In this document: one piece after another, positions 1 to 64,000 of the stretch
Position numbering within the stretch: position 1 is the stretch's first letter
Layout of the letters: each line of letters begins with the position of its first letter
DNA from: an uncultured Acidobacteriota bacterium
Lineage (GTDB): Bacteria > Acidobacteriota > Terriglobia > UBA7540
Reading direction: 5' to 3'
Length of the DNA stretch: 64,000 nucleotides
Assembly (NCBI GenBank): GCA_963804995.1
Contig: CAWDSK010000003.1
Span: 672,001-736,000, forward strand
Notes under the pieces: model-generated
Databases searched by the model: none
What the model was told of the DNA's origin: nothing
Seen by the model: the letters and a program-made list of their open reading frames with translations, nothing else
Translations under genes and position numbers: made by a program

Positions 1-192
1 GACGCGAACTACGGCTACGATGGATATTATGTGGAGCAGGCAGACTACAACTACTACTTCCGTGAGGGTTTCCGTCGCGGTTATGAGGATGGTTACTACG
101 GCCGGCATCAATTCGGCAGCTATTCCAGCGGCAATTACACAATCCTTGGTGGCATTTTGGGGTCAATCCTCGACTTGCAGTCGCTTCGCTAA
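1..192 (+). CDS. 3' end of Tyr/Gly-rich hypothetical protein (5'-truncated by window)
   Basis: Frame 1 is open from base 1: DANYGYDGYYVEQADYNYYFREGFRRGYEDGYYG...LDLQSLR*, followed by a GC hairpin at ~205-225. Confidence 0.7.
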   Translation, partial: DANYGYDGYYVEQADYNYYFREGFRRGYEDGYYGRHQFGSYSSGNYTILGGILGSILDLQSLR

Positions 193-310
193 TGGCTAAG
201 AGGGGGGCGCCCTAAACAGGCGCCCATACCCCCGTACTCCCAGGTAATCGCAATTGCAAATCATTCCGATTCCTTCAGTCCCAGCCTGTCTGTCCCCCCG
301 ATATCCTGGA

Positions 311-375
311 TGAGCAATTTTGACCAAACGGGTGAGCAGTTCGGGACTGAAAGATGCTTCACCTCAGGATATAAG
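311..375 (+). promoter_or_regulatory. Tandem Crp/Fnr-like boxes plus -10 (promoter A)
   Basis: TGAGCAATTTTGACCA (311-326), TGAGCAGTTCGGGACT (333-348), 21 bp, TATAAG (370-375). Confidence 0.7.
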
Positions 376-539
376 GAGTGTGCTGCGAGGGCTCCGGCTG
401 CCTGACATCGCCGCCTGAAAGGTAGCAAGGAAAAAGAAGATGGGTGCTGAGAGCTCAAGGGATTTCCGGGCGGCGGGTGGCGCCCTTCTCTTAGAAGCCT
501 CCGCTAATGCTTGACCGCGAGGGGATAAGGAGGATACCG

Positions 540-764
540 ATGAGTAAATTCAGCTTAGGGCTTGTCCTGTTGATTATCGGTGCGGGTCTGCTTCTGGTGG
601 GTGGAGTTTCCTATACGACTCAAGACCGAACGAAGATTGGGCCCATCGCCATCGAGTATCCCGAGCAGCATCGCATTCCCTATTCGCCGCTCGCGGGAGC
701 GCTTCTGGCGGTGACGGGTGGTGCTCTGATGGTTACCGGGCGCGGCAAGAGCCATCAGTCGTAA
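540..764 (+). CDS. Small two-TM membrane protein, DUF3185-like
   Basis: AGGAGG RBS before ATG 540; two hydrophobic segments flanking YTTQDRTKIGPIAI...RIPYSPLAG. Confidence 0.7.
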   Translation: MSKFSLGLVLLIIGAGLLLVGGVSYTTQDRTKIGPIAIEYPEQHRIPYSPLAGALLAVTGGALMVTGRGKSHQS

Positions 765-855
765 TGCTGCGCGGATCGCGCACCTGGCAAGGCGCCCCCA
801 ACCGGCAGGCTTAGGATAGCCCGCCAGCAAGCATCCTTAAGAAATGGAGAAACAT

Positions 856-1374
856 ATGAAACCAAACAGCAAAACAGTATGGGCCAGAGTTATCTTCACC
901 TTTCTGATCACTGTGACGTTAGGACTAACCCTGATGCCGCTCGCTTCCGCAGGCGATCGTGGCGATGTTAAGAAGGTGCAGGAGACTCTGCGCGACAAAG
1001 GCTACTACACGGGGCCGGTCGATGGCATCATGGGCGACCAAACTCGGGCAGCTATTCGCCAGTATCAGCAATCTGAGAATCTGCCTGTTACAGGACATCT
1101 GGATTCCGGGACGGCGGGCAAACTTGGCGTGGGGCCGGAGTCGGTAGGCGGCGATTTTAAGGCCTCCGGCGAAGCGGTTGGAACGGGGGGCAAGGGAGTC
1201 GGCCATGAGATGAAGGAAGGCAAGCCCATCGCGGCAGGCAAGGAAATGGGCAAGGGTCTAGGCCGAGGAGGCAAGGACATCGGTAAGGGCGTCAAAGCAG
1301 CGGTCAGCCCCAAAAGCGACAGCGGTGACCGTGAAAAGAAGGCGAAAGCTGATTCCGAAAAGCAGCCGCAGTAG
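856..1374 (+). CDS. Secreted peptidoglycan-binding domain protein (PG_binding_1) with Gly/Lys-rich tail
   Basis: Signal peptide; VKKVQETL..KGYYTGPVDGIMGDQTRAAIRQYQQSENLPVTGHLD motif; start 844 or 856. Confidence 0.85.
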   Translation: MKPNSKTVWARVIFTFLITVTLGLTLMPLASAGDRGDVKKVQETLRDKGYYTGPVDGIMGDQTRAAIRQYQQSENLPVTGHLDSGTAGKLGVGPESVGGDFKASGEAVGTGGKGVGHEMKEGKPIAAGKEMGKGLGRGGKDIGKGVKAAVSPKSDSGDREKKAKADSEKQPQ

Positions 1375-1480
1375 GTAAGTTCTCAGCAATCGCTAGCGTC
1401 TCCCCCAGCAGTCTAGGGACGCAAGGGGCCCATGAAAGGAACTGGCGTCGACCAGGGCCGATGTGTGTCACAACCTGGAG

Positions 1481-1579
1481 AACGATGTGCTGGTGAGTCA
1501 GGTGATTCGGACCAACGAATTTCAAGTCTGGTTCCTTGCCGAGCATCTCGTGGATGTCCCGTTGACCGAGGCGAAGTGA
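1481..1579 (+). pseudogene. C-terminal remnant of a Dps-family protein
   Basis: Translates NDVLVSQVIRTNEFQVWFLAEHLVDVPLTEAK*, matching the Dps C-terminal helix as I recall it; rest of gene absent; not in ORF track. Confidence 0.65.
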
Positions 1580-1825
1580 AATGATTCCCGACTATGACTT
1601 GTCGAACCTGCCGGCTTCTCATATCGACCTGTGGATTTACCTCCGGGTCGATGCCATCTTCGACCAGATCATGGCTGATCAGGCCAAGCGCCTGGGATTC
1701 CCTCTCGATCCAGGGGACGGCACCGTTTCAGTCCTGATGGAGAATCCGCTGGCGAGACCGAACCGCGTATCACCGGGAGCGGACGCATAAGCGCCTGCCT
1801 CCGAAAACAAGGAGGTTCTAAATTT

Positions 1826-2038
1826 ATGTCCATAGTGCAAACACCTTTGGTACAAATCTTAATTGCTCTGGTCGTAGTGGGGGTTCTTCTCTGGCTTGTC
1901 AATACCTTCATTCCGATGGCGGGTTCCATCAAATCAATCCTGAATGCGGTCGTCATCATTCTGGTGGTTGTGTGGCTCCTGAATGTCTTTGGACTCATGC
2001 ATTACGTCACCCAGTTTCAAGTCGGCCACCGAGTGTGA
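1826..2038 (+). CDS. Thivi_2564-family small membrane protein
   Basis: AGGAGG RBS; LIVVGVLLWLVNTFIPMAGSIKSILNAVV-type signature. Confidence 0.8.
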   Translation: MSIVQTPLVQILIALVVVGVLLWLVNTFIPMAGSIKSILNAVVIILVVVWLLNVFGLMHYVTQFQVGHRV

Positions 2039-2067
2039 GGGTGCTCTTTAAAGGTCAGTTTTGAGCT

Positions 2068-3577
2068 TTATGGTACTTTGCTGATCAGTTGCGCAGGCGA
2101 TGGGAGCTGCGAGGCGTTCCAACCTCCACCGAGCGCCTCGATCAACCCTCCGCTGGCCGTCATCTGCTGAATTCGAAGATTGACCGCAGTTTCCTGATTG
2201 GATAGCAATGCGGTTTGCGCGGTAAGCACATTCAGGTAAGGATCGATTCCCAAGCTGTAGCGATCCTTGGCGATCGCGAGGCTTCTTTCCGCCGATTTGA
2301 CCGCCGTGTCCTGATATTGAATCTCCACCGACAGGATCCGCAGCGACGCGAGGTTGTCTTCAACTTGTTGAAAAGCCGTTAGCACCGTCTGCCGATAGTT
2401 GGCCACGGTCTCGTCGTACTGGGCTCTGAATTGCTCCACCGTGGCCCGGCGCAACCCCGCGTCAAAAAGGGTTTCCGCGGCTGCCGGGCCAACCGAGAAA
2501 AAGCGGCTCGGCCATGTGAACCAACTCGCGATCGAAGTGCTTTCGAGTCCTGCCGCGGCGCTTAACGTTACCGTCGGAAAGTATGCTGCCCTCGCAATGC
2601 CAATCTGGGCGTTGGCCTGAGCAACCTGGCGCTCTGCTGCGGCGATGTCGGGACGCCGCTCAAGAAGCTGGGACGGAACGCCGAGAGGGAATCGCCGGAG
2701 GGCTTGAGTTGAGCGGTTCGATGGGAATTGAAAACGTCGATGCCGGTTGGCCGGTCAGCATGGCGATGGCATGTTCAAACTGCGCCCGTTGGACGCCCAG
2801 AGCGGCATCCTGTGCTTGCGTGGCTTCGAGTTGAGTCTCGGCTTGCGCCACGGCTTCGTCCGAGTCGATGCCTGTCTCGTACAGAGCCCTGGTCAGATCG
2901 AGAGACTGTTGAAAAGCGACCACAGTAGAATCCAACAACTGCTTTAAAGCATCCTGTCCGCGAAGTTGAAAGTAATCCACAGCAACATCGGCCTGGACAG
3001 TGAGGCGGGTATTCTCCAGATCCGCCGCGCTGGCCTGCGCTCCGTAGGCAGCCGATTTGATCGTGTTCCGGATACGGCCGAACAAGTCCGGCTGCCATGT
3101 CGCATCAAACGGGAGGGTATAATCAGTAAATGTACTCGTCGAGGAAGATGTGGAACCTCCCGCTTTGCCACTGGATAATGTGGCCGACGGCCGTTGCACG
3201 GTAATGGCTGGGTTGGTCGTCACTCGAGGGAAAAGCTGGGATCGAGCTTCCTTGACCAGGGCGCGCGCGGCAAAAAAGCTTGCCGCAGCAGCGGCGATGT
3301 TTTGGTTTGAAACATTAACCTTCTCTTCCAGCGCATTCAACTGAGGATCGTTGAAAATCTCCCACCATTTACCGCGAAGCGCATCATCTTTCGGCTGCGC
3401 CACTTTCCAACCTTCCGTATTTTTGTAATCGGCGGGAGTGAGTTCCTTGTATGCCGCAGGAGTTTCCGCGGTCGGTGTGTGGTACTTTGGGCCGACCGTG
3501 CACCCTGCCAGGAGGCAAGATGTCACGGCGAGACACATTCTGGCTCTTAGATGGAAAGAAGTCATAATCTTATGCAC
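2068..3577 (-). CDS. RND efflux outer membrane lipoprotein (NodT/OprM family); +1 frameshift near 2685
   Basis: Lipobox LLAGC, WWEIFNDPQL, then (L)GVPSQLLERRPD in the shifted frame, and C-terminal ALGGGW. Confidence 0.9.
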
Positions 3578-3696
3578 CCCCTAACCCGCCCTTCCAAACC
3601 CGTGGTGAAAAATCCGGGATCGTGACATGCATTCTTTGTGGCGCCGCCGTCCCGGCGGCATTTTCCGCTGCGGCAAGATGCCGGCGCTACTCTCCC

Positions 3697-6600
3697 CTAA
3701 ACCGCAGCGCTGGGGGCTGGTCCGGCCCCACGGTCAAGGATAAGGATGTCGTGTTGCTTTCCGCGCATCCGTAGCCGCAGCCGGTCGAACGCCAAATAGA
3801 CGACCGGCGTTGTATAGAGCGTGAGCAACTGACTCAAGATCAGCCCTCCCACAATCGTGATGCCCAGGGGCCGGCGGAGCTCATACCCCATGCCCGTCCC
3901 CAGCGCCAAGGGCAGAGCGCCCAATAACGCCGCCATCGTGGTCATCAGGATCGGACGGAAGCGCAACATGCACGCTTCAAATATCGCGTCGGCTGGGCTC
4001 TTTCCCTCCTCGCGCTCTGCCTGAAGAGCGAAATCGATCATCATGATGGCGTTCTTTTTTACGATTCCGATCAGCAGCACAATGCCAATGATGGAGACGA
4101 TATTCAGATCCACTTTAAAGAGCAGCAAGGCGAGCATCGCGCCTACGCTCGCCGACGGTAAACTCGAGATGATGGTCAGTGGATGGACCAGGCTTTCATA
4201 CAAAATACCGAGAACGATGTACACCGCCAGCAGCGCCGTCAGAATCAGCACGGGCTCGGTGCCAAGAGATTGCTGGTAGGCCAGCAGCGTGCCGGCAAAA
4301 AAGCCTTGCAGCGTGGAAGGCGCGCCGAGCCGCTTTTGCATCTGGCTGATGCTCGATGTGGCATCGCTCAAAGACACGTTCGGCGCGAGGTTAAAGGACA
4401 CGGTGACCGAGGGGAATAAGCCCGTATGGTTGATGGCCAGTGGTGTTGTGTTGGCTTGGCCCTTGGCCACCGCGAGCAGCGGAATGTTCCTGCCGCTGGA
4501 CGTAAGAAGGTAGATGTCTTTCAATCCTTCCGGGCTTTGCCAATACTGGGGAGCAACTTCCAGCACCACGTAATACTGATTTAACTGCGTGTAGATGATG
4601 GACACTTGCGATTGGCCGAATGCGCCGTATAACGCCGAGTCCAGCGACTTTGCGGTAAGGCCGAGCTTTGCCGCAGTGACGCGATCATAGCTCATCAGCT
4701 CATCCAGACCGCCATTCTGCTGGTCTGAGCTTACGTCCTGCAGACCGGGCAGGCGCTTCATCGCACTCTGTAGGATCGGTCCCCACTTGGAAAGATCCTG
4801 CACAGTGTCGGTTTGGATCGTGTACTGGTACATCGCATTACCGGACCGGCCGCCGATGCGCAGATCCTGCACGGGTTGGAGGAACGCGGAAGCCCCCGGC
4901 AGACGGTTCAATTGGGGGCGCAGGCGATCGATGACCTGAGCGGCACTGACATTGCGTTCCGCCAGCGGCTTGAGCGCAATGTTGATGGAGCCGGTATTGG
5001 TGGCCCCACCGCCGCCACAAAACCCCGTCACATTGGCGACGGCAGGATCATTCTTGATCACGCCGATGATCTGCTGAAGGGCGTTGTTCGTCGCCGGGAA
5101 GGATGAATCCTGCGGCCCTCGCACCCCACCGGAGATCGCTCCCGTGTCCTCCACCGGGAAAAAGCCCTTGGGTATCTTGTAGATCAGCACCACATTGAGG
5201 GCGATGGTAAGGAAGAGTACGCTGAGGGTAAGGGCTGGATGGTCGAGCACCCAATGCAGCGTGCTGCGGTATAACGACAGCACCCACTCAAAGAACTTTT
5301 CGCTGGCCGTGAAGATGCGGCCATGTTTTTCCGCGCGCTCGTTTTTCAACAGGTAGGCGCACATCATGGGCGTGGTGGTCAGTGAGATGATCATGGACAC
5401 GAGAATGGCCGTCGAGAGGGTGACGGCAAACTCGCGGAAGAGACGGCCCACAATTCCGCCCATCAACAGAAGAGGGATAAAGACGGCAATGAGCGAAATG
5501 CTGATGGTGAAGACGGTGAACCCGATTTCTTTCGCGCCCTTCAGCGCCGCGGCAAAGGGCCTTATGCCGTTTTCCAGATGGCGCGTGATATTTTCCATCA
5601 CCACGATGGCATCATCGACCACAAATCCCGTTGAAATGGTCATGGCCATCAGCGAGAGGTTGTCGAGGGTATATCCGAACAGATACATCACTGCGAACGT
5701 ACCAATCAGCGAGACCGGCACAGCGACGGCGGGAATGAGCGTGGCGCGGCCGTTGCGCAGGAAGACAAACACCACGACGATGACGAGGCCGATGGAAATG
5801 AGCAGCGTCCTCTCAACGTCACCGACCGAGGCGCGGATGGTTGTGGTGCGATCAAGAACGATGGTGGTATCGATGCCCAGCGGAATGGATGCCTGGATAA
5901 CCGGAAGTTGCGCGCGTATGCGGTCGACCGTGGCAATGATGTTGGCGCCGGGCTGGCGGAAGATCATCATCGTAATCGCGCGCTTGCCGTTCAAATAGCC
6001 GGCAGCACGGACGTTCTGCACGGAGTCTGTTACCTGAGCGACATCGGACAGGCGGACCGCCGCGCCGTGCTTATAACCGACGACGAGCGGCTTGTAGTCG
6101 TCGGCGTGCGAGATCTGGTCGTTGGCAAGGATGTCTGCGGTCACCATGCCATCAGAGATTTGGCCTTTGGCCAGGTCGGCGTTTTGCAGGCTCAGCACGG
6201 ATTGCAAATTCGCAAGGGTAAGTCCATAGCTGGCCAATTGTGTGGGATTGGCGTCCACACGCACGGACGGCAACGCGCCACCTCCGGTATTGACCTGCCC
6301 TACGCCCTGTATCTGCGACAACTTCTGCGCGATGACCGTGGAGGCTTCGTCATAGAGTTTATCGGGACCGTATTTGTCGGAGGTAAGGCCGAGAATCATG
6401 ATCGGCGCATCGGCGGGATTGACCTTGCGAAAGGTCGGATTGCCCGGCAGATTGGCGGGCAGATAGGTTCGCGCCGCATTGATGGCGGCCTGCACATCGC
6501 GCGCCGCGCCATCAATGTCGCGGCTGAGGTCAAACTGAATGGTGACCGATGTGCTGCCGAGCGTGCTCGCGGAGGTCATCTCCGTCACTCCGGCAATATG

Positions 6601-6816
6601 ACCGAACTGCCGCTCCAGGGGAGTGGCGACGGACGACGCCATAATGTCGGCGCTGGCTCCCGGCAAGCCTGCACTGACGGAAATAGTCGGAAAGTCGACC
6701 TCCGGCAGGGGCGCTACCGGCAGCACCTCATACGCAACCGCCCCGGCAAGGGCAATCGCCACCGTGAGCAGCGTCGTAGCCACTGGCCGGCGAATGAAGG
6801 GTTCGGAGATGTTCAT
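3697..6816 (-). CDS. mdtC: RND efflux permease MdtC-like
   Basis: MNISEPFIRRPVAT, GFVVDDAIVV, GIVKKNAIMM, RFRPILMTT motifs; 1039 aa. Confidence 0.9.
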   Translation of the reverse strand: MNISEPFIRRPVATTLLTVAIALAGAVAYEVLPVAPLPEVDFPTISVSAGLPGASADIMASSVATPLERQFGHIAGVTEMTSASTLGSTSVTIQFDLSRDIDGAARDVQAAINAARTYLPANLPGNPTFRKVNPADAPIMILGLTSDKYGPDKLYDEASTVIAQKLSQIQGVGQVNTGGGALPSVRVDANPTQLASYGLTLANLQSVLSLQNADLAKGQISDGMVTADILANDQISHADDYKPLVVGYKHGAAVRLSDVAQVTDSVQNVRAAGYLNGKRAITMMIFRQPGANIIATVDRIRAQLPVIQASIPLGIDTTIVLDRTTTIRASVGDVERTLLISIGLVIVVVFVFLRNGRATLIPAVAVPVSLIGTFAVMYLFGYTLDNLSLMAMTISTGFVVDDAIVVMENITRHLENGIRPFAAALKGAKEIGFTVFTISISLIAVFIPLLLMGGIVGRLFREFAVTLSTAILVSMIISLTTTPMMCAYLLKNERAEKHGRIFTASEKFFEWVLSLYRSTLHWVLDHPALTLSVLFLTIALNVVLIYKIPKGFFPVEDTGAISGGVRGPQDSSFPATNNALQQIIGVIKNDPAVANVTGFCGGGGATNTGSINIALKPLAERNVSAAQVIDRLRPQLNRLPGASAFLQPVQDLRIGGRSGNAMYQYTIQTDTVQDLSKWGPILQSAMKRLPGLQDVSSDQQNGGLDELMSYDRVTAAKLGLTAKSLDSALYGAFGQSQVSIIYTQLNQYYVVLEVAPQYWQSPEGLKDIYLLTSSGRNIPLLAVAKGQANTTPLAINHTGLFPSVTVSFNLAPNVSLSDATSSISQMQKRLGAPSTLQGFFAGTLLAYQQSLGTEPVLILTALLAVYIVLGILYESLVHPLTIISSLPSASVGAMLALLLFKVDLNIVSIIGIVLLIGIVKKNAIMMIDFALQAEREEGKSPADAIFEACMLRFRPILMTTMAALLGALPLALGTGMGYELRRPLGITIVGGLILSQLLTLYTTPVVYLAFDRLRLRMRGKQHDILILDRGAGPAPSAAV

Positions 6817-9800
6817 GCCGGCCCTGCCAGTTCTGCGCCCCCGGTTTCCGGCGGGTTCGATTTGTGCGCAAAGCGCTGCGCCAGATTGTCAAAAAAGATG
6901 TAGATGACGGGCGTGGTGTAAAGCGTGAGCGCCTGGCTCAGCAGCAGTCCGCCCACCATGGCGATGCCCAGCGGCCGGCGCAACTCAGAACCGTAACCCG
7001 TTCCCAGCGCCAGCGGCAGACCCGCCAGCAGCGCGGCCATGGTGGTCATCATAATGGGGCGGAAGCGGAGCAGACACGCATCGTAAATTGCATCCGTCGC
7101 GTTCTTTCCGTGCTTCCGTTCGCCTTCCAGCGCGAAGTCGACCATCATAATGCCGTTCTTTTTCACGATACCGATCAGCAGGACGATGCCGATGATCGCC
7201 ACCACGCTTAAATCCTGGTGAAAAAGAAGCAACGCGAGGAAAGCGCCCACGCCCGCTGAGGGTAGCGTGGACAGAATCGTAATCGGGTGGATAAAGCTCT
7301 CGTACAAAACACCCAGCACGATGTACACCGTGACCAGCGCGGCAAGAATGAGCAACGGCTCATTGGCCAGCGAATTCGTGAAGGATGCCGCGGTGCCTTG
7401 AAAACCTGCCTGCAGGCTGGGAGGCATGTGCATGTCTTTCTGCGCTTTGTCGACCGCCGTAATGGCGTTGCCCAGTGCGGCATTCGGCGCGAGATTGAAC
7501 GACACGGTGATCGCCGGAAATTGACCCTGGTGGGTAATGGCGAGCGGCTCTGTCGTATTCTCAAAGTGCGCGAAGGCGCTCAGCGGCACGGCACTGCTTG
7601 TGGCTGAACTGGTAGTACCCGCAGAGCCGGCTCCCTTGCTGGACGTCGCCGTGGAGGTGCTCGCCGAAAGCGCGTTCAAGGGAGGAGCAAGGGTATTTGC
7701 CGCCGGAGTGTACAGTGCGGAAGTCGTCAGCGCATTGGATCCCGCGGAGGATGATCCGGAAGACGCAAAAGAGGAAGAGGCTCCCGCACCGCTTGCGCCT
7801 GAAGACGCATTGGACTGAATGTAAAGCTGGTTCAGCTTGTTGGGGTTTTTCTGAAACTGCGGCTCACTCTCGAGAACAACATGGTACTGGTTTACTTGGG
7901 TATACATCGTGCTGATCTGCCGCTGACCGAAGGCGTCATACAGGGTGTTATCGATGGTCGAAGGCGCGATGCCCAGTCGCGAAGCGGTGACCCGGTCGAT
8001 CACCAGAGATACGGCCAGCCCTCCCAATTGTTGATCGGTGGCCACATCTTCCAGTTCCGGCAACTGCTTCAGCCGGTCGACGAAACGGTTGGTCCAGTCA
8101 TTCAGTTCATTCGCATCGGGGTCTTCCAGTGCGTACTGGTATTGCGTGCGACTGACCCGGTCATCCACGGTAATGTTCTGCACAGGTTCCATAAACAACT
8201 GGATTCCCTGAACCTGGCTCACTCTGGAGTTGAGCCTGCGGATGAGGTCTGATGCGCTGATATTGCGCTGGTCGAGCGGCTTTAAGTTGATCGACATCCT
8301 ACCGCTGTTCGTCGTTACATTCGTTCCATCGGCGCCGATAAACGACGAGACGCTTTCCACCGCCGGGTCATCCAGAACTGCCTTGGTAATCTCCAACTGC
8401 TTCTTTGCCATGGCCTGCGAACTGATCGCCGGCGGCGCCTGCGTTATGCCCTGGATGACGCCCGTGTCCTGTACCGGGAAAAAACCTTTTGGGATCACGA
8501 TGTAAAGGAAAACCGTAAGCAGCAGTGTAGCCACGGCGACCAACAGCGTAACCGTCTGGAATCGAAGGACAAACTTCAGTGTCCGGCCATAGAACGCGAT
8601 CATCCCCTCGAAAGCACGCTCCGTGGCTCTATAGACGCGCCCCTGCTTCTCTTTTGGCTCGTGCCGCAAGATTCGCGCACTCATCATGGGCGTGAGCGTA
8701 AGGGAGACCACTGCCGAAACGATGATGGTGACGGCCAGTGTCACGGCAAATTCGCGGAACAGGCGCCCCACCACGTCGCCCATGAATAACAGCGGAATCA
8801 GTACGGCGATAAGTGACACGGTCAGCGAGAGAATGGTGAAGCCAATTTGCTCCGCGCCCTTGAGCGCCGCTTCCATGGGTGGATCGCCCGCTTCGATGTA
8901 CCGCGCGATGTTCTCGATCATCACGATGGCATCGTCCACAACGAAACCGGTGGAGATGGTCAGCGCCATCAGCGATAAGTTATCCAGGCTGTAACCAAGG
9001 ACGTACATCGCCGCGAAGGTGCCCACCAGTGACAGCGGCACAGCCACGCTGGGGATGATGGTGGCATAGAGACTCCGCAAGAAGAGGAAGATGACCAGCA
9101 CGACGAGTCCAACCGTCAACAGCAATTCGAACTCCACGTCGGAAACCGATGCTTCGATGGCGGTGGTAAGATCGGTAAGCGTGGTCACCAGAATGCCCGT
9201 GGGCAGGTTGGCCTCAAGCTGCGGCATGAGTCCCTTGATGCTCTTGACCACGCTGATGGTGTTGGCCCCGGGCTGGCGTTGCACATTCAGGATCACCGCA
9301 GGGGTCTGGTTCATCCACGCGGCCTGATTATTGTTCTCTACGCCATTCACGATGCGTGCCACGTCGGTCAGCATCACCGGCGCGCCGTTGCGGTAGGCAA
9401 CGACAACCTTCCCATAGTCGTCGCTGGTGACCAGTTGATCGTTGGCGTCGATCTGGTAATCCTGGCGCGGCCCATCGAAGTTCCCTTTGGCGGCGTTCAC
9501 ACTGGCATTTGTCAGCGCCGTGCGCAGGTCTTCCAGGTTGATGCCGTAGGATGACATCGCCGTAGGGTTGGCTTGAATGCGGACGGCGGGCTTTTGGCCG
9601 CCGCTGATGGTTACAAGACCGACCCCGTTGAGCTGCGAAATCTTAGGCGCAAGGCGCGTGTCCACAAGGTCTTCAACCTGAGAAAGCGGCATGGAATTTG
9701 AGGTGATGGCCAGGGTGAGCACAGGGGCATCGGCTGGATTCGTCTTACTGTAGGTCGGCGGCGCGGGCAGGATGGAGGGCAAAAGACTCTGCGACGCGTT

Positions 9801-10136
9801 TATGGCAGCCTGCACCTCCTGCTCGGCCACATCAATAGCCAGAGAGAGATTAAACTGCAGCACGATGACGGAAGTGCCTCCGGAGCTGGTGGAGGTCATC
9901 TGGCTCAAGCCCTGCAGTTGGCCGAATTGACGCTCCAGGGGCGCCGTCACCGTCGTCGCCATCACCGTGGGGCTGGCGCCGGGATAAAACGTGAGCACCT
10001 GAATGGTGGGATAATCGACTTCCGGCAATGCGGAAACCGGCAGTTGTGTATAGCCAACCAGACCGACCAAGAGGATGGCAGCCATCAGCAAAGCCGTGGC
10101 TACCGGTCGCAAGATAAACGGACGAGATGGACTCAC
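6813..10136 (-). CDS. mdtB: RND efflux permease MdtB-like with Ser/Ala-rich insertion
   Basis: MSPSRPFILRPVAT start and AcrB-family motifs; 4-nt overlaps with both neighbours. Confidence 0.9.
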   Translation of the reverse strand: MSPSRPFILRPVATALLMAAILLVGLVGYTQLPVSALPEVDYPTIQVLTFYPGASPTVMATTVTAPLERQFGQLQGLSQMTSTSSGGTSVIVLQFNLSLAIDVAEQEVQAAINASQSLLPSILPAPPTYSKTNPADAPVLTLAITSNSMPLSQVEDLVDTRLAPKISQLNGVGLVTISGGQKPAVRIQANPTAMSSYGINLEDLRTALTNASVNAAKGNFDGPRQDYQIDANDQLVTSDDYGKVVVAYRNGAPVMLTDVARIVNGVENNNQAAWMNQTPAVILNVQRQPGANTISVVKSIKGLMPQLEANLPTGILVTTLTDLTTAIEASVSDVEFELLLTVGLVVLVIFLFLRSLYATIIPSVAVPLSLVGTFAAMYVLGYSLDNLSLMALTISTGFVVDDAIVMIENIARYIEAGDPPMEAALKGAEQIGFTILSLTVSLIAVLIPLLFMGDVVGRLFREFAVTLAVTIIVSAVVSLTLTPMMSARILRHEPKEKQGRVYRATERAFEGMIAFYGRTLKFVLRFQTVTLLVAVATLLLTVFLYIVIPKGFFPVQDTGVIQGITQAPPAISSQAMAKKQLEITKAVLDDPAVESVSSFIGADGTNVTTNSGRMSINLKPLDQRNISASDLIRRLNSRVSQVQGIQLFMEPVQNITVDDRVSRTQYQYALEDPDANELNDWTNRFVDRLKQLPELEDVATDQQLGGLAVSLVIDRVTASRLGIAPSTIDNTLYDAFGQRQISTMYTQVNQYHVVLESEPQFQKNPNKLNQLYIQSNASSGASGAGASSSFASSGSSSAGSNALTTSALYTPAANTLAPPLNALSASTSTATSSKGAGSAGTTSSATSSAVPLSAFAHFENTTEPLAITHQGQFPAITVSFNLAPNAALGNAITAVDKAQKDMHMPPSLQAGFQGTAASFTNSLANEPLLILAALVTVYIVLGVLYESFIHPITILSTLPSAGVGAFLALLLFHQDLSVVAIIGIVLLIGIVKKNGIMMVDFALEGERKHGKNATDAIYDACLLRFRPIMMTTMAALLAGLPLALGTGYGSELRRPLGIAMVGGLLLSQALTLYTTPVIYIFFDNLAQRFAHKSNPPETGGAELAGPA

Positions 10137-11362
10137 TGCGCGTTGCTCCCGCTCGTTTTGGCCGTGACAGGCTTGTTCGAAATGACCACCGCAGCTTTGT
10201 CCTGCAACTTATCGAAGCTGCTGTTGGCGACAACGTCTCCAGGGTTGATGCCTTCAACCTGCGTTACACCGCCGTTGGTAACCCCCGGCGTTACGCTGCG
10301 CATGTGAGCGAAATTGTTTTGAATCAAATAGACAAACGACGCTTGCCCATTCTGTTGAATGGCTGATGACGGAATCAGCGTCACTCCCTCCAGCGTATTC
10401 ACCAGCAGGCGCGTGTTTACAAACTGGTTCGGAAAGAGTGCATCATTGGTGTTGGCAAAGAGTGCTCGCCCTTTTACGGTCCCCGTCGTCGTGTCAATCT
10501 GGTTGTCGAGCGTCAACAGCGCCCCGCTGGCAATCTTCGTCTGCGCAGTGCGATCAAAGGCATCGACGGGGAGCTTAGCCTTCGCGTTCAGGCGGGCTTC
10601 AACCTGGCCCAGACTGTCTTCCGGTATGGTGAAAATAACGGTGATGGGCTCGAACTGCGTAATGACGGCGAGGGTTACGTTTCCACCAGACTGCACCACG
10701 TTGCCCGGATCCACCAGCCGTAAACCCACGCGGCCGGCGATGGGAGCAGTGATATGGCAGTAGTCCACCTGAATCTGGTCAAATTGCACCGTTCCCTGGT
10801 CGTTTTTTACTGTGCCCTCGTACTGCAGGACAAGCTTTTCCTGGTCGTCCAAGGTTTGCTTGGCAATGGCGTTGCGTGCCCACGCGGCACGGTAGCGTTC
10901 AAGGTCCATCTGTGCTTGGGCGAGCAGATTCTGGTCTCGCTCCAGCGTCCCTTGCGCTTGTAAGAGCATGGCGCGGTACGGACGCGAATCGATGTCAACC
11001 AGCGGATCGCCCTTACTTACCCGCTGACCCTCCGTATAATGCACGGCAACGACCAGGCCATTCACCTGGCTGGTAATCGAATCGGTATAGACCGGGGTGA
11101 CTGTGCCGATGGCGTCAAGGTAGACGCCGATGTTACCCTTTTGAGCCGTCGCACTCGTAATGGTGATCCCCGGCGCGGCAGGGCGTGCGGCCGCCGCTTT
11201 TTTGGCTTCCTCGTGGTGGTGCAAGACCAGCAGGAGCGGAACCGCCACGATCAGGAGCAGCAGGATCCACATGACGACGTGCAGACCCTTATGTCGGGGA
11301 ACAAAGGCCGGGAGTTGATGGTCAGGGCTGATGGCGGAATGCTCGTTAATGTCAGCGGTCAA
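10133..11362 (-). CDS. mdtA: RND periplasmic adaptor MdtA-like
   Basis: N-terminal TM; ITAPIAGRVGLRLVDPGN, DNQIDTTTGTVK, LFPNQFVN motifs. Confidence 0.9.
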   Translation of the reverse strand: MTADINEHSAISPDHQLPAFVPRHKGLHVVMWILLLLIVAVPLLLVLHHHEEAKKAAAARPAAPGITITSATAQKGNIGVYLDAIGTVTPVYTDSITSQVNGLVVAVHYTEGQRVSKGDPLVDIDSRPYRAMLLQAQGTLERDQNLLAQAQMDLERYRAAWARNAIAKQTLDDQEKLVLQYEGTVKNDQGTVQFDQIQVDYCHITAPIAGRVGLRLVDPGNVVQSGGNVTLAVITQFEPITVIFTIPEDSLGQVEARLNAKAKLPVDAFDRTAQTKIASGALLTLDNQIDTTTGTVKGRALFANTNDALFPNQFVNTRLLVNTLEGVTLIPSSAIQQNGQASFVYLIQNNFAHMRSVTPGVTNGGVTQVEGINPGDVVANSSFDKLQDKAAVVISNKPVTAKTSGSNAQ

Positions 11363-11612
11363 TCGGAATCTCCTTTTTCAGCTCCGAATCCCTCGCAGGG
11401 TACTGCTCGTGAGCGGCTCCGCAAGGTACAAAATCCCGGGCTGGTCAGTCCCGGGTCCCTAAAGGGAGCGGAACTTACCTAGCCGCAAAACAACCGCCTT
11501 GCCCCCCTTGATCCGCAGCCTGAATTACGGAAGAGACGGCGCAGGCATGGGCAACGCGCCGCGCAGAATCCCAAGCCTTCGAAGTAAGCTGAAACTCGAT
11601 GCACAAGCTCAG

Positions 11613-11655
11613 AATCTAAGCAACCCCAGAACGCCTGTCTGTTCACAATTGCTCA
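11613..11655 (-). promoter_or_regulatory. Crp/Fnr-like box plus -10 upstream of mdtA (promoter B)
   Basis: Minus strand TGAGCAATTGTGAACA (11655-11640), 21 bp, TAGATT. Confidence 0.65.
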
Positions 11656-11820
11656 TCTCGTAACATGCTCCACGTCGTGGCCGCGTGGGATGGGAGAACG
11701 ATGCGGGAGGGTGGGGGGGACGCTGATTCCGAACTATTCGTACAGGGCTAAAAATCTCAGCAAATTCACCGTTCGGCCCGGGCCAGCGCCGCTGGCCTCT
11801 GCGTTGTGCCACGGGCGTCC

Positions 11821-11948
11821 GAAGCTGTGAAAAAATACCATTTTCACCGCTGAGACGCTGAGACGCAGAGAAATGACCCTTTGTTTTCAAACCTCTGCGC
11901 CTCCGCGTCTCCGCGGTGAAAGGTTTGATGGGATTTTTTCACAGCTTT
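11821..11948. mobile_element. 128-bp MITE, copy 1, TSD TCC
   Basis: TIR GAAGCTGTGAAAAAAT / ATTTTTTCACAGCTTT; TCC at 11818-11820 and 11949-11951; near-identical copy at 61465-61592. Confidence 0.8.
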
Positions 11949-12030
11949 TCCTGCCCGTGCCTGGAGTTTCTACATTTGAAATGAGAGGTCTAATCCCCCT
12001 CCGAAAGGGCGGCCCGCTTCTTGGATCTAC

Positions 12031-12432
12031 CGCCCTCGGTCGCCGCGGCGACAGAGGGTGGACCGCCGCCGGCGCACTTATCAGCCGGGGCGGGACGGGT
12101 GAGGGGGTCTAAGCCGTGAGTATCGGAGATAGGATGAAATCCGCACCTCCCCGCCGCAAGATTCGGTCGTTGGCGCGCCGCGTAGCGCAACCCGATCGAG
12201 CGCGCGTCGCCCCCACCGAAACCGAGCCAGCGGCAGGGGGCTGGCTGCATCGTTCTGGAAGCGCCGGAGAGGTGGGTGGAGAAAGTGCTGCGCGGGGTAG
12301 GGTCCGTGCCGGAGGTCTTGGCAGGAGGGGGTGCCGGGGAGCGCGTCGAGCCTGGACCCCCTCACCCGGCCCGCCCCGGCTGGTGAAAGCGCCGGTTGCG
12401 GTCCACCCTCTGTCGCCGCGGCGACCGAGGGC
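12031..12432. repeat. Inverted pair of ~80-bp REP-like units (family A)
   Basis: 12031-12111 and 12354-12432 are near reverse complements; CCCCTCACCCG..CCCGCCCCGGCTG..GGTCCACCCTCT core. Confidence 0.8.
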
Positions 12433-12524
12433 AGAGATTCTTGTATTGTGCATTTTGAAAATGTACAAACTCCAGACACGGGCATCCTGCCCGTGCCGAT
12501 CCATGGCCAAGATGGCCATGGCAC

Positions 12525-12634
12525 AGCTCTTGGTTGCGGCTCTGCCGCCTGGAGCATAATTTTGACAAGCTTGCCACGAGCTCTTGGTTGCGGCTCTGCC
12601 GCCTGGAGCATAATTTTGACAAGCTTGCCACGAG
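12525..12634. repeat. 54-bp perfect tandem duplication
   Basis: AGCTCTTGGTTGCGGCTCTGCCGCCTGGAGCATAATTTTGACAAGCTTGCCACG twice. Confidence 0.9.
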
Positions 12635-12658
12635 GGGTGCCCCTACGACGTGCTGGGG

Positions 12659-13441
12659 TCAGGGAGCGCTGCTAAAGGCACTGCGGTCAGGCGGAATTGT
12701 GGCGAAATCCTGCGTGATGTAAAGACTACGATTCGGCCCTGGCACGATCCCAATTCCCACGTCAGTGTACCTGGCGTTTAGGATGTTGGAGCGATGATTG
12801 ATCTGGAAACGCGGCTCGTTCATCAAGGCGGCTTCGGCGGCAGCGACGGTTCCATCGATGGCAATATTTTCTCCCAGCGCCCGCCAGGAGATTCCGGCCG
12901 CGTTTATTCGCGCCGATAGGGGCCTTCCCTGCCCGTCAACATGGTCAAAGAATCCTTGCTCGACCATTTCGCGGGAATGCGCTCGCGCCACCGCCGCCAG
13001 CTTCTCGTTCCACCGGAGGGGTTGCGCCCGGCCACTCGTCTCGGCGGAGGTCGCGGGATCCAGGCGGTCGCGATTGACCAGCGCCCACATCTGCCGTTCC
13101 AAATCAGCCAGGCGGTTTGTACCGAATTGTTGCCGGGAAGCTGTTCCACCGGGAACCACCATGGGGAAGCTGGGATACGGACTGACGGGATGCCACACAC
13201 TCGAATGACCTGGCGCCGCCCCGGAGGCGCTATTCGGTTCGCCGAAGTGATGCCATTCGCTCGATTTGACGGGTTTCTTCTTCGACGGGTCGGGCGTTGC
13301 CTGGACTTTGGTTTGCGGGGGCGTGGCCGGGTCAGGCTTCGCGGAGGTTTGAGCCTGGCCTGGACCCGCACAGGCCAGGCTTACAGCCCACAAGAGCCCA
13401 GCGCATACAACCACCGGCCGATAAAGGGAAACGACTTTCAT
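12659..13441 (-). CDS. Secreted CAP (SCP) domain protein
   Basis: Signal peptide; LVNRDR...LRWNEKLAAVARAHSREM, GENIA, HRSNIL...VGIG...TQDF. Confidence 0.9.
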   Translation of the reverse strand: MKVVSLYRPVVVCAGLLWAVSLACAGPGQAQTSAKPDPATPPQTKVQATPDPSKKKPVKSSEWHHFGEPNSASGAAPGHSSVWHPVSPYPSFPMVVPGGTASRQQFGTNRLADLERQMWALVNRDRLDPATSAETSGRAQPLRWNEKLAAVARAHSREMVEQGFFDHVDGQGRPLSARINAAGISWRALGENIAIDGTVAAAEAALMNEPRFQINHRSNILNARYTDVGIGIVPGPNRSLYITQDFATIPPDRSAFSSAP

Positions 13442-13522
13442 AATCCAACATTATCTTGGATGCGATTTAACTAACCGATGTCGCTATACTTTCCGCGCCG
13501 GTTCCGGATTTTTCCGGGGCCT

Positions 13523-14269
13523 CTACGGAATCGTTTGCGGGGGCGCCAGCCGTGTTCCGGGCGTGATGATGACTTCGCCGGTTGACCTCAGGCAGACCTC
13601 GTACACACGGTCGGGCTCCAGCCGCATGTAGGGCGCGTCGCCATGGATAGCCCGCACGCCGCGCTCCTTCGCTAACTTCTGGTCATTGGCAAGTTCCCAG
13701 AAGCGTTTCCAAAGATCCTTCTCGAAGGCAGTGGGGGCTTGCTGCTCGGCGTAGGCCTCGGGGGCCTGCCCCTCGACGTCGATGACGAACCCATCTTCGG
13801 GCCGCATGGTGTTGGAGAAGATCCGCCGCAACAGCATGAGCGCCCGGCCTTTGAAGGGGTCGCCCTCCTCGATGAAGTGGTCGTCAAACTTGATCACCAG
13901 AGTGTCAAAATAGAATTCCTGCCCCGGCAGAGTCAGCTCTCGGGAGACACTCATCGGCTTGCCGGTGTCGTCAATCTCGGTGAACCGGATGGTAGTTTGC
14001 AGGTTCCCCTGCTGGTCCTTGGACTGCCGTAGAACCTCGATGCGAGCCCGGCGGTCGATGCGCTTCAGGATCTTCAGGTAGGCCTCAAGGCGCTGCTTCT
14101 CTTGCTCGAGCTTGAGAATGGTCTCTTTCTGCTCGTTGATCTGGTCCTGCAGTGCCCGTTGCGGTTTGACAACCAGTTCATAGGCCAGATAGATCCCGGC
14201 GGCGGCGACCGCGACCAACACTACGGACCAGACAAACAACCGAACGGGAAAATGACGGTCGTTGCCCAT
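13523..14269 (-). CDS. Hypothetical membrane-anchored protein with coiled coil
   Basis: 248-aa ORF; N-terminal TM then heptad-rich segment. Confidence 0.75.
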   Translation of the reverse strand: MGNDRHFPVRLFVWSVVLVAVAAAGIYLAYELVVKPQRALQDQINEQKETILKLEQEKQRLEAYLKILKRIDRRARIEVLRQSKDQQGNLQTTIRFTEIDDTGKPMSVSRELTLPGQEFYFDTLVIKFDDHFIEEGDPFKGRALMLLRRIFSNTMRPEDGFVIDVEGQAPEAYAEQQAPTAFEKDLWKRFWELANDQKLAKERGVRAIHGDAPYMRLEPDRVYEVCLRSTGEVIITPGTRLAPPQTIP

Positions 14270-14401
14270 AGGACCCTCAACTTCAAAAGGAATAACTTTG
14301 AACTACTGAATCCGATGACTGGAACTCACCTTACGGTCGGCACAGGAAACAGGGGCAGGTTACTTTAATCTGGCGGCGAAAGTCCACGGAATACTGTGAC
14401 T

Positions 14402-14513
14402 GGTACTGGTTCAGTTTGCTGACGTAGCGGCGGGTTTACCCCGCCATCGATCGAGTTATCTCAACGTACAATGGCGGGGTAAACCCGCCGCTACGTCAAA
14501 CTGCACCAGTACC
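14402..14513. mobile_element. 112-bp palindromic MITE with 8-bp TSD
   Basis: TIR GGTACTGGTTCAGTTTG / CAAACTGCACCAGTACC; CTGTGACT at 14394-14401 and 14514-14521; internal REP doublet. Confidence 0.8.
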
Positions 14514-14878
14514 CTGTGACTCCTTGGGGTGTCCCTGAGCGCCGACGGACGCTTAAGGACACCCCTTGTTGCCGAGTCTTCTCATCGTTCCGCGCGGGGC
14601 AAGTGAGCCCCGCTTCTCAGTCATCGATCACTGCTCGTCCTTCTTTAATTCCGAATCCCTCACGCCTTACGGCGCAGGTACGTGGACAACCTCCGGATAG
14701 AATCCAGCCCGGCTATCTCCAATGGGGCTGTATCAGAAGTTCCTGCGGCTAACGGCAACTTGGGGACGCGCGACCAAGAGCCTCTTCAGGATTGCGGCAG
14801 CGCCGGTCCGGACCGCGCATTTCGTGGTCCGGACGGCGGCGCAGGCGCAAGGGTGAGTCACTGCGTTGCGAGTCCGTG

Positions 14879-15763
14879 CTACTTGCCTACCCTAGGTGGT
14901 AGCGTAACAGTGTCGGCGGCAGCGAATGTAACGTCGGTTAGCGCCAGCGCTCTGCCGATCAGCACTGTGCCCCCAGACGGCGCCGTAAACGTAACGCTGG
15001 TACTGGACAAGATGTTTCCTTCGAATGCATAGTTCGAATTCAGCGTAGCTTGAGTGGTTTGCCAAAAGACGTTGGCCGCCTGGGCGCCGCCTTCCAGGAC
15101 AACCTCGCCGCCAGGGGTAGGGTTTACAATCAGTCCGCCCGCAATCTGGAAGATGTAGACGCCATTGCCATTCAGATAGACAGGCCCCGATACGGTAACC
15201 ACGCCGGAGTTCTTATACACGCCAGGGGTGATGGTCAATCCGCTCAACTCTGATGCGAGTGTGCAGTTTTGGCCCGCTGGGCATGGCCGTCCAGCGGCGT
15301 CATTAATGGCGATTTTCAAGGAGGCTGCCGCGTGTTTTGCGGCAGAAGATTCTGGGCCAGTATCGCTGTCGTCTATCGTTCCATTCACTATTCCTGCCCC
15401 ACCATCCTCCTCGAAAAACCCAGTGACCGAAGGGATTAAAGACCCAAGATCCCCGGTAATAACGGTGGCGGCGGTGGGGACGTTGGTAACCCCGGTTCCG
15501 CCGAAAACCGCGAACGGCGCGGCCGATCCGAGATTTACAGGCTGCAGGGTCGGCGGCGGCGTCTTCTTGCCTGCAAACGCCAAGCAAACAGCGAACGCCG
15601 CACAGAGAAGAAAGGAGCCGAGTTTCTTCATGGAATCACGCTTCATTCGACCGATGCCGGTGATGCCCGTGTGGTTGGTTGGCGCCGGAACGCCGGCCCT
15701 GATTCGTCTCATGCCGGCGTTCTCAAGGTTCGCGCCGGGAAAAAGCTCAAATAGTTTGCTCAT
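14879..15763 (-). CDS. DUF3494 ice-binding-family protein, secreted
   Basis: VNLGSAAPFAVFGGTGVTN, TITPGVY, VYIFQI, VVLEGGAQAANVFWQ, GRALAL motifs; signal peptide begins at alternative ATG 15631. Confidence 0.85.
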   Translation of the reverse strand: MSKLFELFPGANLENAGMRRIRAGVPAPTNHTGITGIGRMKRDSMKKLGSFLLCAAFAVCLAFAGKKTPPPTLQPVNLGSAAPFAVFGGTGVTNVPTAATVITGDLGSLIPSVTGFFEEDGGAGIVNGTIDDSDTGPESSAAKHAAASLKIAINDAAGRPCPAGQNCTLASELSGLTITPGVYKNSGVVTVSGPVYLNGNGVYIFQIAGGLIVNPTPGGEVVLEGGAQAANVFWQTTQATLNSNYAFEGNILSSTSVTFTAPSGGTVLIGRALALTDVTFAAADTVTLPPRVGK

Positions 15764-16025
15764 GTAATCCTCCTTATCGATGCCTCCTGAATGATGCCCA
15801 CTCCCGTAGAAGTGGGGGATTCGGACTGACTCGCCTCAGTGATGGCAGGATCGTTCCCCGCTCTCCATCGCATGCGGCCACAAAAACGACCTGTAGGAGT
15901 GCCATAAACCACCGTCTGCTGACTTCACCTTGTGCCCATTCATGACATCTCGGATGGGTCAGATGGCCTCTCCCCCCGGGCTCGGCAACACCGCAAACCT
16001 TAACGATGCCAACCCCGATTGAGGC

Positions 16026-16091
16026 ATCCTAATTAAGTCAGGTCCTGCCTGTCTGCTCACAAGAGAACATCCATTTGTTCAAAACTGCACA
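16026..16091 (-). promoter_or_regulatory. Tandem Crp/Fnr-like boxes plus -10 upstream of ice-binding gene (promoter C)
   Basis: Minus: TGTGCAGTTTTGAACA (16091-16076), TGTTCTCTTGTGAGCA (16069-16054), 22 bp, TAGGAT. Confidence 0.6.
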
Positions 16092-16237
16092 TCCCTATTG
16101 TGTCGGGACAACTACAGTGGGGGGCCAGCGGAATCGACCGATGCTTCGGCCTGGAAATAGGTACGAGTGCGATGGCTGGGTAGCCGGGGAAGGGATAATT
16201 CAAGGCCACGGTGTGACCGCAGGGTTGCGCAATTTTA

Positions 16238-16405
16238 AGCGCAGAGCGGTGGAGTCGCAACCAAACGAGAATCATAGCCCTCTCCCCGGGGGAGAGGGTG
16301 GACCGCGGCCGGCGTTTTTACCAGCCGGCGCGGGACGGGTGAGGGGTCACTTTCGGGAAGTGGCACAATATTCTCGCTAAGAAAACAAGAATCGACGGTA
16401 ATGCA
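16238..16405. repeat. ~170-bp composite repeat containing a family A REP
   Basis: Reverse-complement match to ~56600-56767, including GGTCACTTTCGGGAAGTGGCACAATATTCT. Confidence 0.75.
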
Positions 16406-16614
16406 TTGGAGAGGAATCCCGCTGGGCGCGGGATTACTCTGCGGTGCAAGTCCGCAATTCCCTGTTTTCTTGGCAAGGATTCTATGCCATTTGTGGTATT
16501 ACGAATATAAGAATGGCCCGATCGCTTGCTTGCGCCCCGCCGCTCTGTGCCACCTGCATTCAAATGCCGTTTCTAATATGGCGAGATTTGGCGCGCGAGC
16601 CGGAGGTGGCAATC

Positions 16615-16781
16615 TGCACGTCCGACCGGGCGAGGGGTGAGAAGGTTGGGCTCGGCATGGCCTGCTGTCCCATTCTACCTTTATAGGCCCACGACTTCGT
16701 CAATGTGGGACAGTCCCACATGTTGCTCTCCGCGGGGCATAGCGGGCGTTGTCCCACCTAATTTCCCAACTTCATGCGTTT
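16615..16781 (-). repeat. Dispersed ~170-bp non-coding element, copy 1
   Basis: Reverse complement aligns to 54410-54580 (AAACGCATGAAG..GTGGGAC..CGCTATGCCCCGCGGAGAGCAAC..TGGGAC.TGTCCCAC). Confidence 0.7.
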
Positions 16782-16880
16782 TCTTCCTATGACTTTTCAT
16801 GGGCGAATCCGTCACGCTAAGCTTCCGCCAAAACGGTTCCCGGGCCGACCGATGAGCAAGCTAAGCGCAAGTCGGGTTCC

Positions 16881-17990
16881 TCACAGAGGAGCAGAAGCGT
16901 CAGGCGCTATCACTGCGGGAGGGGCCTTGGTTAACAACTGCCGGTACACGATTCGCAAAGCAGCGAGCACCGGGACTGAAAGAAAGCAGCCGGCTATACC
17001 CGCGATCGAGCCGCCCGCCAGGACTCCGAAGATGATCAGTAAAGGATGCAGCTTCATGCCGGCGCTGAGCAAATGCGGTGACACCACATAATCCTGTAAG
17101 AAACGGAACGCGAGAAGGAACACGAAGACTGCGAGCAGGTGGTGGGAACCGCTTAAACCCGCAACGAGCAAAACGATGATGGCTCCGGCAAGAGGACCCA
17201 CCATGGGAATAAATTCCAGGGGAAAAGCGACAGCCGCCAACAGAATCCCATACGGAATGCCGACCATCGAGAAGAAGAGTCCATATGCCAAAGATGCCAC
17301 GACACCCAACAACACCAACGCTCGCATATACTGTGCCAGCAGCACGTGCAGGTCAGCGGCAATTCTCTCCACCATGTCGTGGCGGGCTCCTGCGGCAAGA
17401 ATGCCCAGGATGGAATTGCGCATCTCACGCCCATCTTTCAGGAAGAAGAAACTGAGAATCGGAACCAGGATAATGAAGATAAGGTTTCCGGCGTGCGAGA
17501 TGACCCCCAAGGCGGCATTCGAAAGCAGCGCCAGGATATCTCGCGAATGATTGGCCAGTTGCTGTTGCAGCGTTGAGATGACCGTGATTTTCGGCGGCAG
17601 TGAGGCGGGTGAAAAGGGGGGCAGGATCGGAGGCTGGAATTTCAAAAGGAGCTCAGGAAGCCTGGCCGCCAATGCGTTTGCCTCCTGGACTACACGAGAG
17701 CCGATCACAATTCCAATGACAATCAGGAACCCAACTATCGAGAGGTAAACGAGGGTGAGCGCCGGCACCTTTGACCGGCCCGGTAGCCGCCGATCGAGAA
17801 ACTTGACCAGCGGCCAGAGCAGATAGGCGAACAGTAGTGCCACGACAAAGATGAATATAGTTTCGCGAATCAGATAAAGCAGTGCCACCAGGAGGAGGAC
17901 AATAACTGCTGTCCAGGTGCAGCGCGCGGCACGACGATCAAGACCCAGCAAGATTCTGCTCCTTCCGCCACCTGGCGTGGCCTCGGTCAC
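16881..17990 (-). CDS. AI-2E family transporter
   Basis: Multi-TM; FFFLKDG, FIPMVGP, QDYVVSP..LHPL..GG.IAGIAG.FLSVP; start uncertain (GTG 17990). Confidence 0.9.
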   Translation of the reverse strand: MTEATPGGGRSRILLGLDRRAARCTWTAVIVLLLVALLYLIRETIFIFVVALLFAYLLWPLVKFLDRRLPGRSKVPALTLVYLSIVGFLIVIGIVIGSRVVQEANALAARLPELLLKFQPPILPPFSPASLPPKITVISTLQQQLANHSRDILALLSNAALGVISHAGNLIFIILVPILSFFFLKDGREMRNSILGILAAGARHDMVERIAADLHVLLAQYMRALVLLGVVASLAYGLFFSMVGIPYGILLAAVAFPLEFIPMVGPLAGAIIVLLVAGLSGSHHLLAVFVFLLAFRFLQDYVVSPHLLSAGMKLHPLLIIFGVLAGGSIAGIAGCFLSVPVLAALRIVYRQLLTKAPPAVIAPDASAPL

Positions 17991-18157
17991 AAGGCTCCGG
18001 CCTAGCCCGTTGCCCCGCCAGGCCGCTCTCAGCCCAACCGGCAACTATGTGCGTGGGGCCTTCCACATTTGGGGATCTGCGCCGTTGGGGCGCACTGAGA
18101 AACCCCGGCTAGTGTAGGGCGCCGCAAATCGCGGCACATATGATTGTCAGGGTCAAC

Positions 18158-18211
18158 GTCGTAGCGCTGAGCTTTAGCTCAGCACATGCCGACCTGAAGG
18201 TCGGAGCTACA
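18158..18211. repeat. REP doublet (GTAG-type)
   Basis: GTAGCGCTGAGCTTTAGCTCAGC...GCCGACCTGAAGGTCGGAGCTAC. Confidence 0.7.
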
Positions 18212-18237
18212 AGCACCACTACTTGCGACACAGTACA

Positions 18238-18678
18238 CTAGGCAGTTGCAACTTTTTCATTCTCAGGGCGGCTCACGTTGGTAGCGGCGCCATGGACCCC
18301 GCTCATCCAAGTGCCGGCCTCGGTAAGTTCATCTCCGGTGGGAGGGTCGATCAGAGCCAGCCCCTCCGGGCATGCGCCGGCCGGACGCGTGAACTGATCC
18401 TGGTTCATCAGGATGAAGTCAAGGGCCAGACCTAACGGTTGAGAATGGAATTTGTCCTTGAAACCTATTCCGCTGGGGTGGGCCGAAGAAGTCCACGTCC
18501 AGTAGTCGCACACCATCTTCTGATGACCCTCGGCATCAACCGACCAGACGCTCAGGTAATCCACCGCCGCTCCAACCGCACTTTGGTATTCCACACGAGC
18601 GGAACAGGGGTCGCTGACTTTCTTCAAGTCATCCCAGCCTAGAATCACTGCAAACCCCAGTGCCTTGTTCAATTCCAT
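18238..18678 (-). CDS. Hypothetical protein
   Basis: GGGAG RBS before MELNKALGFAVILGWDDL; 146 aa. Confidence 0.65.
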   Translation of the reverse strand: MELNKALGFAVILGWDDLKKVSDPCSARVEYQSAVGAAVDYLSVWSVDAEGHQKMVCDYWTWTSSAHPSGIGFKDKFHSQPLGLALDFILMNQDQFTRPAGACPEGLALIDPPTGDELTEAGTWMSGVHGAATNVSRPENEKVATA

Positions 18679-18701
18679 GTAGATTCTCCCTCTTGAACGA
18701 A

Positions 18702-19565
18702 TCACTTCAGTGGCTTTGGATTCACGCCGTGGCGAAGAGGCCGGCCAGGCATCGGCTCCAAGAAGCTTGGTGGGGCCGAAGCCGCGGCAGCAACCAGTTC
18801 GCTGATCTGATATTTCACGTCGCGCGAAACCATCGTGGAACGCCCGAGTATCCGGACGTTGGCCACGGCCTCCGAGGCTATCTGCAGCCACATTCCGCTC
18901 ACGTCGCCGTATACAAACGTAACGCTCACCTCCCGCACCCACCAAGACGGGGTCTTGGCGGTCTCGCCCTCGAAGCGGCGAAGCAGGTAGGTGTTCGCAT
19001 CAACCCAAACGTCGCCATGGAGCAGATGTTTCTCTTTGCGCCGGGGAAGCAACTCCAGCACGTAGCAGCGCTGGCCACTTACCTCTGCCTCGCGAATGAA
19101 GCGAAAATCATAGTTGTCCGCCGACAAGTCGGTTGAGACGTGATCCTTGGTGACCTCTGCCTCATTTGCCAGCATGCGGCGAACAATGACTTGCCCCAGT
19201 CCGCTCCCGTTCGTCTCCTGAATGGTGTACATCTTGGAGTCCGGAGGAACGAAGGCTACATCCGCAATCACCTCGGACTTGGCCTTGCTTGCTTCGTTGC
19301 CAAACAACTGGTAGTTCCGCGTCACGATGTAAGGCCGCAGACGGGCACGGTTCTCCGCCCGGGCCTGCGCCATGCGGGCGATGATGGTTTCCGTGGTGGG
19401 GACAGAGTCCCCGGCCTGAGGCGATGCGGCTGCCATTCCTGCGAATAAATAGAGAAAAAGCAACCACCCGGCTGGTTGCCCCGCCGCCACGCAGAAAGGC
19501 CTTCGTCCCGCTTCACGGATTTTGAACCAAAAGTTTTGCGGCAAGGGCGCACCCTCCGCGATCAA
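18702..19565 (-). CDS. Exported LolA/MucB-like (outer-membrane lipoprotein-sorting-like) protein
   Basis: YDFRFIREAEVSGQRCYVLELLPR...GDVWVDANTY motif; signal-like segment; start uncertain. Confidence 0.7.
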   Translation of the reverse strand: MIAEGAPLPQNFWFKIREAGRRPFCVAAGQPAGWLLFLYLFAGMAAASPQAGDSVPTTETIIARMAQARAENRARLRPYIVTRNYQLFGNEASKAKSEVIADVAFVPPDSKMYTIQETNGSGLGQVIVRRMLANEAEVTKDHVSTDLSADNYDFRFIREAEVSGQRCYVLELLPRRKEKHLLHGDVWVDANTYLLRRFEGETAKTPSWWVREVSVTFVYGDVSGMWLQIASEAVANVRILGRSTMVSRDVKYQISELVAAAASAPPSFLEPMPGRPLRHGVNPKPLK

Positions 19566-19684
19566 TCCCCGGGTCTTCGGCCCCGAATAACCCTAACCAA
19601 AACTACTGCCACAGCCGGCACACCCTGAAGTAGCACTAGAAATAGAATGTTGCCAGCCGCAAAGATTTGGCCTGTTCGGCCGCC

Positions 19685-19834
19685 TCACGAATAAGATCTG
19701 CGGCCGGTGAGCAGGTTGTACAGCAACACAATGACTGCCACCACGAGCAATAAGTGGATGAGGCCGCCGCCTACTTGAAAGCCAAATCCCAGCAGCCACA
19801 TGACGATAAGAATCATGAAAATGGTCCAAAGCAT
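19685..19834 (-). CDS. lmo0937-family (DUF5670) small membrane protein
   Basis: MLWTIFMILIVMWLLGFGFQVGGGLIHLLLVVAVIV; GGAGG RBS. Confidence 0.9.
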   Translation of the reverse strand: MLWTIFMILIVMWLLGFGFQVGGGLIHLLLVVAVIVLLYNLLTGRRSYS

Positions 19835-19897
19835 GTTGATCCTCCCCCCTAATCTCCGTCTCCAGGCAGATCCGGGATGGAAGCTAGAGGCACACTT

Positions 19898-19962
19898 GTT
19901 ATAGCGTGGGGTGATTCTCGTGTCAGCCCCGTACTGCTCACCTGGCTGGTCATAATAGCTCA
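19898..19962 (-). promoter_or_regulatory. Tandem Crp/Fnr-like boxes plus -10 (promoter D)
   Basis: Minus: TGAGCTATTATGACCA, TGAGCAGTACGGGGCT (22-bp offset), 21 bp, TATAAC. Confidence 0.7.
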
Positions 19963-20067
19963 CCCAAGTTTTTGGGAGGCCTGTAGGGGGGGCCGGACGA
20001 AACTACGAAGGGTTCGTCGGGTTTGGAGGGGTGGGGCTTCAGCCCCGCCGTTACAAGGCCTTCCTGA

Positions 20068-21312
20068 TTATCCCCGTTTTGGGCCACTTGCTGACAGGTT
20101 CAAGAACAAAGTCAGATATCGCTTCGCATTACTGGTAATCAGAAAATTTTCCCGGACATGCTCATGCCCGTTCTCGCCCAGCTTGCGGGCAATTTCGGGG
20201 TTGGAAAGCAGAAAGCGGATCTGGTAGGCGGTTCCCTCGACGGAGTGCGCCAGCAGCCCCGTATGCTTGTGAATGACCTGGGTCGGAATACCGCCGACCG
20301 CGGAAGCCACCACGGGCTTTTTTTTCCAAAGCGCCTCTGTGACGGTGAGGCCGAACCCCTCCCGCAAACTTTTCTGGATAACGATCGTCGACCCACGTTG
20401 CAGCGCGTTGATCTCCGGATTGCTCCAGGGGGGGAGGTTGAGAATGTGGATGTCTTGGTCTCCCCCCGCGACCTCCCGCACTTCCGCCAGCACAACTTCA
20501 CCTCCCGGGTCATCGCTTGCTCCGCCCCCGGCCAAAACCAACTGGCAATCGAAGTAGCGCTTCACAATCTGATAGGCCTTCACGACACCCACGGGGTCCT
20601 TCAAGCGGTCGAAACGCGAAATCTGGGTGAGAATTGGACGAGCGGGGTCGATTCCGAAACCCTCGATAGTGCTTCGCACCACTTCCGTTTCGATCTCGCG
20701 GTTTTTGTCAGAGAGGGGATCGATACAGGGATAGGAGAGATACTGCGGGATAGGCAACTGGCGCGCAAACTCCGGCGAGGAGAATATCGCACCATCGTAC
20801 CGATTAACCCAAGGCTTGAGAAATCCCCACACCAATGGGTTGGGGCGGGAAAGGTCGATATGACACCGCCAGACCCAGTGGCCGCCACGCTCCCGCCGGG
20901 AGTTGATGAGCGCCACAGGCTGGGGATCGTGAATCACGATGAACTCAGCTTCCAATTGCAGGCGGGCGCGGTTCTGTTCGTTGTAGGCGAGAAAAACATC
21001 AAAGCTCTCCGCCGGCAGGTCATAGGACCCTCCGTGCAAAGCGTTGTGGAACGCCTTTGTAATTTCAAAGAAATCGTTCCCGCCCGTGATCACTTCCCAG
21101 CGGATCGCCAGCCCCAATTCCTGAAGGATGGGCACCAGCCGGGTGAGGATTTCCGCCACGCCGCCGCCCACCGCCGTCGAGTTGACCATCTGCACTGTGC
21201 GGCCCTGAAGCGGCGCCGCCAGGGCACGCATCTCCGCCACCTCCGGCTCACCGAGAACCGGGACGTAATCTTCCAAGTGAATCCATCGCGGAATGGCCAT
21301 TCCTGGGCTCAC
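20068..21312 (-). CDS. treT: Trehalose synthase (glycosyl-transferring), GT4
   Basis: VNSTAVGGGVAEIL, HNALHG, IHDPQP, WRCHID, QISRFDRLKDP, REGFGLTVTEALWK. Confidence 0.9.
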   Translation of the reverse strand: MSPGMAIPRWIHLEDYVPVLGEPEVAEMRALAAPLQGRTVQMVNSTAVGGGVAEILTRLVPILQELGLAIRWEVITGGNDFFEITKAFHNALHGGSYDLPAESFDVFLAYNEQNRARLQLEAEFIVIHDPQPVALINSRRERGGHWVWRCHIDLSRPNPLVWGFLKPWVNRYDGAIFSSPEFARQLPIPQYLSYPCIDPLSDKNREIETEVVRSTIEGFGIDPARPILTQISRFDRLKDPVGVVKAYQIVKRYFDCQLVLAGGGASDDPGGEVVLAEVREVAGGDQDIHILNLPPWSNPEINALQRGSTIVIQKSLREGFGLTVTEALWKKKPVVASAVGGIPTQVIHKHTGLLAHSVEGTAYQIRFLLSNPEIARKLGENGHEHVRENFLITSNAKRYLTLFLNLSASGPKRG

Positions 21313-21965
21313 CGGCTCAGCTCCTTCTGGACCAAAGCCATGAGCCTGGCCTTGGCGCTCTCAAGAGTGTTGGTATAGATATCGATGCGGTCTATCTTTC
21401 GAGCGAGACTTCCTAGGCCCAACTCCTTCTCCAGCCAGTTGGAGAAGTCGTTGGTGCGCAAGTGCAGTCTTAAACGCGAGGCAATGAAGTGGAAATGAAA
21501 GGAGGCATGACTCAGCCTTCCAAGGCCGCATTGAAATTCCTCTAGTGTTCGGGCCTCGATCCCCAAGGGCACCGCCACTTCAATGGCCTCGCCAAAGTAG
21601 AAGGGTTCGAAGGCCGATTGTTCGGCCTCGCGCGAGTTCGCCTCACAATACTCTGAGACCAGCCGTTTAATATCCGCCCGCAGCTCCGCCAAAGAGACGT
21701 AATCGCGAATGTCGAGGGAGGCTAACTGCTCCGCCAGTTCAGGCCGATTACAAGAGGCCAGTACCCACTGAGCAAAATCATTGGAGAATCCCTCCGTAAG
21801 AAAGTGGTGGCGGCTGAGACTCTGAAAGGTGTGGTAGAAAACCGATGCGTCGCTGCAACTCTCCAGGCAAGCGCTCAGTTGAGCCAGCGTGGTCGCCTTC
21901 TGATTAAGGATCAGGGGCAGATATGATGCCGTCACGAATCGGAAGGGGTTCTCAGCTGTTTTCAT
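21309..21965 (-). CDS. DUF5752 family protein (TreT-associated OrfY-like)
   Basis: Duplicated motif SVFYH..NDFAQW / SFHFH..NDFSNW; overlaps treT. Confidence 0.85.
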   Translation of the reverse strand: MKTAENPFRFVTASYLPLILNQKATTLAQLSACLESCSDASVFYHTFQSLSRHHFLTEGFSNDFAQWVLASCNRPELAEQLASLDIRDYVSLAELRADIKRLVSEYCEANSREAEQSAFEPFYFGEAIEVAVPLGIEARTLEEFQCGLGRLSHASFHFHFIASRLRLHLRTNDFSNWLEKELGLGSLARKIDRIDIYTNTLESAKARLMALVQKELSR

Positions 21966-22854
21966 CGATTTCGCCCTCCAATCTTGCCAGGAACTGCTTT
22001 ACCTCGCCAGGGTTGCGAACGTAAAACCGAGCCTTCGTCCGCCCTCCTCCGCCGACCCGGATGGTCAGCCCGTTGGGAAGCGCCGTGAAAGCCATTTCAT
22101 CGGTCGTGTCATCACCCAGAAAAACCGGAAGCACAGGCCGGCGCGGATTTGAGATCAATGCGCGCACCGCGGGTCCCTTTCCCTCGATTACCTTGGGAAG
22201 CAACTCCCAAACCTTCTTGCCTTCCAGGAGGTGAATCTGGGGGCTGAAACGCTCGCAGACTTCGTGGATGACAGGGCGCGCCCGCCGCACGGCCGCGGCT
22301 GAGGCTTCGCGGTAATGGACGGCCAGCCCCAACCTCTTGTCTTCGATCCATATCCGCTTCGTCCTTGGAAGGTTCCCTTCCAGCGCTTGTTTGGCTTCCG
22401 CGAGCAATTTCCGCTCTCGAACCATTCTCCCGAGCCGGGGGCCCTCATACCCATGCAAACCCAAAAGGTGAACACCCGCAACCGGGACGAGGCGCCGGAG
22501 GTCCGCCAGCGTACGTCCGCTAATGACATAGACTCGGATCCGCCCATCCCGGGAAAGTCTGCCCAAGAGCCGCCGGAGCGGGAGGCTCAGAGGCTTTACG
22601 TCATGCGGCCGTCTGCGGAGCCGTGTCAGGGTGCCGTCGAAATCAAGAAAAAGCGCGACGAATTCTGCAGATCGGATCTCCTTCGCCACTTTCTTCCAGT
22701 GTTTGAAGAGGTGGGTCGATCCACCTTGGCGGCGCGTAACTCGTTTCCGCCTCCCAATCTCCGGCGCCACGCGGCGCGAACGGGCCGCTGGGTTCCTCGG
22801 TCGCTTCAAGAGTACTCCTGACCGCGTTTTCCTCGGATCGACATTAACCCCCAA
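21952..22854 (-). CDS. otsB: Trehalose-6-phosphate phosphatase (HAD)
   Basis: LFLDFDGTL, ISGR, HYR, GKG, FLGDDTTDE; start uncertain. Confidence 0.9.
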   Translation of the reverse strand: MGVNVDPRKTRSGVLLKRPRNPAARSRRVAPEIGRRKRVTRRQGGSTHLFKHWKKVAKEIRSAEFVALFLDFDGTLTRLRRRPHDVKPLSLPLRRLLGRLSRDGRIRVYVISGRTLADLRRLVPVAGVHLLGLHGYEGPRLGRMVRERKLLAEAKQALEGNLPRTKRIWIEDKRLGLAVHYREASAAAVRRARPVIHEVCERFSPQIHLLEGKKVWELLPKVIEGKGPAVRALISNPRRPVLPVFLGDDTTDEMAFTALPNGLTIRVGGGGRTKARFYVRNPGEVKQFLARLEGEIDENS

Positions 22855-22869
22855 ACGCTGCGGGCCGCC

Positions 22870-25137
22870 TTACGAGCGAGTCCTCGCCGGCTCTGGGCGG
22901 TCGGGGCGGATTTGCGACAACTCTTCGATCAGGCTGCCGGCCCAGCGATAAATGTTATGGTCTTTCACCACCTGCCGCATGCGACACATCCTCGCCCCTT
23001 TTTCGTCCGGATCCATCTCCAAGGCATAACGTATTGCCTCCGCCAGTTGCTCGGTATCGTAGGGATTCACCACCAAGGCGTCACGTAATTCCCGGCTAGC
23101 GCCCGTGAAGCGGCTCAGTATCAAAACGCCTCCTTCATCATCCCGGGCGGCTACAAACTCTTTCGCCACCAGATTCATGCCGTCGTGCAGCGAGGTCACC
23201 AGGCAAAGATCGGCCGCCTTGTAGTAGTGTCCAATCTCTTCGTGGGTATGATGCCGTTTCAAGTAGACGATGGGTTTCCACGTACTCGTCTGAAACCGCC
23301 AGTTGATGCGATCCGCTTCGGATTCGACCTCCCCCAATAAGTCATGGTAGCGCTTGATGTGAGTGCGGCTGGGGGCGCCTATCTGCACGAAGGTGAACTG
23401 GCCTTGGTACGCGGGGTACTTTTCGAGGAACCGCTCGATACCCCGAAAGCGCTCCAGGATCCCTTTCGTGTAGTCCACCCGCTCCACCCCCACACCCATG
23501 AAGGTCGCCTGCACGCCCAGATCCTTGAACAGAGCCGCTCGTTCGAGGTAGAGCGACCGTGGTGAGTCGCCTGCTTCCGCCACCCCCTCCGGGACGGCAA
23601 CGCTGATGGGAAACGGCCTGACCAGGGTAAGCTGGCCTCCGCGACTGACGGCGAATCGTTCCCATTCAATTCGGCACTCCAGGACGCGGTCGACGGTCTC
23701 GAGAAAATTATCGCAGTGCGATTGAATGTGGAACCCGACCAGGTCCGCACCCAGCAGGCCATCGAGCAGTTCCCTCTGCCAGGGGCAAATCCCGAAGGCC
23801 TCCGGGTTCGGCCACGGAATGTGCCAGAAGATGGCGACGCGAGCGTCCGGCCGTTTTTCCTTCACGAGGCGCGGCAAAAGAGCGAAGTGGTAATCCTGGA
23901 TCAGGACCGCAGGCTGCTCAATGTCTTTCATTTCCTCGACCACTGCTTGGGCAAACTTCGCATTGGCCTCTTGATAGAAACCCCAGTCGGAAGCCCGAAA
24001 AGTCGGCCGCGTGTGAGCGATGTGGCAGAGCGGCCAAAGTCCTTCATTGGCGAATCCAAAGTAATAGCCTTCCTCTTGTTCCTTGGTGAGCCAAACCCTT
24101 CTCAGGGTGTATTGCGGTTCATCCGGAGGGACCCTCAAGCGGTCCCTCGCATCCACCCTCTCGCGGTCGGCGTCCCCCGACCCATGTGCCACCCACGTCC
24201 CCTCGCAAGCCCGCAGGATGGGCTCAAGTGCCGTCACCAGGCCGCTGGCGGGAACCACAGCTTCCACCGACTTCCCGTGGCGGATGTGCATATAGGGTTC
24301 CCGGTTTGAGACCACGAAAAGCGGTTTTTCCCGGAGGCGGCCGCGGACGTGAATCCGGAGCCGTTCCGGAGTCCAGACCGATTCAGCGGCTTCGCGCAGC
24401 CGAGCCTCTTCTTCGGCCGCGGCTCTTGCGGTTTCCAGGCTCTTCACAAAATGGGTTACTTCCTGAGTAAGCGGTTGGAATAGATCGGCCCCGGGAAGAT
24501 CGCGGGGTTCGACGGTCCGGCCAGCGCGGAGCTGCCGCATCCATTCCGCCGTCCTGGCGATCGGCCTGGTGATTGTCCAACGGATGATGAGCAGGGTTGC
24601 CAACACAATGAAAAGAGTTTGGACGAGGACTCGCCGGAACGAGTCGCGCCAAAGCCGGGTGCCTTGGGCGTCAATAAAGCTGGCGTCGTGAAAAATCGCC
24701 AACGAGCCAACGACCTTGTCGTCCAAGATCAAAGGAACAGAGTAAACATGCAGGCGTGCCGGACCTACCCCGAGGTATTCCCCGTGGGGCTGATTCTCGG
24801 TCACCGCCCGCGCGGCCACATCCGGGCGATTCCGGAGGCGTTCGCCCAACCCCGTGGTCATGGCCAGGGGGTGGCCGTCCGCGTCATAGACGGCGACGCC
24901 CGCCAGCCGCTGGCGGTTACCGAACCGGTCCACAAGATTCTGAAGATCTTTATGGTTGCGCTTCTGTAGGAGAGGCTCAACCCCCTGGCCAAGGCTTTCG
25001 GCTAGCAGTTCCGCGCGCTGCTCCAGTTCCTTCCGCGTGTTGCGCTTCTCCCCCTTCACCTGGAAATAGGCGAAGAGCAAAGTCACCAGAGCAGTGCCAA
25101 TAATCAGCGAGATCATCAAACGGGCAGTGATCTTCAT
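22870..25137 (-). CDS. otsA: Trehalose-6-phosphate synthase (GT20) with N-terminal TM-periplasmic-TM(-HAMP-like) module
   Basis: [45 protein letters not shown]; two TM helices in the first ~210 aa. Confidence 0.9.
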
Positions 25138-25217
25138 ATTTCCGTCCTGCGAGCACCGGCTCAGCCACCTGCCACCCGAGGCAGGCAAGCGATCCTGCAA
25201 GAACAGTTTCCGCCGCG

Positions 25218-25934
25218 CTACAGATGGTGCAGGGTGTCTTCCGCTTCCGGGCGCGGTTTGGGGTGGAACTGAGACTGCAACAGCTCCCGGGCAAGATCCC
25301 GGGCGCCCAAGCCGAAGGCAATGGCCATCGCCGTCACTAAACCGCCAAAGGTAATTGCAAAGGTTACAATAATGGTGGTGCGGCTGATCTCCAGTTCGTC
25401 CAGCGCGGCCACGACGGTCAACGCCATAACAAAGAAGCGGGTGATACCAGAGAGGAATCGCGCTGAGGGAAGATTGGCATTAACCGCAGCTATCAGCACG
25501 CTCCGGCCCAGAAAGCCACTGATCAGCACCCCGGCGATCAGGACCAGCAAGGCGGCCAGCAGATGGGGCAGATAAAGGAACACTCGTTCCGCCAGGTTCG
25601 TCGTCAGCGGCGTCCCCAGGGCGTTCAGTCCTGCCAGCATCGCCGTCAGCACAATCAGTCCTTGTATGATTTGGCCGGCCAGGTAGGAGCTTGACGGCGC
25701 CAGCCCCGTTCGTTGGACGATCAATCCCACGCCCAATCGGTCACACAGCCGATCGAAGCGCAGGACGCGGAGGATTCGGTAAACGATCTCCTTGGCGAGC
25801 CACCCCAGCAGCAATCCCAGCAGCAGGAGAACCAGCATCCCCACCAGGCTTGAAAGACTCGCCACCGCTTGCTGGCCCAGGTCCCGCAACGGCCCCCAAA
25901 CCGCTTGTTCCAAGAATCCTTTCATGGTTGTCAC
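25218..25934 (-). CDS. Mechanosensitive-channel TM-helix repeat protein (CmpX-like)
   Basis: Repeated TM_helix units; C-terminal AIAFGLGARDLA. Confidence 0.75.
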   Translation of the reverse strand: MTTMKGFLEQAVWGPLRDLGQQAVASLSSLVGMLVLLLLGLLLGWLAKEIVYRILRVLRFDRLCDRLGVGLIVQRTGLAPSSSYLAGQIIQGLIVLTAMLAGLNALGTPLTTNLAERVFLYLPHLLAALLVLIAGVLISGFLGRSVLIAAVNANLPSARFLSGITRFFVMALTVVAALDELEISRTTIIVTFAITFGGLVTAMAIAFGLGARDLARELLQSQFHPKPRPEAEDTLHHL

Positions 25935-27211
25935 CTCTTTTCACGAGCCCCCAGGGGCCATTGATTGATCAAATAGGGCTTCAACTGCTCGTAAATCAAG
26001 CAAAGTCTCTCAATGCAATCATTCGATTGGGCCACCGACTCGTTTTCCGTCTTTCCCGCAAAGGATGCCACCCATCCCAGGTAGAGCGGCGCCAGGGATT
26101 TCAGCAGGTGTTCGCGGTCGATCTCCCAGCGGTGGTAAGCAAGAGCGGCCTCGTAGATGAGTCCCACCCAAAGCTCCTCCCGCAGCGCGAACTTCTCGAC
26201 CGGGAGCGACGCACACGCATCAAGTTCTTTCAACTGCTGCGCAGTATAGAGCGTTTCATAAATGGGCCGCAGATCCCTGACCCCTTGCGTGAACGAGGCC
26301 ATTAGCTGCGGCCGAGGGATCGGCACCGCTTCCACCTCTGCCTTGAAAGGAGAGCCCAACAGAGGGGCGGGCAAGGAGCCCAGCACGTTCCGCCATACGG
26401 ATTCATAGGTCTCCATCAGGCTGAAGACGGATCCCACCACCTGAACCAGAACCGCGCCTAAGTCCGGCCCGGAATCTTTGGAATCGTGGATCCTGGCTCC
26501 CAGGTAGGACTGACAGACCCGGAAGTTCCCGGCCACAGCCGCGGTGGTCATCCAGATGTCGATACTGTAGCGAGCAACGTCCGTGTTCCACACGTCGCGC
26601 GCAAGAAAGTGGCGCACCAGGCGCCCGGAAATTCCGAACTCCCCGCCAATGGGTTGCCGGATGCGGCAGCCATACAGAGCCCGAGTCAGCGGGTAGACAA
26701 TGCTGCTGGTGATGGTTCCGTCATATTTGTGGCGGTTATAATAAGGGGCCACGTAATCGAAATCCTGCGCCAGAATGGGTTCGAGGAGCAGGTTGATCCA
26801 TTCCGGGTTAATGCTCTGGAGGTCCGCATCCACAATCACCAAGGCTTGGGCCTCGGCGAGCTCCGCAACTCGGAAGAGCGTCCGGAAGGCGTTCCCTTTG
26901 CCGGGCACGCCGTGATACGGAGTCGTGAGGTGATGCACGGGGTAGAGAGGATGCTGGATTATCAGCAGCGGTTGTGAATCGGTTTTCGCCCTTTGCGCAA
27001 TCTCCGGGGTGCCGTCCTTCGAGCCGCCATCGGAATTGACGATTAGAGCCTTATGGCCTGCCAGGTACTTGAGTAACCCGGCCTGTGCAGTCTTGACCAC
27101 GTGACCGATGGTGAGGGCGCTGTTGTAACTGGGAATTCCCACGACGATGTCAAACGGCCCCAGCTCGCCGAGCGTCTCCATCGCCTGATCTTTCAGGAGT
27201 TCTTCCGTCAA
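25931..27211 (-). CDS. GT2/GT-A glycosyltransferase, mannosyl/glucosyl-glycerate synthase-like
   Basis: VGIPSYN, NSDGGSKDGT, GKG, VDADL, RHKYDGTIT, IRQPIGGEF, IDIWMT. Confidence 0.85.
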   Translation of the reverse strand: MTEELLKDQAMETLGELGPFDIVVGIPSYNSALTIGHVVKTAQAGLLKYLAGHKALIVNSDGGSKDGTPEIAQRAKTDSQPLLIIQHPLYPVHHLTTPYHGVPGKGNAFRTLFRVAELAEAQALVIVDADLQSINPEWINLLLEPILAQDFDYVAPYYNRHKYDGTITSSIVYPLTRALYGCRIRQPIGGEFGISGRLVRHFLARDVWNTDVARYSIDIWMTTAAVAGNFRVCQSYLGARIHDSKDSGPDLGAVLVQVVGSVFSLMETYESVWRNVLGSLPAPLLGSPFKAEVEAVPIPRPQLMASFTQGVRDLRPIYETLYTAQQLKELDACASLPVEKFALREELWVGLIYEAALAYHRWEIDREHLLKSLAPLYLGWVASFAGKTENESVAQSNDCIERLCLIYEQLKPYLINQWPLGAREKR

Positions 27212-27269
27212 CGTGACCTTCTTCCAGCATTGTCTCTTCTTGCCTATTAGAGCCGATTATGAGGGTGCG

Positions 27270-27285
27270 GCATGACACGTGCCAA
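27270..27285 (-). promoter_or_regulatory. Putative sigma54 -24/-12 promoter of trehalose operon
   Basis: Minus TTGGCACGTGTCATGC with exact GG-N10-GC spacing, ~60 bp before the start. Confidence 0.55.
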
Positions 27286-27557
27286 ACACCCCCACTTTGG
27301 CTATCTGCCTGCTCCTGCGGCAAATCCGGCCGGTCCCCACAGGATGCAGGAAGTAAATTTGGGAAGGTTGCGTGGCAATTTTACCCTCGAATTCGCGGCG
27401 CGCCCAACCCCCGGTCATACCAACCGAAGACACTCTGGTTTTCAAACCGTGGCACGAATCGGGATTCCCATTCTGGGTCCCCGAGTCGCCGACGGTACAC
27501 CCCGGGTTTCCATTCATGAACCTTGACGCCAAGATCAAAACATCCCGGGCGGCGGGC

Positions 27558-27577
27558 TGTCTGTTCAAAAGTGCTCA
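27558..27577 (-). promoter_or_regulatory. Crp/Fnr-like box upstream of trehalose operon (site H)
   Basis: Minus TGAGCACTTTTGAACAGACA; no convincing -10 at 21 bp. Confidence 0.55.
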
Positions 27578-27636
27578 GCGGCAATCGGATTCGCCGCCGC
27601 TCGCCGCGAAAGCCGTATCCTGGCTGCCGGACTTAG

Positions 27637-27780
27637 GGATGCCTGGCCGGCCAGACGGTACGCATCTCCACGGCTGTCACGGTGACCAATTGCACGCTTT
27701 AGAGGATCGAGAAGTCGCTGATGGTGCGTCTGCTCCACGAGCAGCACGGCGTCTCGGAATTGTTCGTCACGCACCTCCTA
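27637..27780 (+). pseudogene. Internal remnant of a Crp/Fnr family regulator
   Basis: GCLAGQTVRISTAVTVTNCTL*RIEKSLMVRLLHEQHGVSELFVTHLL resembles the end of a cNMP-binding domain; in-frame stop. Confidence 0.7.
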
Positions 27781-27826
27781 CCATCCAAACTGTCACGACC
27801 AACCGCATACCCCACCCCCACTGCGC

Positions 27827-27891
27827 TGAGCAATCTTGACCTACGGCGTGAGCCGTACGGAACTGACACGCCTACCGAGAGACGGTATAAG
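27827..27891 (+). promoter_or_regulatory. Tandem Crp/Fnr-like boxes plus -10 (promoter E)
   Basis: TGAGCAATCTTGACCT (27827), TGAGCCGTACGGAACT (27849), 21 bp, TATAAG (27886). Confidence 0.7.
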
Positions 27892-27949
27892 CAGTGTGCC
27901 TCGAGTATCCGGTGAGAGGCAGAGGCAACAAGAGTGGGAGGCAATACCT

Positions 27950-28651
27950 ATGAAATACAATCGAGTTATCAGCACAGTAGTTCTGTTTTTACTCCTCGGA
28001 AGCACCCTTCCCGCCTTCGCGGAAAAAGGCGAGAAGGAAAAGGGTGGAGGCGGAGGTCAGGCGCCACAGGCACAGCACCAGGCGCAACCTCAGCGTGCCC
28101 AGCAGCAGCCGCAACGTGCCCAACAGCAACCACAACGCGCGCAACAGCAGCCGCAGCGCACTCAACAGGTGCAACGTCAGCAGCAGCCGCAGCGCACCCA
28201 ACAGGTGCAACGCCAGCAGCAACCGCAGCGCACCCAACAGGTGCAACGCCAGCAGCAACCGCAGCGCACCCAACAGGTGCAACGCCAGCAACAGCCGCAA
28301 CGCACGCAACAGGTGCAGGCCCAGCAATCACAGCGCGGGCAGTCCGGAAGGCAGCAATCACAGACCATGGCTACCAACCGTGGCGGTGGCGGCGGGGGCC
28401 AATACGGGCGTATTTCCAATGCCAATTACGGCGCCCACTTCGGGCATGACCACTCGTTCCACATGGGGCGTCCCCAGATGATCGGCGGGTATAACCGCTT
28501 CCAGTACGGCGGCTATTGGTTCGGGTTCAATGCCGGATGGCCCATCGGCTGGGACTACGACGACGACGTTTATGTCGAATACATCGATGGCGCCTACTAC
28601 ATGTTCGACCTGAGGCATCCGGGTATTCAGATTGCACTCAACATCTTTTAA
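27950..28651 (+). CDS. Secreted protein with Gln-rich tandem repeats and aromatic C-terminal domain
   Basis: GGAGG RBS, signal peptide (..PAFA), QQQPQRA x3 then 12-aa QQQPQRTQQVQR x~5. Confidence 0.85.
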   Translation: MKYNRVISTVVLFLLLGSTLPAFAEKGEKEKGGGGGQAPQAQHQAQPQRAQQQPQRAQQQPQRAQQQPQRTQQVQRQQQPQRTQQVQRQQQPQRTQQVQRQQQPQRTQQVQRQQQPQRTQQVQAQQSQRGQSGRQQSQTMATNRGGGGGGQYGRISNANYGAHFGHDHSFHMGRPQMIGGYNRFQYGGYWFGFNAGWPIGWDYDDDVYVEYIDGAYYMFDLRHPGIQIALNIF

Positions 28652-28878
28652 CGATCTATCCAGCACACCTTCGGGGAGGGATTCAACCGGCGCGGGCTGG
28701 GTGATTCGCCCCGGGGGCGAAGTTGGAGGAGGCCTTTGGCGTAAGTGGCACTTCAGCGGCTCATCATGCTGAGAGCTGTCATCGTGAATGGCCATGTTCA
28801 TCCAAAGCGCCGGGGGCAAATAATTCGATAATTACCGGGCTTCCAGCCTGTATTTCCCCCCCCGCCATTAATAAATCT

Positions 28879-28942
28879 TGGACAGTTTGAGACAAAGTGT
28901 GAGCAAAACAGAACAGATGCAGGAATCACCCCAGGGTACAAT
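28879..28942 (+). promoter_or_regulatory. Crp/Fnr-like box plus -10 (promoter F)
   Basis: TGAGCAAAACAGAACA (28900-28915), 21 bp, TACAAT (28937); degenerate distal box near 28879. Confidence 0.65.
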
Positions 28943-28956
28943 AAATTAAGATAACT

Positions 28957-31236
28957 GTGGAATCGGAATCTAAAATTCGAAAGATCGCCTTTCTTGGCGA
29001 TTACCTGCCACGTAAGTGTGGAATCGCTACATTCACGTCTGACCTCCTCACCTCGGTGGCAGCGGAGCACCCCCAAAGCCAGTGCTTTGCGGTGCCGGTT
29101 AATGATGTCGAGGAGGGGTACGAGTATCCCGGCGTGGTGCGTTTCGAAATAGAAGAGCAGGATCTCTCGTCCTACCAACGCGCGGCGGACTTCATTAACA
29201 TCAGTAACGTGGACATCGTCTGCGTTCAGCACGAGTTTGGGATTTACGGCGGGCCCGCCGGCCGCCATCTGCTGGCGCTGGTGCGCGAACTGAAAATGCC
29301 GGTTGTCACCACGTTCCACACGCTGCTGCGCGAGCCCAACGACACCCAGCGGCGCGTGATGCAGGAATTGGTTGCGCACTCGACCCGCCTGGTAACCATG
29401 ACCGAACGTGGACGCCAGATGCTGGAGGATATTTACAAAGCGCCCTCCGCCAAGATCGATCTCATTCCGCATGGCATTCCGGACATACCGTTTGTCGATC
29501 CCAATTATTACAAAGACCAGTTTGGCGTGGAAGGAAGGACGGTGTTGCTCACCTTCGGGCTGCTTTCGCCCAACAAGGGAATCGAGCATGTCCTGAACGC
29601 TCTCCCCCAAATTCTGGCGGAATTCCCAGACGTTGTTTACATTGTCCTGGGAGCGACGCATCCGCACGAGCTGGCGGAGCGCGGCGAGGCCTATCGTCTC
29701 AGCCTGGAAATCCTGGCCAAAAAGAACAAGGTTGAGAAGAGCGTCATTTTCTACAACCGCTTCGTGGAACTCGAGGAGTTGAAAGAATTCATCGGCGCGG
29801 CGGACCTCTACATTACCCCCTACCTCAACGAAGCCCAGATCACTTCCGGCACGCTGGCTTACACCTTTGGCGCCGGTAAGGCCGTGGTTTCGACCCCTTA
29901 TTGGCACGCCGCGGAATTGCTGGCGGATGAACGCGGTGTTTTGGTGCCCTTCGGGGACGCGAGCGCCATCGGACGCGAGGTAAATGGCTTGCTGGGCGAT
30001 GCGACACGCCGCCATGCCCTCCGCAAGAACGCCTACAAGCTGGGCCGCGAGATGGTGTGGAGCAACGTGGCGCGACTTTACATGCACAGCTTCGAGCAGG
30101 CTCGCCTCCAGGGCTCCTCGTTGTCCCGAAAGTTGTTCGCGACGAAGACTCTTGACCAGCAACCGCGGGAGTTGCCGGAGATAAGACTGGACCATCTTTC
30201 CCAGATGACCGATTCGACCGGCATTTTCCAACACGCCATTCTCACCGTGCCGAATTTTTCCCAAGGCTACTGCACGGACGACAACGCGCGCGCCTTTATC
30301 CTTTGCACGCTGCTCGACGAGTTAAAGGAAGAACCGGCACGGGTAGGGACGCTTTCCAGTACTTACGCCGCCTTTTTGAATTATGCCTTCGACAACAAAA
30401 CGAAACGGTTCCATAACTTTCTGAGTTTCGACCGCCACTGGCTGGACGAACAGGGGTCGGAGGATTGTCACGCGCGCGCGCTCTGGGCGCTGGGGGTGGG
30501 CGTAGGTCGCTCCCCGCATCGAAGTTTTCAGATCATGGCCGGACAACTCTTCGCGCGGGCCTTGCCAGTGGTTACAGAGTTTACCTCACCGCGCGCTTGG
30601 GCCTTCTGTCTTATCGGCATCCACGAATATCTGCGCCGTCTAAGTGGCGACCGCTTGGTCAGTCAAATCCGCGATGGGCTGAGGGCGCGGATGATGGATA
30701 TTTTCGACAGGGCCTCCCATCCGGATTGGCCCTGGTTTGAAGAGGAGTTGAGTTACGACAATGCCAAGCTCGCGCACGCCCTGATTCTCACCGGACGTGT
30801 GAACGGGTATCAAAAAGCGTTTGACCGAGGCCTGGGGGCTTTACGGTGGCTGGTGAAGGTGCAAACCTCCGAGAATGGGTGCTTCCGGCCCATCGGCAGT
30901 AACGGATTCTACCAGCGCGGCGGCACGCGCTCGAACTTTGACCAGCAGCCGATCGAGGCTCACGCCATGGTGTCAGCCTGCCTGGAGGCGTATCGCGCGA
31001 CCTCGGATTCCTGGTGGTACGAACAGGCCCATCGCGCCTTCGACTGGTTCTTGGGCTGGAACGACCTCGGGTTGGAACTCCACTCCGTCCAATCGGGCGG
31101 CTGCTGCGACGCTTTGCACGTGGATCGAGCCAACGCGAACCAGGGAGCCGAATCGACGCTGGCCTTTCTGCTTTCGCTGGCGGAAATGCAGCTCATGCAA
31201 AATGCCGTCACGGCGTTCAGCGAGCCGGCTTTGTAG
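28957..31236 (+). CDS. GT4 glycosyltransferase fused to a C-terminal six-hairpin-like domain
   Basis: PRKCGIATF, QHEFGIYGG, FGLLSPNKG, SGTL; C-terminal GYCTDDNARA, YDNA, FDQQP, NQGAEST. Confidence 0.9.
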   Translation: MESESKIRKIAFLGDYLPRKCGIATFTSDLLTSVAAEHPQSQCFAVPVNDVEEGYEYPGVVRFEIEEQDLSSYQRAADFINISNVDIVCVQHEFGIYGGPAGRHLLALVRELKMPVVTTFHTLLREPNDTQRRVMQELVAHSTRLVTMTERGRQMLEDIYKAPSAKIDLIPHGIPDIPFVDPNYYKDQFGVEGRTVLLTFGLLSPNKGIEHVLNALPQILAEFPDVVYIVLGATHPHELAERGEAYRLSLEILAKKNKVEKSVIFYNRFVELEELKEFIGAADLYITPYLNEAQITSGTLAYTFGAGKAVVSTPYWHAAELLADERGVLVPFGDASAIGREVNGLLGDATRRHALRKNAYKLGREMVWSNVARLYMHSFEQARLQGSSLSRKLFATKTLDQQPRELPEIRLDHLSQMTDSTGIFQHAILTVPNFSQGYCTDDNARAFILCTLLDELKEEPARVGTLSSTYAAFLNYAFDNKTKRFHNFLSFDRHWLDEQGSEDCHARALWALGVGVGRSPHRSFQIMAGQLFARALPVVTEFTSPRAWAFCLIGIHEYLRRLSGDRLVSQIRDGLRARMMDIFDRASHPDWPWFEEELSYDNAKLAHALILTGRVNGYQKAFDRGLGALRWLVKVQTSENGCFRPIGSNGFYQRGGTRSNFDQQPIEAHAMVSACLEAYRATSDSWWYEQAHRAFDWFLGWNDLGLELHSVQSGGCCDALHVDRANANQGAESTLAFLLSLAEMQLMQNAVTAFSEPAL

Positions 31237-31242
31237 CCACTG

Positions 31243-32698
31243 GTGAAAACCATCAAAATCCATCGCACGAATATCACGCTGTATCCGGACTCGAAGCGGG
31301 TCTTGCTGCGGCCGTTTCATTTCATGACCGGCCAGCGCGCCAGCGAGATTTGCGCCCACGTCATGGCCCTTTCCGAACCTCAAGCCGATAGCTTGCTGGG
31401 GCAGTTGTGGGCGGAATTCGGAGGACGTCACAAGAATATCCGGGAGTTCTTCCGGCGTCGATTCGAAGAGGTGCGCCCCTATTTGTTGAGCGACCATGCC
31501 CTCTCCGAAGAAAGGTCGTTGTTGATCGGCGGGTATTTCACCCACGAGTATTCCTTCCAAGCTGCGGCGTTGTTCAATCCCTCCATCGTACCGCACCCGG
31601 ACCAGTCGAACCTGGCCGATGGGGCGCAGCGTTTTGTCCTGAGCCTACGCGCCACGGGGGAAGGACATATTTCCGTCGATTACCTTTCGTACCGGGGTTG
31701 TGGACATCCAGGGAAACGTGGTGATCGATGCGCCCACCCGTTACAGCCTGGGGCCAGCGCTGGTGCCTGATGTTTCGTTCGAAAAGTGCCTGTTCGAGCG
31801 GAAACTCCGCGAACTCAACCTGATCGGCGCCTTCAGCCGGGAAGTGCTGAAACTCCTGGGAGAGCCGTTTACGCTGGAAGAACTGCGCACCAGTATCAAC
31901 CGGGCGGCAAAGGACCTCCGGGCGCATGACCTCGAAACCGAAAAAGTAGCCAAGAAGACTCTGGTCCTGGCGCAATCGTGCTTTGAAGTTCAGTTCGATG
32001 CGGACTCCTGTCTTTCCGAACGCGTGCTGTTCCCCTATACCGCCGTCCAAAGCCACGGCATCGAGGATGCGCGGTTTGTGCGTTTTCAAGACGACGATGG
32101 CAGGCGGACGTATTACGCCACTTTCACCGCCTACGATGGCAAAGAGATCCAGCCGCAGTTTCTTGAAACGCCTGATTTTCTTCATTTCAAATTCGCCACT
32201 CTGAACGGTCCGGCGGTCCGCAACAAAGGCATGGCGCTCTTTCCCAGAAAAATTAAAGGGCTCTACGCGATGCTGAGCCGGCAGGACTACGAGAACATCT
32301 ACGTAATGTTCTCCGACCATCTGCATCTATGGCGACTGAAGCAGCTCCTCCTGGGGCCCAAATTCCCCTGGGAGTTCATCCAGATGGGCAATTGCGGCTC
32401 CCCGATTGAAACCACACGAGGCTGGCTGGTGCTCAGTCACGGAGTGGGCCCCATGCGGAAATATTGCATCGGCGCCTTCCTGCTCGATCATGATGATCCT
32501 GCTAAGGTCATCGGCCGCCTGCGCGATCCGCTCATCGTGCCCAACCAGGATGAACGCGAAGGCTATGTCCCGAACGTGGTTTACTCCTGCGGCAGCCTCC
32601 TGCACGGTGGCCAACTGATTATTCCTTACGGGACCTCCGACCACGCCACAACCTTTGCCACGGTGCCGCTCGACGAAGTTTTGGCCGCGATGCAATAG
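31243..32698 (+). CDS. GH130-like glycosidase/phosphorylase; +1 frameshift near 31675
   Basis: AALFNPSIVPHPDQ, SLRATGEGHIS|SITFR, GIEDARFV, GNCGSPIET, REGYVPNVVYSCG. Confidence 0.85.
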
Positions 32699-32746
32699 TC
32701 CTATTCCTGAACGGCCCCACCTGAAAATCCCCCTCCTGAACTGGCC

Positions 32747-32811
32747 TGTGCAGTTTTGACCAAACGCGTGAGCGATGCTGAACAGACACGCCGATGATGC
32801 CAAGGTATAAC
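32747..32811 (+). promoter_or_regulatory. Tandem Crp/Fnr-like boxes plus -10 (promoter G)
   Basis: TGTGCAGTTTTGACCA (32747), TGAGCGATGCTGAACA (32769), 21 bp, TATAAC (32806). Confidence 0.7.
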
Positions 32812-32866
32812 CAGTGTGTCTCAAGTGCCAGATTCTAGTCAGATACGGATGTCAGGGGAGAGAGAT

Positions 32867-33319
32867 ATGGTCGCACGAGCGGTGGTCATCAAGGTGCAGC
32901 CGGGCTGCCCAGTGGAGCTGACCAGGACCCTTGAGGAGGAAGTTATTCCCCGCTTCCGAAAGGAAAAAGATTTTCGGGGCCTTCTCGCCTTCACCGTCCC
33001 GGACGGAACCGAAGCCCTCTCCTTAAGCCTCTGGGATCAAAAAAAGAGCTCGAGCGGATTCTTCACACGAAGCATTGCCGCCTTGTCGGCCCTGGCCAGG
33101 GTCGCACTGGGGAAAGCCTCCGTGGAAGTCTGTGAGGTTTGGAATTCCCCCGTACGCACCCTGGGGCAAGTGGCCGACCTGGGGGAAGGCATCGAGTCGA
33201 CGGCTGATGTCAGGATTTATCAATCGGCCCTGCGGCCTTTCCAAGTGGCGCCTGAGCGGCCCACCTTGAGCCGAGGCTTCCCGTTGATCTGGTGTCTCAT
33301 GAATTCATTTCATTTTTAG
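32867..33319 (+). CDS. Hypothetical protein, ABM-like dimeric alpha/beta barrel N-terminus
   Basis: MVARAVVIKVQPG...EEEVIPRFRKEKDFRG...SLSLWD; GGGAG RBS. Confidence 0.55.
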   Translation: MVARAVVIKVQPGCPVELTRTLEEEVIPRFRKEKDFRGLLAFTVPDGTEALSLSLWDQKKSSSGFFTRSIAALSALARVALGKASVEVCEVWNSPVRTLGQVADLGEGIESTADVRIYQSALRPFQVAPERPTLSRGFPLIWCLMNSFHF

Positions 33320-33380
33320 ATCTGACCCAAAAGCCACGGGGCAGAAAAGAGCGCCCCCAGAAAGTAATGAGGTAACTCCG

Positions 33381-34079
33381 ATGAAAAAGCTAGACCGATT
33401 CAAAGTAGTAGGAATGATTATCTGCTTGTGCCTGGGAGTTCTAACGTTTCTATCCAGCGCGAAGGCAGACGAGTGGAACCGGAAAACAGTCATGACCTTC
33501 AGCGCGCCCTTCGAGGTTCCGGGTGTGGACGCTCAGGTCCTGCCGGCGGGAACGTATGTTTTCAAGGTCATGGATTTGACTGATCGGCACGTGGTCCAAA
33601 TCTTCAACGAAGCCGAAGACCACGTTTTCACCACCATCCTCGCCATCCCCAATTATCGTTTGAAGGCGACGGGCAAAACGGTCCTGACCTTTAAGGAAAG
33701 AGGCGAAGGACAGCCGGAAGCCATCCGGGCGTGGTTCTATCCGGGACGCAACTGGGGCGAGGAATTTGTTTACCCCAAGCGCCGGGCTTTGGAACTCGCC
33801 AAGATCGTCAATGAGCCCGTTCTCGCTACTCCCGTCGAACTGCCTGCGGACGTCGAGGTTTTGAAGACGGCGCCGGTCATAGCCGTTAAACCTACCGGCG
33901 ATGAGGTGGCAATTACCGAAGTGGTTGAGCCCCTGCCGCCGACAGAGGTAGCCGCCAACACCGCCGCCCCAGCGACCATGGCTCAAACGGCCAGCCCGTT
34001 GCCGCTGGTGGGATTGATCGGGCTTCTGTCGCTAGGCGCAGGCGCTGCATTTTGGGCTTTTTCGAAGCGCACTGCCTGA
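33381..34079 (+). CDS. Exported protein with sortase-type C-terminal sorting signal
   Basis: Signal peptide (..SAKA|DEW); C-terminus MAQTASPLP + TM + KR. Confidence 0.8.
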   Translation: MKKLDRFKVVGMIICLCLGVLTFLSSAKADEWNRKTVMTFSAPFEVPGVDAQVLPAGTYVFKVMDLTDRHVVQIFNEAEDHVFTTILAIPNYRLKATGKTVLTFKERGEGQPEAIRAWFYPGRNWGEEFVYPKRRALELAKIVNEPVLATPVELPADVEVLKTAPVIAVKPTGDEVAITEVVEPLPPTEVAANTAAPATMAQTASPLPLVGLIGLLSLGAGAAFWAFSKRTA

Positions 34080-34316
34080 GCCCAGAAAGTGTAAGCCTCT
34101 CGGTGGACCAGCCACAGAGAGGGTCTAAGTAGGACGCTTCGGGCGCCAATTTGCGGCCCGGGCGAAGCTGACTGAGCGTCGGGTCATGAAGGGGGGGGCG
34201 GTACGCGAGTACCCCTCCCCATCACGGTCGAAGGGTTAACCTCAAGAAGCTCACCCTTCTGGCAACGGACTGGATTCGACGGGCAGGCGATGGGTAACCT
34301 GCGAATGAGGACTTGA

Positions 34317-34508
34317 ATGTTCATCATCTATGAATATGCCGCCTGTTTAATCGCGGCGGTGATTGGCGCGGCGCTGGTGTTCACGGTCGGGGGAATCCTC
34401 ATCGTGCTCAAAGAGCTAAGCAGTCAGGGAGCGCGAAGGTTGCGAGAAATAACCCCTCGCGCCGCTTGGTTGGTGGGAAGATGGGCGCTGGAACCTCGCC
34501 AGCCCTAG
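34317..34508 (+). CDS. Small membrane protein
   Basis: GAGG RBS, hydrophobic N-terminal half, within the sortase locus. Confidence 0.5.
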   Translation: MFIIYEYAACLIAAVIGAALVFTVGGILIVLKELSSQGARRLREITPRAAWLVGRWALEPRQP

Positions 34509-34564
34509 TCAGGTTGGCCATTCTCAAGGGGAGGCGCAGGTTGCAGTCCCGGCAACAACCCGTG

Positions 34565-35567
34565 ATGAGATTACGCACCGGCAAGGAAGGGGTCGCCACT
34601 GGCCGTTGTCTGGTCGCGCTCGTCTTCCTGATGACTCTACCCAGTCTGGCCCGGCCGCAAGCCTCCGCGCCACCCACGAGCCGCCCGAGTGGCGACTACA
34701 CGATCCGGGTGAACGCTGATTCCGTAGTCTTGCAAGCCACCGTGCGGAATCACAATGGCACTCCGGTTTCGGGCCTCAGCAAGGAGAACTTCCAGGTCTA
34801 CGAGGACGGAGCACTGCAACAGATTGAGTATTATGGCCATGATGATATCCCGGTTACGGTCGGTTTAGTTGTAGATAACAGTGGAAGCATGCGAACCAAG
34901 CGCCCGGAACGTCATAGCCGCCGCCTTGGCGTTTGCCCGCTCCAGCAATCCGCAAGACCAGATGTTCGTCGTCAATTTCAACGCGCATGTGTCGTTTGGC
35001 CTTCCCGACGGCATGCCCTTCACGGACCAAGCAGGGCAATTGCAATCGGCCCTGTCGAGAATTACCGCCATCGGCGAGACGGCGCTCTACGACGCTGTGG
35101 CGGTGGCGCTCGAGCACCTGAAGCAGGGTAATCGCGACAAGAAAGTGCTGATCGTGGTGAGCGATGGGGGCGATAACGCCAGCCACCACACCTTGGACCA
35201 GGTCGCGACCCTGGCCGGACAGTCGGACGCTATTATCTATACGATTGATATCTCCGTTCCCGAAGACCCTGACCGGAACCCCAATGCCCTGCGGCGGCTC
35301 GCCAAGGCCACGGGTGGCGAGGCCTTCTCGCCGGAAACACTGGAGGAGGTTGCCCCGATTTGCGAACGAATCGCGCAGGATATCCGGAGCCAGTACACCC
35401 TCGCCTATACACCCGCCAATACCAAGTCAGACGGCGCCTATCGGACCATCCAAGTTAAGACAACGGGGCACGGACGCTTGACCGTCCGCACCCGCGCCGG
35501 GTACTATGCACCCTCGAAACCTCAAGCGTTGCCCGCCATTGCCGGCAGTCAGACAAGTCATCCATGA
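34565..35567 (+). CDS. Acidobacterial-type VWA domain protein; +1 frameshift near 34910
   Basis: GLSKENFQVYEDG, MIDAS DNSGS, TALYDA, SDGGDN, TGG, QYTLAY, RTRAGY. Confidence 0.85.
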
Positions 35568-36247
35568 ATTTCAAAATTAAGCGGGAGAGGGACCATCCGA
35601 CGCGAACCGCCTTGATACTCCGTTGGGGACAATATGTCTTCTTTGGGGTGGGCGTCCTGGCACTGAGTTATTGCGCCACCGTGCTGCTCGATAGGTGGCT
35701 CTTTCAGGCCTACCAAACCTGGCAATTCGAACGAGCCTTGAAGGCCGCGCAGATGTCCCACTTGAGACCCGGGGAGGCCCTGCGAGGCCCTAGTCCCACC
35801 AAAACGGAAGCGGACCGTGCGCGCGCGGTGAGTTTTGGAATCGATGGACTCGCAGGCTCTCCGTTGGGGCGAATTGAGATCAATTCCATCGGCCTTGCGG
35901 CGATGATCATGGAAGGCGTTGACGGAAAAACCTTGCGACACGCGGTCGGACATGTTCCCGGTACCGCCCTGCCGGGTCAGCGAGGGAACGTCGCCATCGC
36001 TGGGCACCGCGACACTTTTTTCAGAGGGCTGCGCAATATTCACAAGGACGATGAAATCACTTTGACGACCCTAAACGGGTCCGACCGCTACCGTGTGGAC
36101 TTTACGGAAGTGGTCGAACCCACGTCCACGGAAGTACTGAACAATTCCGCTGACGCCATCCTCACACTGGTCACCTGTTACCCGTTCTATTACGTGGGGC
36201 CCGCCCCCAAGAGGTTTATCGTCCGCGCACACAGGATTTCTGAATAA
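35564..36247 (+). CDS. Class D sortase
   Basis: N-terminal TM; GNVAIAGHRDTFF, LTLVTCYPF, R in KRFIV (His/Cys/Arg triad). Confidence 0.95.
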   Translation: MNFKIKRERDHPTRTALILRWGQYVFFGVGVLALSYCATVLLDRWLFQAYQTWQFERALKAAQMSHLRPGEALRGPSPTKTEADRARAVSFGIDGLAGSPLGRIEINSIGLAAMIMEGVDGKTLRHAVGHVPGTALPGQRGNVAIAGHRDTFFRGLRNIHKDDEITLTTLNGSDRYRVDFTEVVEPTSTEVLNNSADAILTLVTCYPFYYVGPAPKRFIVRAHRISE

Positions 36248-36292
36248 TCAGGGATTCTACCGCCTTTCAATCGAGTACAAGATCGGCAGCGC

Positions 36293-36586
36293 GTGGAAGA
36301 GGTCGCGGAGAGCCGGGTCGCCTCCCAGTCGCAGATTCTTACCCACGCCATGGCGCACGAGATTGGGCACCTCTTGCTGGGGCCGGACCACCACTCGCGA
36401 GCAGGGATCATGCGCGCCAATTGGGACCAGAGATACCTGGAGGACGCCAGCCGCGGCCAACTGCTTTTCACGCGGGATCAAACCGAGATCATCCGGGCTG
36501 AGGTGCAAACCAGGTCTGGGATGATGCAGTTGCACCTGGCCAGTCAACCCGCGCCTCGGGACTTGTCAGCGAATGCAGGCAGGTGA
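36293..36586 (+). pseudogene. C-terminal fragment of a HExxH zinc-peptidase-like protein
   Basis: AMAHEIGHLLLG..HS..GIM motif; no N-terminus, signal peptide or clear RBS. Confidence 0.55.
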
Positions 36587-36728
36587 ACCCCACAGTCCAA
36601 CTTGGCGAGGAAGCACCATGAGAAGGCACGGTTAACCCTACCCACTCAATTGCCGAACACTCCTCTACCAGTCGAAAGACGAGCAAAGAGGGGCAGCGGA
36701 TGAGAACGTCTCCCGATGCCCCTCAAAA

Positions 36729-39700
36729 TCAAAAGGCTAGTTCGATAACCCCCGCGGCATCGGCAGTCGCGCTGGCACCACCCGTGGCGACAGTCACAAC
36801 ATTGGCCGAGCCGTTGGGCACGATGCTGACCGCATAACTAGCATTGGGCGTGAGTCCCGTCACCAGCAGGGTATGCACGCCGGCGGGGGCCGTCAAGGTG
36901 GTGCCCGTAAATTGTGCGGTGGCGCTTACCGGGAAGTAGACCGCCATAGTCGAAAACACCGCGCCGTCAAACGCCGTGCCATTGGTGCTTTGCAGGTAGG
37001 TGGCCGGGGCCATCGGTGCGCCAGGATCAGCGCCTTGCAACACGTGCAGGAAGCGGGTGTCGCTGGGCAGCGACGGATCCGCCACCTGGTAAATGTACTG
37101 GATGGGTTCCAAATCCGCGATGGGATTCAGATTGACCGCGCCGTTGAACGAGCTCAATGCAGGGGCGAGCGGCAAGAGCGTCTGGATGAACAACTGTTGG
37201 TTATCGGGCATGGTTTCAGTGGCAACGTTGCCGCTGATGACCGGCGGGTTGACCAAACTGAAATGGACCTGCTTGAACAAGCCCGAGTGGTTCGTCGTGG
37301 CGCGGTCGTAAATCACCACGTAGTCATTGTTCAGCCACATGATCGAGCGCGTGGCCTGGGTGACGTCGACCGCGGAAAGGGTGGAGTCCCAGATGTCGGG
37401 ACGGTTGAAGAGATTAGTCAGGTTGCTCGAGGCATACACGTAGCCGGAGCCCGTGCTGAAGAGGGTTGTGGGATCGCCGGCATCCATGCCTTCCATCCAC
37501 TGGCTGCCGTTGGCCCACTCACCGGTTTCAAACCAATTCAGATCGGGTGTACCATTGGGGCACCAGTTCTGGAGGGCCAGCGTGTTGTGATAGACGGTCG
37601 TCATACCCACCAGGTTGTTATCGTAGTTGCTCATTTCCTTGGTCAGCCACTCTCCCTTGCGGAACAGCTCAAACTGCCCGCCATCGCCATCCTGGTGGTT
37701 GATGGAAATCCAACTGGCACGATAGTCAAACATCGTGCCGTTCAAAGTCCAATCGCTATGCGCAATGATGCGGCCCGCGCCGGGGTCGTAGTACACCGTG
37801 GGGAAACTCGGCCGCGGATCGGTGGCTGTAGCCGCAGAGGGATCGAGTAGCAGGAAGTAAAGAACCGTCTCCTCCGTGCTCCAGGGTTGGGTCATGCGCT
37901 GGTTGATGTTGCCGGCGCCGCCTGGGGTAGCGTTCACCGCAAACCAGCGGGAGGCGTTGGCGTGGGCGGTGCTACCATTCTCGGCATCCAGCAGGGTCAG
38001 GAGCGCATAGGGCTGCATGAAATCCGGAGTGATCCACAAGCGTAGCAAGTCGCCGAAGCTGTCCATCTGGTAGACCGCGCCCTCCCAGGGTTCCGAAGCG
38101 GGGACGTGCGAAGTGGGAGTGAGCGCAGAAAGCGTACCGGTGACGTAACGATCCCAAACCGGCGCGCCGATCAGTCCGATTTGCGGCCCTGAGTAGGCAG
38201 CATTGTTGAAACCTGCCGTCTGGAGCGCCAGCAGTTGGCCCAGGACGAAACCGAAGGAGTGGCCGTAGAGCATACCCTCCGGAGGCATGCCGCCCGAGGC
38301 CAATCCAAACCCTGGAGTGTTGGGAGGCAAGCCATAAGCGGCGGGGACGACCGAGGGATCGCCCATCATGGCGAATTCCTGGTAGAGCCAGGCTCCTGTG
38401 GCATCCTGAATGTAGCTGCGCATTGAGTTGCCCAAGACGTCAGCGGGCTGCGTGGGATCTACGGGCGGGTCATCCGCCGGGTCAAGGGCGAGCGCCATCA
38501 TGGTCAGGATGCGGGCATGACCCAGGAAATAGTTGTTCGACGCCATGCGGTAAGGCTGGTTGTTGGGAAGAAGATTGAGACTGTTCATGGTGCCGATCGG
38601 CGAAGGATGGTCCCCACCCGTCGTAGAGGCATTGAGGCAGTCGTTCGCCCACTCCAGGAAAACATTCTGGATGGTGGCCTTGTCGCTGGCCGTGAGGATT
38701 GGGTTCCCCGATGCGTCAGTGGCGTTGTAAATCCAGTCAACAATTAAAGGCCATTGCTCACCGGAGAAGTTGGCGCGGTTGTAGATGGCAAACGCCGGAT
38801 CGCGGAAGGGAGCGTTGGCAAGGTGGCCCAGCGCCGCCTGATTCATCGCGTACATCAGCATGTTGCGCGCGTATTGCGCATAGGTTATGCGATTCGACGG
38901 GTTGGGATCGATCAGGGAGTTGAGCGCCAGGATTTCAGCGTACTGCTCGGTCAGGTAGCCCGTGTATCCCTGCACGTCGCCGGGATCGGGATAGGTCGGA
39001 TTGGGAACGCCGCCCGGGAAGAACTGTGTCTGGTAAAGTTGGACCGTATACTGGAGCATGGGCTGCATGCCATTCACATAAGTCGGATTGGATGCGGTGG
39101 CCCAGCCCTGCAAGCGCGGCAAATCGCTTTGCGTAATCCACAGCCGCGGATGGGTAGTGACGGGGAAAGGAATCGTGGACGGCCCGCTATAAGTGGCCGC
39201 CACGGTCGTATTCGCCGCCGGCATAGTCAGGGTGGTGCTCGGCGAGCTGGGATTTGCCACCGTCGCCCCTGTCCAGCCCTGGAACGTGTCGCCCGTGGGT
39301 GGGGAATCCGCCGTGATGGGTACGACCGTCCCGGCGGCATAGGTGCCGCTGCCGGATCCGCCCACTACGGTCAGCGTATACGTAGGTGTGTAGTAATTCG
39401 CCGTAACGGTGGTGGCGGCTGCAGGCATTGTGAGCGTCGTGGAAGACGCATTGGGATTTGCCACGGTCGCGCCCGTCCAATTGAGGAAAGCCTGTCCCGA
39501 AGGCGGCGCGTTCGCTGAAATCGAAACCACGGTGCCGGCCGCGTAATTGCCGCTCCCGGTGCCGCCTACAACGGTCAGCGGGTAAGTGGGTGCGGCGTAA
39601 TTCGCCTTCACGGTCGTCGTTGCGGCAGGCATGATGAGCGTAGTAGTAGAGGCATTGGGATTCGCCACGGTTGCGCCCGTCCAATTCAGGAAGACCTTTC

Positions 39701-40394
39701 CACTGGGTGGCGGGTTTGCCGAAATCGTTACCACGGTGCCTGCAGCGTACGATCCGCTTCCCGTCCCGTTGGTGACGGTCAGGGAGTAGAGAGTCACTAC
39801 GGGGACAGAGATGGAGTTGCTGTACGTTGAGCCGGGGTTCCGCACGCAAAACGAAGCAGAGGTGGCAGACCCCAGATAACCCGTCGCGGTGACGGTTGAG
39901 GAAGTAACGCCAGTGGTAACCATTTGAATTAAGGAATTACTGCCATAACTAATATACACTTCAGGGCCCGATACGAAGCCCGTGCCATGGACGGTTACGG
40001 TGATCGTGCCCACCGCGAGAGGATTGGGAGTTACCGAAGTTATGTTGGGTCCCAGCGACTCGATATTGACGTACGTGGTTCCCGAATACTTCGTGTTGAC
40101 CGTGCTGGTGGCGGTAATCTGCACAGGATTTTGTCCAGGCAGCTTGCTCGGAGCCGTGTAGAGACCCGTCGAACTGATGGTCCCCACGTTGGAGTTGCCC
40201 CCAACTTTGCCCCCGGCCGACCACTTCACGCCTGTGCCTGACAATCCGGTCACCGTCGCCTTAAACTGCACCGTGCCCCCCAGCCCCACGTAGGGCATGG
40301 TAGGCGCGACCGTGACGCTCTGAGCGTAAATGTTGCTGAAGGGGACAAGCAGGAAGGCGAGCAAAAGCAGTGCAAGATTACCGTTTCTTCGCAT
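36729..40394 (-). CDS. Large secreted protein: Ig-like/IPT domains, three InlB-B-like repeats, heparinase II/III-like C-terminal region
   Basis: Signal peptide; GTISSTGLYTAP; 3x Y.LTV..G.GSG.YAAGTVV...WTG...MPA; HPRLW and HQDGDGGQF.L motifs. Confidence 0.8.
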   Translation of the reverse strand: MRRNGNLALLLLAFLLVPFSNIYAQSVTVAPTMPYVGLGGTVQFKATVTGLSGTGVKWSAGGKVGGNSNVGTISSTGLYTAPSKLPGQNPVQITATSTVNTKYSGTTYVNIESLGPNITSVTPNPLAVGTITVTVHGTGFVSGPEVYISYGSNSLIQMVTTGVTSSTVTATGYLGSATSASFCVRNPGSTYSNSISVPVVTLYSLTVTNGTGSGSYAAGTVVTISANPPPSGKVFLNWTGATVANPNASTTTLIMPAATTTVKANYAAPTYPLTVVGGTGSGNYAAGTVVSISANAPPSGQAFLNWTGATVANPNASSTTLTMPAAATTVTANYYTPTYTLTVVGGSGSGTYAAGTVVPITADSPPTGDTFQGWTGATVANPSSPSTTLTMPAANTTVAATYSGPSTIPFPVTTHPRLWITQSDLPRLQGWATASNPTYVNGMQPMLQYTVQLYQTQFFPGGVPNPTYPDPGDVQGYTGYLTEQYAEILALNSLIDPNPSNRITYAQYARNMLMYAMNQAALGHLANAPFRDPAFAIYNRANFSGEQWPLIVDWIYNATDASGNPILTASDKATIQNVFLEWANDCLNASTTGGDHPSPIGTMNSLNLLPNNQPYRMASNNYFLGHARILTMMALALDPADDPPVDPTQPADVLGNSMRSYIQDATGAWLYQEFAMMGDPSVVPAAYGLPPNTPGFGLASGGMPPEGMLYGHSFGFVLGQLLALQTAGFNNAAYSGPQIGLIGAPVWDRYVTGTLSALTPTSHVPASEPWEGAVYQMDSFGDLLRLWITPDFMQPYALLTLLDAENGSTAHANASRWFAVNATPGGAGNINQRMTQPWSTEETVLYFLLLDPSAATATDPRPSFPTVYYDPGAGRIIAHSDWTLNGTMFDYRASWISINHQDGDGGQFELFRKGEWLTKEMSNYDNNLVGMTTVYHNTLALQNWCPNGTPDLNWFETGEWANGSQWMEGMDAGDPTTLFSTGSGYVYASSNLTNLFNRPDIWDSTLSAVDVTQATRSIMWLNNDYVVIYDRATTNHSGLFKQVHFSLVNPPVISGNVATETMPDNQQLFIQTLLPLAPALSSFNGAVNLNPIADLEPIQYIYQVADPSLPSDTRFLHVLQGADPGAPMAPATYLQSTNGTAFDGAVFSTMAVYFPVSATAQFTGTTLTAPAGVHTLLVTGLTPNASYAVSIVPNGSANVVTVATGGASATADAAGVIELAF

Positions 40395-40533
40395 ATCAGT
40401 ATCTCCCTTGAGCGGCACCCCATTAAGTTCATTTGTGCAGGGAACGCCTGCCCCCATGATTTGGACTGAGTTTGCGCCTGGGTCACTCGCCAGCCTAACG
40501 GCCGGCGTCTATCAACTCCCTGGGATTCACTAA

Positions 40534-41442
40534 GAGCTTATCCGTAAATACTTATTGAAGTCTGCTGCAATTTGATGCATGATTATGACCCAAGATGCCG
40601 CAGATAAAATCTTGGGAAGTATCCGACGAGTTTTGGGTGAAAGTCGAACCGCTGATTCCGGTTCGACAGCGGTCGAAAGGCCGAAAGTATAGGCGGAAGC
40701 CGGGGGGTGGGAGGAAGCCAATGCCGGCGCGCCGGATCTTCTCGGCCATTGTGTATGTGCTGCGCACGGGATGTCAGTGGAAGGCCTTGCCCAAGGAATT
40801 CGGCAGCGCCAGCGCGGTCCACAAGCATTTTCAACAGTGGCACCGGGCGGGTTTCTTTCTGGCGCTCTGGCGGTCGGGGCTGGCCGAGTACGATGAGCTG
40901 GAGGGCATTGCCTGGGACTGGCAAAGCATCGACGGAGCGATGGTGAAAGCCCCGCTGGCCTTGACTTGTGTGGGACCCAATCCCACCGATCGGGGAAAAA
41001 AATGGGCGCAAGCGAAGTTTGTTAGTCGACGGGCGTGGCGTCCCACTATCGCTCGCCGTCAGCGGAGCCAACCTGCATGATGTGAAGCTGCTGGCCACCA
41101 CCCTCGACCAGGTGGTGAGAGCGCGACCGGCACCGCGACCGAGAAAGCCCCAGCACCTTTGCGCCGATGCCGGTTACAAGGGATCCCGCGCTCGGCAAGC
41201 GGCCACGAACCGCCACTACCGGCCGCATATCAAGCAACAGCGAGAAGAGATGGAAGCAAAACGTATCGTCCCCGGTTACAAGGCTCGCCGATGGGTGGTC
41301 GAGCGGACCCATTCCTGGCTCAACCGATACCGCAAGGTGTTGGTGAGCTTTGAAAAGACCGAGGAAAGCTACGTCGCCCTACTAACCTTAGCCGCGGCCA
41401 TGATCTGCTGGCGACAGACAATTATTATTTACGGATAAGCTC
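40534..41442 (+). mobile_element. IS5-family insertion sequence, 909 bp, TSD TAA
   Basis: 17-bp perfect TIR GAGCTTATCCGTAAATA; TAA at 40531-40533 and 41443-41445. Confidence 0.95.
40595..41438 (+). CDS. IS5 transposase, two ORFs joined by probable programmed -1 frameshift
   Basis: LRTGCQW, IDG, ADAGY, RWVVERTHSWL; slippery GGGGAAAAAAA at ~40992-41002. Confidence 0.9.
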
Positions 41443-41468
41443 TAAGTATTTTCCGTGCTAATGTCCAT

Positions 41469-41483
41469 GCAACTGACACGCCA
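41469..41483 (-). promoter_or_regulatory. Putative sigma54 promoter facing the IS and the large secreted protein gene
   Basis: Minus TGGCGTGTCAGTTGC (GG-N10-GC with TTGC). Confidence 0.55.
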
Positions 41484-41788
41484 CGCCCGTAAGCCCATAG
41501 AATTCTTGGCGACAGTAAACCTTTTGTAATCAGTACTAATCTGATACGCCCCTTTATGAAGCTTCGCTACGCTCAATTCCAGACAGAATACTGCCTAATT
41601 TTGTCGAAAATCCCGGACAAATCCTGTCACTTGTGATTATCCCGAGCGGAGAGTTGGGCGTCTTTGCGCCACCTTAAAATGGGGGAAAAAAGCCGTAGCG
41701 CCGGGGGCTCACCGGCGCTACGTGGGGGCGGGCGGGGAGGATGGCCGCCGCGTGGCGAGGTGCAATCGCCGCTAAACCCCCATGCCAA

Positions 41789-41852
41789 CAAGTCGAAGAA
41801 GTTGAAAGAGTGGATTGGTCAAACCTTCCAACTCTTCAACTTCTTCAACTCG
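41789..41852. repeat. Imperfect hairpin/inverted repeat
   Basis: AGTCGAAGAAGTTGAAAGAGTGGA / TCCAACTCTTCAACTTCTTCAACT. Confidence 0.6.
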
Positions 41853-41882
41853 GTCTAAGCAGGGCGTGGGAAGGCAGCCCGA

Positions 41883-42968
41883 TTAATCCACCATCTTCGC
41901 GACATGAACCTCGAACCCGGTTCCGGGCAGGAGAGCGGTGAGGGCAAAGGCGGTAAAACCGTCGCCGGCCATTTCAGTGCGGCGATAGACACCGGGTTCA
42001 CTTTCGACGGTTTCGCGACGCCCCCCGAAATCCTGTAAGAAAGCCTGGGCATCTCTGATGTCGGGACGCCCGGAGGTCTTAGACCGCGACAGCGCTTCGG
42101 CCGCGTAGGAGCGGATAAGTTTGGGCCAGTATTTTTCGAGCAGTGCGGTGCTGGCGAAGAGATCAGTCCAGATGATCTGATCGTTGACGGCCACAACCAC
42201 ACCCACGGCGTTCCGGTCGCGCAACTCGCGCATCACTCCCAGGTATGACTGCTCCAGGGGCACGGCGACATCGTCCACGCGCTGTTTCACCTGGGGACTG
42301 GCCATCACCCCGGCATAAGACGTGGTCGGTTCCGCGGGGCGGGCGGCGGGTGCGCTGGCGCCTAAGCCGATGGCGGAAGCTGAGGAACGAACTTCCGACC
42401 ATACCTTCTCTTGATCTTTGTCGGCCATGGCGCTGCGCCGCACGCTGGGCTGTGCCATCTGTGCATGGAAAGAGCCAAAACCGGATTTGGTTGCGACCCA
42501 GCGCCCCGGTTCCACGCAAAAGACTGCGAGGTCGATGGGATCGCTGTTGGGCGGGACGATGCGGTCCTTACCCACCACCCGGTCCTGCTTGCCTCCCGTG
42601 ACGATCTCGCCCGCGAGCAGAATCAGGGGGCGGTCGGAATTGTTGACCAGGACCAGCTTGTTGACCTCGGCGCCATCGCCAGGAATGTAGCCCTGGCGCC
42701 CGCGAATAAGCGGCCGAATGCCTCCGGACTCGCTGACCGTGACTTCGCCCGAGCGCAGGCCCTCATCGAGCGTCAGAAAACTGTGCGTGTCATGGGTGCG
42801 GGCGGCGACGACCGGGAAAATCGTAAGGTTACCGCGGCTGATCGGCGCCAGCACTTTGTAGGTTGTGGTGATCTCGCCCGCCTCGACGCGGCCGGGCTCC
42901 CAGGGGGAGACCATCAGGATAGCCAGTATGCTCATTAAACCCAAACCCAACAGGTATTTTCCAGTCAT
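41883..42968 (-). CDS. DUF6569 / ARPP-1-like protein with N-terminal signal or TM
   Basis: NLTIFPV, LTLDE, N.SDRPLILLAGEIVTGGKQDR, FCVEPGRW, QEKVW motifs. Confidence 0.75.
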   Translation of the reverse strand: MTGKYLLGLGLMSILAILMVSPWEPGRVEAGEITTTYKVLAPISRGNLTIFPVVAARTHDTHSFLTLDEGLRSGEVTVSESGGIRPLIRGRQGYIPGDGAEVNKLVLVNNSDRPLILLAGEIVTGGKQDRVVGKDRIVPPNSDPIDLAVFCVEPGRWVATKSGFGSFHAQMAQPSVRRSAMADKDQEKVWSEVRSSASAIGLGASAPAARPAEPTTSYAGVMASPQVKQRVDDVAVPLEQSYLGVMRELRDRNAVGVVVAVNDQIIWTDLFASTALLEKYWPKLIRSYAAEALSRSKTSGRPDIRDAQAFLQDFGGRRETVESEPGVYRRTEMAGDGFTAFALTALLPGTGFEVHVAKMVD

Positions 42969-43132
42969 CGTTTATCCCTCCCAAATTTATTGACCGAGAG
43001 TAAGAGTCTCGGTCTATGGGAAGAACGCTTGGGAGTATAATTCTTGCATCGAAAGTATCCGGCACCCGGATGGAGGTTTGAAAACAGGGATTCGGGACAC
43101 GGGATACGGGACGCGCGCGCTGGCTGCACCTA

Positions 43133-44028
43133 ATGACCGACGATACCCAAACCGCCCCTCGGTCCGGCCTGGCAAATCTGCCGGAAGCAGTGGTGGCGAA
43201 GCTTTATGGGCAAGCCGGGGGGGAGAAACTTGGCCTCTCGCCGCAGGACTTCGCAGCCATTCTGGGCGAGGTCGCCGCCAAGTACCTTCCTGCTGAGGCC
43301 ACATCTGGTGAGGTTTCAGAACTCCTCCAAACCTTGCGCGTTGAAGAACTGGCTCTGGCTTCGAAGCCTGCGCTCAGGGCAACGAAGCTGCCTGGGAGAT
43401 TTTCCTGAACCGCTACCGTGAGAAACTTTACAGCGCGGCCTATTCCATCGCCCGGGAAGATTCCGCGGCCAGGGAGCTGGCGGATTCTCTCTACGCTGAC
43501 CTCTATGGCACGCGAGTGGCCGATGACCAGCGCGTTTCTAAGCTGAACTCTTACACGGGCCGCGGCTCACTCGAGGGCTGGCTGCGGGCCGTACTGGCGC
43601 AGGAGTTTGTAAATCGGTATCGAAAGCAACAGCGGCTGGTCAGCCTGGAGGAGCAGACGGAGGCGGGCGCGCAGTTCGCGGCGGATGATCCTGACCCGGC
43701 GGAGGCCGTCGATGCACGTTTGCAAGAGGCTACGGACCAGGCGCTCGGTTCACTTGCGGCAGAAGATAAACTCATTCTGGCCAGCTACTTCCTGGATGGC
43801 CGCACCCTGGCCGAAATTGCGCGCCTGGTGGGCGTGCACGAATCGACCATCAGCCGGAAACTCAAGAAGATAATAGCGTTGATTCGCAAGCGCATCCATG
43901 CCGGCCTGGTGAAACGCGGCATGCACCCAAATGAAGCGGAACAGGCGATGGATGTCGATGTAACCGAATTCTCCCTGGATGTTCGACGAAAGCTGATGCA
44001 AGAAAAAGGGGAGCCAACCGTTCCATAA
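43133..44028 (+). CDS. ECF sigma-70 factor; frameshift near 43370
   Basis: ELALA(R)ACAQGNEAAWE across the shift; YTGRGSLEGWLR; region 4 TLAEIARLVGVHESTISR. Confidence 0.85.
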
Positions 44029-44103
44029 TTGGAGGCACAGGCGCCGTCCAGGTTCCGATGGCGCAAGGAGGACGGTCGGGACGATTCCGACCGGCTAGAG
44101 ACT

Positions 44104-45444
44104 ATGCCCGGACTACCCAAAATCGTGTTGGCGCGGCTGAGAGCGAAATCCGCTGTGCCCGGGACTTCCGGCGCGCCTGCCGTGACGGCGAGTTTCGGGG
44201 GCTTGGAGCATCCCGACGCGAACCTTATAGCGGCGTACGTCGAAAAGAACCTCCGAGAAAGAGAGCGAACCGAAGTCCTGAATCATCTCACCCAATGCGC
44301 AGGCTGCCGCGAAATTGTCGCCCTCTCCCTGCCCGCCGAAGAAGAAGTTGCCGAACCCGCGCGCGTGGCTGCCCGAGGGTTTTGGACCCCCAGATTAATG
44401 GTTAGGTGGGGAGCGCTGGCCGCGGCGTTGGGAGTAATGGTAATTGTCGCGATCATCCGCCAACACCCAACCGGCAGGGAGACGATGATCTCCAAGAACG
44501 TCCGGCCGGATATTATCGCGAGCGCCCAGAAACCTGCGCCTCTGCCCCCCGCAGAGTCACCCCCGGCTCAGCCCAACCCCGAGGCTGCAAAGAAGCAAGC
44601 GGAGATGGGGGCTCCTCAAGCTGGTCGCGAGATGGCAAGGCTTGAGAAGCTATCGGTCGGAGCTGGAACCCGCAAGGGGGACACTCAGGTGGCGAGCAAT
44701 GAAGCCAAGGAGAAGGTCCCTTTGATGGCCGCGGCTCGCCCGGCGGCGGCACCGCCGGAACCTGCCAATGTTCCCCTCTCCACCCTGGACCGCGACGTAT
44801 CAAGAGGGCAGACAGGCGCCTTAGGTGGAGCGATGCCTGCCCCGCCCCCGGCCGCGGGGCCCGTCTTCAAGACCGCCGCAGCGCCGGAGAAATCTGAAGT
44901 GAGTGCCGAAACCCAAGCGGGCCGCTCCGGCATGGCCGCGAAGACTGCGACCTTCGATGCTACAAAAGACGTGAGCGCTGCAAATGTGGGAGGACTCTCC
45001 GCGAAGGCTGCGGTGGGGGCTCCCCATGCAGCCGCCCGTGCTCAAGAAGGGGCAGAACTCGCCCCCATTGTGTCCGGCAACAAATTGAAGAGTGCGCCAC
45101 ACGCACTGCTGAGCCGCTGGAGTATCGCGGAAGACGGCAAGGTGCAGCATTACCTCCCCGATTCTGGCTGGGGTGAGGCTCATGTCGATGACCGCGTCAC
45201 TTTCCGGGTCGTTACCGCTGTCGGCAGTGACGTTTGGGCCGGAGGAGCAGGCGGGGCGCTGTACCATTCCGCCAATGATGGCGCGGCCTGGGGCCGCGTC
45301 GAGGTCAACTCCGGGGGCACTTCCGTCACCGAAACCATCGTTGGCATTCAACTTGGCGCCCCGCAGATCGTCACCGTAACCACTGCCTCCGGAGCGCAAT
45401 GGACGAGCGATGACGGCGGCCAACACTGGCAAAAGAAACCTTAA
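44104..45444 (+). CDS. Anti-sigma factor: zf-HC2, TM, low-complexity linker, YCF48/BNR-like C-terminus
   Basis: HPD...HLTQCAGCR; TM; S.NDG..W and SDDGGQHW Asp-boxes. Confidence 0.85.
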   Translation: MPGLPKIVLARLRAKSAVPGTSGAPAVTASFGGLEHPDANLIAAYVEKNLRERERTEVLNHLTQCAGCREIVALSLPAEEEVAEPARVAARGFWTPRLMVRWGALAAALGVMVIVAIIRQHPTGRETMISKNVRPDIIASAQKPAPLPPAESPPAQPNPEAAKKQAEMGAPQAGREMARLEKLSVGAGTRKGDTQVASNEAKEKVPLMAAARPAAAPPEPANVPLSTLDRDVSRGQTGALGGAMPAPPPAAGPVFKTAAAPEKSEVSAETQAGRSGMAAKTATFDATKDVSAANVGGLSAKAAVGAPHAAARAQEGAELAPIVSGNKLKSAPHALLSRWSIAEDGKVQHYLPDSGWGEAHVDDRVTFRVVTAVGSDVWAGGAGGALYHSANDGAAWGRVEVNSGGTSVTETIVGIQLGAPQIVTVTTASGAQWTSDDGGQHWQKKP

Positions 45445-45459
45445 AATCTGGAGACCATC

Positions 45460-46557
45460 ATGAGTCTCGCCAAAACCTTGCACCCCTCCCGACGCAACTT
45501 TCTAAAGCTCCCACTGGCGACGGGAGCCGCCGTGCTGGTCCAAGGGCAGGCTCGCGCTACCACCCCCCACAAAAAGGATGAGTATGACCCGGACAACACC
45601 AAGATCGCGGCGATGATCGATGTGCATTCCTCTACCGATGACGAGTTGCTCCTCCTGAAGCAGATTGGATTGCGCTGGGTCCACGCCTCATTTGGCGACA
45701 ATGGTTCCGCGGAAGTCATCAGGGATGTGCAGGAGCGCCTGGGCCGCTACGGGCTGAGGATCCACTGCGGAATGGTGGATACTTATCGCTCACTGCGAAT
45801 CCAATTGGGCCAGCCAGGCAGAGATCAGGATATCGAAAAGTTTCAGACCTTCCTCCGGGACCTGGGCCACGCCGGCGTTTTCTGCGCCAAAATCGATTTT
45901 CACCCCGGCAATACTTACACCACAAATATGGTTGAGTCTCCGCGCGGGTACAAAGTCCGGGAGTTCAGCGTGGAGGACTTTCGCAGCAAGGTCGAAAAGC
46001 CGCTGTTCGAGCGCCAGTACTCAGCAGAGGATATTTGGACCAATTATACGTATTTCATTAAGGCCGTTCTGCCCGTGGCGGAGAAGGCGAACGTGCGGCT
46101 GGCGTTGCACCCGGACGACCCGCCGATTTCGCCGATGAACGGTGTGGCCAAGGTTTTCATCAACTACGACGGCATCCGGCGCGCCGATGAAATCGCCGGA
46201 CACAGCCCCTACTGGGGATTGACCTTCTGCGTCGGAACCTGGTCAGAAGGCGGCGACAAGATGGGCAAGGACGTTTTTGGAATGATTCAAGACTTCGGGG
46301 CGCGCGGCAAGATTTTTGCCGTCCACTTCCGCAACGTCAGTTCCCCGCTCCCCCGCTTTCACGAGACCTTCCAGGACGACGGCTACCTCAACATGTACCA
46401 GGTCACGAAGGCCCTTCGCCAGGTGCGCTGTTCCGCCTCGCTCATCCCCGATCATTATCCTGGCCTCGTGGGCGACCCGAATCACCGCCTGGCGAACACT
46501 TACTCGATCGCCGCGATGCGAACCATGCTCCACCGGGCGAATGAAGAGGTGGGGTAA
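45460..46557 (+). CDS. uxuA: Mannonate dehydratase family protein with Tat signal (paralog 1)
   Basis: SRRNFLK; LALHPDDPP, GLTFCVG, VHFRNV, PDH. Confidence 0.85.
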   Translation: MSLAKTLHPSRRNFLKLPLATGAAVLVQGQARATTPHKKDEYDPDNTKIAAMIDVHSSTDDELLLLKQIGLRWVHASFGDNGSAEVIRDVQERLGRYGLRIHCGMVDTYRSLRIQLGQPGRDQDIEKFQTFLRDLGHAGVFCAKIDFHPGNTYTTNMVESPRGYKVREFSVEDFRSKVEKPLFERQYSAEDIWTNYTYFIKAVLPVAEKANVRLALHPDDPPISPMNGVAKVFINYDGIRRADEIAGHSPYWGLTFCVGTWSEGGDKMGKDVFGMIQDFGARGKIFAVHFRNVSSPLPRFHETFQDDGYLNMYQVTKALRQVRCSASLIPDHYPGLVGDPNHRLANTYSIAAMRTMLHRANEEVG

Positions 46558-46655
46558 CCTTCATGCTATACTAGGCCGCGTTGTCGGTTGGTAATAGGCA
46601 GCAGTCGGAATCCCACCCTGGTTGTCAGGCATAAAACCAATAGGGAGTGTCCAAA

Positions 46656-47765
46656 ATGAATCGTCGGTCATTCATTGCTTCCACGGGCGTGGCTGCCATC
46701 GCGCTGAAAGACGGCCTCGCGTTAGCCGCGCCGGCCCCAAACCCTGCCCCGGCCCCCGGCCCGCGCGCCCTGATGAAACTCGGGGACCAAAACATGCCGA
46801 CGAATGAGACTCGGCTCAAGTACCTGGCGCGGTACAGCGTCCGCAACATCTGCGGATATCCCCAAATCGGCGAGGGCCGCCGGTGCGCCAACCTGGAGGA
46901 ACTGAAGCGCCTGCGCGACTTGTCGGAAAAGTATGGCGTGGCCGTCGATATGGTCCCGATTCCGTATCTCGCGTCGACGCATATCGATAAGGAACCGCAC
47001 CCCGCCATCATGCTGGCCGATAGTCCCGAGCGCGACCGCGACATCGAAGCTGTGCAGAATCTCATTCGAGATTGCGCCACCGCCGGCATCCCGGCCATCA
47101 AGTACAACATGAACCTTCTGGGAGTGCTGCGCATCGGACGCACCCCGGGACGGGGCGACGCGACGTTAAGCACCTGGCGATTGAAGGACGCGCACCCCAA
47201 TCCGCCGTTAACCCGCGCCGGCCACGTGGAGGCGGACCAGTACTGGGAACGCATCACCTATTTTCTCGACCGCGTGATACCTGTGGCCGAGGAGCACAAG
47301 ATCCGCATGGCATGCCACCCGCACGATCCGGGCGTGCCGCCGGAAGGCTACCAGGGAGTGGTTTGCGTGCTGGGCACCGTAGACGGCTTGAAGAAATTCA
47401 TTACCATCAAGGAGAGCCCCTACCATGGGCTTAACTTCTGCCAGGGCACCGTCTCTGAAATGCTCTACGATCCGGGCAAGGAAATCTTCGACGTCATCCG
47501 CTATTTCGGCTCGCGGAAGAAGATTTTTAATGTGCACTTCCGGAATATTCGCGGCCATCGCGACGATTTCCAGGAGGTCTATCCCGACGAGGGCAGCGTC
47601 GATATGGTCAAGGCCATCCAGGTCTATAAGGAAATCGAGTATCCCTACATGCTGATGCCCGATCACGTGCCCCAAGCGGCGAATGATCCCGGCGACTGGC
47701 AGTCCTTCGCGTATTGCTACGGTTACATCCGCGCCTTGATTCAGGCCGTGGATGAAATGGGATAA
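46656..47765 (+). CDS. uxuA: Mannonate dehydratase family protein with Tat signal (paralog 2)
   Basis: MNRRSFI; ACHPHDP, GLNFCQGT, VHFRNI, MPDHVP. Confidence 0.85.
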   Translation: MNRRSFIASTGVAAIALKDGLALAAPAPNPAPAPGPRALMKLGDQNMPTNETRLKYLARYSVRNICGYPQIGEGRRCANLEELKRLRDLSEKYGVAVDMVPIPYLASTHIDKEPHPAIMLADSPERDRDIEAVQNLIRDCATAGIPAIKYNMNLLGVLRIGRTPGRGDATLSTWRLKDAHPNPPLTRAGHVEADQYWERITYFLDRVIPVAEEHKIRMACHPHDPGVPPEGYQGVVCVLGTVDGLKKFITIKESPYHGLNFCQGTVSEMLYDPGKEIFDVIRYFGSRKKIFNVHFRNIRGHRDDFQEVYPDEGSVDMVKAIQVYKEIEYPYMLMPDHVPQAANDPGDWQSFAYCYGYIRALIQAVDEMG

Positions 47766-47803
47766 ACTTCGCGCCGTCGCTGCGGCCGCCGGTTGGAGCG
47801 TCT

Positions 47804-47858
47804 CGTAGGGGTACCCCTCGTGGGCCCTTGTGGAGGGCACCCACGAGGGGCCCCTACG
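47804..47858. repeat. REP doublet
   Basis: CGTAGGGGTACCCCTCGTGGG / CCCACGAGGGGCCCCTACG; half copy at ~12627-12647. Confidence 0.7.
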
Positions 47859-48146
47859 AAGCGTGCAAATTGTTTGCTAAAACGACAAGTATTCTCGAGA
47901 TTGCAATGCAGAGTCTCTCGCCCTCCGAGATTCTGCGCTTGCTGCTGGCGTGATTCGAAATAACCGCAGGGCAGGCTGGCGCATCAGAGCGAGCCCAGCT
48001 CTGCGATTCACGCCTCTGACCCTGCCCAAGGATGTTCTCTGGATGCCAAACTACGCAACAAGTTCCCACTTCTAATATCGGAACGATTCGTCCGTCTTGA
48101 CCATGCTTGATCCACACTAAATCGCAGGGCTGCGCCAGCCCCCGCA

Positions 48147-48563
48147 TTATGGCATGTACGCGGTCGAAACGGGGTTGGGGTCCGCCTGCTGGACGGCCGT
48201 CTTGCTGGTGCGATTCCCCGCCGCGTCGTAGGTGTAGCCGGCGATCCCTGGCAGGTAACGCAAGACGCCGAGCCGGCGCGAGAAGGAGCGTAGCGCGGAC
48301 CTCCGATTTTGAGGTCCGCGGCTCTTCATGTGAAAGATTTCAGAACTCCGCTGGTTTCGGATTCGGTAGTGTGAACTTAACGAAGGACCGCAGACCTCAA
48401 AAGCGGAGGTCTGCGCTACCACACCCTTGGTCAGCAGGTTGTTCATCGCGTCATAAGTGTAACTCTCGCTGAGCATGGAGGGGAAGGTTACTTGCGTAAC
48501 CCTTCCCAGAGCGTCGTAGGCAAGCGCTGTGGCGTGGCTCGCCGCGTCTGAATGCTTAGCCAC
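48147..48563 (-). pseudogene. RHS/YD-repeat remnant interrupted by a palindromic element
   Basis: YDALGRVTQV, YTYDAMNNL, YTYDAAGNRTS. Confidence 0.75.
48290..48419. repeat. REPIN-like palindrome (family B)
   Basis: GTAGCGCGGACCTCCG..TTGAGGTCCGCGG / CCGCAGACCTCAA..CGGAGGTCTGCGCTAC. Confidence 0.8.
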
Positions 48564-48577
48564 CCCTCAATCCTCTG

Positions 48578-48715
48578 TCAGCACCACCCCGTCGCTCAGC
48601 GCGCCACCCCTCCTCATCTGAGGCGGGGAGTTCTGGAACAACTCCCCTCCTGATTTAGAGCCTGCCCTGAGCCTGTCGAAGGGTGGGGTGGCGCCTGGGG
48701 CGACGGGGTGGTTAC
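48578..48715. repeat. Composite palindromic repeat (family C)
   Basis: Reverse-complement match to 59014-59196, including GAGCCTGCCCTGAGCCTGTCGAAGGG. Confidence 0.8.
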
Positions 48716-49141
48716 AGGCAGCGGTCAAAACGCGGCATGGTTACAGTGGCGCTGGGGGAATTTTCCGCGGTGCAGCGTTCTTTCGCGAACGGTCGACAAA
48801 TCAGGACAGGCGCCGCGCCGCCCTTCCGATTCGTGGCGAGAAATGCGGACTGAGGCTTTACCGACCTCTCCCCCGCCGTGACACACTCCCCCGCTTCGGT
48901 TATCGGTGGTGTCGGGTAAGAAGATGAACCAAATGTTGACTTCGATAATCGAAAATCACGAATCGCCAATCCCAAATTTGCCGTAGCGCCGCGCCAATCC
49001 AAAATCGAAAATCTAAAATTGCCTGCCCCCTGCGTGCCATCTACCAACCCCGCAGTCCCCGGTGGCATCTTACCGGGGACTGCCGAAGTCTCAGGGAACC
49101 CATCACCACCGCGCTTCGTGAAAGGCTCAGACACGAATACT

Positions 49142-50494
49142 ATGCCCACACTCGCTGCCACCGACAAGCTGTACGCCGAATCAGTCAATCCGCAATGGGT
49201 ACGGCTGCTCAACGTGCTGCAAATGAATGTGCCGTTCGAGCACTGCGAGGGAGCCGAACTTTGGCGTGCGGAGGGCGGAAGGGTTCTCGATTTTCTTTCC
49301 GGCTACTGCGTGCACAACACCGGCCACAATCACCCGCGCATCATTCAGGCGCTCAAGGATGAGCTGGACCGCCACGGGCCGGTGATGCTGCAAAGCCATG
49401 TTCCGGAGCTGGCGGGTGAACTTGGCGCGCGTTTGTGCGAAAGCGCCGGCGGACGCTTGAAAAAAGCCCATTTCACCAGCTCCGGCAGCGAAGGGGTGGA
49501 AACCGCCATCAAGTTTGCGCGTGCCCATACCGGCCGCAACGGCCTGCTCTTCGCCGAGGGCGCCTTCCACGGGCTCACCTGCGGGGCACTGTCCCTGATG
49601 GGCGACGCCTTCTGGCGCGAGGGCTTTGGGCCGCTCCTTCCCGGAACCCGGCAGGTTCCCTTCGGAGATCTGCAGCAACTTGAAACTGAACTTGCCACAA
49701 AGCGCCATGCGGCATTCATCGTCGAACCGATCCAGGGCGAGGGCGGCATCCGAATTCCTGACCCGGAGTACCTGCTGAAAGCCCAAGCGCTCTGCCGGCG
49801 CCATGGCAGCCTCTTCATCCTGGATGAAGTCCAGACGGGAATGTACCGGACGGGCCGCTTTCTGGCCGCTCAACATTTTGGCCTCGACCCCGACGCCGTC
49901 ATCCTTGCCAAGGCCTTGAGCGGTGGCCTGGTCCCGGTGGGGGCCGTCCTCATCACCGACGATATCTACAACTCGGTTTATAGCTCCCTTAAGCGCGCCA
50001 TCATTCACACCTCAACTTTCTCAGAAAACAGCCTGGCCATGCGCGCCGGGCTCGCGACTCTGGACGTCCTGGAATCAGAGAGGCTGGGTGAACGGGCTGC
50101 GACGCTGGGTAGCTACTTGCGGCAAAGATTGCAGGAGGCTCTCTCCCCATACGAAATGGTCAAGGCCGTGAGGGGTTTGGGGCTCTTCTGCGGGGTAGAG
50201 TTCCAGGCGCCCCGGCAGTTTTCGCTGCGAGTTTCCTTTGAAGCCTTCAAGCAAATTCATCCCGCCATGTTCGGACAAATGGTCGTAATTAGGCTCTTTC
50301 GTGATAAAGGTATTCTCACCCAAATCTGTGGCAACAACTTCCTGGTGCTGAAAGTGGCGCCGCCCCTCATCATTGAAAATGAGCAAATTGATGAATTTGT
50401 TGCTAAACTGGGGGAGGTCGTGGAGTTGTTGCATGCTTCCACCACGTTTTGGTCGGAAGCGCTGGGGCTGGCCCGGCGGGTGGTAAGTATCTGA
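49142..50494 (+). CDS. Class III PLP aminotransferase (HpnO/ornithine AT-like)
   Basis: SGSEGVE, FHG, VEPIQGEGG, DEVQTG.YRTG, LAKALSGG. Confidence 0.9.
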   Translation: MPTLAATDKLYAESVNPQWVRLLNVLQMNVPFEHCEGAELWRAEGGRVLDFLSGYCVHNTGHNHPRIIQALKDELDRHGPVMLQSHVPELAGELGARLCESAGGRLKKAHFTSSGSEGVETAIKFARAHTGRNGLLFAEGAFHGLTCGALSLMGDAFWREGFGPLLPGTRQVPFGDLQQLETELATKRHAAFIVEPIQGEGGIRIPDPEYLLKAQALCRRHGSLFILDEVQTGMYRTGRFLAAQHFGLDPDAVILAKALSGGLVPVGAVLITDDIYNSVYSSLKRAIIHTSTFSENSLAMRAGLATLDVLESERLGERAATLGSYLRQRLQEALSPYEMVKAVRGLGLFCGVEFQAPRQFSLRVSFEAFKQIHPAMFGQMVVIRLFRDKGILTQICGNNFLVLKVAPPLIIENEQIDEFVAKLGEVVELLHASTTFWSEALGLARRVVSI

Positions 50495-50640
50495 AGTATG
50501 CCAGTGTCCTGCCGCCGTTTGTCTTTGCTCCAACTGAATAAAGAAGCGACATTTTGGCGCACCGTACTGACAAACAGCCTGGTAATGCGCAGTTGGGGCA
50601 GTGAGGCGATTCCACTCAATACTTGCGGCTTGCACACCTT

Positions 50641-51472
50641 ATGAGCATCTTGTCAATGCATTTCGTCCTCCTCGCATTGCTCAATGGAGTCCTCAGCCCT
50701 ATCAGTGCCGCGCTTCCATCCTCATCGCCCCTGGAGCTGGGCTATCGGCAGATGTATAACCTGGAGTTCAGCGCCGCCCACAAAACCTTTCAGGAATACT
50801 CACAAGCACACCCCGATGATCCCTTCGGCCCCACGTCGGATGGCGCCGCGTACCTGTTTGCGGAATTTGACCGGCTGGGTGTTTTGCAGACGGAATTATT
50901 TGTGGATAACGAAACTTTCAAAGGCAGGCAGAAGCCCACGCCGGATCCTGCTGCTCGCGACAATTTTAACCGGGCCATCGCCGAGAGTCAGAAGCTGGCC
51001 GACGCGGTCCTTAAGCGTTCCCCCAATGACCACAATGCGCTTTTCGCCACGGTCCTCGAACCTGGGGCTTCAATCTGATTACCTGGCGCTGGTTGAGAAG
51101 CGCGATCTGGCAGCCCTCAGCTACACCAAGCGAGCCGGCCTGACTGCCCAGAAGTTGCTTACCGTTGACCCAACCTGTTACGATGCCTACCTTGCGATCG
51201 GGGTTGAAAACTACATTCTGGGCATAAACCCTGCACCGATCCGTTGGGTGCTGCGGCTTTACGGTGCGGAGACCGATAAGGATTCGGGGATTCAAAAGTT
51301 GCAGTTAACGGCGGAGAAAGGGCATTACCTACTTCCCTTCGCGCGGCTCATGCTGGCCGTGGCAGCCCTGCGCGACAAGAATCGGAACCAGGCCCGAGAC
51401 CTGCTCCAGAACCTGGCGCAAGAGTTTCCCAACAATCAACTGTACAGGAGAGAACTCTCGCGACTCCAGTAA
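50641..51472 (+). CDS. Exported helical/TPR-like hypothetical protein; frameshift near 51055
   Basis: Signal peptide; MYNLEF..A; DP..YDAYL; C-terminal L..EFPNN.LY. Confidence 0.7.
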
Positions 51473-51517
51473 GCGCTTCCCCTCTTCCTGGGCGGAGTCC
51501 CGAGCCAAGCTGCCAAC

Positions 51518-52570
51518 ATGAGAATCTCAAGCGTCGGGAGCGCATTTCCCAAACACTACTACCAGCAGGCCGTTCTCAGCGCGGCACTCAAGAAGTACTG
51601 GGATGGCAGGCTAACCAATCCCGAGGTCGTGGATCGAATGCACGCCCACTCCGGGATTGACGGCCGCTATCTCTCCCTGCCTGTCGATGCCTACTACGAC
51701 ATGTCGACGTGGGGACAGGCCAATGACGCCTGGATCGATTGTGCGATGGAACTGGGGGGAGAGGCCCTTTGCCGCGCCCTGGCCGCGGGAGGCCTCACGC
51801 CCCAGGACCTCAACGCCTTGTTCGTGGTGTCGGTCACCGGCATCGCCAGCCCGTCGCTCGATGCCCGTCTGGTCAACCGAATGGGGCTCTCGCCGCGCAT
51901 CAAGCGTATTCCGATTTTTGGATTGGGGTGCGTGGCGGGCGCAGCGGGAATCGCACGCGCCGCGGATTACGTCCGCGCCTTCCCCCATCATCACGCCGCG
52001 CTGCTCTCCGTGGAACTCTGTTCGCTCACCCTTCAAAAAGAAGATGTCTCCATGGCCAACCTCATCTCCGCAGCCTTGTTTGGAGATGGCGCGGCGGCGG
52101 TCATTGTCTCAGGCGCAGAAAAGCACACGGCAGGTCCGGATATCCTGGATACGCGATCCATCTTTTACCCCGAAACCGAACACATCATGGGCTGGGATAT
52201 TTCAGAGAAAGGTTTTCAGATTGTGCTCTCACCGCGCTTGCCGGAGTTGATTGTCGAACGCCTGGGCCATGACGTGGATGCGTTCCTGGGAGACCACGGT
52301 CTGACGCGCAAAGACATCGGCCGCTGGATTCTCCACACCGGAGGTCCCAAAATTCTGGAAGCCACTGGAACAGCGCTGGCGTTGCCACGTGAAGCTTTAG
52401 ATGCCTCGTGGGAATGCCTGCGTAAAGTTGGCAACCTTTCCTCAGCTTCTGTCCTCTTAGTGCTGGAGGAGATCTTCAACCGGCGACGCCCGGAAGCAGG
52501 CACCTACTCCGTGCTGGCCGCCATGGGCCCGGGTTTCTGTTCTGAGCTGGTTCTCCTCAGGTGGGATTGA
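51518..52570 (+). CDS. Type III polyketide synthase
   Basis: Cys-His-Asn triad: GLGCVAG, HTGGPKI, GNLSS; VELCSL, LFGDG, AMGPGF. Confidence 0.95.
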   Translation: MRISSVGSAFPKHYYQQAVLSAALKKYWDGRLTNPEVVDRMHAHSGIDGRYLSLPVDAYYDMSTWGQANDAWIDCAMELGGEALCRALAAGGLTPQDLNALFVVSVTGIASPSLDARLVNRMGLSPRIKRIPIFGLGCVAGAAGIARAADYVRAFPHHHAALLSVELCSLTLQKEDVSMANLISAALFGDGAAAVIVSGAEKHTAGPDILDTRSIFYPETEHIMGWDISEKGFQIVLSPRLPELIVERLGHDVDAFLGDHGLTRKDIGRWILHTGGPKILEATGTALALPREALDASWECLRKVGNLSSASVLLVLEEIFNRRRPEAGTYSVLAAMGPGFCSELVLLRWD

Positions 52571-53694
52571 AGGGTTCCCAATCATTGAAAACTGATGCTT
52601 TCATTGTGGGTGGCGGACCTGCAGGTCTGGCCGCAGGAATTGCTCTCCGTCAGCAAGGTCTCCACGTCGTAGTCGCGGATTCCGCCCAACCGCCCATTGA
52701 TAAGGCCTGTGGCGAAGGTTTGATGCCCAACTCCGTCGCGGCGCTCAAAGACCTCGGCGTGACACTCGATTCCGGACAAACGATGCCCTTCCGCGGAATC
52801 CGTTTCATCGAAGCGGGAACAACCGTGGAGGGTGCATTCCCCCAAGGGTTGGGAGTGGGTATCCGAAGAACCACCCTGCACGGGGTTCTCGTCGAGAGAG
52901 CCGCAGCGGCAGGGGTGGAATTTCTCTGGCGGGCGCGGGTGACCGGGATTGGTCGCGGAGAAGTCCTGCTGGGCTCGCGCCGGATCCAGTGCCGCTGGAT
53001 TATCGGCGCAGATGGGCAGACTTCTCGAGTGCGCAATTGGGTGGGTCTTGACTACGGGCGCGCGCGGCATATCCGCCACGGATTCCGGCAACATTTCCTC
53101 GTCGCCCCCTGGAGTGACTTTGTCGAAGTTCATTGGGGCAAGAACTGCCAGATCGTGGTCACTCCTGTAAGGCCCACGGAGGTCTGTTTTGTAGTGACCT
53201 CCAGGTCATCGCAACTTAGGTTGCATGAGGCCTTGAAGCAATTTCCGGAAATTGCCCAAAGGGTGGAGGGCATGCCCACACTCACCAAAGACCTGGGCGC
53301 AATTTCGGCCTTGCGGGTTGTCCGCACCGTTTGCCGAGAGTCTTTCGCTTTGATTGGTGACGCTTCGGGATCCGTCGATTCTCTTACCGGTGAGGGTCTG
53401 GGATTGGCATTCCAACAGGCTGGCGCTTTGGCGAAGGCAATCGCGAACGACGACCTCGCTTCGTACCAATCCGCGCACCGGCGCATCAATCGCGGACCGG
53501 TGATGATGTCGCGTGTGCTGCTTGCTCTAGCGGGAAACTCCTGGTTGCGGCATCGAGCTTTCCGGGCGCTGGCACGAGAGCCACAGTTGTTCACGAGACT
53601 CCTGGCGGCCCACGTCGGTGCTTTTTCACCCCTGGATTTTGGCCTCGGCAATTTCTTGAAACTCGGAGGACGGCTCCTGACCAGTCCAAGCTGA
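52561..53694 (+). CDS. FAD-dependent oxidoreductase/monooxygenase
   Basis: GGGPAG, DKACGEG, GADG, LIGDASG..D.LTGEG. Confidence 0.9.
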   Translation: MGLKGSQSLKTDAFIVGGGPAGLAAGIALRQQGLHVVVADSAQPPIDKACGEGLMPNSVAALKDLGVTLDSGQTMPFRGIRFIEAGTTVEGAFPQGLGVGIRRTTLHGVLVERAAAAGVEFLWRARVTGIGRGEVLLGSRRIQCRWIIGADGQTSRVRNWVGLDYGRARHIRHGFRQHFLVAPWSDFVEVHWGKNCQIVVTPVRPTEVCFVVTSRSSQLRLHEALKQFPEIAQRVEGMPTLTKDLGAISALRVVRTVCRESFALIGDASGSVDSLTGEGLGLAFQQAGALAKAIANDDLASYQSAHRRINRGPVMMSRVLLALAGNSWLRHRAFRALAREPQLFTRLLAAHVGAFSPLDFGLGNFLKLGGRLLTSPS

Positions 53695-53704
53695 AGTCCG
53701 CAAC

Positions 53705-54325
53705 ATGCGAACCCATCCCCCTATGAACTTGCGCAAATTCCCGACACGAATTCTTTTCGCGCCTGTCGTTCTGGCCCTGGCGCTATCTGCGGCGCCAGCA
53801 ATCGCTCAAGAAGCTGTGCTGGAACTCGATCCGGCTCAGACCCAGATCGGATTCACGTTGGGAGATGTGCTGCACACCGTGCACGGCGGTTTCAAGCTGA
53901 AGCGCGGCACTGTGAAATTCAACACAGCAACGGGCCAAGCCAGCGGCCTGGTGGTGGTTGATGTTGCCAGTGGCGACAGCGGCAGCCACGCGCGCGATCA
54001 CAAGATGCACAAAGAGGTGCTGGAGAGCGAGCAGTATCCGGAAAGCACTTTCACGCCACAACAAATCAAGGGCACACTGTCGCCGCAAGGAGACTCGCAA
54101 GTTCAGGTGTCGGGGATTTTCAATCTCCACGGCGCGGAGCATCCGCTCACTCTGGTGATGCAGGTTCATCTTGCCGGAGATCAGTTGACCGCTGACACGA
54201 GCTTCACAATCCCATACGTGAGTTGGGGGCTCAAAAATCCCAGCACGCTATTCCTGCGGGTCAGCAATACTGTTGACATTACGATTCACGCGGCCGGCCG
54301 GGTTCGAGTTTCCCCCACACCGTAG
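53705..54325 (+). CDS. YceI family lipid/isoprenoid-binding protein
   Basis: Signal peptide; LDPAQT.I.F, RD..MH..VLE..QYP, FNLHG. Confidence 0.85.
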   Translation: MRTHPPMNLRKFPTRILFAPVVLALALSAAPAIAQEAVLELDPAQTQIGFTLGDVLHTVHGGFKLKRGTVKFNTATGQASGLVVVDVASGDSGSHARDHKMHKEVLESEQYPESTFTPQQIKGTLSPQGDSQVQVSGIFNLHGAEHPLTLVMQVHLAGDQLTADTSFTIPYVSWGLKNPSTLFLRVSNTVDITIHAAGRVRVSPTP

Positions 54326-54409
54326 GTCACCCACACATTTGCCAAACTGGCCCTCCATTGCAATAGCGCAAATTCTTGTCTTATGCGCAAGAATTTTTCG
54401 GGGGGCTTC

Positions 54410-54580
54410 AAACGCATGAAGGTGGGGAATTAAGTGGGACCTCGCTCGCTATGCCCCGCGGAGAGCAACTTCTGGGACATGTCCCACCATGACAAAAAGT
54501 CGCTGACCTTCATGAAGAAGATGGGAGAGCACGCGATGCCGGGCCCGACCTCCACGCGCCTCGCTTGACCCGACTTCCAC
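54410..54580 (+). repeat. Dispersed ~170-bp non-coding element, copy 2
   Basis: Aligns to reverse complement of 16615-16781. Confidence 0.7.
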
Positions 54581-54733
54581 ACCCTGCGCCGAGCCGGACC
54601 GGCAGATTTCTCGCCTGCGACTCTCACGCCGACTTTAATCTCCCTTCCATCCTGCGGCGCGGGCTAGTAAGATTCATACACCGCCGCTGAGGGTGAGGCA
54701 GCGAATTTCGAGGAGGGCAATACTTCGAAACCC

Positions 54734-55036
54734 ATGCCGAAAGCTGCTCGCATTATTCTGGGAACGGCCATCGTGGGCCTGGTACTTTACGCGGCCCAAC
54801 TGGCCACGCGCGATTGCACCGTGGGCCTTTACGTTTACGACAACTGTATGTGGGTTCAAGTTCGCACTTACCTGGGCCTGCCCGCCAGCCGATTCCTGCG
54901 CATGGCGGTTTTGGAATCCGTGGGCATCGCACTTGCCTTAATCCTCTATCTAACCTGCCGATACGTTTTCGTTTTTCAGTGGGCGAAGCCGCAGGATTCA
55001 ACGCAGGCTGGCGCGCCTGAACATCCGGCAAATTAG
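54734..55036 (+). CDS. Small two-TM hypothetical protein
   Basis: GGAGG upstream; two hydrophobic helices with a Cys pair in the loop. Confidence 0.6.
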   Translation: MPKAARIILGTAIVGLVLYAAQLATRDCTVGLYVYDNCMWVQVRTYLGLPASRFLRMAVLESVGIALALILYLTCRYVFVFQWAKPQDSTQAGAPEHPAN

Positions 55037-55089
55037 CGCTTGTGGCTAACGGCAGGCCCAGCTAACCCGTAGAATCTTCAAGCGCCCAA

Positions 55090-55165
55090 GTGACCCCTCA
55101 CCCGTCCCGCCCCGGCTGATGAAAACGCCGGCTGCGGTCCACCCTCTCCCCTCGGAGAGGGCTAT
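55090..55165. repeat. REP-like family A copy
   Basis: GTGACCCCTCACCCGTCCCGCCCCGGCTGATGAAAACGCCGG..GCGGTCCACCCTCTCCCC. Confidence 0.85.
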
Positions 55166-55363
55166 GCCTCGAAAATTACAGCCTTCTCTCAGGGTCGCAG
55201 ATCAGCCGTGGCGGAAGATGGTGGCCGACAAAGGAGTCCGGAGGAATTTACATCTTAAGGATTCAAAAATGATAAGCCCCACCCTTCCAAACGCCCACAG
55301 ATCCCGACTGCTTGGCCATTCCTAGGCGTCGGAAGCCTTCCCATCCCTTTTTCCTGGAGTAGA

Positions 55364-56062
55364 ATGGAAAGTGGGAGGGTCATGGTTACCTCAGTCGAAG
55401 CGATTCAATCCCCCGGCAAGCTATACACACCCGCCCGCATCCTCACGGCACTCGAAGTCGCGCTGCTTTACGCCGGCATTATGGGATACATCTGGCGCTG
55501 GCAGTATACGCACCCCCACGCGTGGATGGCGCTCTACGCCGTCATCCTGGCGAGCCACGTTTTGCATCGCGACACCCTCGTCGGGCTCGGCCTGTCTTGG
55601 AAAGAACTGCTCCCCAGCGCTCGCCTGGCGCTGCCCCTCGCCATCGCCCTTTGCCTGCTCATGCTTTTCTACGGATTTGCGCGCCACAGCCTGGTGCTGA
55701 TTCCACCCACCGCACAATCCCTCATCCCCTTGCTGGGATATGGCGGCTGGTGCTTGTTTCAGCAGTATCTGACGCAGTCCTACTTCCATAATCGGCTAAT
55801 GCTCATCATCCGTAACCGCCATCTTAGTTCCGCTCTCATCGGAATCATGTTTGGGGCCACGCACATCCCCAATCCCATCCTGATGATCGTTACCCTGATC
55901 GTGGGATTCATCTTCGCGGAGATCTTCGCCCGCCACCGGAATATCTGGCCGCTGGCGCTCGCGCAAGCCGTGGGCGGACTCCTGCTCGCTGCCGTCGCCC
56001 CGGATGCGCTGGTCCACCACATGCGCGTGGGGCCGGGGTATCTTTTTTACGGAGTCAGGTAA
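55364..56062 (+). CDS. CPBP (Abi/CAAX)-like intramembrane protein
   Basis: Multi-TM; QQ in place of EE, FGATH motif. Confidence 0.65.
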   Translation: MESGRVMVTSVEAIQSPGKLYTPARILTALEVALLYAGIMGYIWRWQYTHPHAWMALYAVILASHVLHRDTLVGLGLSWKELLPSARLALPLAIALCLLMLFYGFARHSLVLIPPTAQSLIPLLGYGGWCLFQQYLTQSYFHNRLMLIIRNRHLSSALIGIMFGATHIPNPILMIVTLIVGFIFAEIFARHRNIWPLALAQAVGGLLLAAVAPDALVHHMRVGPGYLFYGVR

Positions 56063-56068
56063 GAGAAA

Positions 56069-56945
56069 GCGGAAGGCAGCGAGCGCTTGGTGCGAGTCCC
56101 GACAGAGTCGGGAAAGGCGGAAGGCAGCGAGCGCTTTGGGCGAGTCCCGACAGAGTCGGGATTGGCAGTAAATTGAACAGCTCAGTGAAATCGCAAGAGC
56201 AAGTCAAAAGGCAAAGTGCAAAAGGCAAAATGCAAAAGTGAGAAGCCTCAACCTGGCGTAGCAGGTAACGCGGACCAGGTAGCGCAGACTCTGTGCCTTT
56301 CAGAGTCTGCGGTTCTTAATATGATAAACATGCACTGTCTTATTGACCTGTGGCTTTAGCACTTCACGGACTAATCCGGCTTTTCTGAGGCCGTAAGCAG
56401 GTAACGCGGACCAGGTAGCGCAGACTCTGTGCCTATCAGAGTCTGCGGTTCTTAATATGATAAACATGCACTGTCTTATTGACCTGTGGCTTTAGCACTT
56501 CACGGACTAATCCGGCTTTTCTGAGGTCGTAAGCGGTGATCGGCGGTCGCACCCTATAGACGAAGAGCCGCAGACTCTCGGAGAGCACGAGACTCTGCTA
56601 TGCAATACCGTAATTTCTTTTTTTTAGCAAGAATATTGTGCCACTTCCCGAAAGTGACCCCTCACCCGTCCCGCCCCGGCTGATGAAAACGCCGGCGGCG
56701 GTCCACCCTCTCCCCTGCGGAGAGGGCTATGATTCTCTTTTGGTTGCGGCATCGCCGCGCTGCGCTACTCACTTTTGCATTTTGCCTTTTGCACTTTGCC
56801 TTTTGACTTGCTCTTGCAGTTCTGTGCACTACCTCCCGCCTATCCCGACTCTGTCGGGACTCGCACAAAGCGCTCGCTGCCTATCCCGACTCTGTCGGGA
56901 CTCGCACAAAGCGCTCGCTGCCTACTGCTTACTGCCTACTGCTCC
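56069..56945. repeat. Nested inverted-repeat complex with internal 136-bp tandem duplication
   Basis: Outer arms (GTCCCGACAGAGTCGGGA units) 56069-56168 / 56840-56922; arms 56193-56242 / 56768-56817; tandem repeat 56260-56534. Confidence 0.85.
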
Positions 56946-58044
56946 GCCGCATTCTCGGCAGGAAGGGTAAGTCAGCGATCTGGCCTTCAAACTTTTCCGC
57001 CCAGCGGCCGGGGATGGCTGTTCCACACTCGGGGCATGACCCTTTGGGCGTCAAGTAATAACCCAGGATGTGATACCCGTAACGCTCAATCAGCAATGTG
57101 TGGCACTGGGGGCAATGGGTGTTTTCAAGATCACCCACCTGCCCTGGCAGATTCCCCGCATAAATGAACCGCAGCCCGGCCGCTTTGCCGAGCGCCGCGG
57201 CCCGCGCCAGGTCTCGCGGCTGCGTATTTGCCGGGTCCGTCATCTTATAGTCTTTATGAAACGCTGAGACGTGCCAGGGGATGTCTGGCGATACGCTGGC
57301 CACAAATTCCGTGAGCCGCTGGAGCTCATCTTCGGAATCGTTAACGCCGGGAATGAGCAGCGTAACGATTTCCACCCACAGCCCCATTTCGTAAAGGGTC
57401 CGAATCGTATCGAGGATTGGCCCCAGACGCCCACCCAGTTGCCGATACTGGCGATCGTCAAAACTCTTCAGGTCGACTTTGTAGAGATCGACCCACGGCC
57501 GCAGGTATTCGAGCACCTGGGGCGTGCCATTGCCATTTGAAACGAAGCCCGTCATGAGTCCCGCCGCCTTTGCTTCCTTGAAAACGGCGACCGCCCATTC
57601 ACTGGTAATCAGGGGCTCGTTGTAAGTACTGACCACCACCTTGGCGCCTTGCTGCACAGCGTCTCGAACCACTTCCTTCGGTGTCAGGGCCATGGGACGC
57701 GATACGGCGCGCGGGTCGCGAATGGCTTGCGACGTCACCCAGTTCTGACAATATGAGCAATGCAGGTCGCAGCCCAGCATTCCGAAGCTATAGGCGAGCG
57801 CGCCGGGGTAGGCGTGATGGAAGGGTTTCTTCTCAATCGGATCGCATTGCACGCCCGCGGCGTAACCCCAGGGGACCTGCAATTTTCCGCCCTCATTGAA
57901 GCGGACTTTGCACACGCCCACTTGCCCTTCCGGAATGCGGCAGCAGTGACCGCATGCGAAGCAGCGCACAAATCCGCGATCGAGTTTTTCGTAAAGCTCG
58001 CCTTCGCGTACGTTGGCGTTCAGGATGTCCTGGAGTGTGGCCAT
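56929..58044 (-). CDS. amrS: AmmeMemoRadiSam system radical SAM enzyme
   Basis: C..C.HCC...G.C.VR, DPIEKKP, GCDLHCSYCQNW, TYNEP, C-terminal CxxC pairs. Confidence 0.9.
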   Translation of the reverse strand: MATLQDILNANVREGELYEKLDRGFVRCFACGHCCRIPEGQVGVCKVRFNEGGKLQVPWGYAAGVQCDPIEKKPFHHAYPGALAYSFGMLGCDLHCSYCQNWVTSQAIRDPRAVSRPMALTPKEVVRDAVQQGAKVVVSTYNEPLITSEWAVAVFKEAKAAGLMTGFVSNGNGTPQVLEYLRPWVDLYKVDLKSFDDRQYRQLGGRLGPILDTIRTLYEMGLWVEIVTLLIPGVNDSEDELQRLTEFVASVSPDIPWHVSAFHKDYKMTDPANTQPRDLARAAALGKAAGLRFIYAGNLPGQVGDLENTHCPQCHTLLIERYGYHILGYYLTPKGSCPECGTAIPGRWAEKFEGQIADLPFLPRMRRSSRQ

Positions 58045-58220
58045 GCGCGGAACCTCAGTCAGGCGGCGCCCCGTTGCGGAACGACCGCCCACAACCTATT
58101 ATACTCCCCGCGCCCCGGTGCGTCGGATGATGCGGCGAGGGCGCCAGCGTATTTGTCTATACCCTGGATTCCGGATTGCTTGGCAAACATTTCAGTGTGT
58201 CCTCCGCGTGCCGGAGGCAC

Positions 58221-58320
58221 CTTGGAGTGCGGTCGCAGCAGCTACCGCTTTCCGGCTTCGGTTCATACGGCAAATGAGGCGGAGGTAGAAGGGCGGTAGC
58301 TGCTGCGACCGCACTCCAAG
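58221..58320. repeat. REPIN-like palindrome
   Basis: CTTGGAGTGCGGTCGCAGCAGCTACCGC / GCGGTAGCTGCTGCGACCGCACTCCAAG (28-bp perfect arms). Confidence 0.85.
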
Positions 58321-58384
58321 GCGCTGCGCGCATTTTCATTGCCAGTGGTGCGCGGCAGGCGCATGGGGGTCTGTGCGGAAAGCG

Positions 58385-58691
58385 TCAGTGGAGGTTGAGA
58401 GCAAACTTTATGGCCTGTGCTACCAGCTTCATCTTTTCCGGCGAAAGCGTCGTCAGGCTTCGGTCCAAGCGCTTCTTGGAGATTGTGAAGATATCATCCA
58501 CGTTGACCACGCAATCGGTGGGCAGGCCGTCTTCCGGTCCTAGCGGGACCTCGACTGGAATGTTGTAAACCGTCCGGGTAATAGGAGCAACGGTGACCGA
58601 GGAACGGACAGAGTAGGCCGCGTTGCGACTCAGAAGCAAAACCGGACGGAGGTTTGGGAACGTCCGCCCACCAAACCTCGCCGCGTCTCAT
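58385..58691 (-). pseudogene. mazF: PemK/MazF toxin, frameshifted near 58650
   Basis: MRRGEVWWADVPKP then RPVLLLSRN..VTVAPIT in another frame. Confidence 0.75.
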
Positions 58692-58936
58692 TACCAGTTT
58701 TCCTCCGGCAGGACTTCCGCAGCAAGCTTGGCGCCTACCTCGCCCCAAACAAGTTTCTCCGGCTTCCGTTGATAGCCTTCGACGTAGCGCCGGTCAAGTT
58801 CTCTTTCTTCGAGTCTCTGGAGATATTGCTGACACGCTGTCCTGATCAACGCGGCCGGCGTTGAGCGTGATATCCGGGCAAGGCGGTTGACCGCCCGTAG
58901 CAGGTTTTCGTCCATGGGCACTTGAATGACTTTCAT
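58691..58936 (-). CDS. Ribbon-helix-helix (CopG-like) antitoxin
   Basis: MKVIQVPMDENLL..V..LAR....ALIR.A; TAATG coupling to the toxin. Confidence 0.8.
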   Translation of the reverse strand: MKVIQVPMDENLLRAVNRLARISRSTPAALIRTACQQYLQRLEERELDRRYVEGYQRKPEKLVWGEVGAKLAAEVLPEENW

Positions 58937-59013
58937 GTGTCACCCTATCCTCATCGGTCTACACAATTCAATGTGGATGAGTGTCGCGATGTTGTCAACA
59001 CTCCAGCGCGTCC

Positions 59014-59196
59014 GGTAACCGCCCCGGCGCCTTCGGCGCCACCCCTCCCTTCGACAGGCTCAGGGCAGGCTCTAAATCAGGAGGGGAGTTCCGCTTTAAA
59101 GCTCCCCTCCTCAGATGAGGAGGGGTGGCGCGCCGAGCCCCGATAGCGCGTTCTTTCCAAATTGATGATCGGGGCTGAGCGCCGGGGTGGTGCTGA
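59014..59196. repeat. Composite palindromic repeat (family C) with extra hairpin
   Basis: Matches 48578-48715 plus inserted AGCCCCGAT...ATCGGGGCT. Confidence 0.8.
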
Positions 59197-59249
59197 AATG
59201 GGGATAAGGGGTGGTTCTGAGCTAGGAACTACGTGGTGAGCAGTCCCCG

Positions 59250-59978
59250 CTAGCGCGCCCGCCCTTTTCGCAAATTGGCCACCTCGCCGGGCGTCAATTC
59301 CCGCCACTTCCCCACTTCCAAGCCTTCCAAGGTGAGCGGACCGATGCGCGTGCGAACCAGTTTCAGCACCACGAATCCCACGGCTTCCATCATGCGCCGC
59401 ACCTCGCGGTTCTTGCCTTCCGTCAGCACGACATCGAGCCATGTATACTTTCCACGATCTTCCCGCCGCCGCACGCTTAAGGGCTTCGCGAAATCCCCGC
59501 GCTTCATCTCCACGCCGGCGTTGAGTTGCGCGATCACTTCATCGCTCAGCAGCGTGTTGGCTTTTACAAGGTAAGTCTTGGGGATTCCGGATTCCGGACT
59601 CATAACGAAGTCGGCGAAATCCGTGTCATTGGTGAGCAGTAACAGGCCTGAGGTGTCTTTATCCAGGCGGCCCACGGGCGCTACCCACTGGTTCTCTTCG
59701 TCAAGGTATTTGTAAATCGTGGGGCGACCGGCGGGATCGCCGTGACTGGTGATGACGCCCTTAGGCTTGTAGAAAAGCAGATAGCGTTTGCGCGCGGGCT
59801 TCAGGCGCTTGCCGTCCAATTGAAACGTGTCACGCTCCGGATCGACCCACACGTCCGGGTCGCGCACGATGCGGCCATTCACTTTCATGCGGCCCGCTAC
59901 AATCGCCTCGCGCGCCACCGTACGCGAACCAAGGCCAAAGCGCGAAAGCACCCGGTCGAGGGTCATGGTGGGTTTCAT
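59250..59978 (-). CDS. rRNA pseudouridine synthase (RsuA/RluB/E/F family)
   Basis: S4 domain; YKPKG, VGRLDKDTSGLLLLTND, EGKNREVRRM. Confidence 0.95.
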   Translation of the reverse strand: MKPTMTLDRVLSRFGLGSRTVAREAIVAGRMKVNGRIVRDPDVWVDPERDTFQLDGKRLKPARKRYLLFYKPKGVITSHGDPAGRPTIYKYLDEENQWVAPVGRLDKDTSGLLLLTNDTDFADFVMSPESGIPKTYLVKANTLLSDEVIAQLNAGVEMKRGDFAKPLSVRRREDRGKYTWLDVVLTEGKNREVRRMMEAVGFVVLKLVRTRIGPLTLEGLEVGKWRELTPGEVANLRKGRAR

Positions 59979-60050
59979 AGGGAACGAAACTCGAAAATCG
60001 AAATTCGAAAATCGCGAAATACGTGCGGTGGGCGGGCGAGTTTCATCTCT

Positions 60051-60263
60051 TCAGATTTCCACTTCCCGCCCCACACCTTGCGTTTCGGCTGCTTCCAGCA
60101 CCAGTCGGGCTGCCACGGCGTCCTGGACGGCGGCACCCACGGATTTGTACAGGGTGATCTGGTCAGGAGAGGTTCGCCCTGGATTCAAGCCTGAAATCAG
60201 CTCGCCAATTTCGGCGTCGAGGTCAAGCAAGCTTTCGACTTCGCGGCGGTTCAGGATGAGCAT
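60051..60263 (-). pseudogene. Ornithine cyclodeaminase/mu-crystallin gene with large in-frame internal deletion
   Basis: N-terminal MLILNRREVESLLD fused to C-terminal AEIGELISG..PGR....ITLYKSVG.AVQD. Confidence 0.8.
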
Positions 60264-60374
60264 TGGCGGAGTCTGTCTTGTAATGCAATGCCGTAAAATC
60301 TTGTTTTCTTAGAGAATTTCGTTTTGGTTGCGGCCACGCTGCACGGAGTTACCGGCTGCTCAATTAGTTCCTAG

Positions 60375-60455
60375 GTGACCCCCTCACCCGTCCCGCCCCG
60401 GCTGATGAAAACGCCGGTTGCGGTCCACCCTCTCCCCCAAAGGGGCGAGGGCTAT
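60375..60455. repeat. REP-like family A copy
   Basis: Same core as 55090-55165. Confidence 0.85.
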
Positions 60456-60506
60456 GAATTCAAATTGACGCTCGCCGCGGCTGAAGGTCCAGCGATCACA
60501 CTGGCC

Positions 60507-61316
60507 TCACTGCCCGGGCGCCAGGAACGACACCTCATCGAGCTGGATGAAATCCTGCACCATGGGCACGGTGGACCGGTCCATTTCCTGGATCGTACCC
60601 CAAAACGCCACGCGCCCGTCCACCAGGAACACCAGGCGGTCGGCAAGCTTGCGCGCCAGTTTCATGTCGTGCGTGACCACGACGGAGGTGATTCCCGTCT
60701 TGCGCTTGAGCTTCAGGATCAGGTCGCTGATAGTTTGTGCCATCAAGGGGTCGACCATGGTGGTGGGCTCATCGTAGAGAATGCACTCCGGCTTCGCCGC
60801 CAGCGCCCGCGCAATCGCCACGGCGCGCTTCATGCCGGTGCTGAGGTCCGTAGGCATCAGATCGCGCATGCCTTCCAGTTCCACTTGCGATAGCAGATCG
60901 TCCACCTGCCGCTCGATCTCGTCCTCATCAATGGCGAGGCCGCGCGTGGCACGCTCGCGCAAAGGATAAGCAACGTTCTCACCCACCGTGAGCGAGTCGA
61001 AGAGCGCGCCCGACTGAAAAACCATGGTCACACGCCGGCGGATGTCCATCAGTTCTTCCTCGCTTAGCGCCGAAACCTCACGGCCCGCCACCAGCACCTG
61101 CCCCGCGTCTGGCTTCAGAAAACCCAGAATGTGCTTCAGCGTCACGCTCTTGCCCACGCCACTTCGCCCCAGGATGGCCACCATCTCGCCGCGCCGCACC
61201 TCAAAGCTCACGTCTTCGAGCACGGCCTGCTCGTCAAAAGCCTTGTACACGTGGCGGAACTCGATGTAGGGCTCGCTGGACGGATTGGACCTGGGTTCGT
61301 CAGTCATGTAAAACAA
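60507..61316 (-). CDS. ABC transporter ATPase, MlaF/Mkl-like
   Basis: GRSGVGKS, FQSGALFDSL, LSTGMKR, YDEPTT, VTHD. Confidence 0.9.
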   Translation of the reverse strand: MFYMTDEPRSNPSSEPYIEFRHVYKAFDEQAVLEDVSFEVRRGEMVAILGRSGVGKSVTLKHILGFLKPDAGQVLVAGREVSALSEEELMDIRRRVTMVFQSGALFDSLTVGENVAYPLRERATRGLAIDEDEIERQVDDLLSQVELEGMRDLMPTDLSTGMKRAVAIARALAAKPECILYDEPTTMVDPLMAQTISDLILKLKRKTGITSVVVTHDMKLARKLADRLVFLVDGRVAFWGTIQEMDRSTVPMVQDFIQLDEVSFLAPGQ

Positions 61317-61464
61317 TTATGGATGATGAATTCGGAATTATGAAGCGGGAAAGGGAGCCAGACCCTTCTCAATTTCAGAAACCACATCGGGGAGGCGGGG
61401 GCGAGAGAACCCTCTCATCAAACTATGTAGCGTGAACTTGCGGAACAACCGCAGACCTCAACGA

Positions 61465-61592
61465 GAAGGTGTGAAAAAATGCCATTTTCACCGCTGAGAC
61501 GCTGAGACGCAGAGAAATGACCCTTTGTTTTCAAACCTCTGCGCCTCCGCGTCTCCGCGGTGAAAGGTTTGATGGGATTTTTTCACAGCTTC
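61465..61592. mobile_element. 128-bp MITE, copy 2, TSD CGA
   Basis: CGA at 61462-61464 and 61593-61595; inserted into a family B REP arm. Confidence 0.8.
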
Positions 61593-61626
61593 CGACGGAG
61601 GCGCTACGCTTGCTTTTGCAATTTGG

Positions 61627-62393
61627 TCAGTACCGCCACAGGAAGTAAATCGTCATGCCGGTCCCGACGCAGATGACGGCAGCGCGGGTCCAGCGCGGAT
61701 CGAGCTTCTGCGCGTAGTGCGCCCCGCCGTATCCGCCCAGAATCGCCCCCACGATCATCAGGATGGCCTGCGGCCACACCACCTGCCGCGCCAGGATGAA
61801 GGTCACCACGGCCGCCCCGTTGATCGAAGAACCCAGCAGCGCCTTCAATCCATTCATGGCGTGAATATCATCCATGTGGGTCATCTCAAGCATGGCCAGC
61901 ATCAGGATGCCGATACCGCCGCCAAAGAACCCTCCATAGATGGCAATCACCAGTTGCACCAGCGTGAGGCCCACGATGATGGGCCAGGATGGCGGCCCGG
62001 CGCGCTTGATCACCCCGCTCAGCTTTTGGGTCAGCCGTTTCCCAAACACGAAGAGCAGGGTGGCAATTCCAAACAGGTATGGACCAGGTGCATGAAGGTG
62101 GCCTGCGGCGTGTGCAGGAGCAACACGGCGCCCAATACGCCGCCGATCAGGCTGATCGTGATCAGCGGGACCATGAGCCTGGCGCTGCGCGGCAGGCGGT
62201 CGCGGTAGGCTCCCACGCTCGCCACTGAGCCCGGCCAGAGAGCAATGGTGTTGGTGGCATTCGCCTGGATGGGAGGCACCCCGGTGAAAATGAGTGCGGG
62301 AAAGGCAATGAAACTGCCGCCGCCAGCCACAGAATTCATAAGGCCGCCCAGGATGGCAGCGACGAAAAGGAGGATTCCATTAAGAAGAGTCAT
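61627..62393 (-). CDS. Sulfite exporter TauE/SafE family; -1 frameshift near 62082
   Basis: NSVAGGG, ANATN, YGGFFGGGIG motifs. Confidence 0.85.
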
Positions 62394-62396
62394 GAT

Positions 62397-63565
62397 TTAA
62401 GGGATACTGGGTTCCGCCGGCAGGGCCTCTACCGTACGTTTCAGCCCTGTCAGCAGGAATTTGCCGTCGGTCGAAAAAGTCGGCTGATAGCGATACCGCT
62501 TGTCCGGCTGCTGCAGCACGAAGGAAAAACTTCCCGGCTCATCGGCGGGCGAATCAGCGGTCTGAAATATAGTGTCTCCCAGGAATTCCGGCCAGGTATT
62601 CTGGATGAACTGGTGAAAGGCATCCAGGGTGGGGGAATCCGAGTGGAGAAATTTCGCCGGGGCAATCAAGGCATAAGCCGCATGGTAATCGTGCAGGTGC
62701 AACGCGGAAATGAAACGATAGAGCGTGTAGTCCTCGTCCGCTGAGTACTCCGTCTTAACGGGAACGTAGGCAGCGCCGTTCCAATGATATACAGCACGAG
62801 CGCTGAATCCGCGATGGCCATCCTTGTCAAACTGCAAAAGGCCCGGGTCGGCGCGGCCCTTGACAAGCATATCCGCGGGGCCATCACCCCGGTCCTGGAA
62901 AGTCACCTGCCCATGGAGGAAGGGCGTGTACTGGCTTTCATCGGCCTGGGCATCCCATAACAGCTTCGCAGCATGGTCCTTGACCTGGAACACCAAGGGA
63001 TAAGCAACTTGGGATTCTCCCTCCAAGGTCACTACCACAATGGCTTTGCCCACCGGCCTTCCCAGGTTGACCGTATGGACAAGCGCATCCTCGATTCCTA
63101 CCGCCAAGCTTGAGGCCTTCCAGCGTGTGACATCCCAGGCGAGCAGGTAAACACCCCATAGCGGACGCGAGTCGGGGGCCGGCGCAACCTCCGCAGTCAC
63201 CTCCACGTCCGGAATAGCCCATTTCAAGACCATCTCCGGGACGCCATCGCCGTCCAAATCACCGAGCGAGGTAAGCGTGTTGGGTGGTGAACCCTGCTTG
63301 GCGCCCCCCGCTTTCTCATTAATGTGCAGAGCTTCCGCCAGGGCCTCGAGGTCAGGCTTCGTCACACCCAGGAGGCTCGCGCTGATTTCAGGCGGAGCCG
63401 TGTCGGGTTGTGCAATTTGGCTGGCCGGAACGTCCGGCTCCTCCTTTCATTCTGGGCTCGGGCGTATGTCGCGAGGCCCAGAAGGGTAGCGGTAAGAGTT
63501 AAGCAAACTAGCCCCTTGCGGCGGTCGGCTGAAAAGCGTGGGCGCTGGTACAGATCGTTTCTCAT
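62397..63565 (-). CDS. Exported hypothetical protein with FG-GAP-like DLDGDG motif; frameshift near 63445
   Basis: Signal-peptide ORF 63565-63362 joins the 322-aa ORF if one A is added to the A run. Confidence 0.65.
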
Positions 63566-63732
63566 GGTATTCAGTCATTATAGGACAAGCTTGATTTCTG
63601 AACAAATTTCATTATTAGAGGAGTCTTGAGGCGCTCGCGGGTTCATTACTGTAGCCTCTAAATCAATATAAAGCATTTTAAATCAATGCATTGAAGAGTA
63701 AAATAAATTCCAGACGGCTAAATCCATAAATA

Positions 63733-63759
63733 TTGGCACTCAACGCCTTAGAGTGCTAA
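63733..63759. promoter_or_regulatory. CIRCE element 1 (HrcA operator)
   Basis: TTGGCACTC-N9-GAGTGCTAA. Confidence 0.9.
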
Positions 63760-63787
63760 TTCATTGATTCCAGGCCGAATTTGATGC

Positions 63788-63841
63788 TTGACAAACCCTT
63801 GCGCAAAGGATAGATTAGCACTCTTAATAAGCAAGTGCTAG
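63788..63841 (+). promoter_or_regulatory. Sigma70 promoter overlapped by CIRCE element 2
   Basis: TTGACA (63788)-17 bp-TAGATT (63811); TTAGCACTC-N9-AAGTGCTAG (63815-63841). Confidence 0.85.
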
Positions 63842-63993
63842 ACAGGCAAAATAATTTGCGGGACGGCATCAAACAAATCCAACTCAAGGCTGAATCCAAC
63901 TGGCCCAAGGGACTTTCGGGCGGACGCGGAAGCTGCTGAAGCCTCGAAAATCCGAAACTTGGGTCAAAACTGAGGAGGAAAGGAGACTCTACT

Positions 63994-64000
63994 ATGACCG
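63994..64000 (+). CDS. Start of a heat-shock gene, probably groES (truncated by window)
   Basis: AGGAG RBS and ATG downstream of a CIRCE-controlled promoter; identity inferred only. Confidence 0.45.

Follow-up and report, generated by a model that had tools for sequence, protein, structure and literature searches.

A rigid promoter module, in which two 16-bp boxes stand at fixed distances upstream of a core promoter, precedes about twenty stress-protection genes in the genome of this soil acidobacterium and recurs in its relatives. The regulators that switch it on are most likely CRP-like proteins of one Crp/Fnr-type paralog clade, whose genes lie next to the sites; the genes so controlled would form a general-stress regulon not described before. 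Judging from the sequence patterns, Crp-type dimers at -41.5 and -63.5 probably activate sigma70-type promoters whose -10 hexamer never ends in T. No published description of the two-box promoter module was found in the literature, and nothing was found in print on the coordination of stress or desiccation defence in Acidobacteriota.

Promoter sites in the window

The window, which is the whole 64-kb stretch of DNA analyzed here, had been predicted from its sequence to carry eight Crp/Fnr-like boxes read by one activator. All eight boxes are present where predicted, six of them as exact matches to TGWGC-N6-GRACW (333, 27849, 28900, and 32769 on the plus strand; 11640 and 27562 on the minus strand). 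The minus-strand box 19925 (TGAGCAGTACGGGGCT) has one mismatch to this pattern, and the minus-strand box 16054 (TGTTCTCTTGTGAGCA) is in the mirror orientation. The second boxes claimed for five loci lie exactly 22 bp upstream (311, 16076, 19947, 27827, and 32747). A hexamer likewise starts 21 bp after the box at six sites (TATAAG or TATAAC at 333, 19925, 27849, and 32769, TACAAT at 28900, and TAGATT at 11640) and 22 bp after it at one (TAGGAT after box 16054), and AGTGTG follows the -10 hexamer at 333, 19925, 27849, and 32769, as had been noticed. Box 27562 is followed only by TTTGAT, at 22 bp. The sites and one associated gene relic are as follows.

311..375, plus strand: class A module 1, with box 1 at 311-326 (TGAGCAATTTTGACCA), box 2 at 333-348, a -35-like element at 347-352 (CTGAAA), the -10 hexamer at 370-375 (TATAAG), and a predicted start near 382
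11613..11655, minus strand: class B single box of the RND efflux operon, at 11655-11640 (TGAGCAATTGTGAACA followed by GACAGG), with TAGATT at 11618-11613
16026..16091, minus strand: tandem boxes of the ice-binding-protein promoter, the distal at 16091-16076 (TGTGCAGTTTTGAACA) and the proximal at 16069-16054 (TGTTCTCTTGTGAGCA), followed by GACAGG and, at a distance of 22 bp from the box, TAGGAT at 16031-16026
19898..19962, minus strand: class A module 2, with box 1 at 19962-19947, box 2 at 19940-19925 (variant GGGGCT), -35 at 19926-19921 (CTGACA), -10 at 19903-19898 (TATAAC), and a predicted start near 19891
27534..27577, minus strand: class B single box of the trehalose operon, at 27577-27562 (TGAGCACTTTTGAACA followed by GACAG; one mismatch to the class B pattern), with a weak TTTGAT at 27539-27534
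27635..27790, plus strand: relic of a Crp-clade gene immediately before module 3; a stop codon stands in front of the reading ...RIEKSLMVRLLHEQHGVSELFVTHLL
27827..27891, plus strand: class A module 3, with box 1 at 27827-27842, box 2 at 27849-27864, -35 at 27863-27868 (CTGACA), -10 at 27886-27891 (TATAAG), and a predicted start near 27898
28878..28942, plus strand: degenerate tandem module, with a weak box 1 at 28878-28893, a good box 2 at 28900-28915 (TGAGCAAAACAGAACA), and -10 at 28937-28942 (TACAAT)
32747..32811, plus strand: class A module 4, with box 1 at 32747-32762 (TGTGC...), box 2 at 32769-32784, -35 at 32783-32788 (CAGACA), -10 at 32806-32811 (TATAAC), and a predicted start near 32818

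Module 1, which gave an nhmmer E-value of 7e-17 and served as a seed, stands before an 85-aa membrane ORF (507-764) and a PG_binding_1 protein (844-1374), and its boxes, -35, and -10 are all retained in the orthologous promoters of the relatives G090, G138, and G192. Module 2 precedes two genes, one for a DUF5670 small membrane protein (19834-19685) and one for a LolA-like protein (19565-18702), and its GGGGCT/GGGACT variant is conserved in orthologues. The target of module 3 is a Gln-rich secreted protein (27950-28651). A near-identical paralogous cassette of this module (C6:1668510) lies downstream of an intact Crp gene (C6:1668745-1669473), which is the intact counterpart of the relic, and 145 bp of the relic align at 79-88% identity in G090, G192, and G138. 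Behind module 4 (32816-36247) are a 167-aa ORF without assigned function, a 232-aa ORF, a VWA protein, and a sortase. The degenerate module, which precedes a GT4 glycosyltransferase (28957-31236) and a GH130 gene, was recovered by nhmmer from box 2 onward only (E 0.036), and its promoter stretch (28900) gave no BLAST alignment with the G192 orthologue.

The RND efflux operon begins about 280 bp downstream of box 11640, with its membrane-fusion gene from 11362, and the orthologous operon in G192 has TGAGCAATGTTGTACAGACAC at a different distance within unalignable surrounding DNA. The operon behind box 27562 (27211-20068) encodes a mannosylglycerate-synthase-like glycosyltransferase, an MscS-like protein, TPS, TPP, DUF5752, and TreT; in G192 and G268 the orthologues belong to different operons. 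The G090 orthologue of the ice-binding-protein promoter has three boxes in 22-bp steps. Within the original prediction of one regulon for all loci, the placement of the RND pump, the trehalose operon, and the ice-binding protein is weaker. These loci, counted as single-box sites, form a partly separate class, and single-box and tandem sites are distributed differently among genomes.

Enrichment and architecture of the module

TGWGC-N6-GRACW matches the window nine times, compared to a mean of 0.98 in shuffled sequence, and none of 100 shuffles reached nine. Genome-wide, this loose 16-mer has 112 matches against about 116 expected (the window shuffle expectation scaled to 7.55 Mb) and is therefore not enriched by itself. 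Enrichment over shuffled sequence is thus seen for the 16-mer in the window and is absent across the genome; genome-wide, it is the longer fixed module that is enriched. Two further matches in the window, at 6035 (plus strand) inside an AcrB-type gene and at 46429 (minus strand) inside a UxuA-like gene, look like chance expectation.

The module comprises 75 bases in total: box 1 (TGAGCAATTtTGACCA), 6 bp, box 2 (TGAGCngTacTGrACt), a -35-like cTGACA that overlaps box 2, 17 bp, and TATAA. Across 61 modules from six genomes, the invariant elements of box 1 are TGAGC, T, and TGACCA; those of box 2 and its flank are TGAGC, T, G, C, and GAC, with TATAA downstream. The spacer between the -35-like element and the -10 hexamer is variable in sequence over 15-16 bp, and a G occupies -14 in 51 of the 61 modules. 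The last -10 base is T in none of the 61, whereas the tRNA promoters of the same genome end in T (TAnnnT). The geometry is rigid: the two boxes are 22 bp apart in 53 of 58 scorable modules, and of the 53 modules scorable for the distance from box 2 to the -10 hexamer, 41 have 21 nt and another 10 have 22 nt. Box 2 shares 2-3 bp with the -35 and is centered at -41.5, with box 1 at -63.5, relative to the start predicted from the -10 hexamer. Genes with ribosome-binding sites follow the modules in the correct orientation, and 17 of 22 sites are outside any ORF of at least 150 aa in a genome with 82% of its length under such ORFs. These centers, the spacing, the intergenic positions, and conservation in orthologous promoters agree with the proposal that the boxes are promoter parts.

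The two-fold symmetry of a 16-bp, 5-6-5 operator is apparent in the boxes, as G2/C15 and C5/G12 are invariant complementary pairs and T1/A16 mostly so. In addition, the halves TGTTC, TGTGC, and TGTAC are found on either side of a box, and box 16054 is a mirror image. The inner two positions are consistently asymmetric, with TGAGC as the left half and GACCA or GAACT as the right. The boxes can also be read as direct repeats of TGAnC in 10-12 bp steps, an uncommon layout for a homodimer that counts against the reading as Crp-dimer sites.

Distribution across genomes was scanned with a 23-base skeleton of the module, with mismatches allowed. This genome has 5, 14, 20, 22, 23, and 24 matches at zero to five mismatches, respectively, and 40 of 251 genomes from the class, mainly of three families, carry the module, which is kept at orthologous promoter positions across genera. 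A reversed control pattern had no matches in sets of 41, 251, and 301 genomes. Targets genome-wide include CsbD, BON, trehalose, efflux, ice-binding, sortase, and small envelope genes, in line with the general-stress set that had been proposed. It is only the gene content that suggests desiccation as a putative signal.

A Crp/Fnr paralog clade linked to the module

Fifteen HTH_Crp_2 loci in the genome exceed the cut-off, and ten of these form one clade with three subclades (members include L002:5745-6473, L001:8479-9255, and the C6:1196580 type) and the recognition helix GTTRSRVSHFMNKF. Its members carry cNMP_binding and HTH_Crp_2 domains (Pfam, over cut-off). Seven of the ten loci are within 2.5 kb of a module, in addition to the relic in the window. 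One module is followed by a receiver-plus-Crp operon; the order module, receiver gene, Crp gene is common to G138, G211, and G257, and in G050 the receiver gene neighbors the Crp gene. Cassettes of a Crp gene followed by a module occur in at least nine other genomes.

All 33 genomes with a best Crp match of E 1e-90 or better have the module, and none of 211 module-negative genomes reaches this value, although the threshold was picked after seeing the table and related genomes are not independent. The module and the clade also co-vary within genera (g30, g21, g22, g32, g43, and g50), with the caveat that any gene of the island would in general co-vary with the module. One exception is G005, in which a clade member (E 7e-96) is accompanied by single boxes only and no tandem module. 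Moreover, seven module-positive genomes have no strong Crp match, six of them with one module match and G118 with three. Adjacency and co-occurrence together link the module to one paralog clade, in keeping with the Crp/Fnr-type regulator that had been predicted. That there is a single activator is doubtful because the ten clade members share the same recognition helix.

Among 23 clade sequences compared, 22 fit GTTR(S/L)RVS(H/Y)(F/Y)MNKF, 20 of these with GTTRSRVSHFMNKF, and the member in G029 reads GISRLRISNFMKKF. Heterodimers of paralogs with differing specificity, considered as an explanation for the asymmetric boxes, are disfavored because the helix is near-uniform. Autoregulation as a rule was rejected, as a box lies within 330 bp upstream of only two of the ten clade genes (plus the receiver-Crp operon). 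The lack of such a box at most clade genes also weighs against the proposed role of the clade.

Proposed mechanism and alternative explanations

In the mechanism that we consider probable, dimers of the Crp/Fnr clade would bind both 16-bp boxes, which are pseudo-palindromes of the form TGnnC-N6-GnnCA with centers about 41.5 and 63.5 bp before the predicted start. The proximal dimer would touch RNA polymerase in the class II manner, and the distal dimer may add a class III-type contribution. The -10 hexamer never ends in T, unlike in the tRNA promoters, which indicates a built-in weakness; the promoters would be weak by design and hence activator-dependent. Several paralogs with the same recognition helix may feed different signals into one gene set. 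A wider picture, put forward tentatively and as rather doubtful, is that the general stress response of these uncultured Terriglobia would run through a battery of Crp-like paralogs, with no dedicated stress sigma factor. The paralogs would share the helix and the two-box code, each would answer its own cue, one would be gated by the phospho-receiver with a zinc-ribbon tail of the same operon, and the promoters would be silenced by the non-T -10.

The same boxes and clade could instead serve repression, an unlikely alternative in which the proximal or both boxes occlude the near-consensus -35 until a stress signal arrives, or the distal box activates and the proximal shuts the promoter off at a high regulator level. 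With G at -14, the arrangement cTGACA-N17-TATAA could nearly work as a promoter by itself, box 2 overlaps the near-consensus -35 by 2 bp, and at M. tuberculosis whiB1 the -58.5 site activates and the -37.5 site represses (PMC2844151). However, occlusion would not need the base-exact spacing between box 2 and the -10 hexamer, which is typical of contact-dependent activation, and the lack of a final T in all 61 modules indicates promoters that need an activator.

Activation by Crp dimers would also be replaced if another DNA-binding protein, such as the receiver/zinc-ribbon response regulators behind some modules or some winged-helix regulator, read direct repeats of TGAnC every 10-12 bp and the Crp paralogs were only members of the regulon. 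We regard this as quite improbable, even though TGAGC, TGACC, TGAGC, and TGAAC follow one another at offsets 0, 10, 22, and 32. Receiver/CxxC-x20-CxxC genes are found at or beside modules or single boxes in three cases. In two of these the gene comes first behind the module or box, and in the third it stands on the opposite strand, next to a weak module and a Crp gene; one such gene is co-transcribed with a Crp gene. Nevertheless, the distribution of the receiver/zinc-ribbon protein does not fit that of a box binder, bearing in mind that 13 candidates per genome were scored and misses are possible. Such proteins were matched in none of 28 genomes of family f4 (13 candidates per genome scored), yet nine f4 genomes have the module, and they occur in 15 of 44 genomes of f10, just one of which has a pattern match (single, with three mismatches). 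None was found among the 13 candidates scored in G090, despite its 14 modules and the same promoter directly before a Crp gene. The mirror-image and symmetric box variants also favor a two-fold dimer. A comparison of the zinc-ribbon tail with the ESM Atlas gave no usable match.

It is very unlikely that the module is an extended promoter read without an activator by an alternative or group-2 sigma factor. The genome has three RpoD-like genes, and the -10 differs from that of tRNA promoters in never ending in T; still, the 45 bp conserved upstream of the -35 are not sigma-like. A dedicated RpoD-like paralog was rejected for lack of co-variation with the module: the RpoD paralog of L028 has no counterpart above 60% identity in the module-rich G090, G042, G138, G057, and G074, and one of at least 62% identity in every f7 genome with a listed best match, although 41 of 43 f7 genomes lack the module. 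The EcfG/ECF pattern GGAAC-N16/17-CGTT does not fit either, as GAAC is present without a conserved CGT 16-17 bp downstream and TATAA lies 22 bp after AAC.

It is close to negligible in probability that the repeats are non-regulatory, as mobile-repeat ends, a small RNA, or a small coding gene: some copies have an open short frame (e.g., 310-405, with boxes readable as MSNF(D/E)QT...) and two cassettes are recent duplicates, but box 2 of several copies contains an in-frame TGA (TGAACA/TGAACT), the invariant columns lack a three-base period, the spacer is free, and the window has no Rfam match. A MITE/REP-like repeat, which had been named as a check on the prediction, is opposed by conservation of the functional columns only, with free spacers, flanks and downstream genes that differ among copies, and orthologous promoter positions retained across genera.

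Significance

Acidobacteriota are among the most abundant soil bacteria, and a promoter code with a probable regulator would make their stress regulon readable directly from metagenome-assembled genomes. The module marks many uncharacterized small envelope proteins as putative stress proteins and offers a compact, testable system of one 75-bp module and three regulator subclades. If this reading is true, a Crp-family clade holds the role that sigma factors have in model bacteria. Two things keep the gain moderate: class II/III Crp activation is a textbook principle, and all beyond the sequence patterns is inference.

Comparison with known systems

The class II and tandem-site ("class III") promoters of E. 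coli CRP and FNR are the textbook systems. The module resembles the former in its 16-bp 5-6-5 operator with outer TG...CA, the predicted -41.5 center, and the -35 overlap, and the latter in a second site two helical turns upstream; the putative regulator likewise combines cNMP_binding and HTH_Crp_2. It differs in its half-sites (TGAGC, GACCA, and GAACT), in the strong and consistent asymmetry of the boxes, in retaining a near-consensus -35, and in a tandem layout that is a fixed rule here rather than the exception. CRP recognizes TGTGA half-sites and has R-S/T in its cAMP phosphate cassette, FNR and FixK recognize TTGAT (TTGA-N6-TCAA), and FNR carries an N-terminal Cys cluster. The half-sites here are neither those of CRP nor those of FNR, as originally stated, and the module alignment has no TTGAT halves. 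CRP proper was rejected (NCBIfam CRP 53-58 bits against a cut-off of 266; cassette R-M, R-I, or R-A; half-sites other than TGTGA), as were FNR (32 bits against 228; the clade sequences lack an N-terminal Cys cluster) and FixK (34-37 bits against 300; no TTGAT halves).

In Alphaproteobacteria, the general stress response is controlled by PhyR-NepR-EcfG at the promoter GGAAC-N16,17-CGTT. The gene content here is similar (CsbD, BON/OsmY-like, PRC-barrel, small envelope proteins, and compatible-solute genes). Control there is by an ECF sigma factor, whereas a sigma70-like core promoter with upstream putative activator boxes is found here.

The closest solved relative of the clade is M. tuberculosis CRP (Rv3676; best PDB match 3h3u, E 1e-21). 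The recognition helix is TRSRVSHF here and SRETVNKA in M. tuberculosis CRP. In the cAMP phosphate cassette, the conserved Arg is followed here by M, I, or A rather than by T, so cAMP binding by the clade proteins is doubtful. The whiB1 promoter similarly has tandem CRP sites about two turns apart, but they are at -58.5 (activating) and -37.5 (repressing), so that the proximal site represses (PMC2844151).

Also among the PDB matches of the clade protein is 5I2D, the T. thermophilus TAP complex, and the predicted geometry of the module matches the class II arrangement in it (PMC11253593). The same source describes SdrP (Thermus) and DdrI (Deinococcus) as CRP-family regulators of stress-type gene sets, presumed to be cAMP-independent; they are single proteins, in contrast to the ten paralogs here, they bind CRP-like TGTGA-type sites, and a fixed two-box promoter is absent from the passages on them (PMC11253593). 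Class II/III activation by Crp proteins is thus known, and what appears to be new here is the rigid two-box module as a fixed rule, with its own half-sites and its own putative Crp clade.

Promoter module and its geometry

Alignment of the sites resolved a repeated unit of about 75 bp, and a profile built from 13 copies found 20 places in the window genome at E < 1e-4, the 13 seeds among them. Its parts were compared in 61 modules, taken from this genome and from loci of five relatives.

Parts of the two-box module, from upstream to downstream
C-rich tract and AAC, just upstream of box 1
Box 1: TGAGCAATTtTGACCA
Spacer between the boxes: six variable bases
Box 2: TGAGCnGTaCtGrACt
-35-like hexamer cTGACA, formed with the GACAC after box 2 and overlapping box 2 by two bases
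-35/-10 spacer: 15-16 bases, unconserved
G at -14: 51/61 modules
TATAA (-10), often followed by AGTGTG

The geometry is rigid, with a 22-bp step between the boxes in 53 of the 58 modules that could be scored for it, and 21 nt (41/53) or 22 nt (10/53) from box 2 to the hexamer. A skeleton of 23 fixed module positions matched the genome 5, 14, 20, 22, 23, and 24 times at 0, 1, 2, 3, 4, and 5 mismatches, a plateau over an essentially nil background. The sixth base of TATAAn is A in 33, G in 20, C in 8, and T in none of the 61 modules (in the window at 375, 19898, 27891, and 32811). In a search scored towards T, the genome's tRNA promoters followed TTGACA-N16-18-TAnnnT; about 30 tRNA genes form an array within 4 kb (G000:C5:1304904-1309051, ARAGORN).

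The eight Crp/Fnr-like boxes of the original prediction were all recovered in position, as were the second boxes 22 bp upstream at five loci, the hexamers 21 bp after the box (22 bp at 16054), and AGTGTG at four sites. Six boxes fit TGWGC-N6-GRACW exactly, whereas 19925(-) has one mismatch (GGGGCT) and 16054(-) lies in mirror orientation (TGTTC-N6-GAGCA). This loose pattern has 9 matches in the window against a mean of 0.98 in shuffles, none of 100 shuffles reaching 9; the matches beyond the named sites, 6035 and 46429, are inside genes and compatible with chance expectation. Genome-wide enrichment did not materialize for the 16-mer alone, since its 112 occurrences in 7.55 Mb compare with about 116 predicted from the scaled shuffle figure.

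Two further elements accompany the module. A cccCnC tract with AAC, about 20 bp upstream of the GACC of box 1, recurs in most modules as a candidate third half-site or UP-like element. About 9 of 20 module leaders have in common a motif resembling ATCyGGTGaGAGGCrGA, located 16-27 nt past the -10; this count is descriptive, as the reference motif came from the same leaders.

Accompanying elements
About 290-310; 19965-19985 (-); 27805-27826; 32725-32746: C-rich tract/AAC, window
27899-27925; 19890-19860 (-); 32820-32850: leader motif, window
C3:670656, C3:195714, C6:1668510, C6:1685681, C6:1698821: leader motif, elsewhere in the genome

In the leader of a MacA/MacB-type efflux operon (L004, after C3:195714 (-)), a perfect 10-bp GC-rich hairpin, GGTGGGAGGC...GCCTCCCACC, directly follows the leader motif and may be an attenuator.

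The module is a promoter, and not a gene, RNA, or transposon. Conservation is limited to columns at fixed positions, with no constraint on the -35/-10 spacer. Of 22 sites, 17 fall outside all ORFs of at least 150 aa, though such ORFs cover 82% of the genome. A gene in matching orientation, with a ribosome-binding site, comes 40-320 nt downstream. Orthologous promoters in three relatives (G090, G138, and G192) keep the boxes, -35, and -10; that of the ice-binding protein has three boxes at 22-bp steps in G090 versus two in the window. Rfam gave no match over the window, and a small coding gene (MSNFDQT...) was rejected, its frame being open in some copies and broken by TGA in others. The ice-binding-protein leader also holds a 43-codon ORF with a lipoprotein-like signal (15905-15774 (-), MALLQVVFVAAC...), in a region kept in G090.

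Downstream genes and the single-box class

Genes behind the boxes
Window, module: small membrane protein and peptidoglycan-binding protein
Window, module: DUF5670 protein and LolA-like protein
Window, module: Gln-rich secreted protein
Window, module: GT4 and GH130
Window, module: unknown ORF, VWA, sortase
Window, listed under single boxes: RND pump; ice-binding protein
Window, single-box operon: mannosylglycerate-synthase-like GT, MscS-like protein, TPS, TPP, DUF5752, TreT
Rest of genome: BON proteins, CsbD (55.8 bits, cut-off 40), Ysc84, MacAB-type pump, TolC-like protein, many small secreted/membrane proteins
Family f3: superoxide dismutase, encapsulin with EncFtn, G6PD, phospholipase C, ice-binding protein

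The gene content is that of a general-stress set; the "desiccation" of the proposed regulon is an inference from these genes. At 43516-45444 (+), a zf-HC2 anti-sigma-like gene comes after an ECF-type sigma gene, with no link to the module seen.

Single-box sites read TGAGCAATnnTGAACAGACA, and their weaker hexamer lies 21-22 bp further along. In the window they precede the RND and trehalose operons; OmpA/PEGA, FecR-like, and radical-SAM genes and one receiver/zinc-ribbon gene also have such a site in front. Within the genus, 19 of 24 genomes carry them at no more than one mismatch; outside the genus they are absent from all 16 genomes, among them those of f3, where the tandem class occurs. The control pattern gave 0. 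Two genomes without the tandem class, G005 and G013, carry single boxes, and a box of this type is kept before the G192 RND operon in otherwise unalignable DNA. Because their distributions differ, the two classes are related but partly independent, and grouping both classes in a single regulon is where the original prediction is weakest. The leader of the RND membrane-fusion gene (about 130 nt, 11365-11500 (-), approximate), without an Rfam match, is almost identical in G192, where the DNA upstream is unalignable.

Distribution across genomes

The skeleton, at up to three mismatches, is present in 21 of 41 relatives. Of 251 class genomes sampled at 90% completeness or higher, 40 carry it.

Genomes with the skeleton, by family
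f1: 22/41
f3: 5/5, sites clustered in 20-30 kb islands
f4: 9/28
f7: 2/43
f10: 1/44
Eight other families of the class draw: 0

At up to two mismatches in a 301-genome phylum draw, it occurred only in the window genome and in two genomes that belong to a single family of a different class. No genome searched contained the reversed control pattern.

Candidate reader of the boxes

HTH_Crp_2 (PF13545) exceeds its cut-off at 15 places in the genome, and ten of these form one clade with the recognition helix GTTRSRVSHFMNKF and three subclades; no NCBIfam equivalog was reached. Seven of the ten genes lie within 2.5 kb of a module or degenerate module (chance about 0.16, for about 24 modules). A relic of an eleventh (27635-27790 (+), ...RIEKSLMVRLLHEQHGVSELFVTHLL after a stop codon) lies directly upstream of the module at 27827; G090, G192, and G138 preserve this DNA at 79-88% identity and have an intact gene there. 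One module drives an operon made of a receiver gene and a Crp gene; module, receiver, and Crp keep this order in G138, G211, and G257, and the two genes adjoin in G050. Cassettes of a Crp gene followed by a module firing away occur in at least nine other genomes.

Examples of cassettes, module/Crp gene
G138:C1 55350/55750
G257:C609 910/1190
G249:C325 617/889
G192:C5 648826/649127
G164:C48 81219/81340

Among the 251 genomes, the best match to the Crp of locus L002 was at E 1e-90 or better in 33, every one of which carries the module, and none of the 211 module-negative genomes attained that value (best values 3.6e-89 and 3.2e-88). This threshold was picked after the table was seen, and the genomes, where related, are not independent samples. 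Such a match is missing from seven module-positive genomes, of which six have one module match and G118 has three. More telling than overall co-occurrence are contrasts within genera: in g30, two genomes have both Crp and module and four have neither, and contrasts also occur inside g21, g22, g32, g43, and g50. G005 is an exception, with a clade member at 7e-96 and single boxes only; G009, G016, and G024, only 80-84% complete, have neither boxes nor Crp. Proximity and co-occurrence together tie a clade of Crp/Fnr-type regulators to the module.

The boxes might instead be read by receiver proteins, response regulators of about 190 aa with a receiver domain and a C-terminal CxxC-x20-CxxC zinc ribbon that has no Pfam model (L001:9274-9849 (-); L015:1036-1614 (+); L014:1991-2599 (+)). 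One of the three genes is that of the operon shared with a Crp paralog, described above. The distribution of the receiver proteins does not track the module: with 13 candidates per genome scored, none was found in 28 f4 genomes or in G090, and they are present in 15 of 44 f10 genomes, only one of which had a single weak pattern match. As to sigma factors, the tested one of three RpoD-like sigmas is absent at >60% identity from module-rich genomes and is present at that level in every f7 genome with a listed best match, the module being absent in 41/43 of f7. An ECF-type promoter does not fit the spacing. The RpoD-like paralogs at G000:C3:85285-86997 and C6:780558-782270 share 79% identity with one another and 56% with the third RpoD-like gene. 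Upstream of the C3 gene, at 218 bp and just after TAGAAT, is a box-like TGTTCAGTTTTGGACA.

Proposed mechanism and comparison with known systems

If the hexamer occupies -12 to -7, box 2 covers -49 to -34 with its midpoint at -41.5, and the midpoint of box 1 falls at -63.5, all relative to the predicted start. A Crp-clade activator would then occupy a class II site plus an upstream site, an arrangement like that of tandem-site CRP promoters. The boxes are pseudo-palindromes, TGnnC-N6-GnnCA, and the halves TGTTC, TGTGC, and TGTAC are used on either side, which fits a two-fold dimer as the predicted binder of each box. The inner bases are consistently asymmetric; heterodimers of differing specificity are unlikely because the paralogs share one recognition helix. 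A -10 never ending in T may be a built-in weakness, through which a good -35/-10 pair would need the activator. The protein could also act as a repressor, or in a mixed design as at M. tuberculosis whiB1, where PMC2844151 describes an activating site at -58.5 and a repressing one at -37.5.

Full-text literature searches found no published account of a motif or regulon of this kind in Acidobacteria. The nearest solved relative of the clade is M. tuberculosis CRP (E 1e-21), and cAMP is a doubtful ligand, judging from the protein sequences, because M, I, or A follows the conserved Arg of the cAMP cassette. SdrP and DdrI are described in PMC11253593 as cAMP-independent stress regulators of the CRP family.
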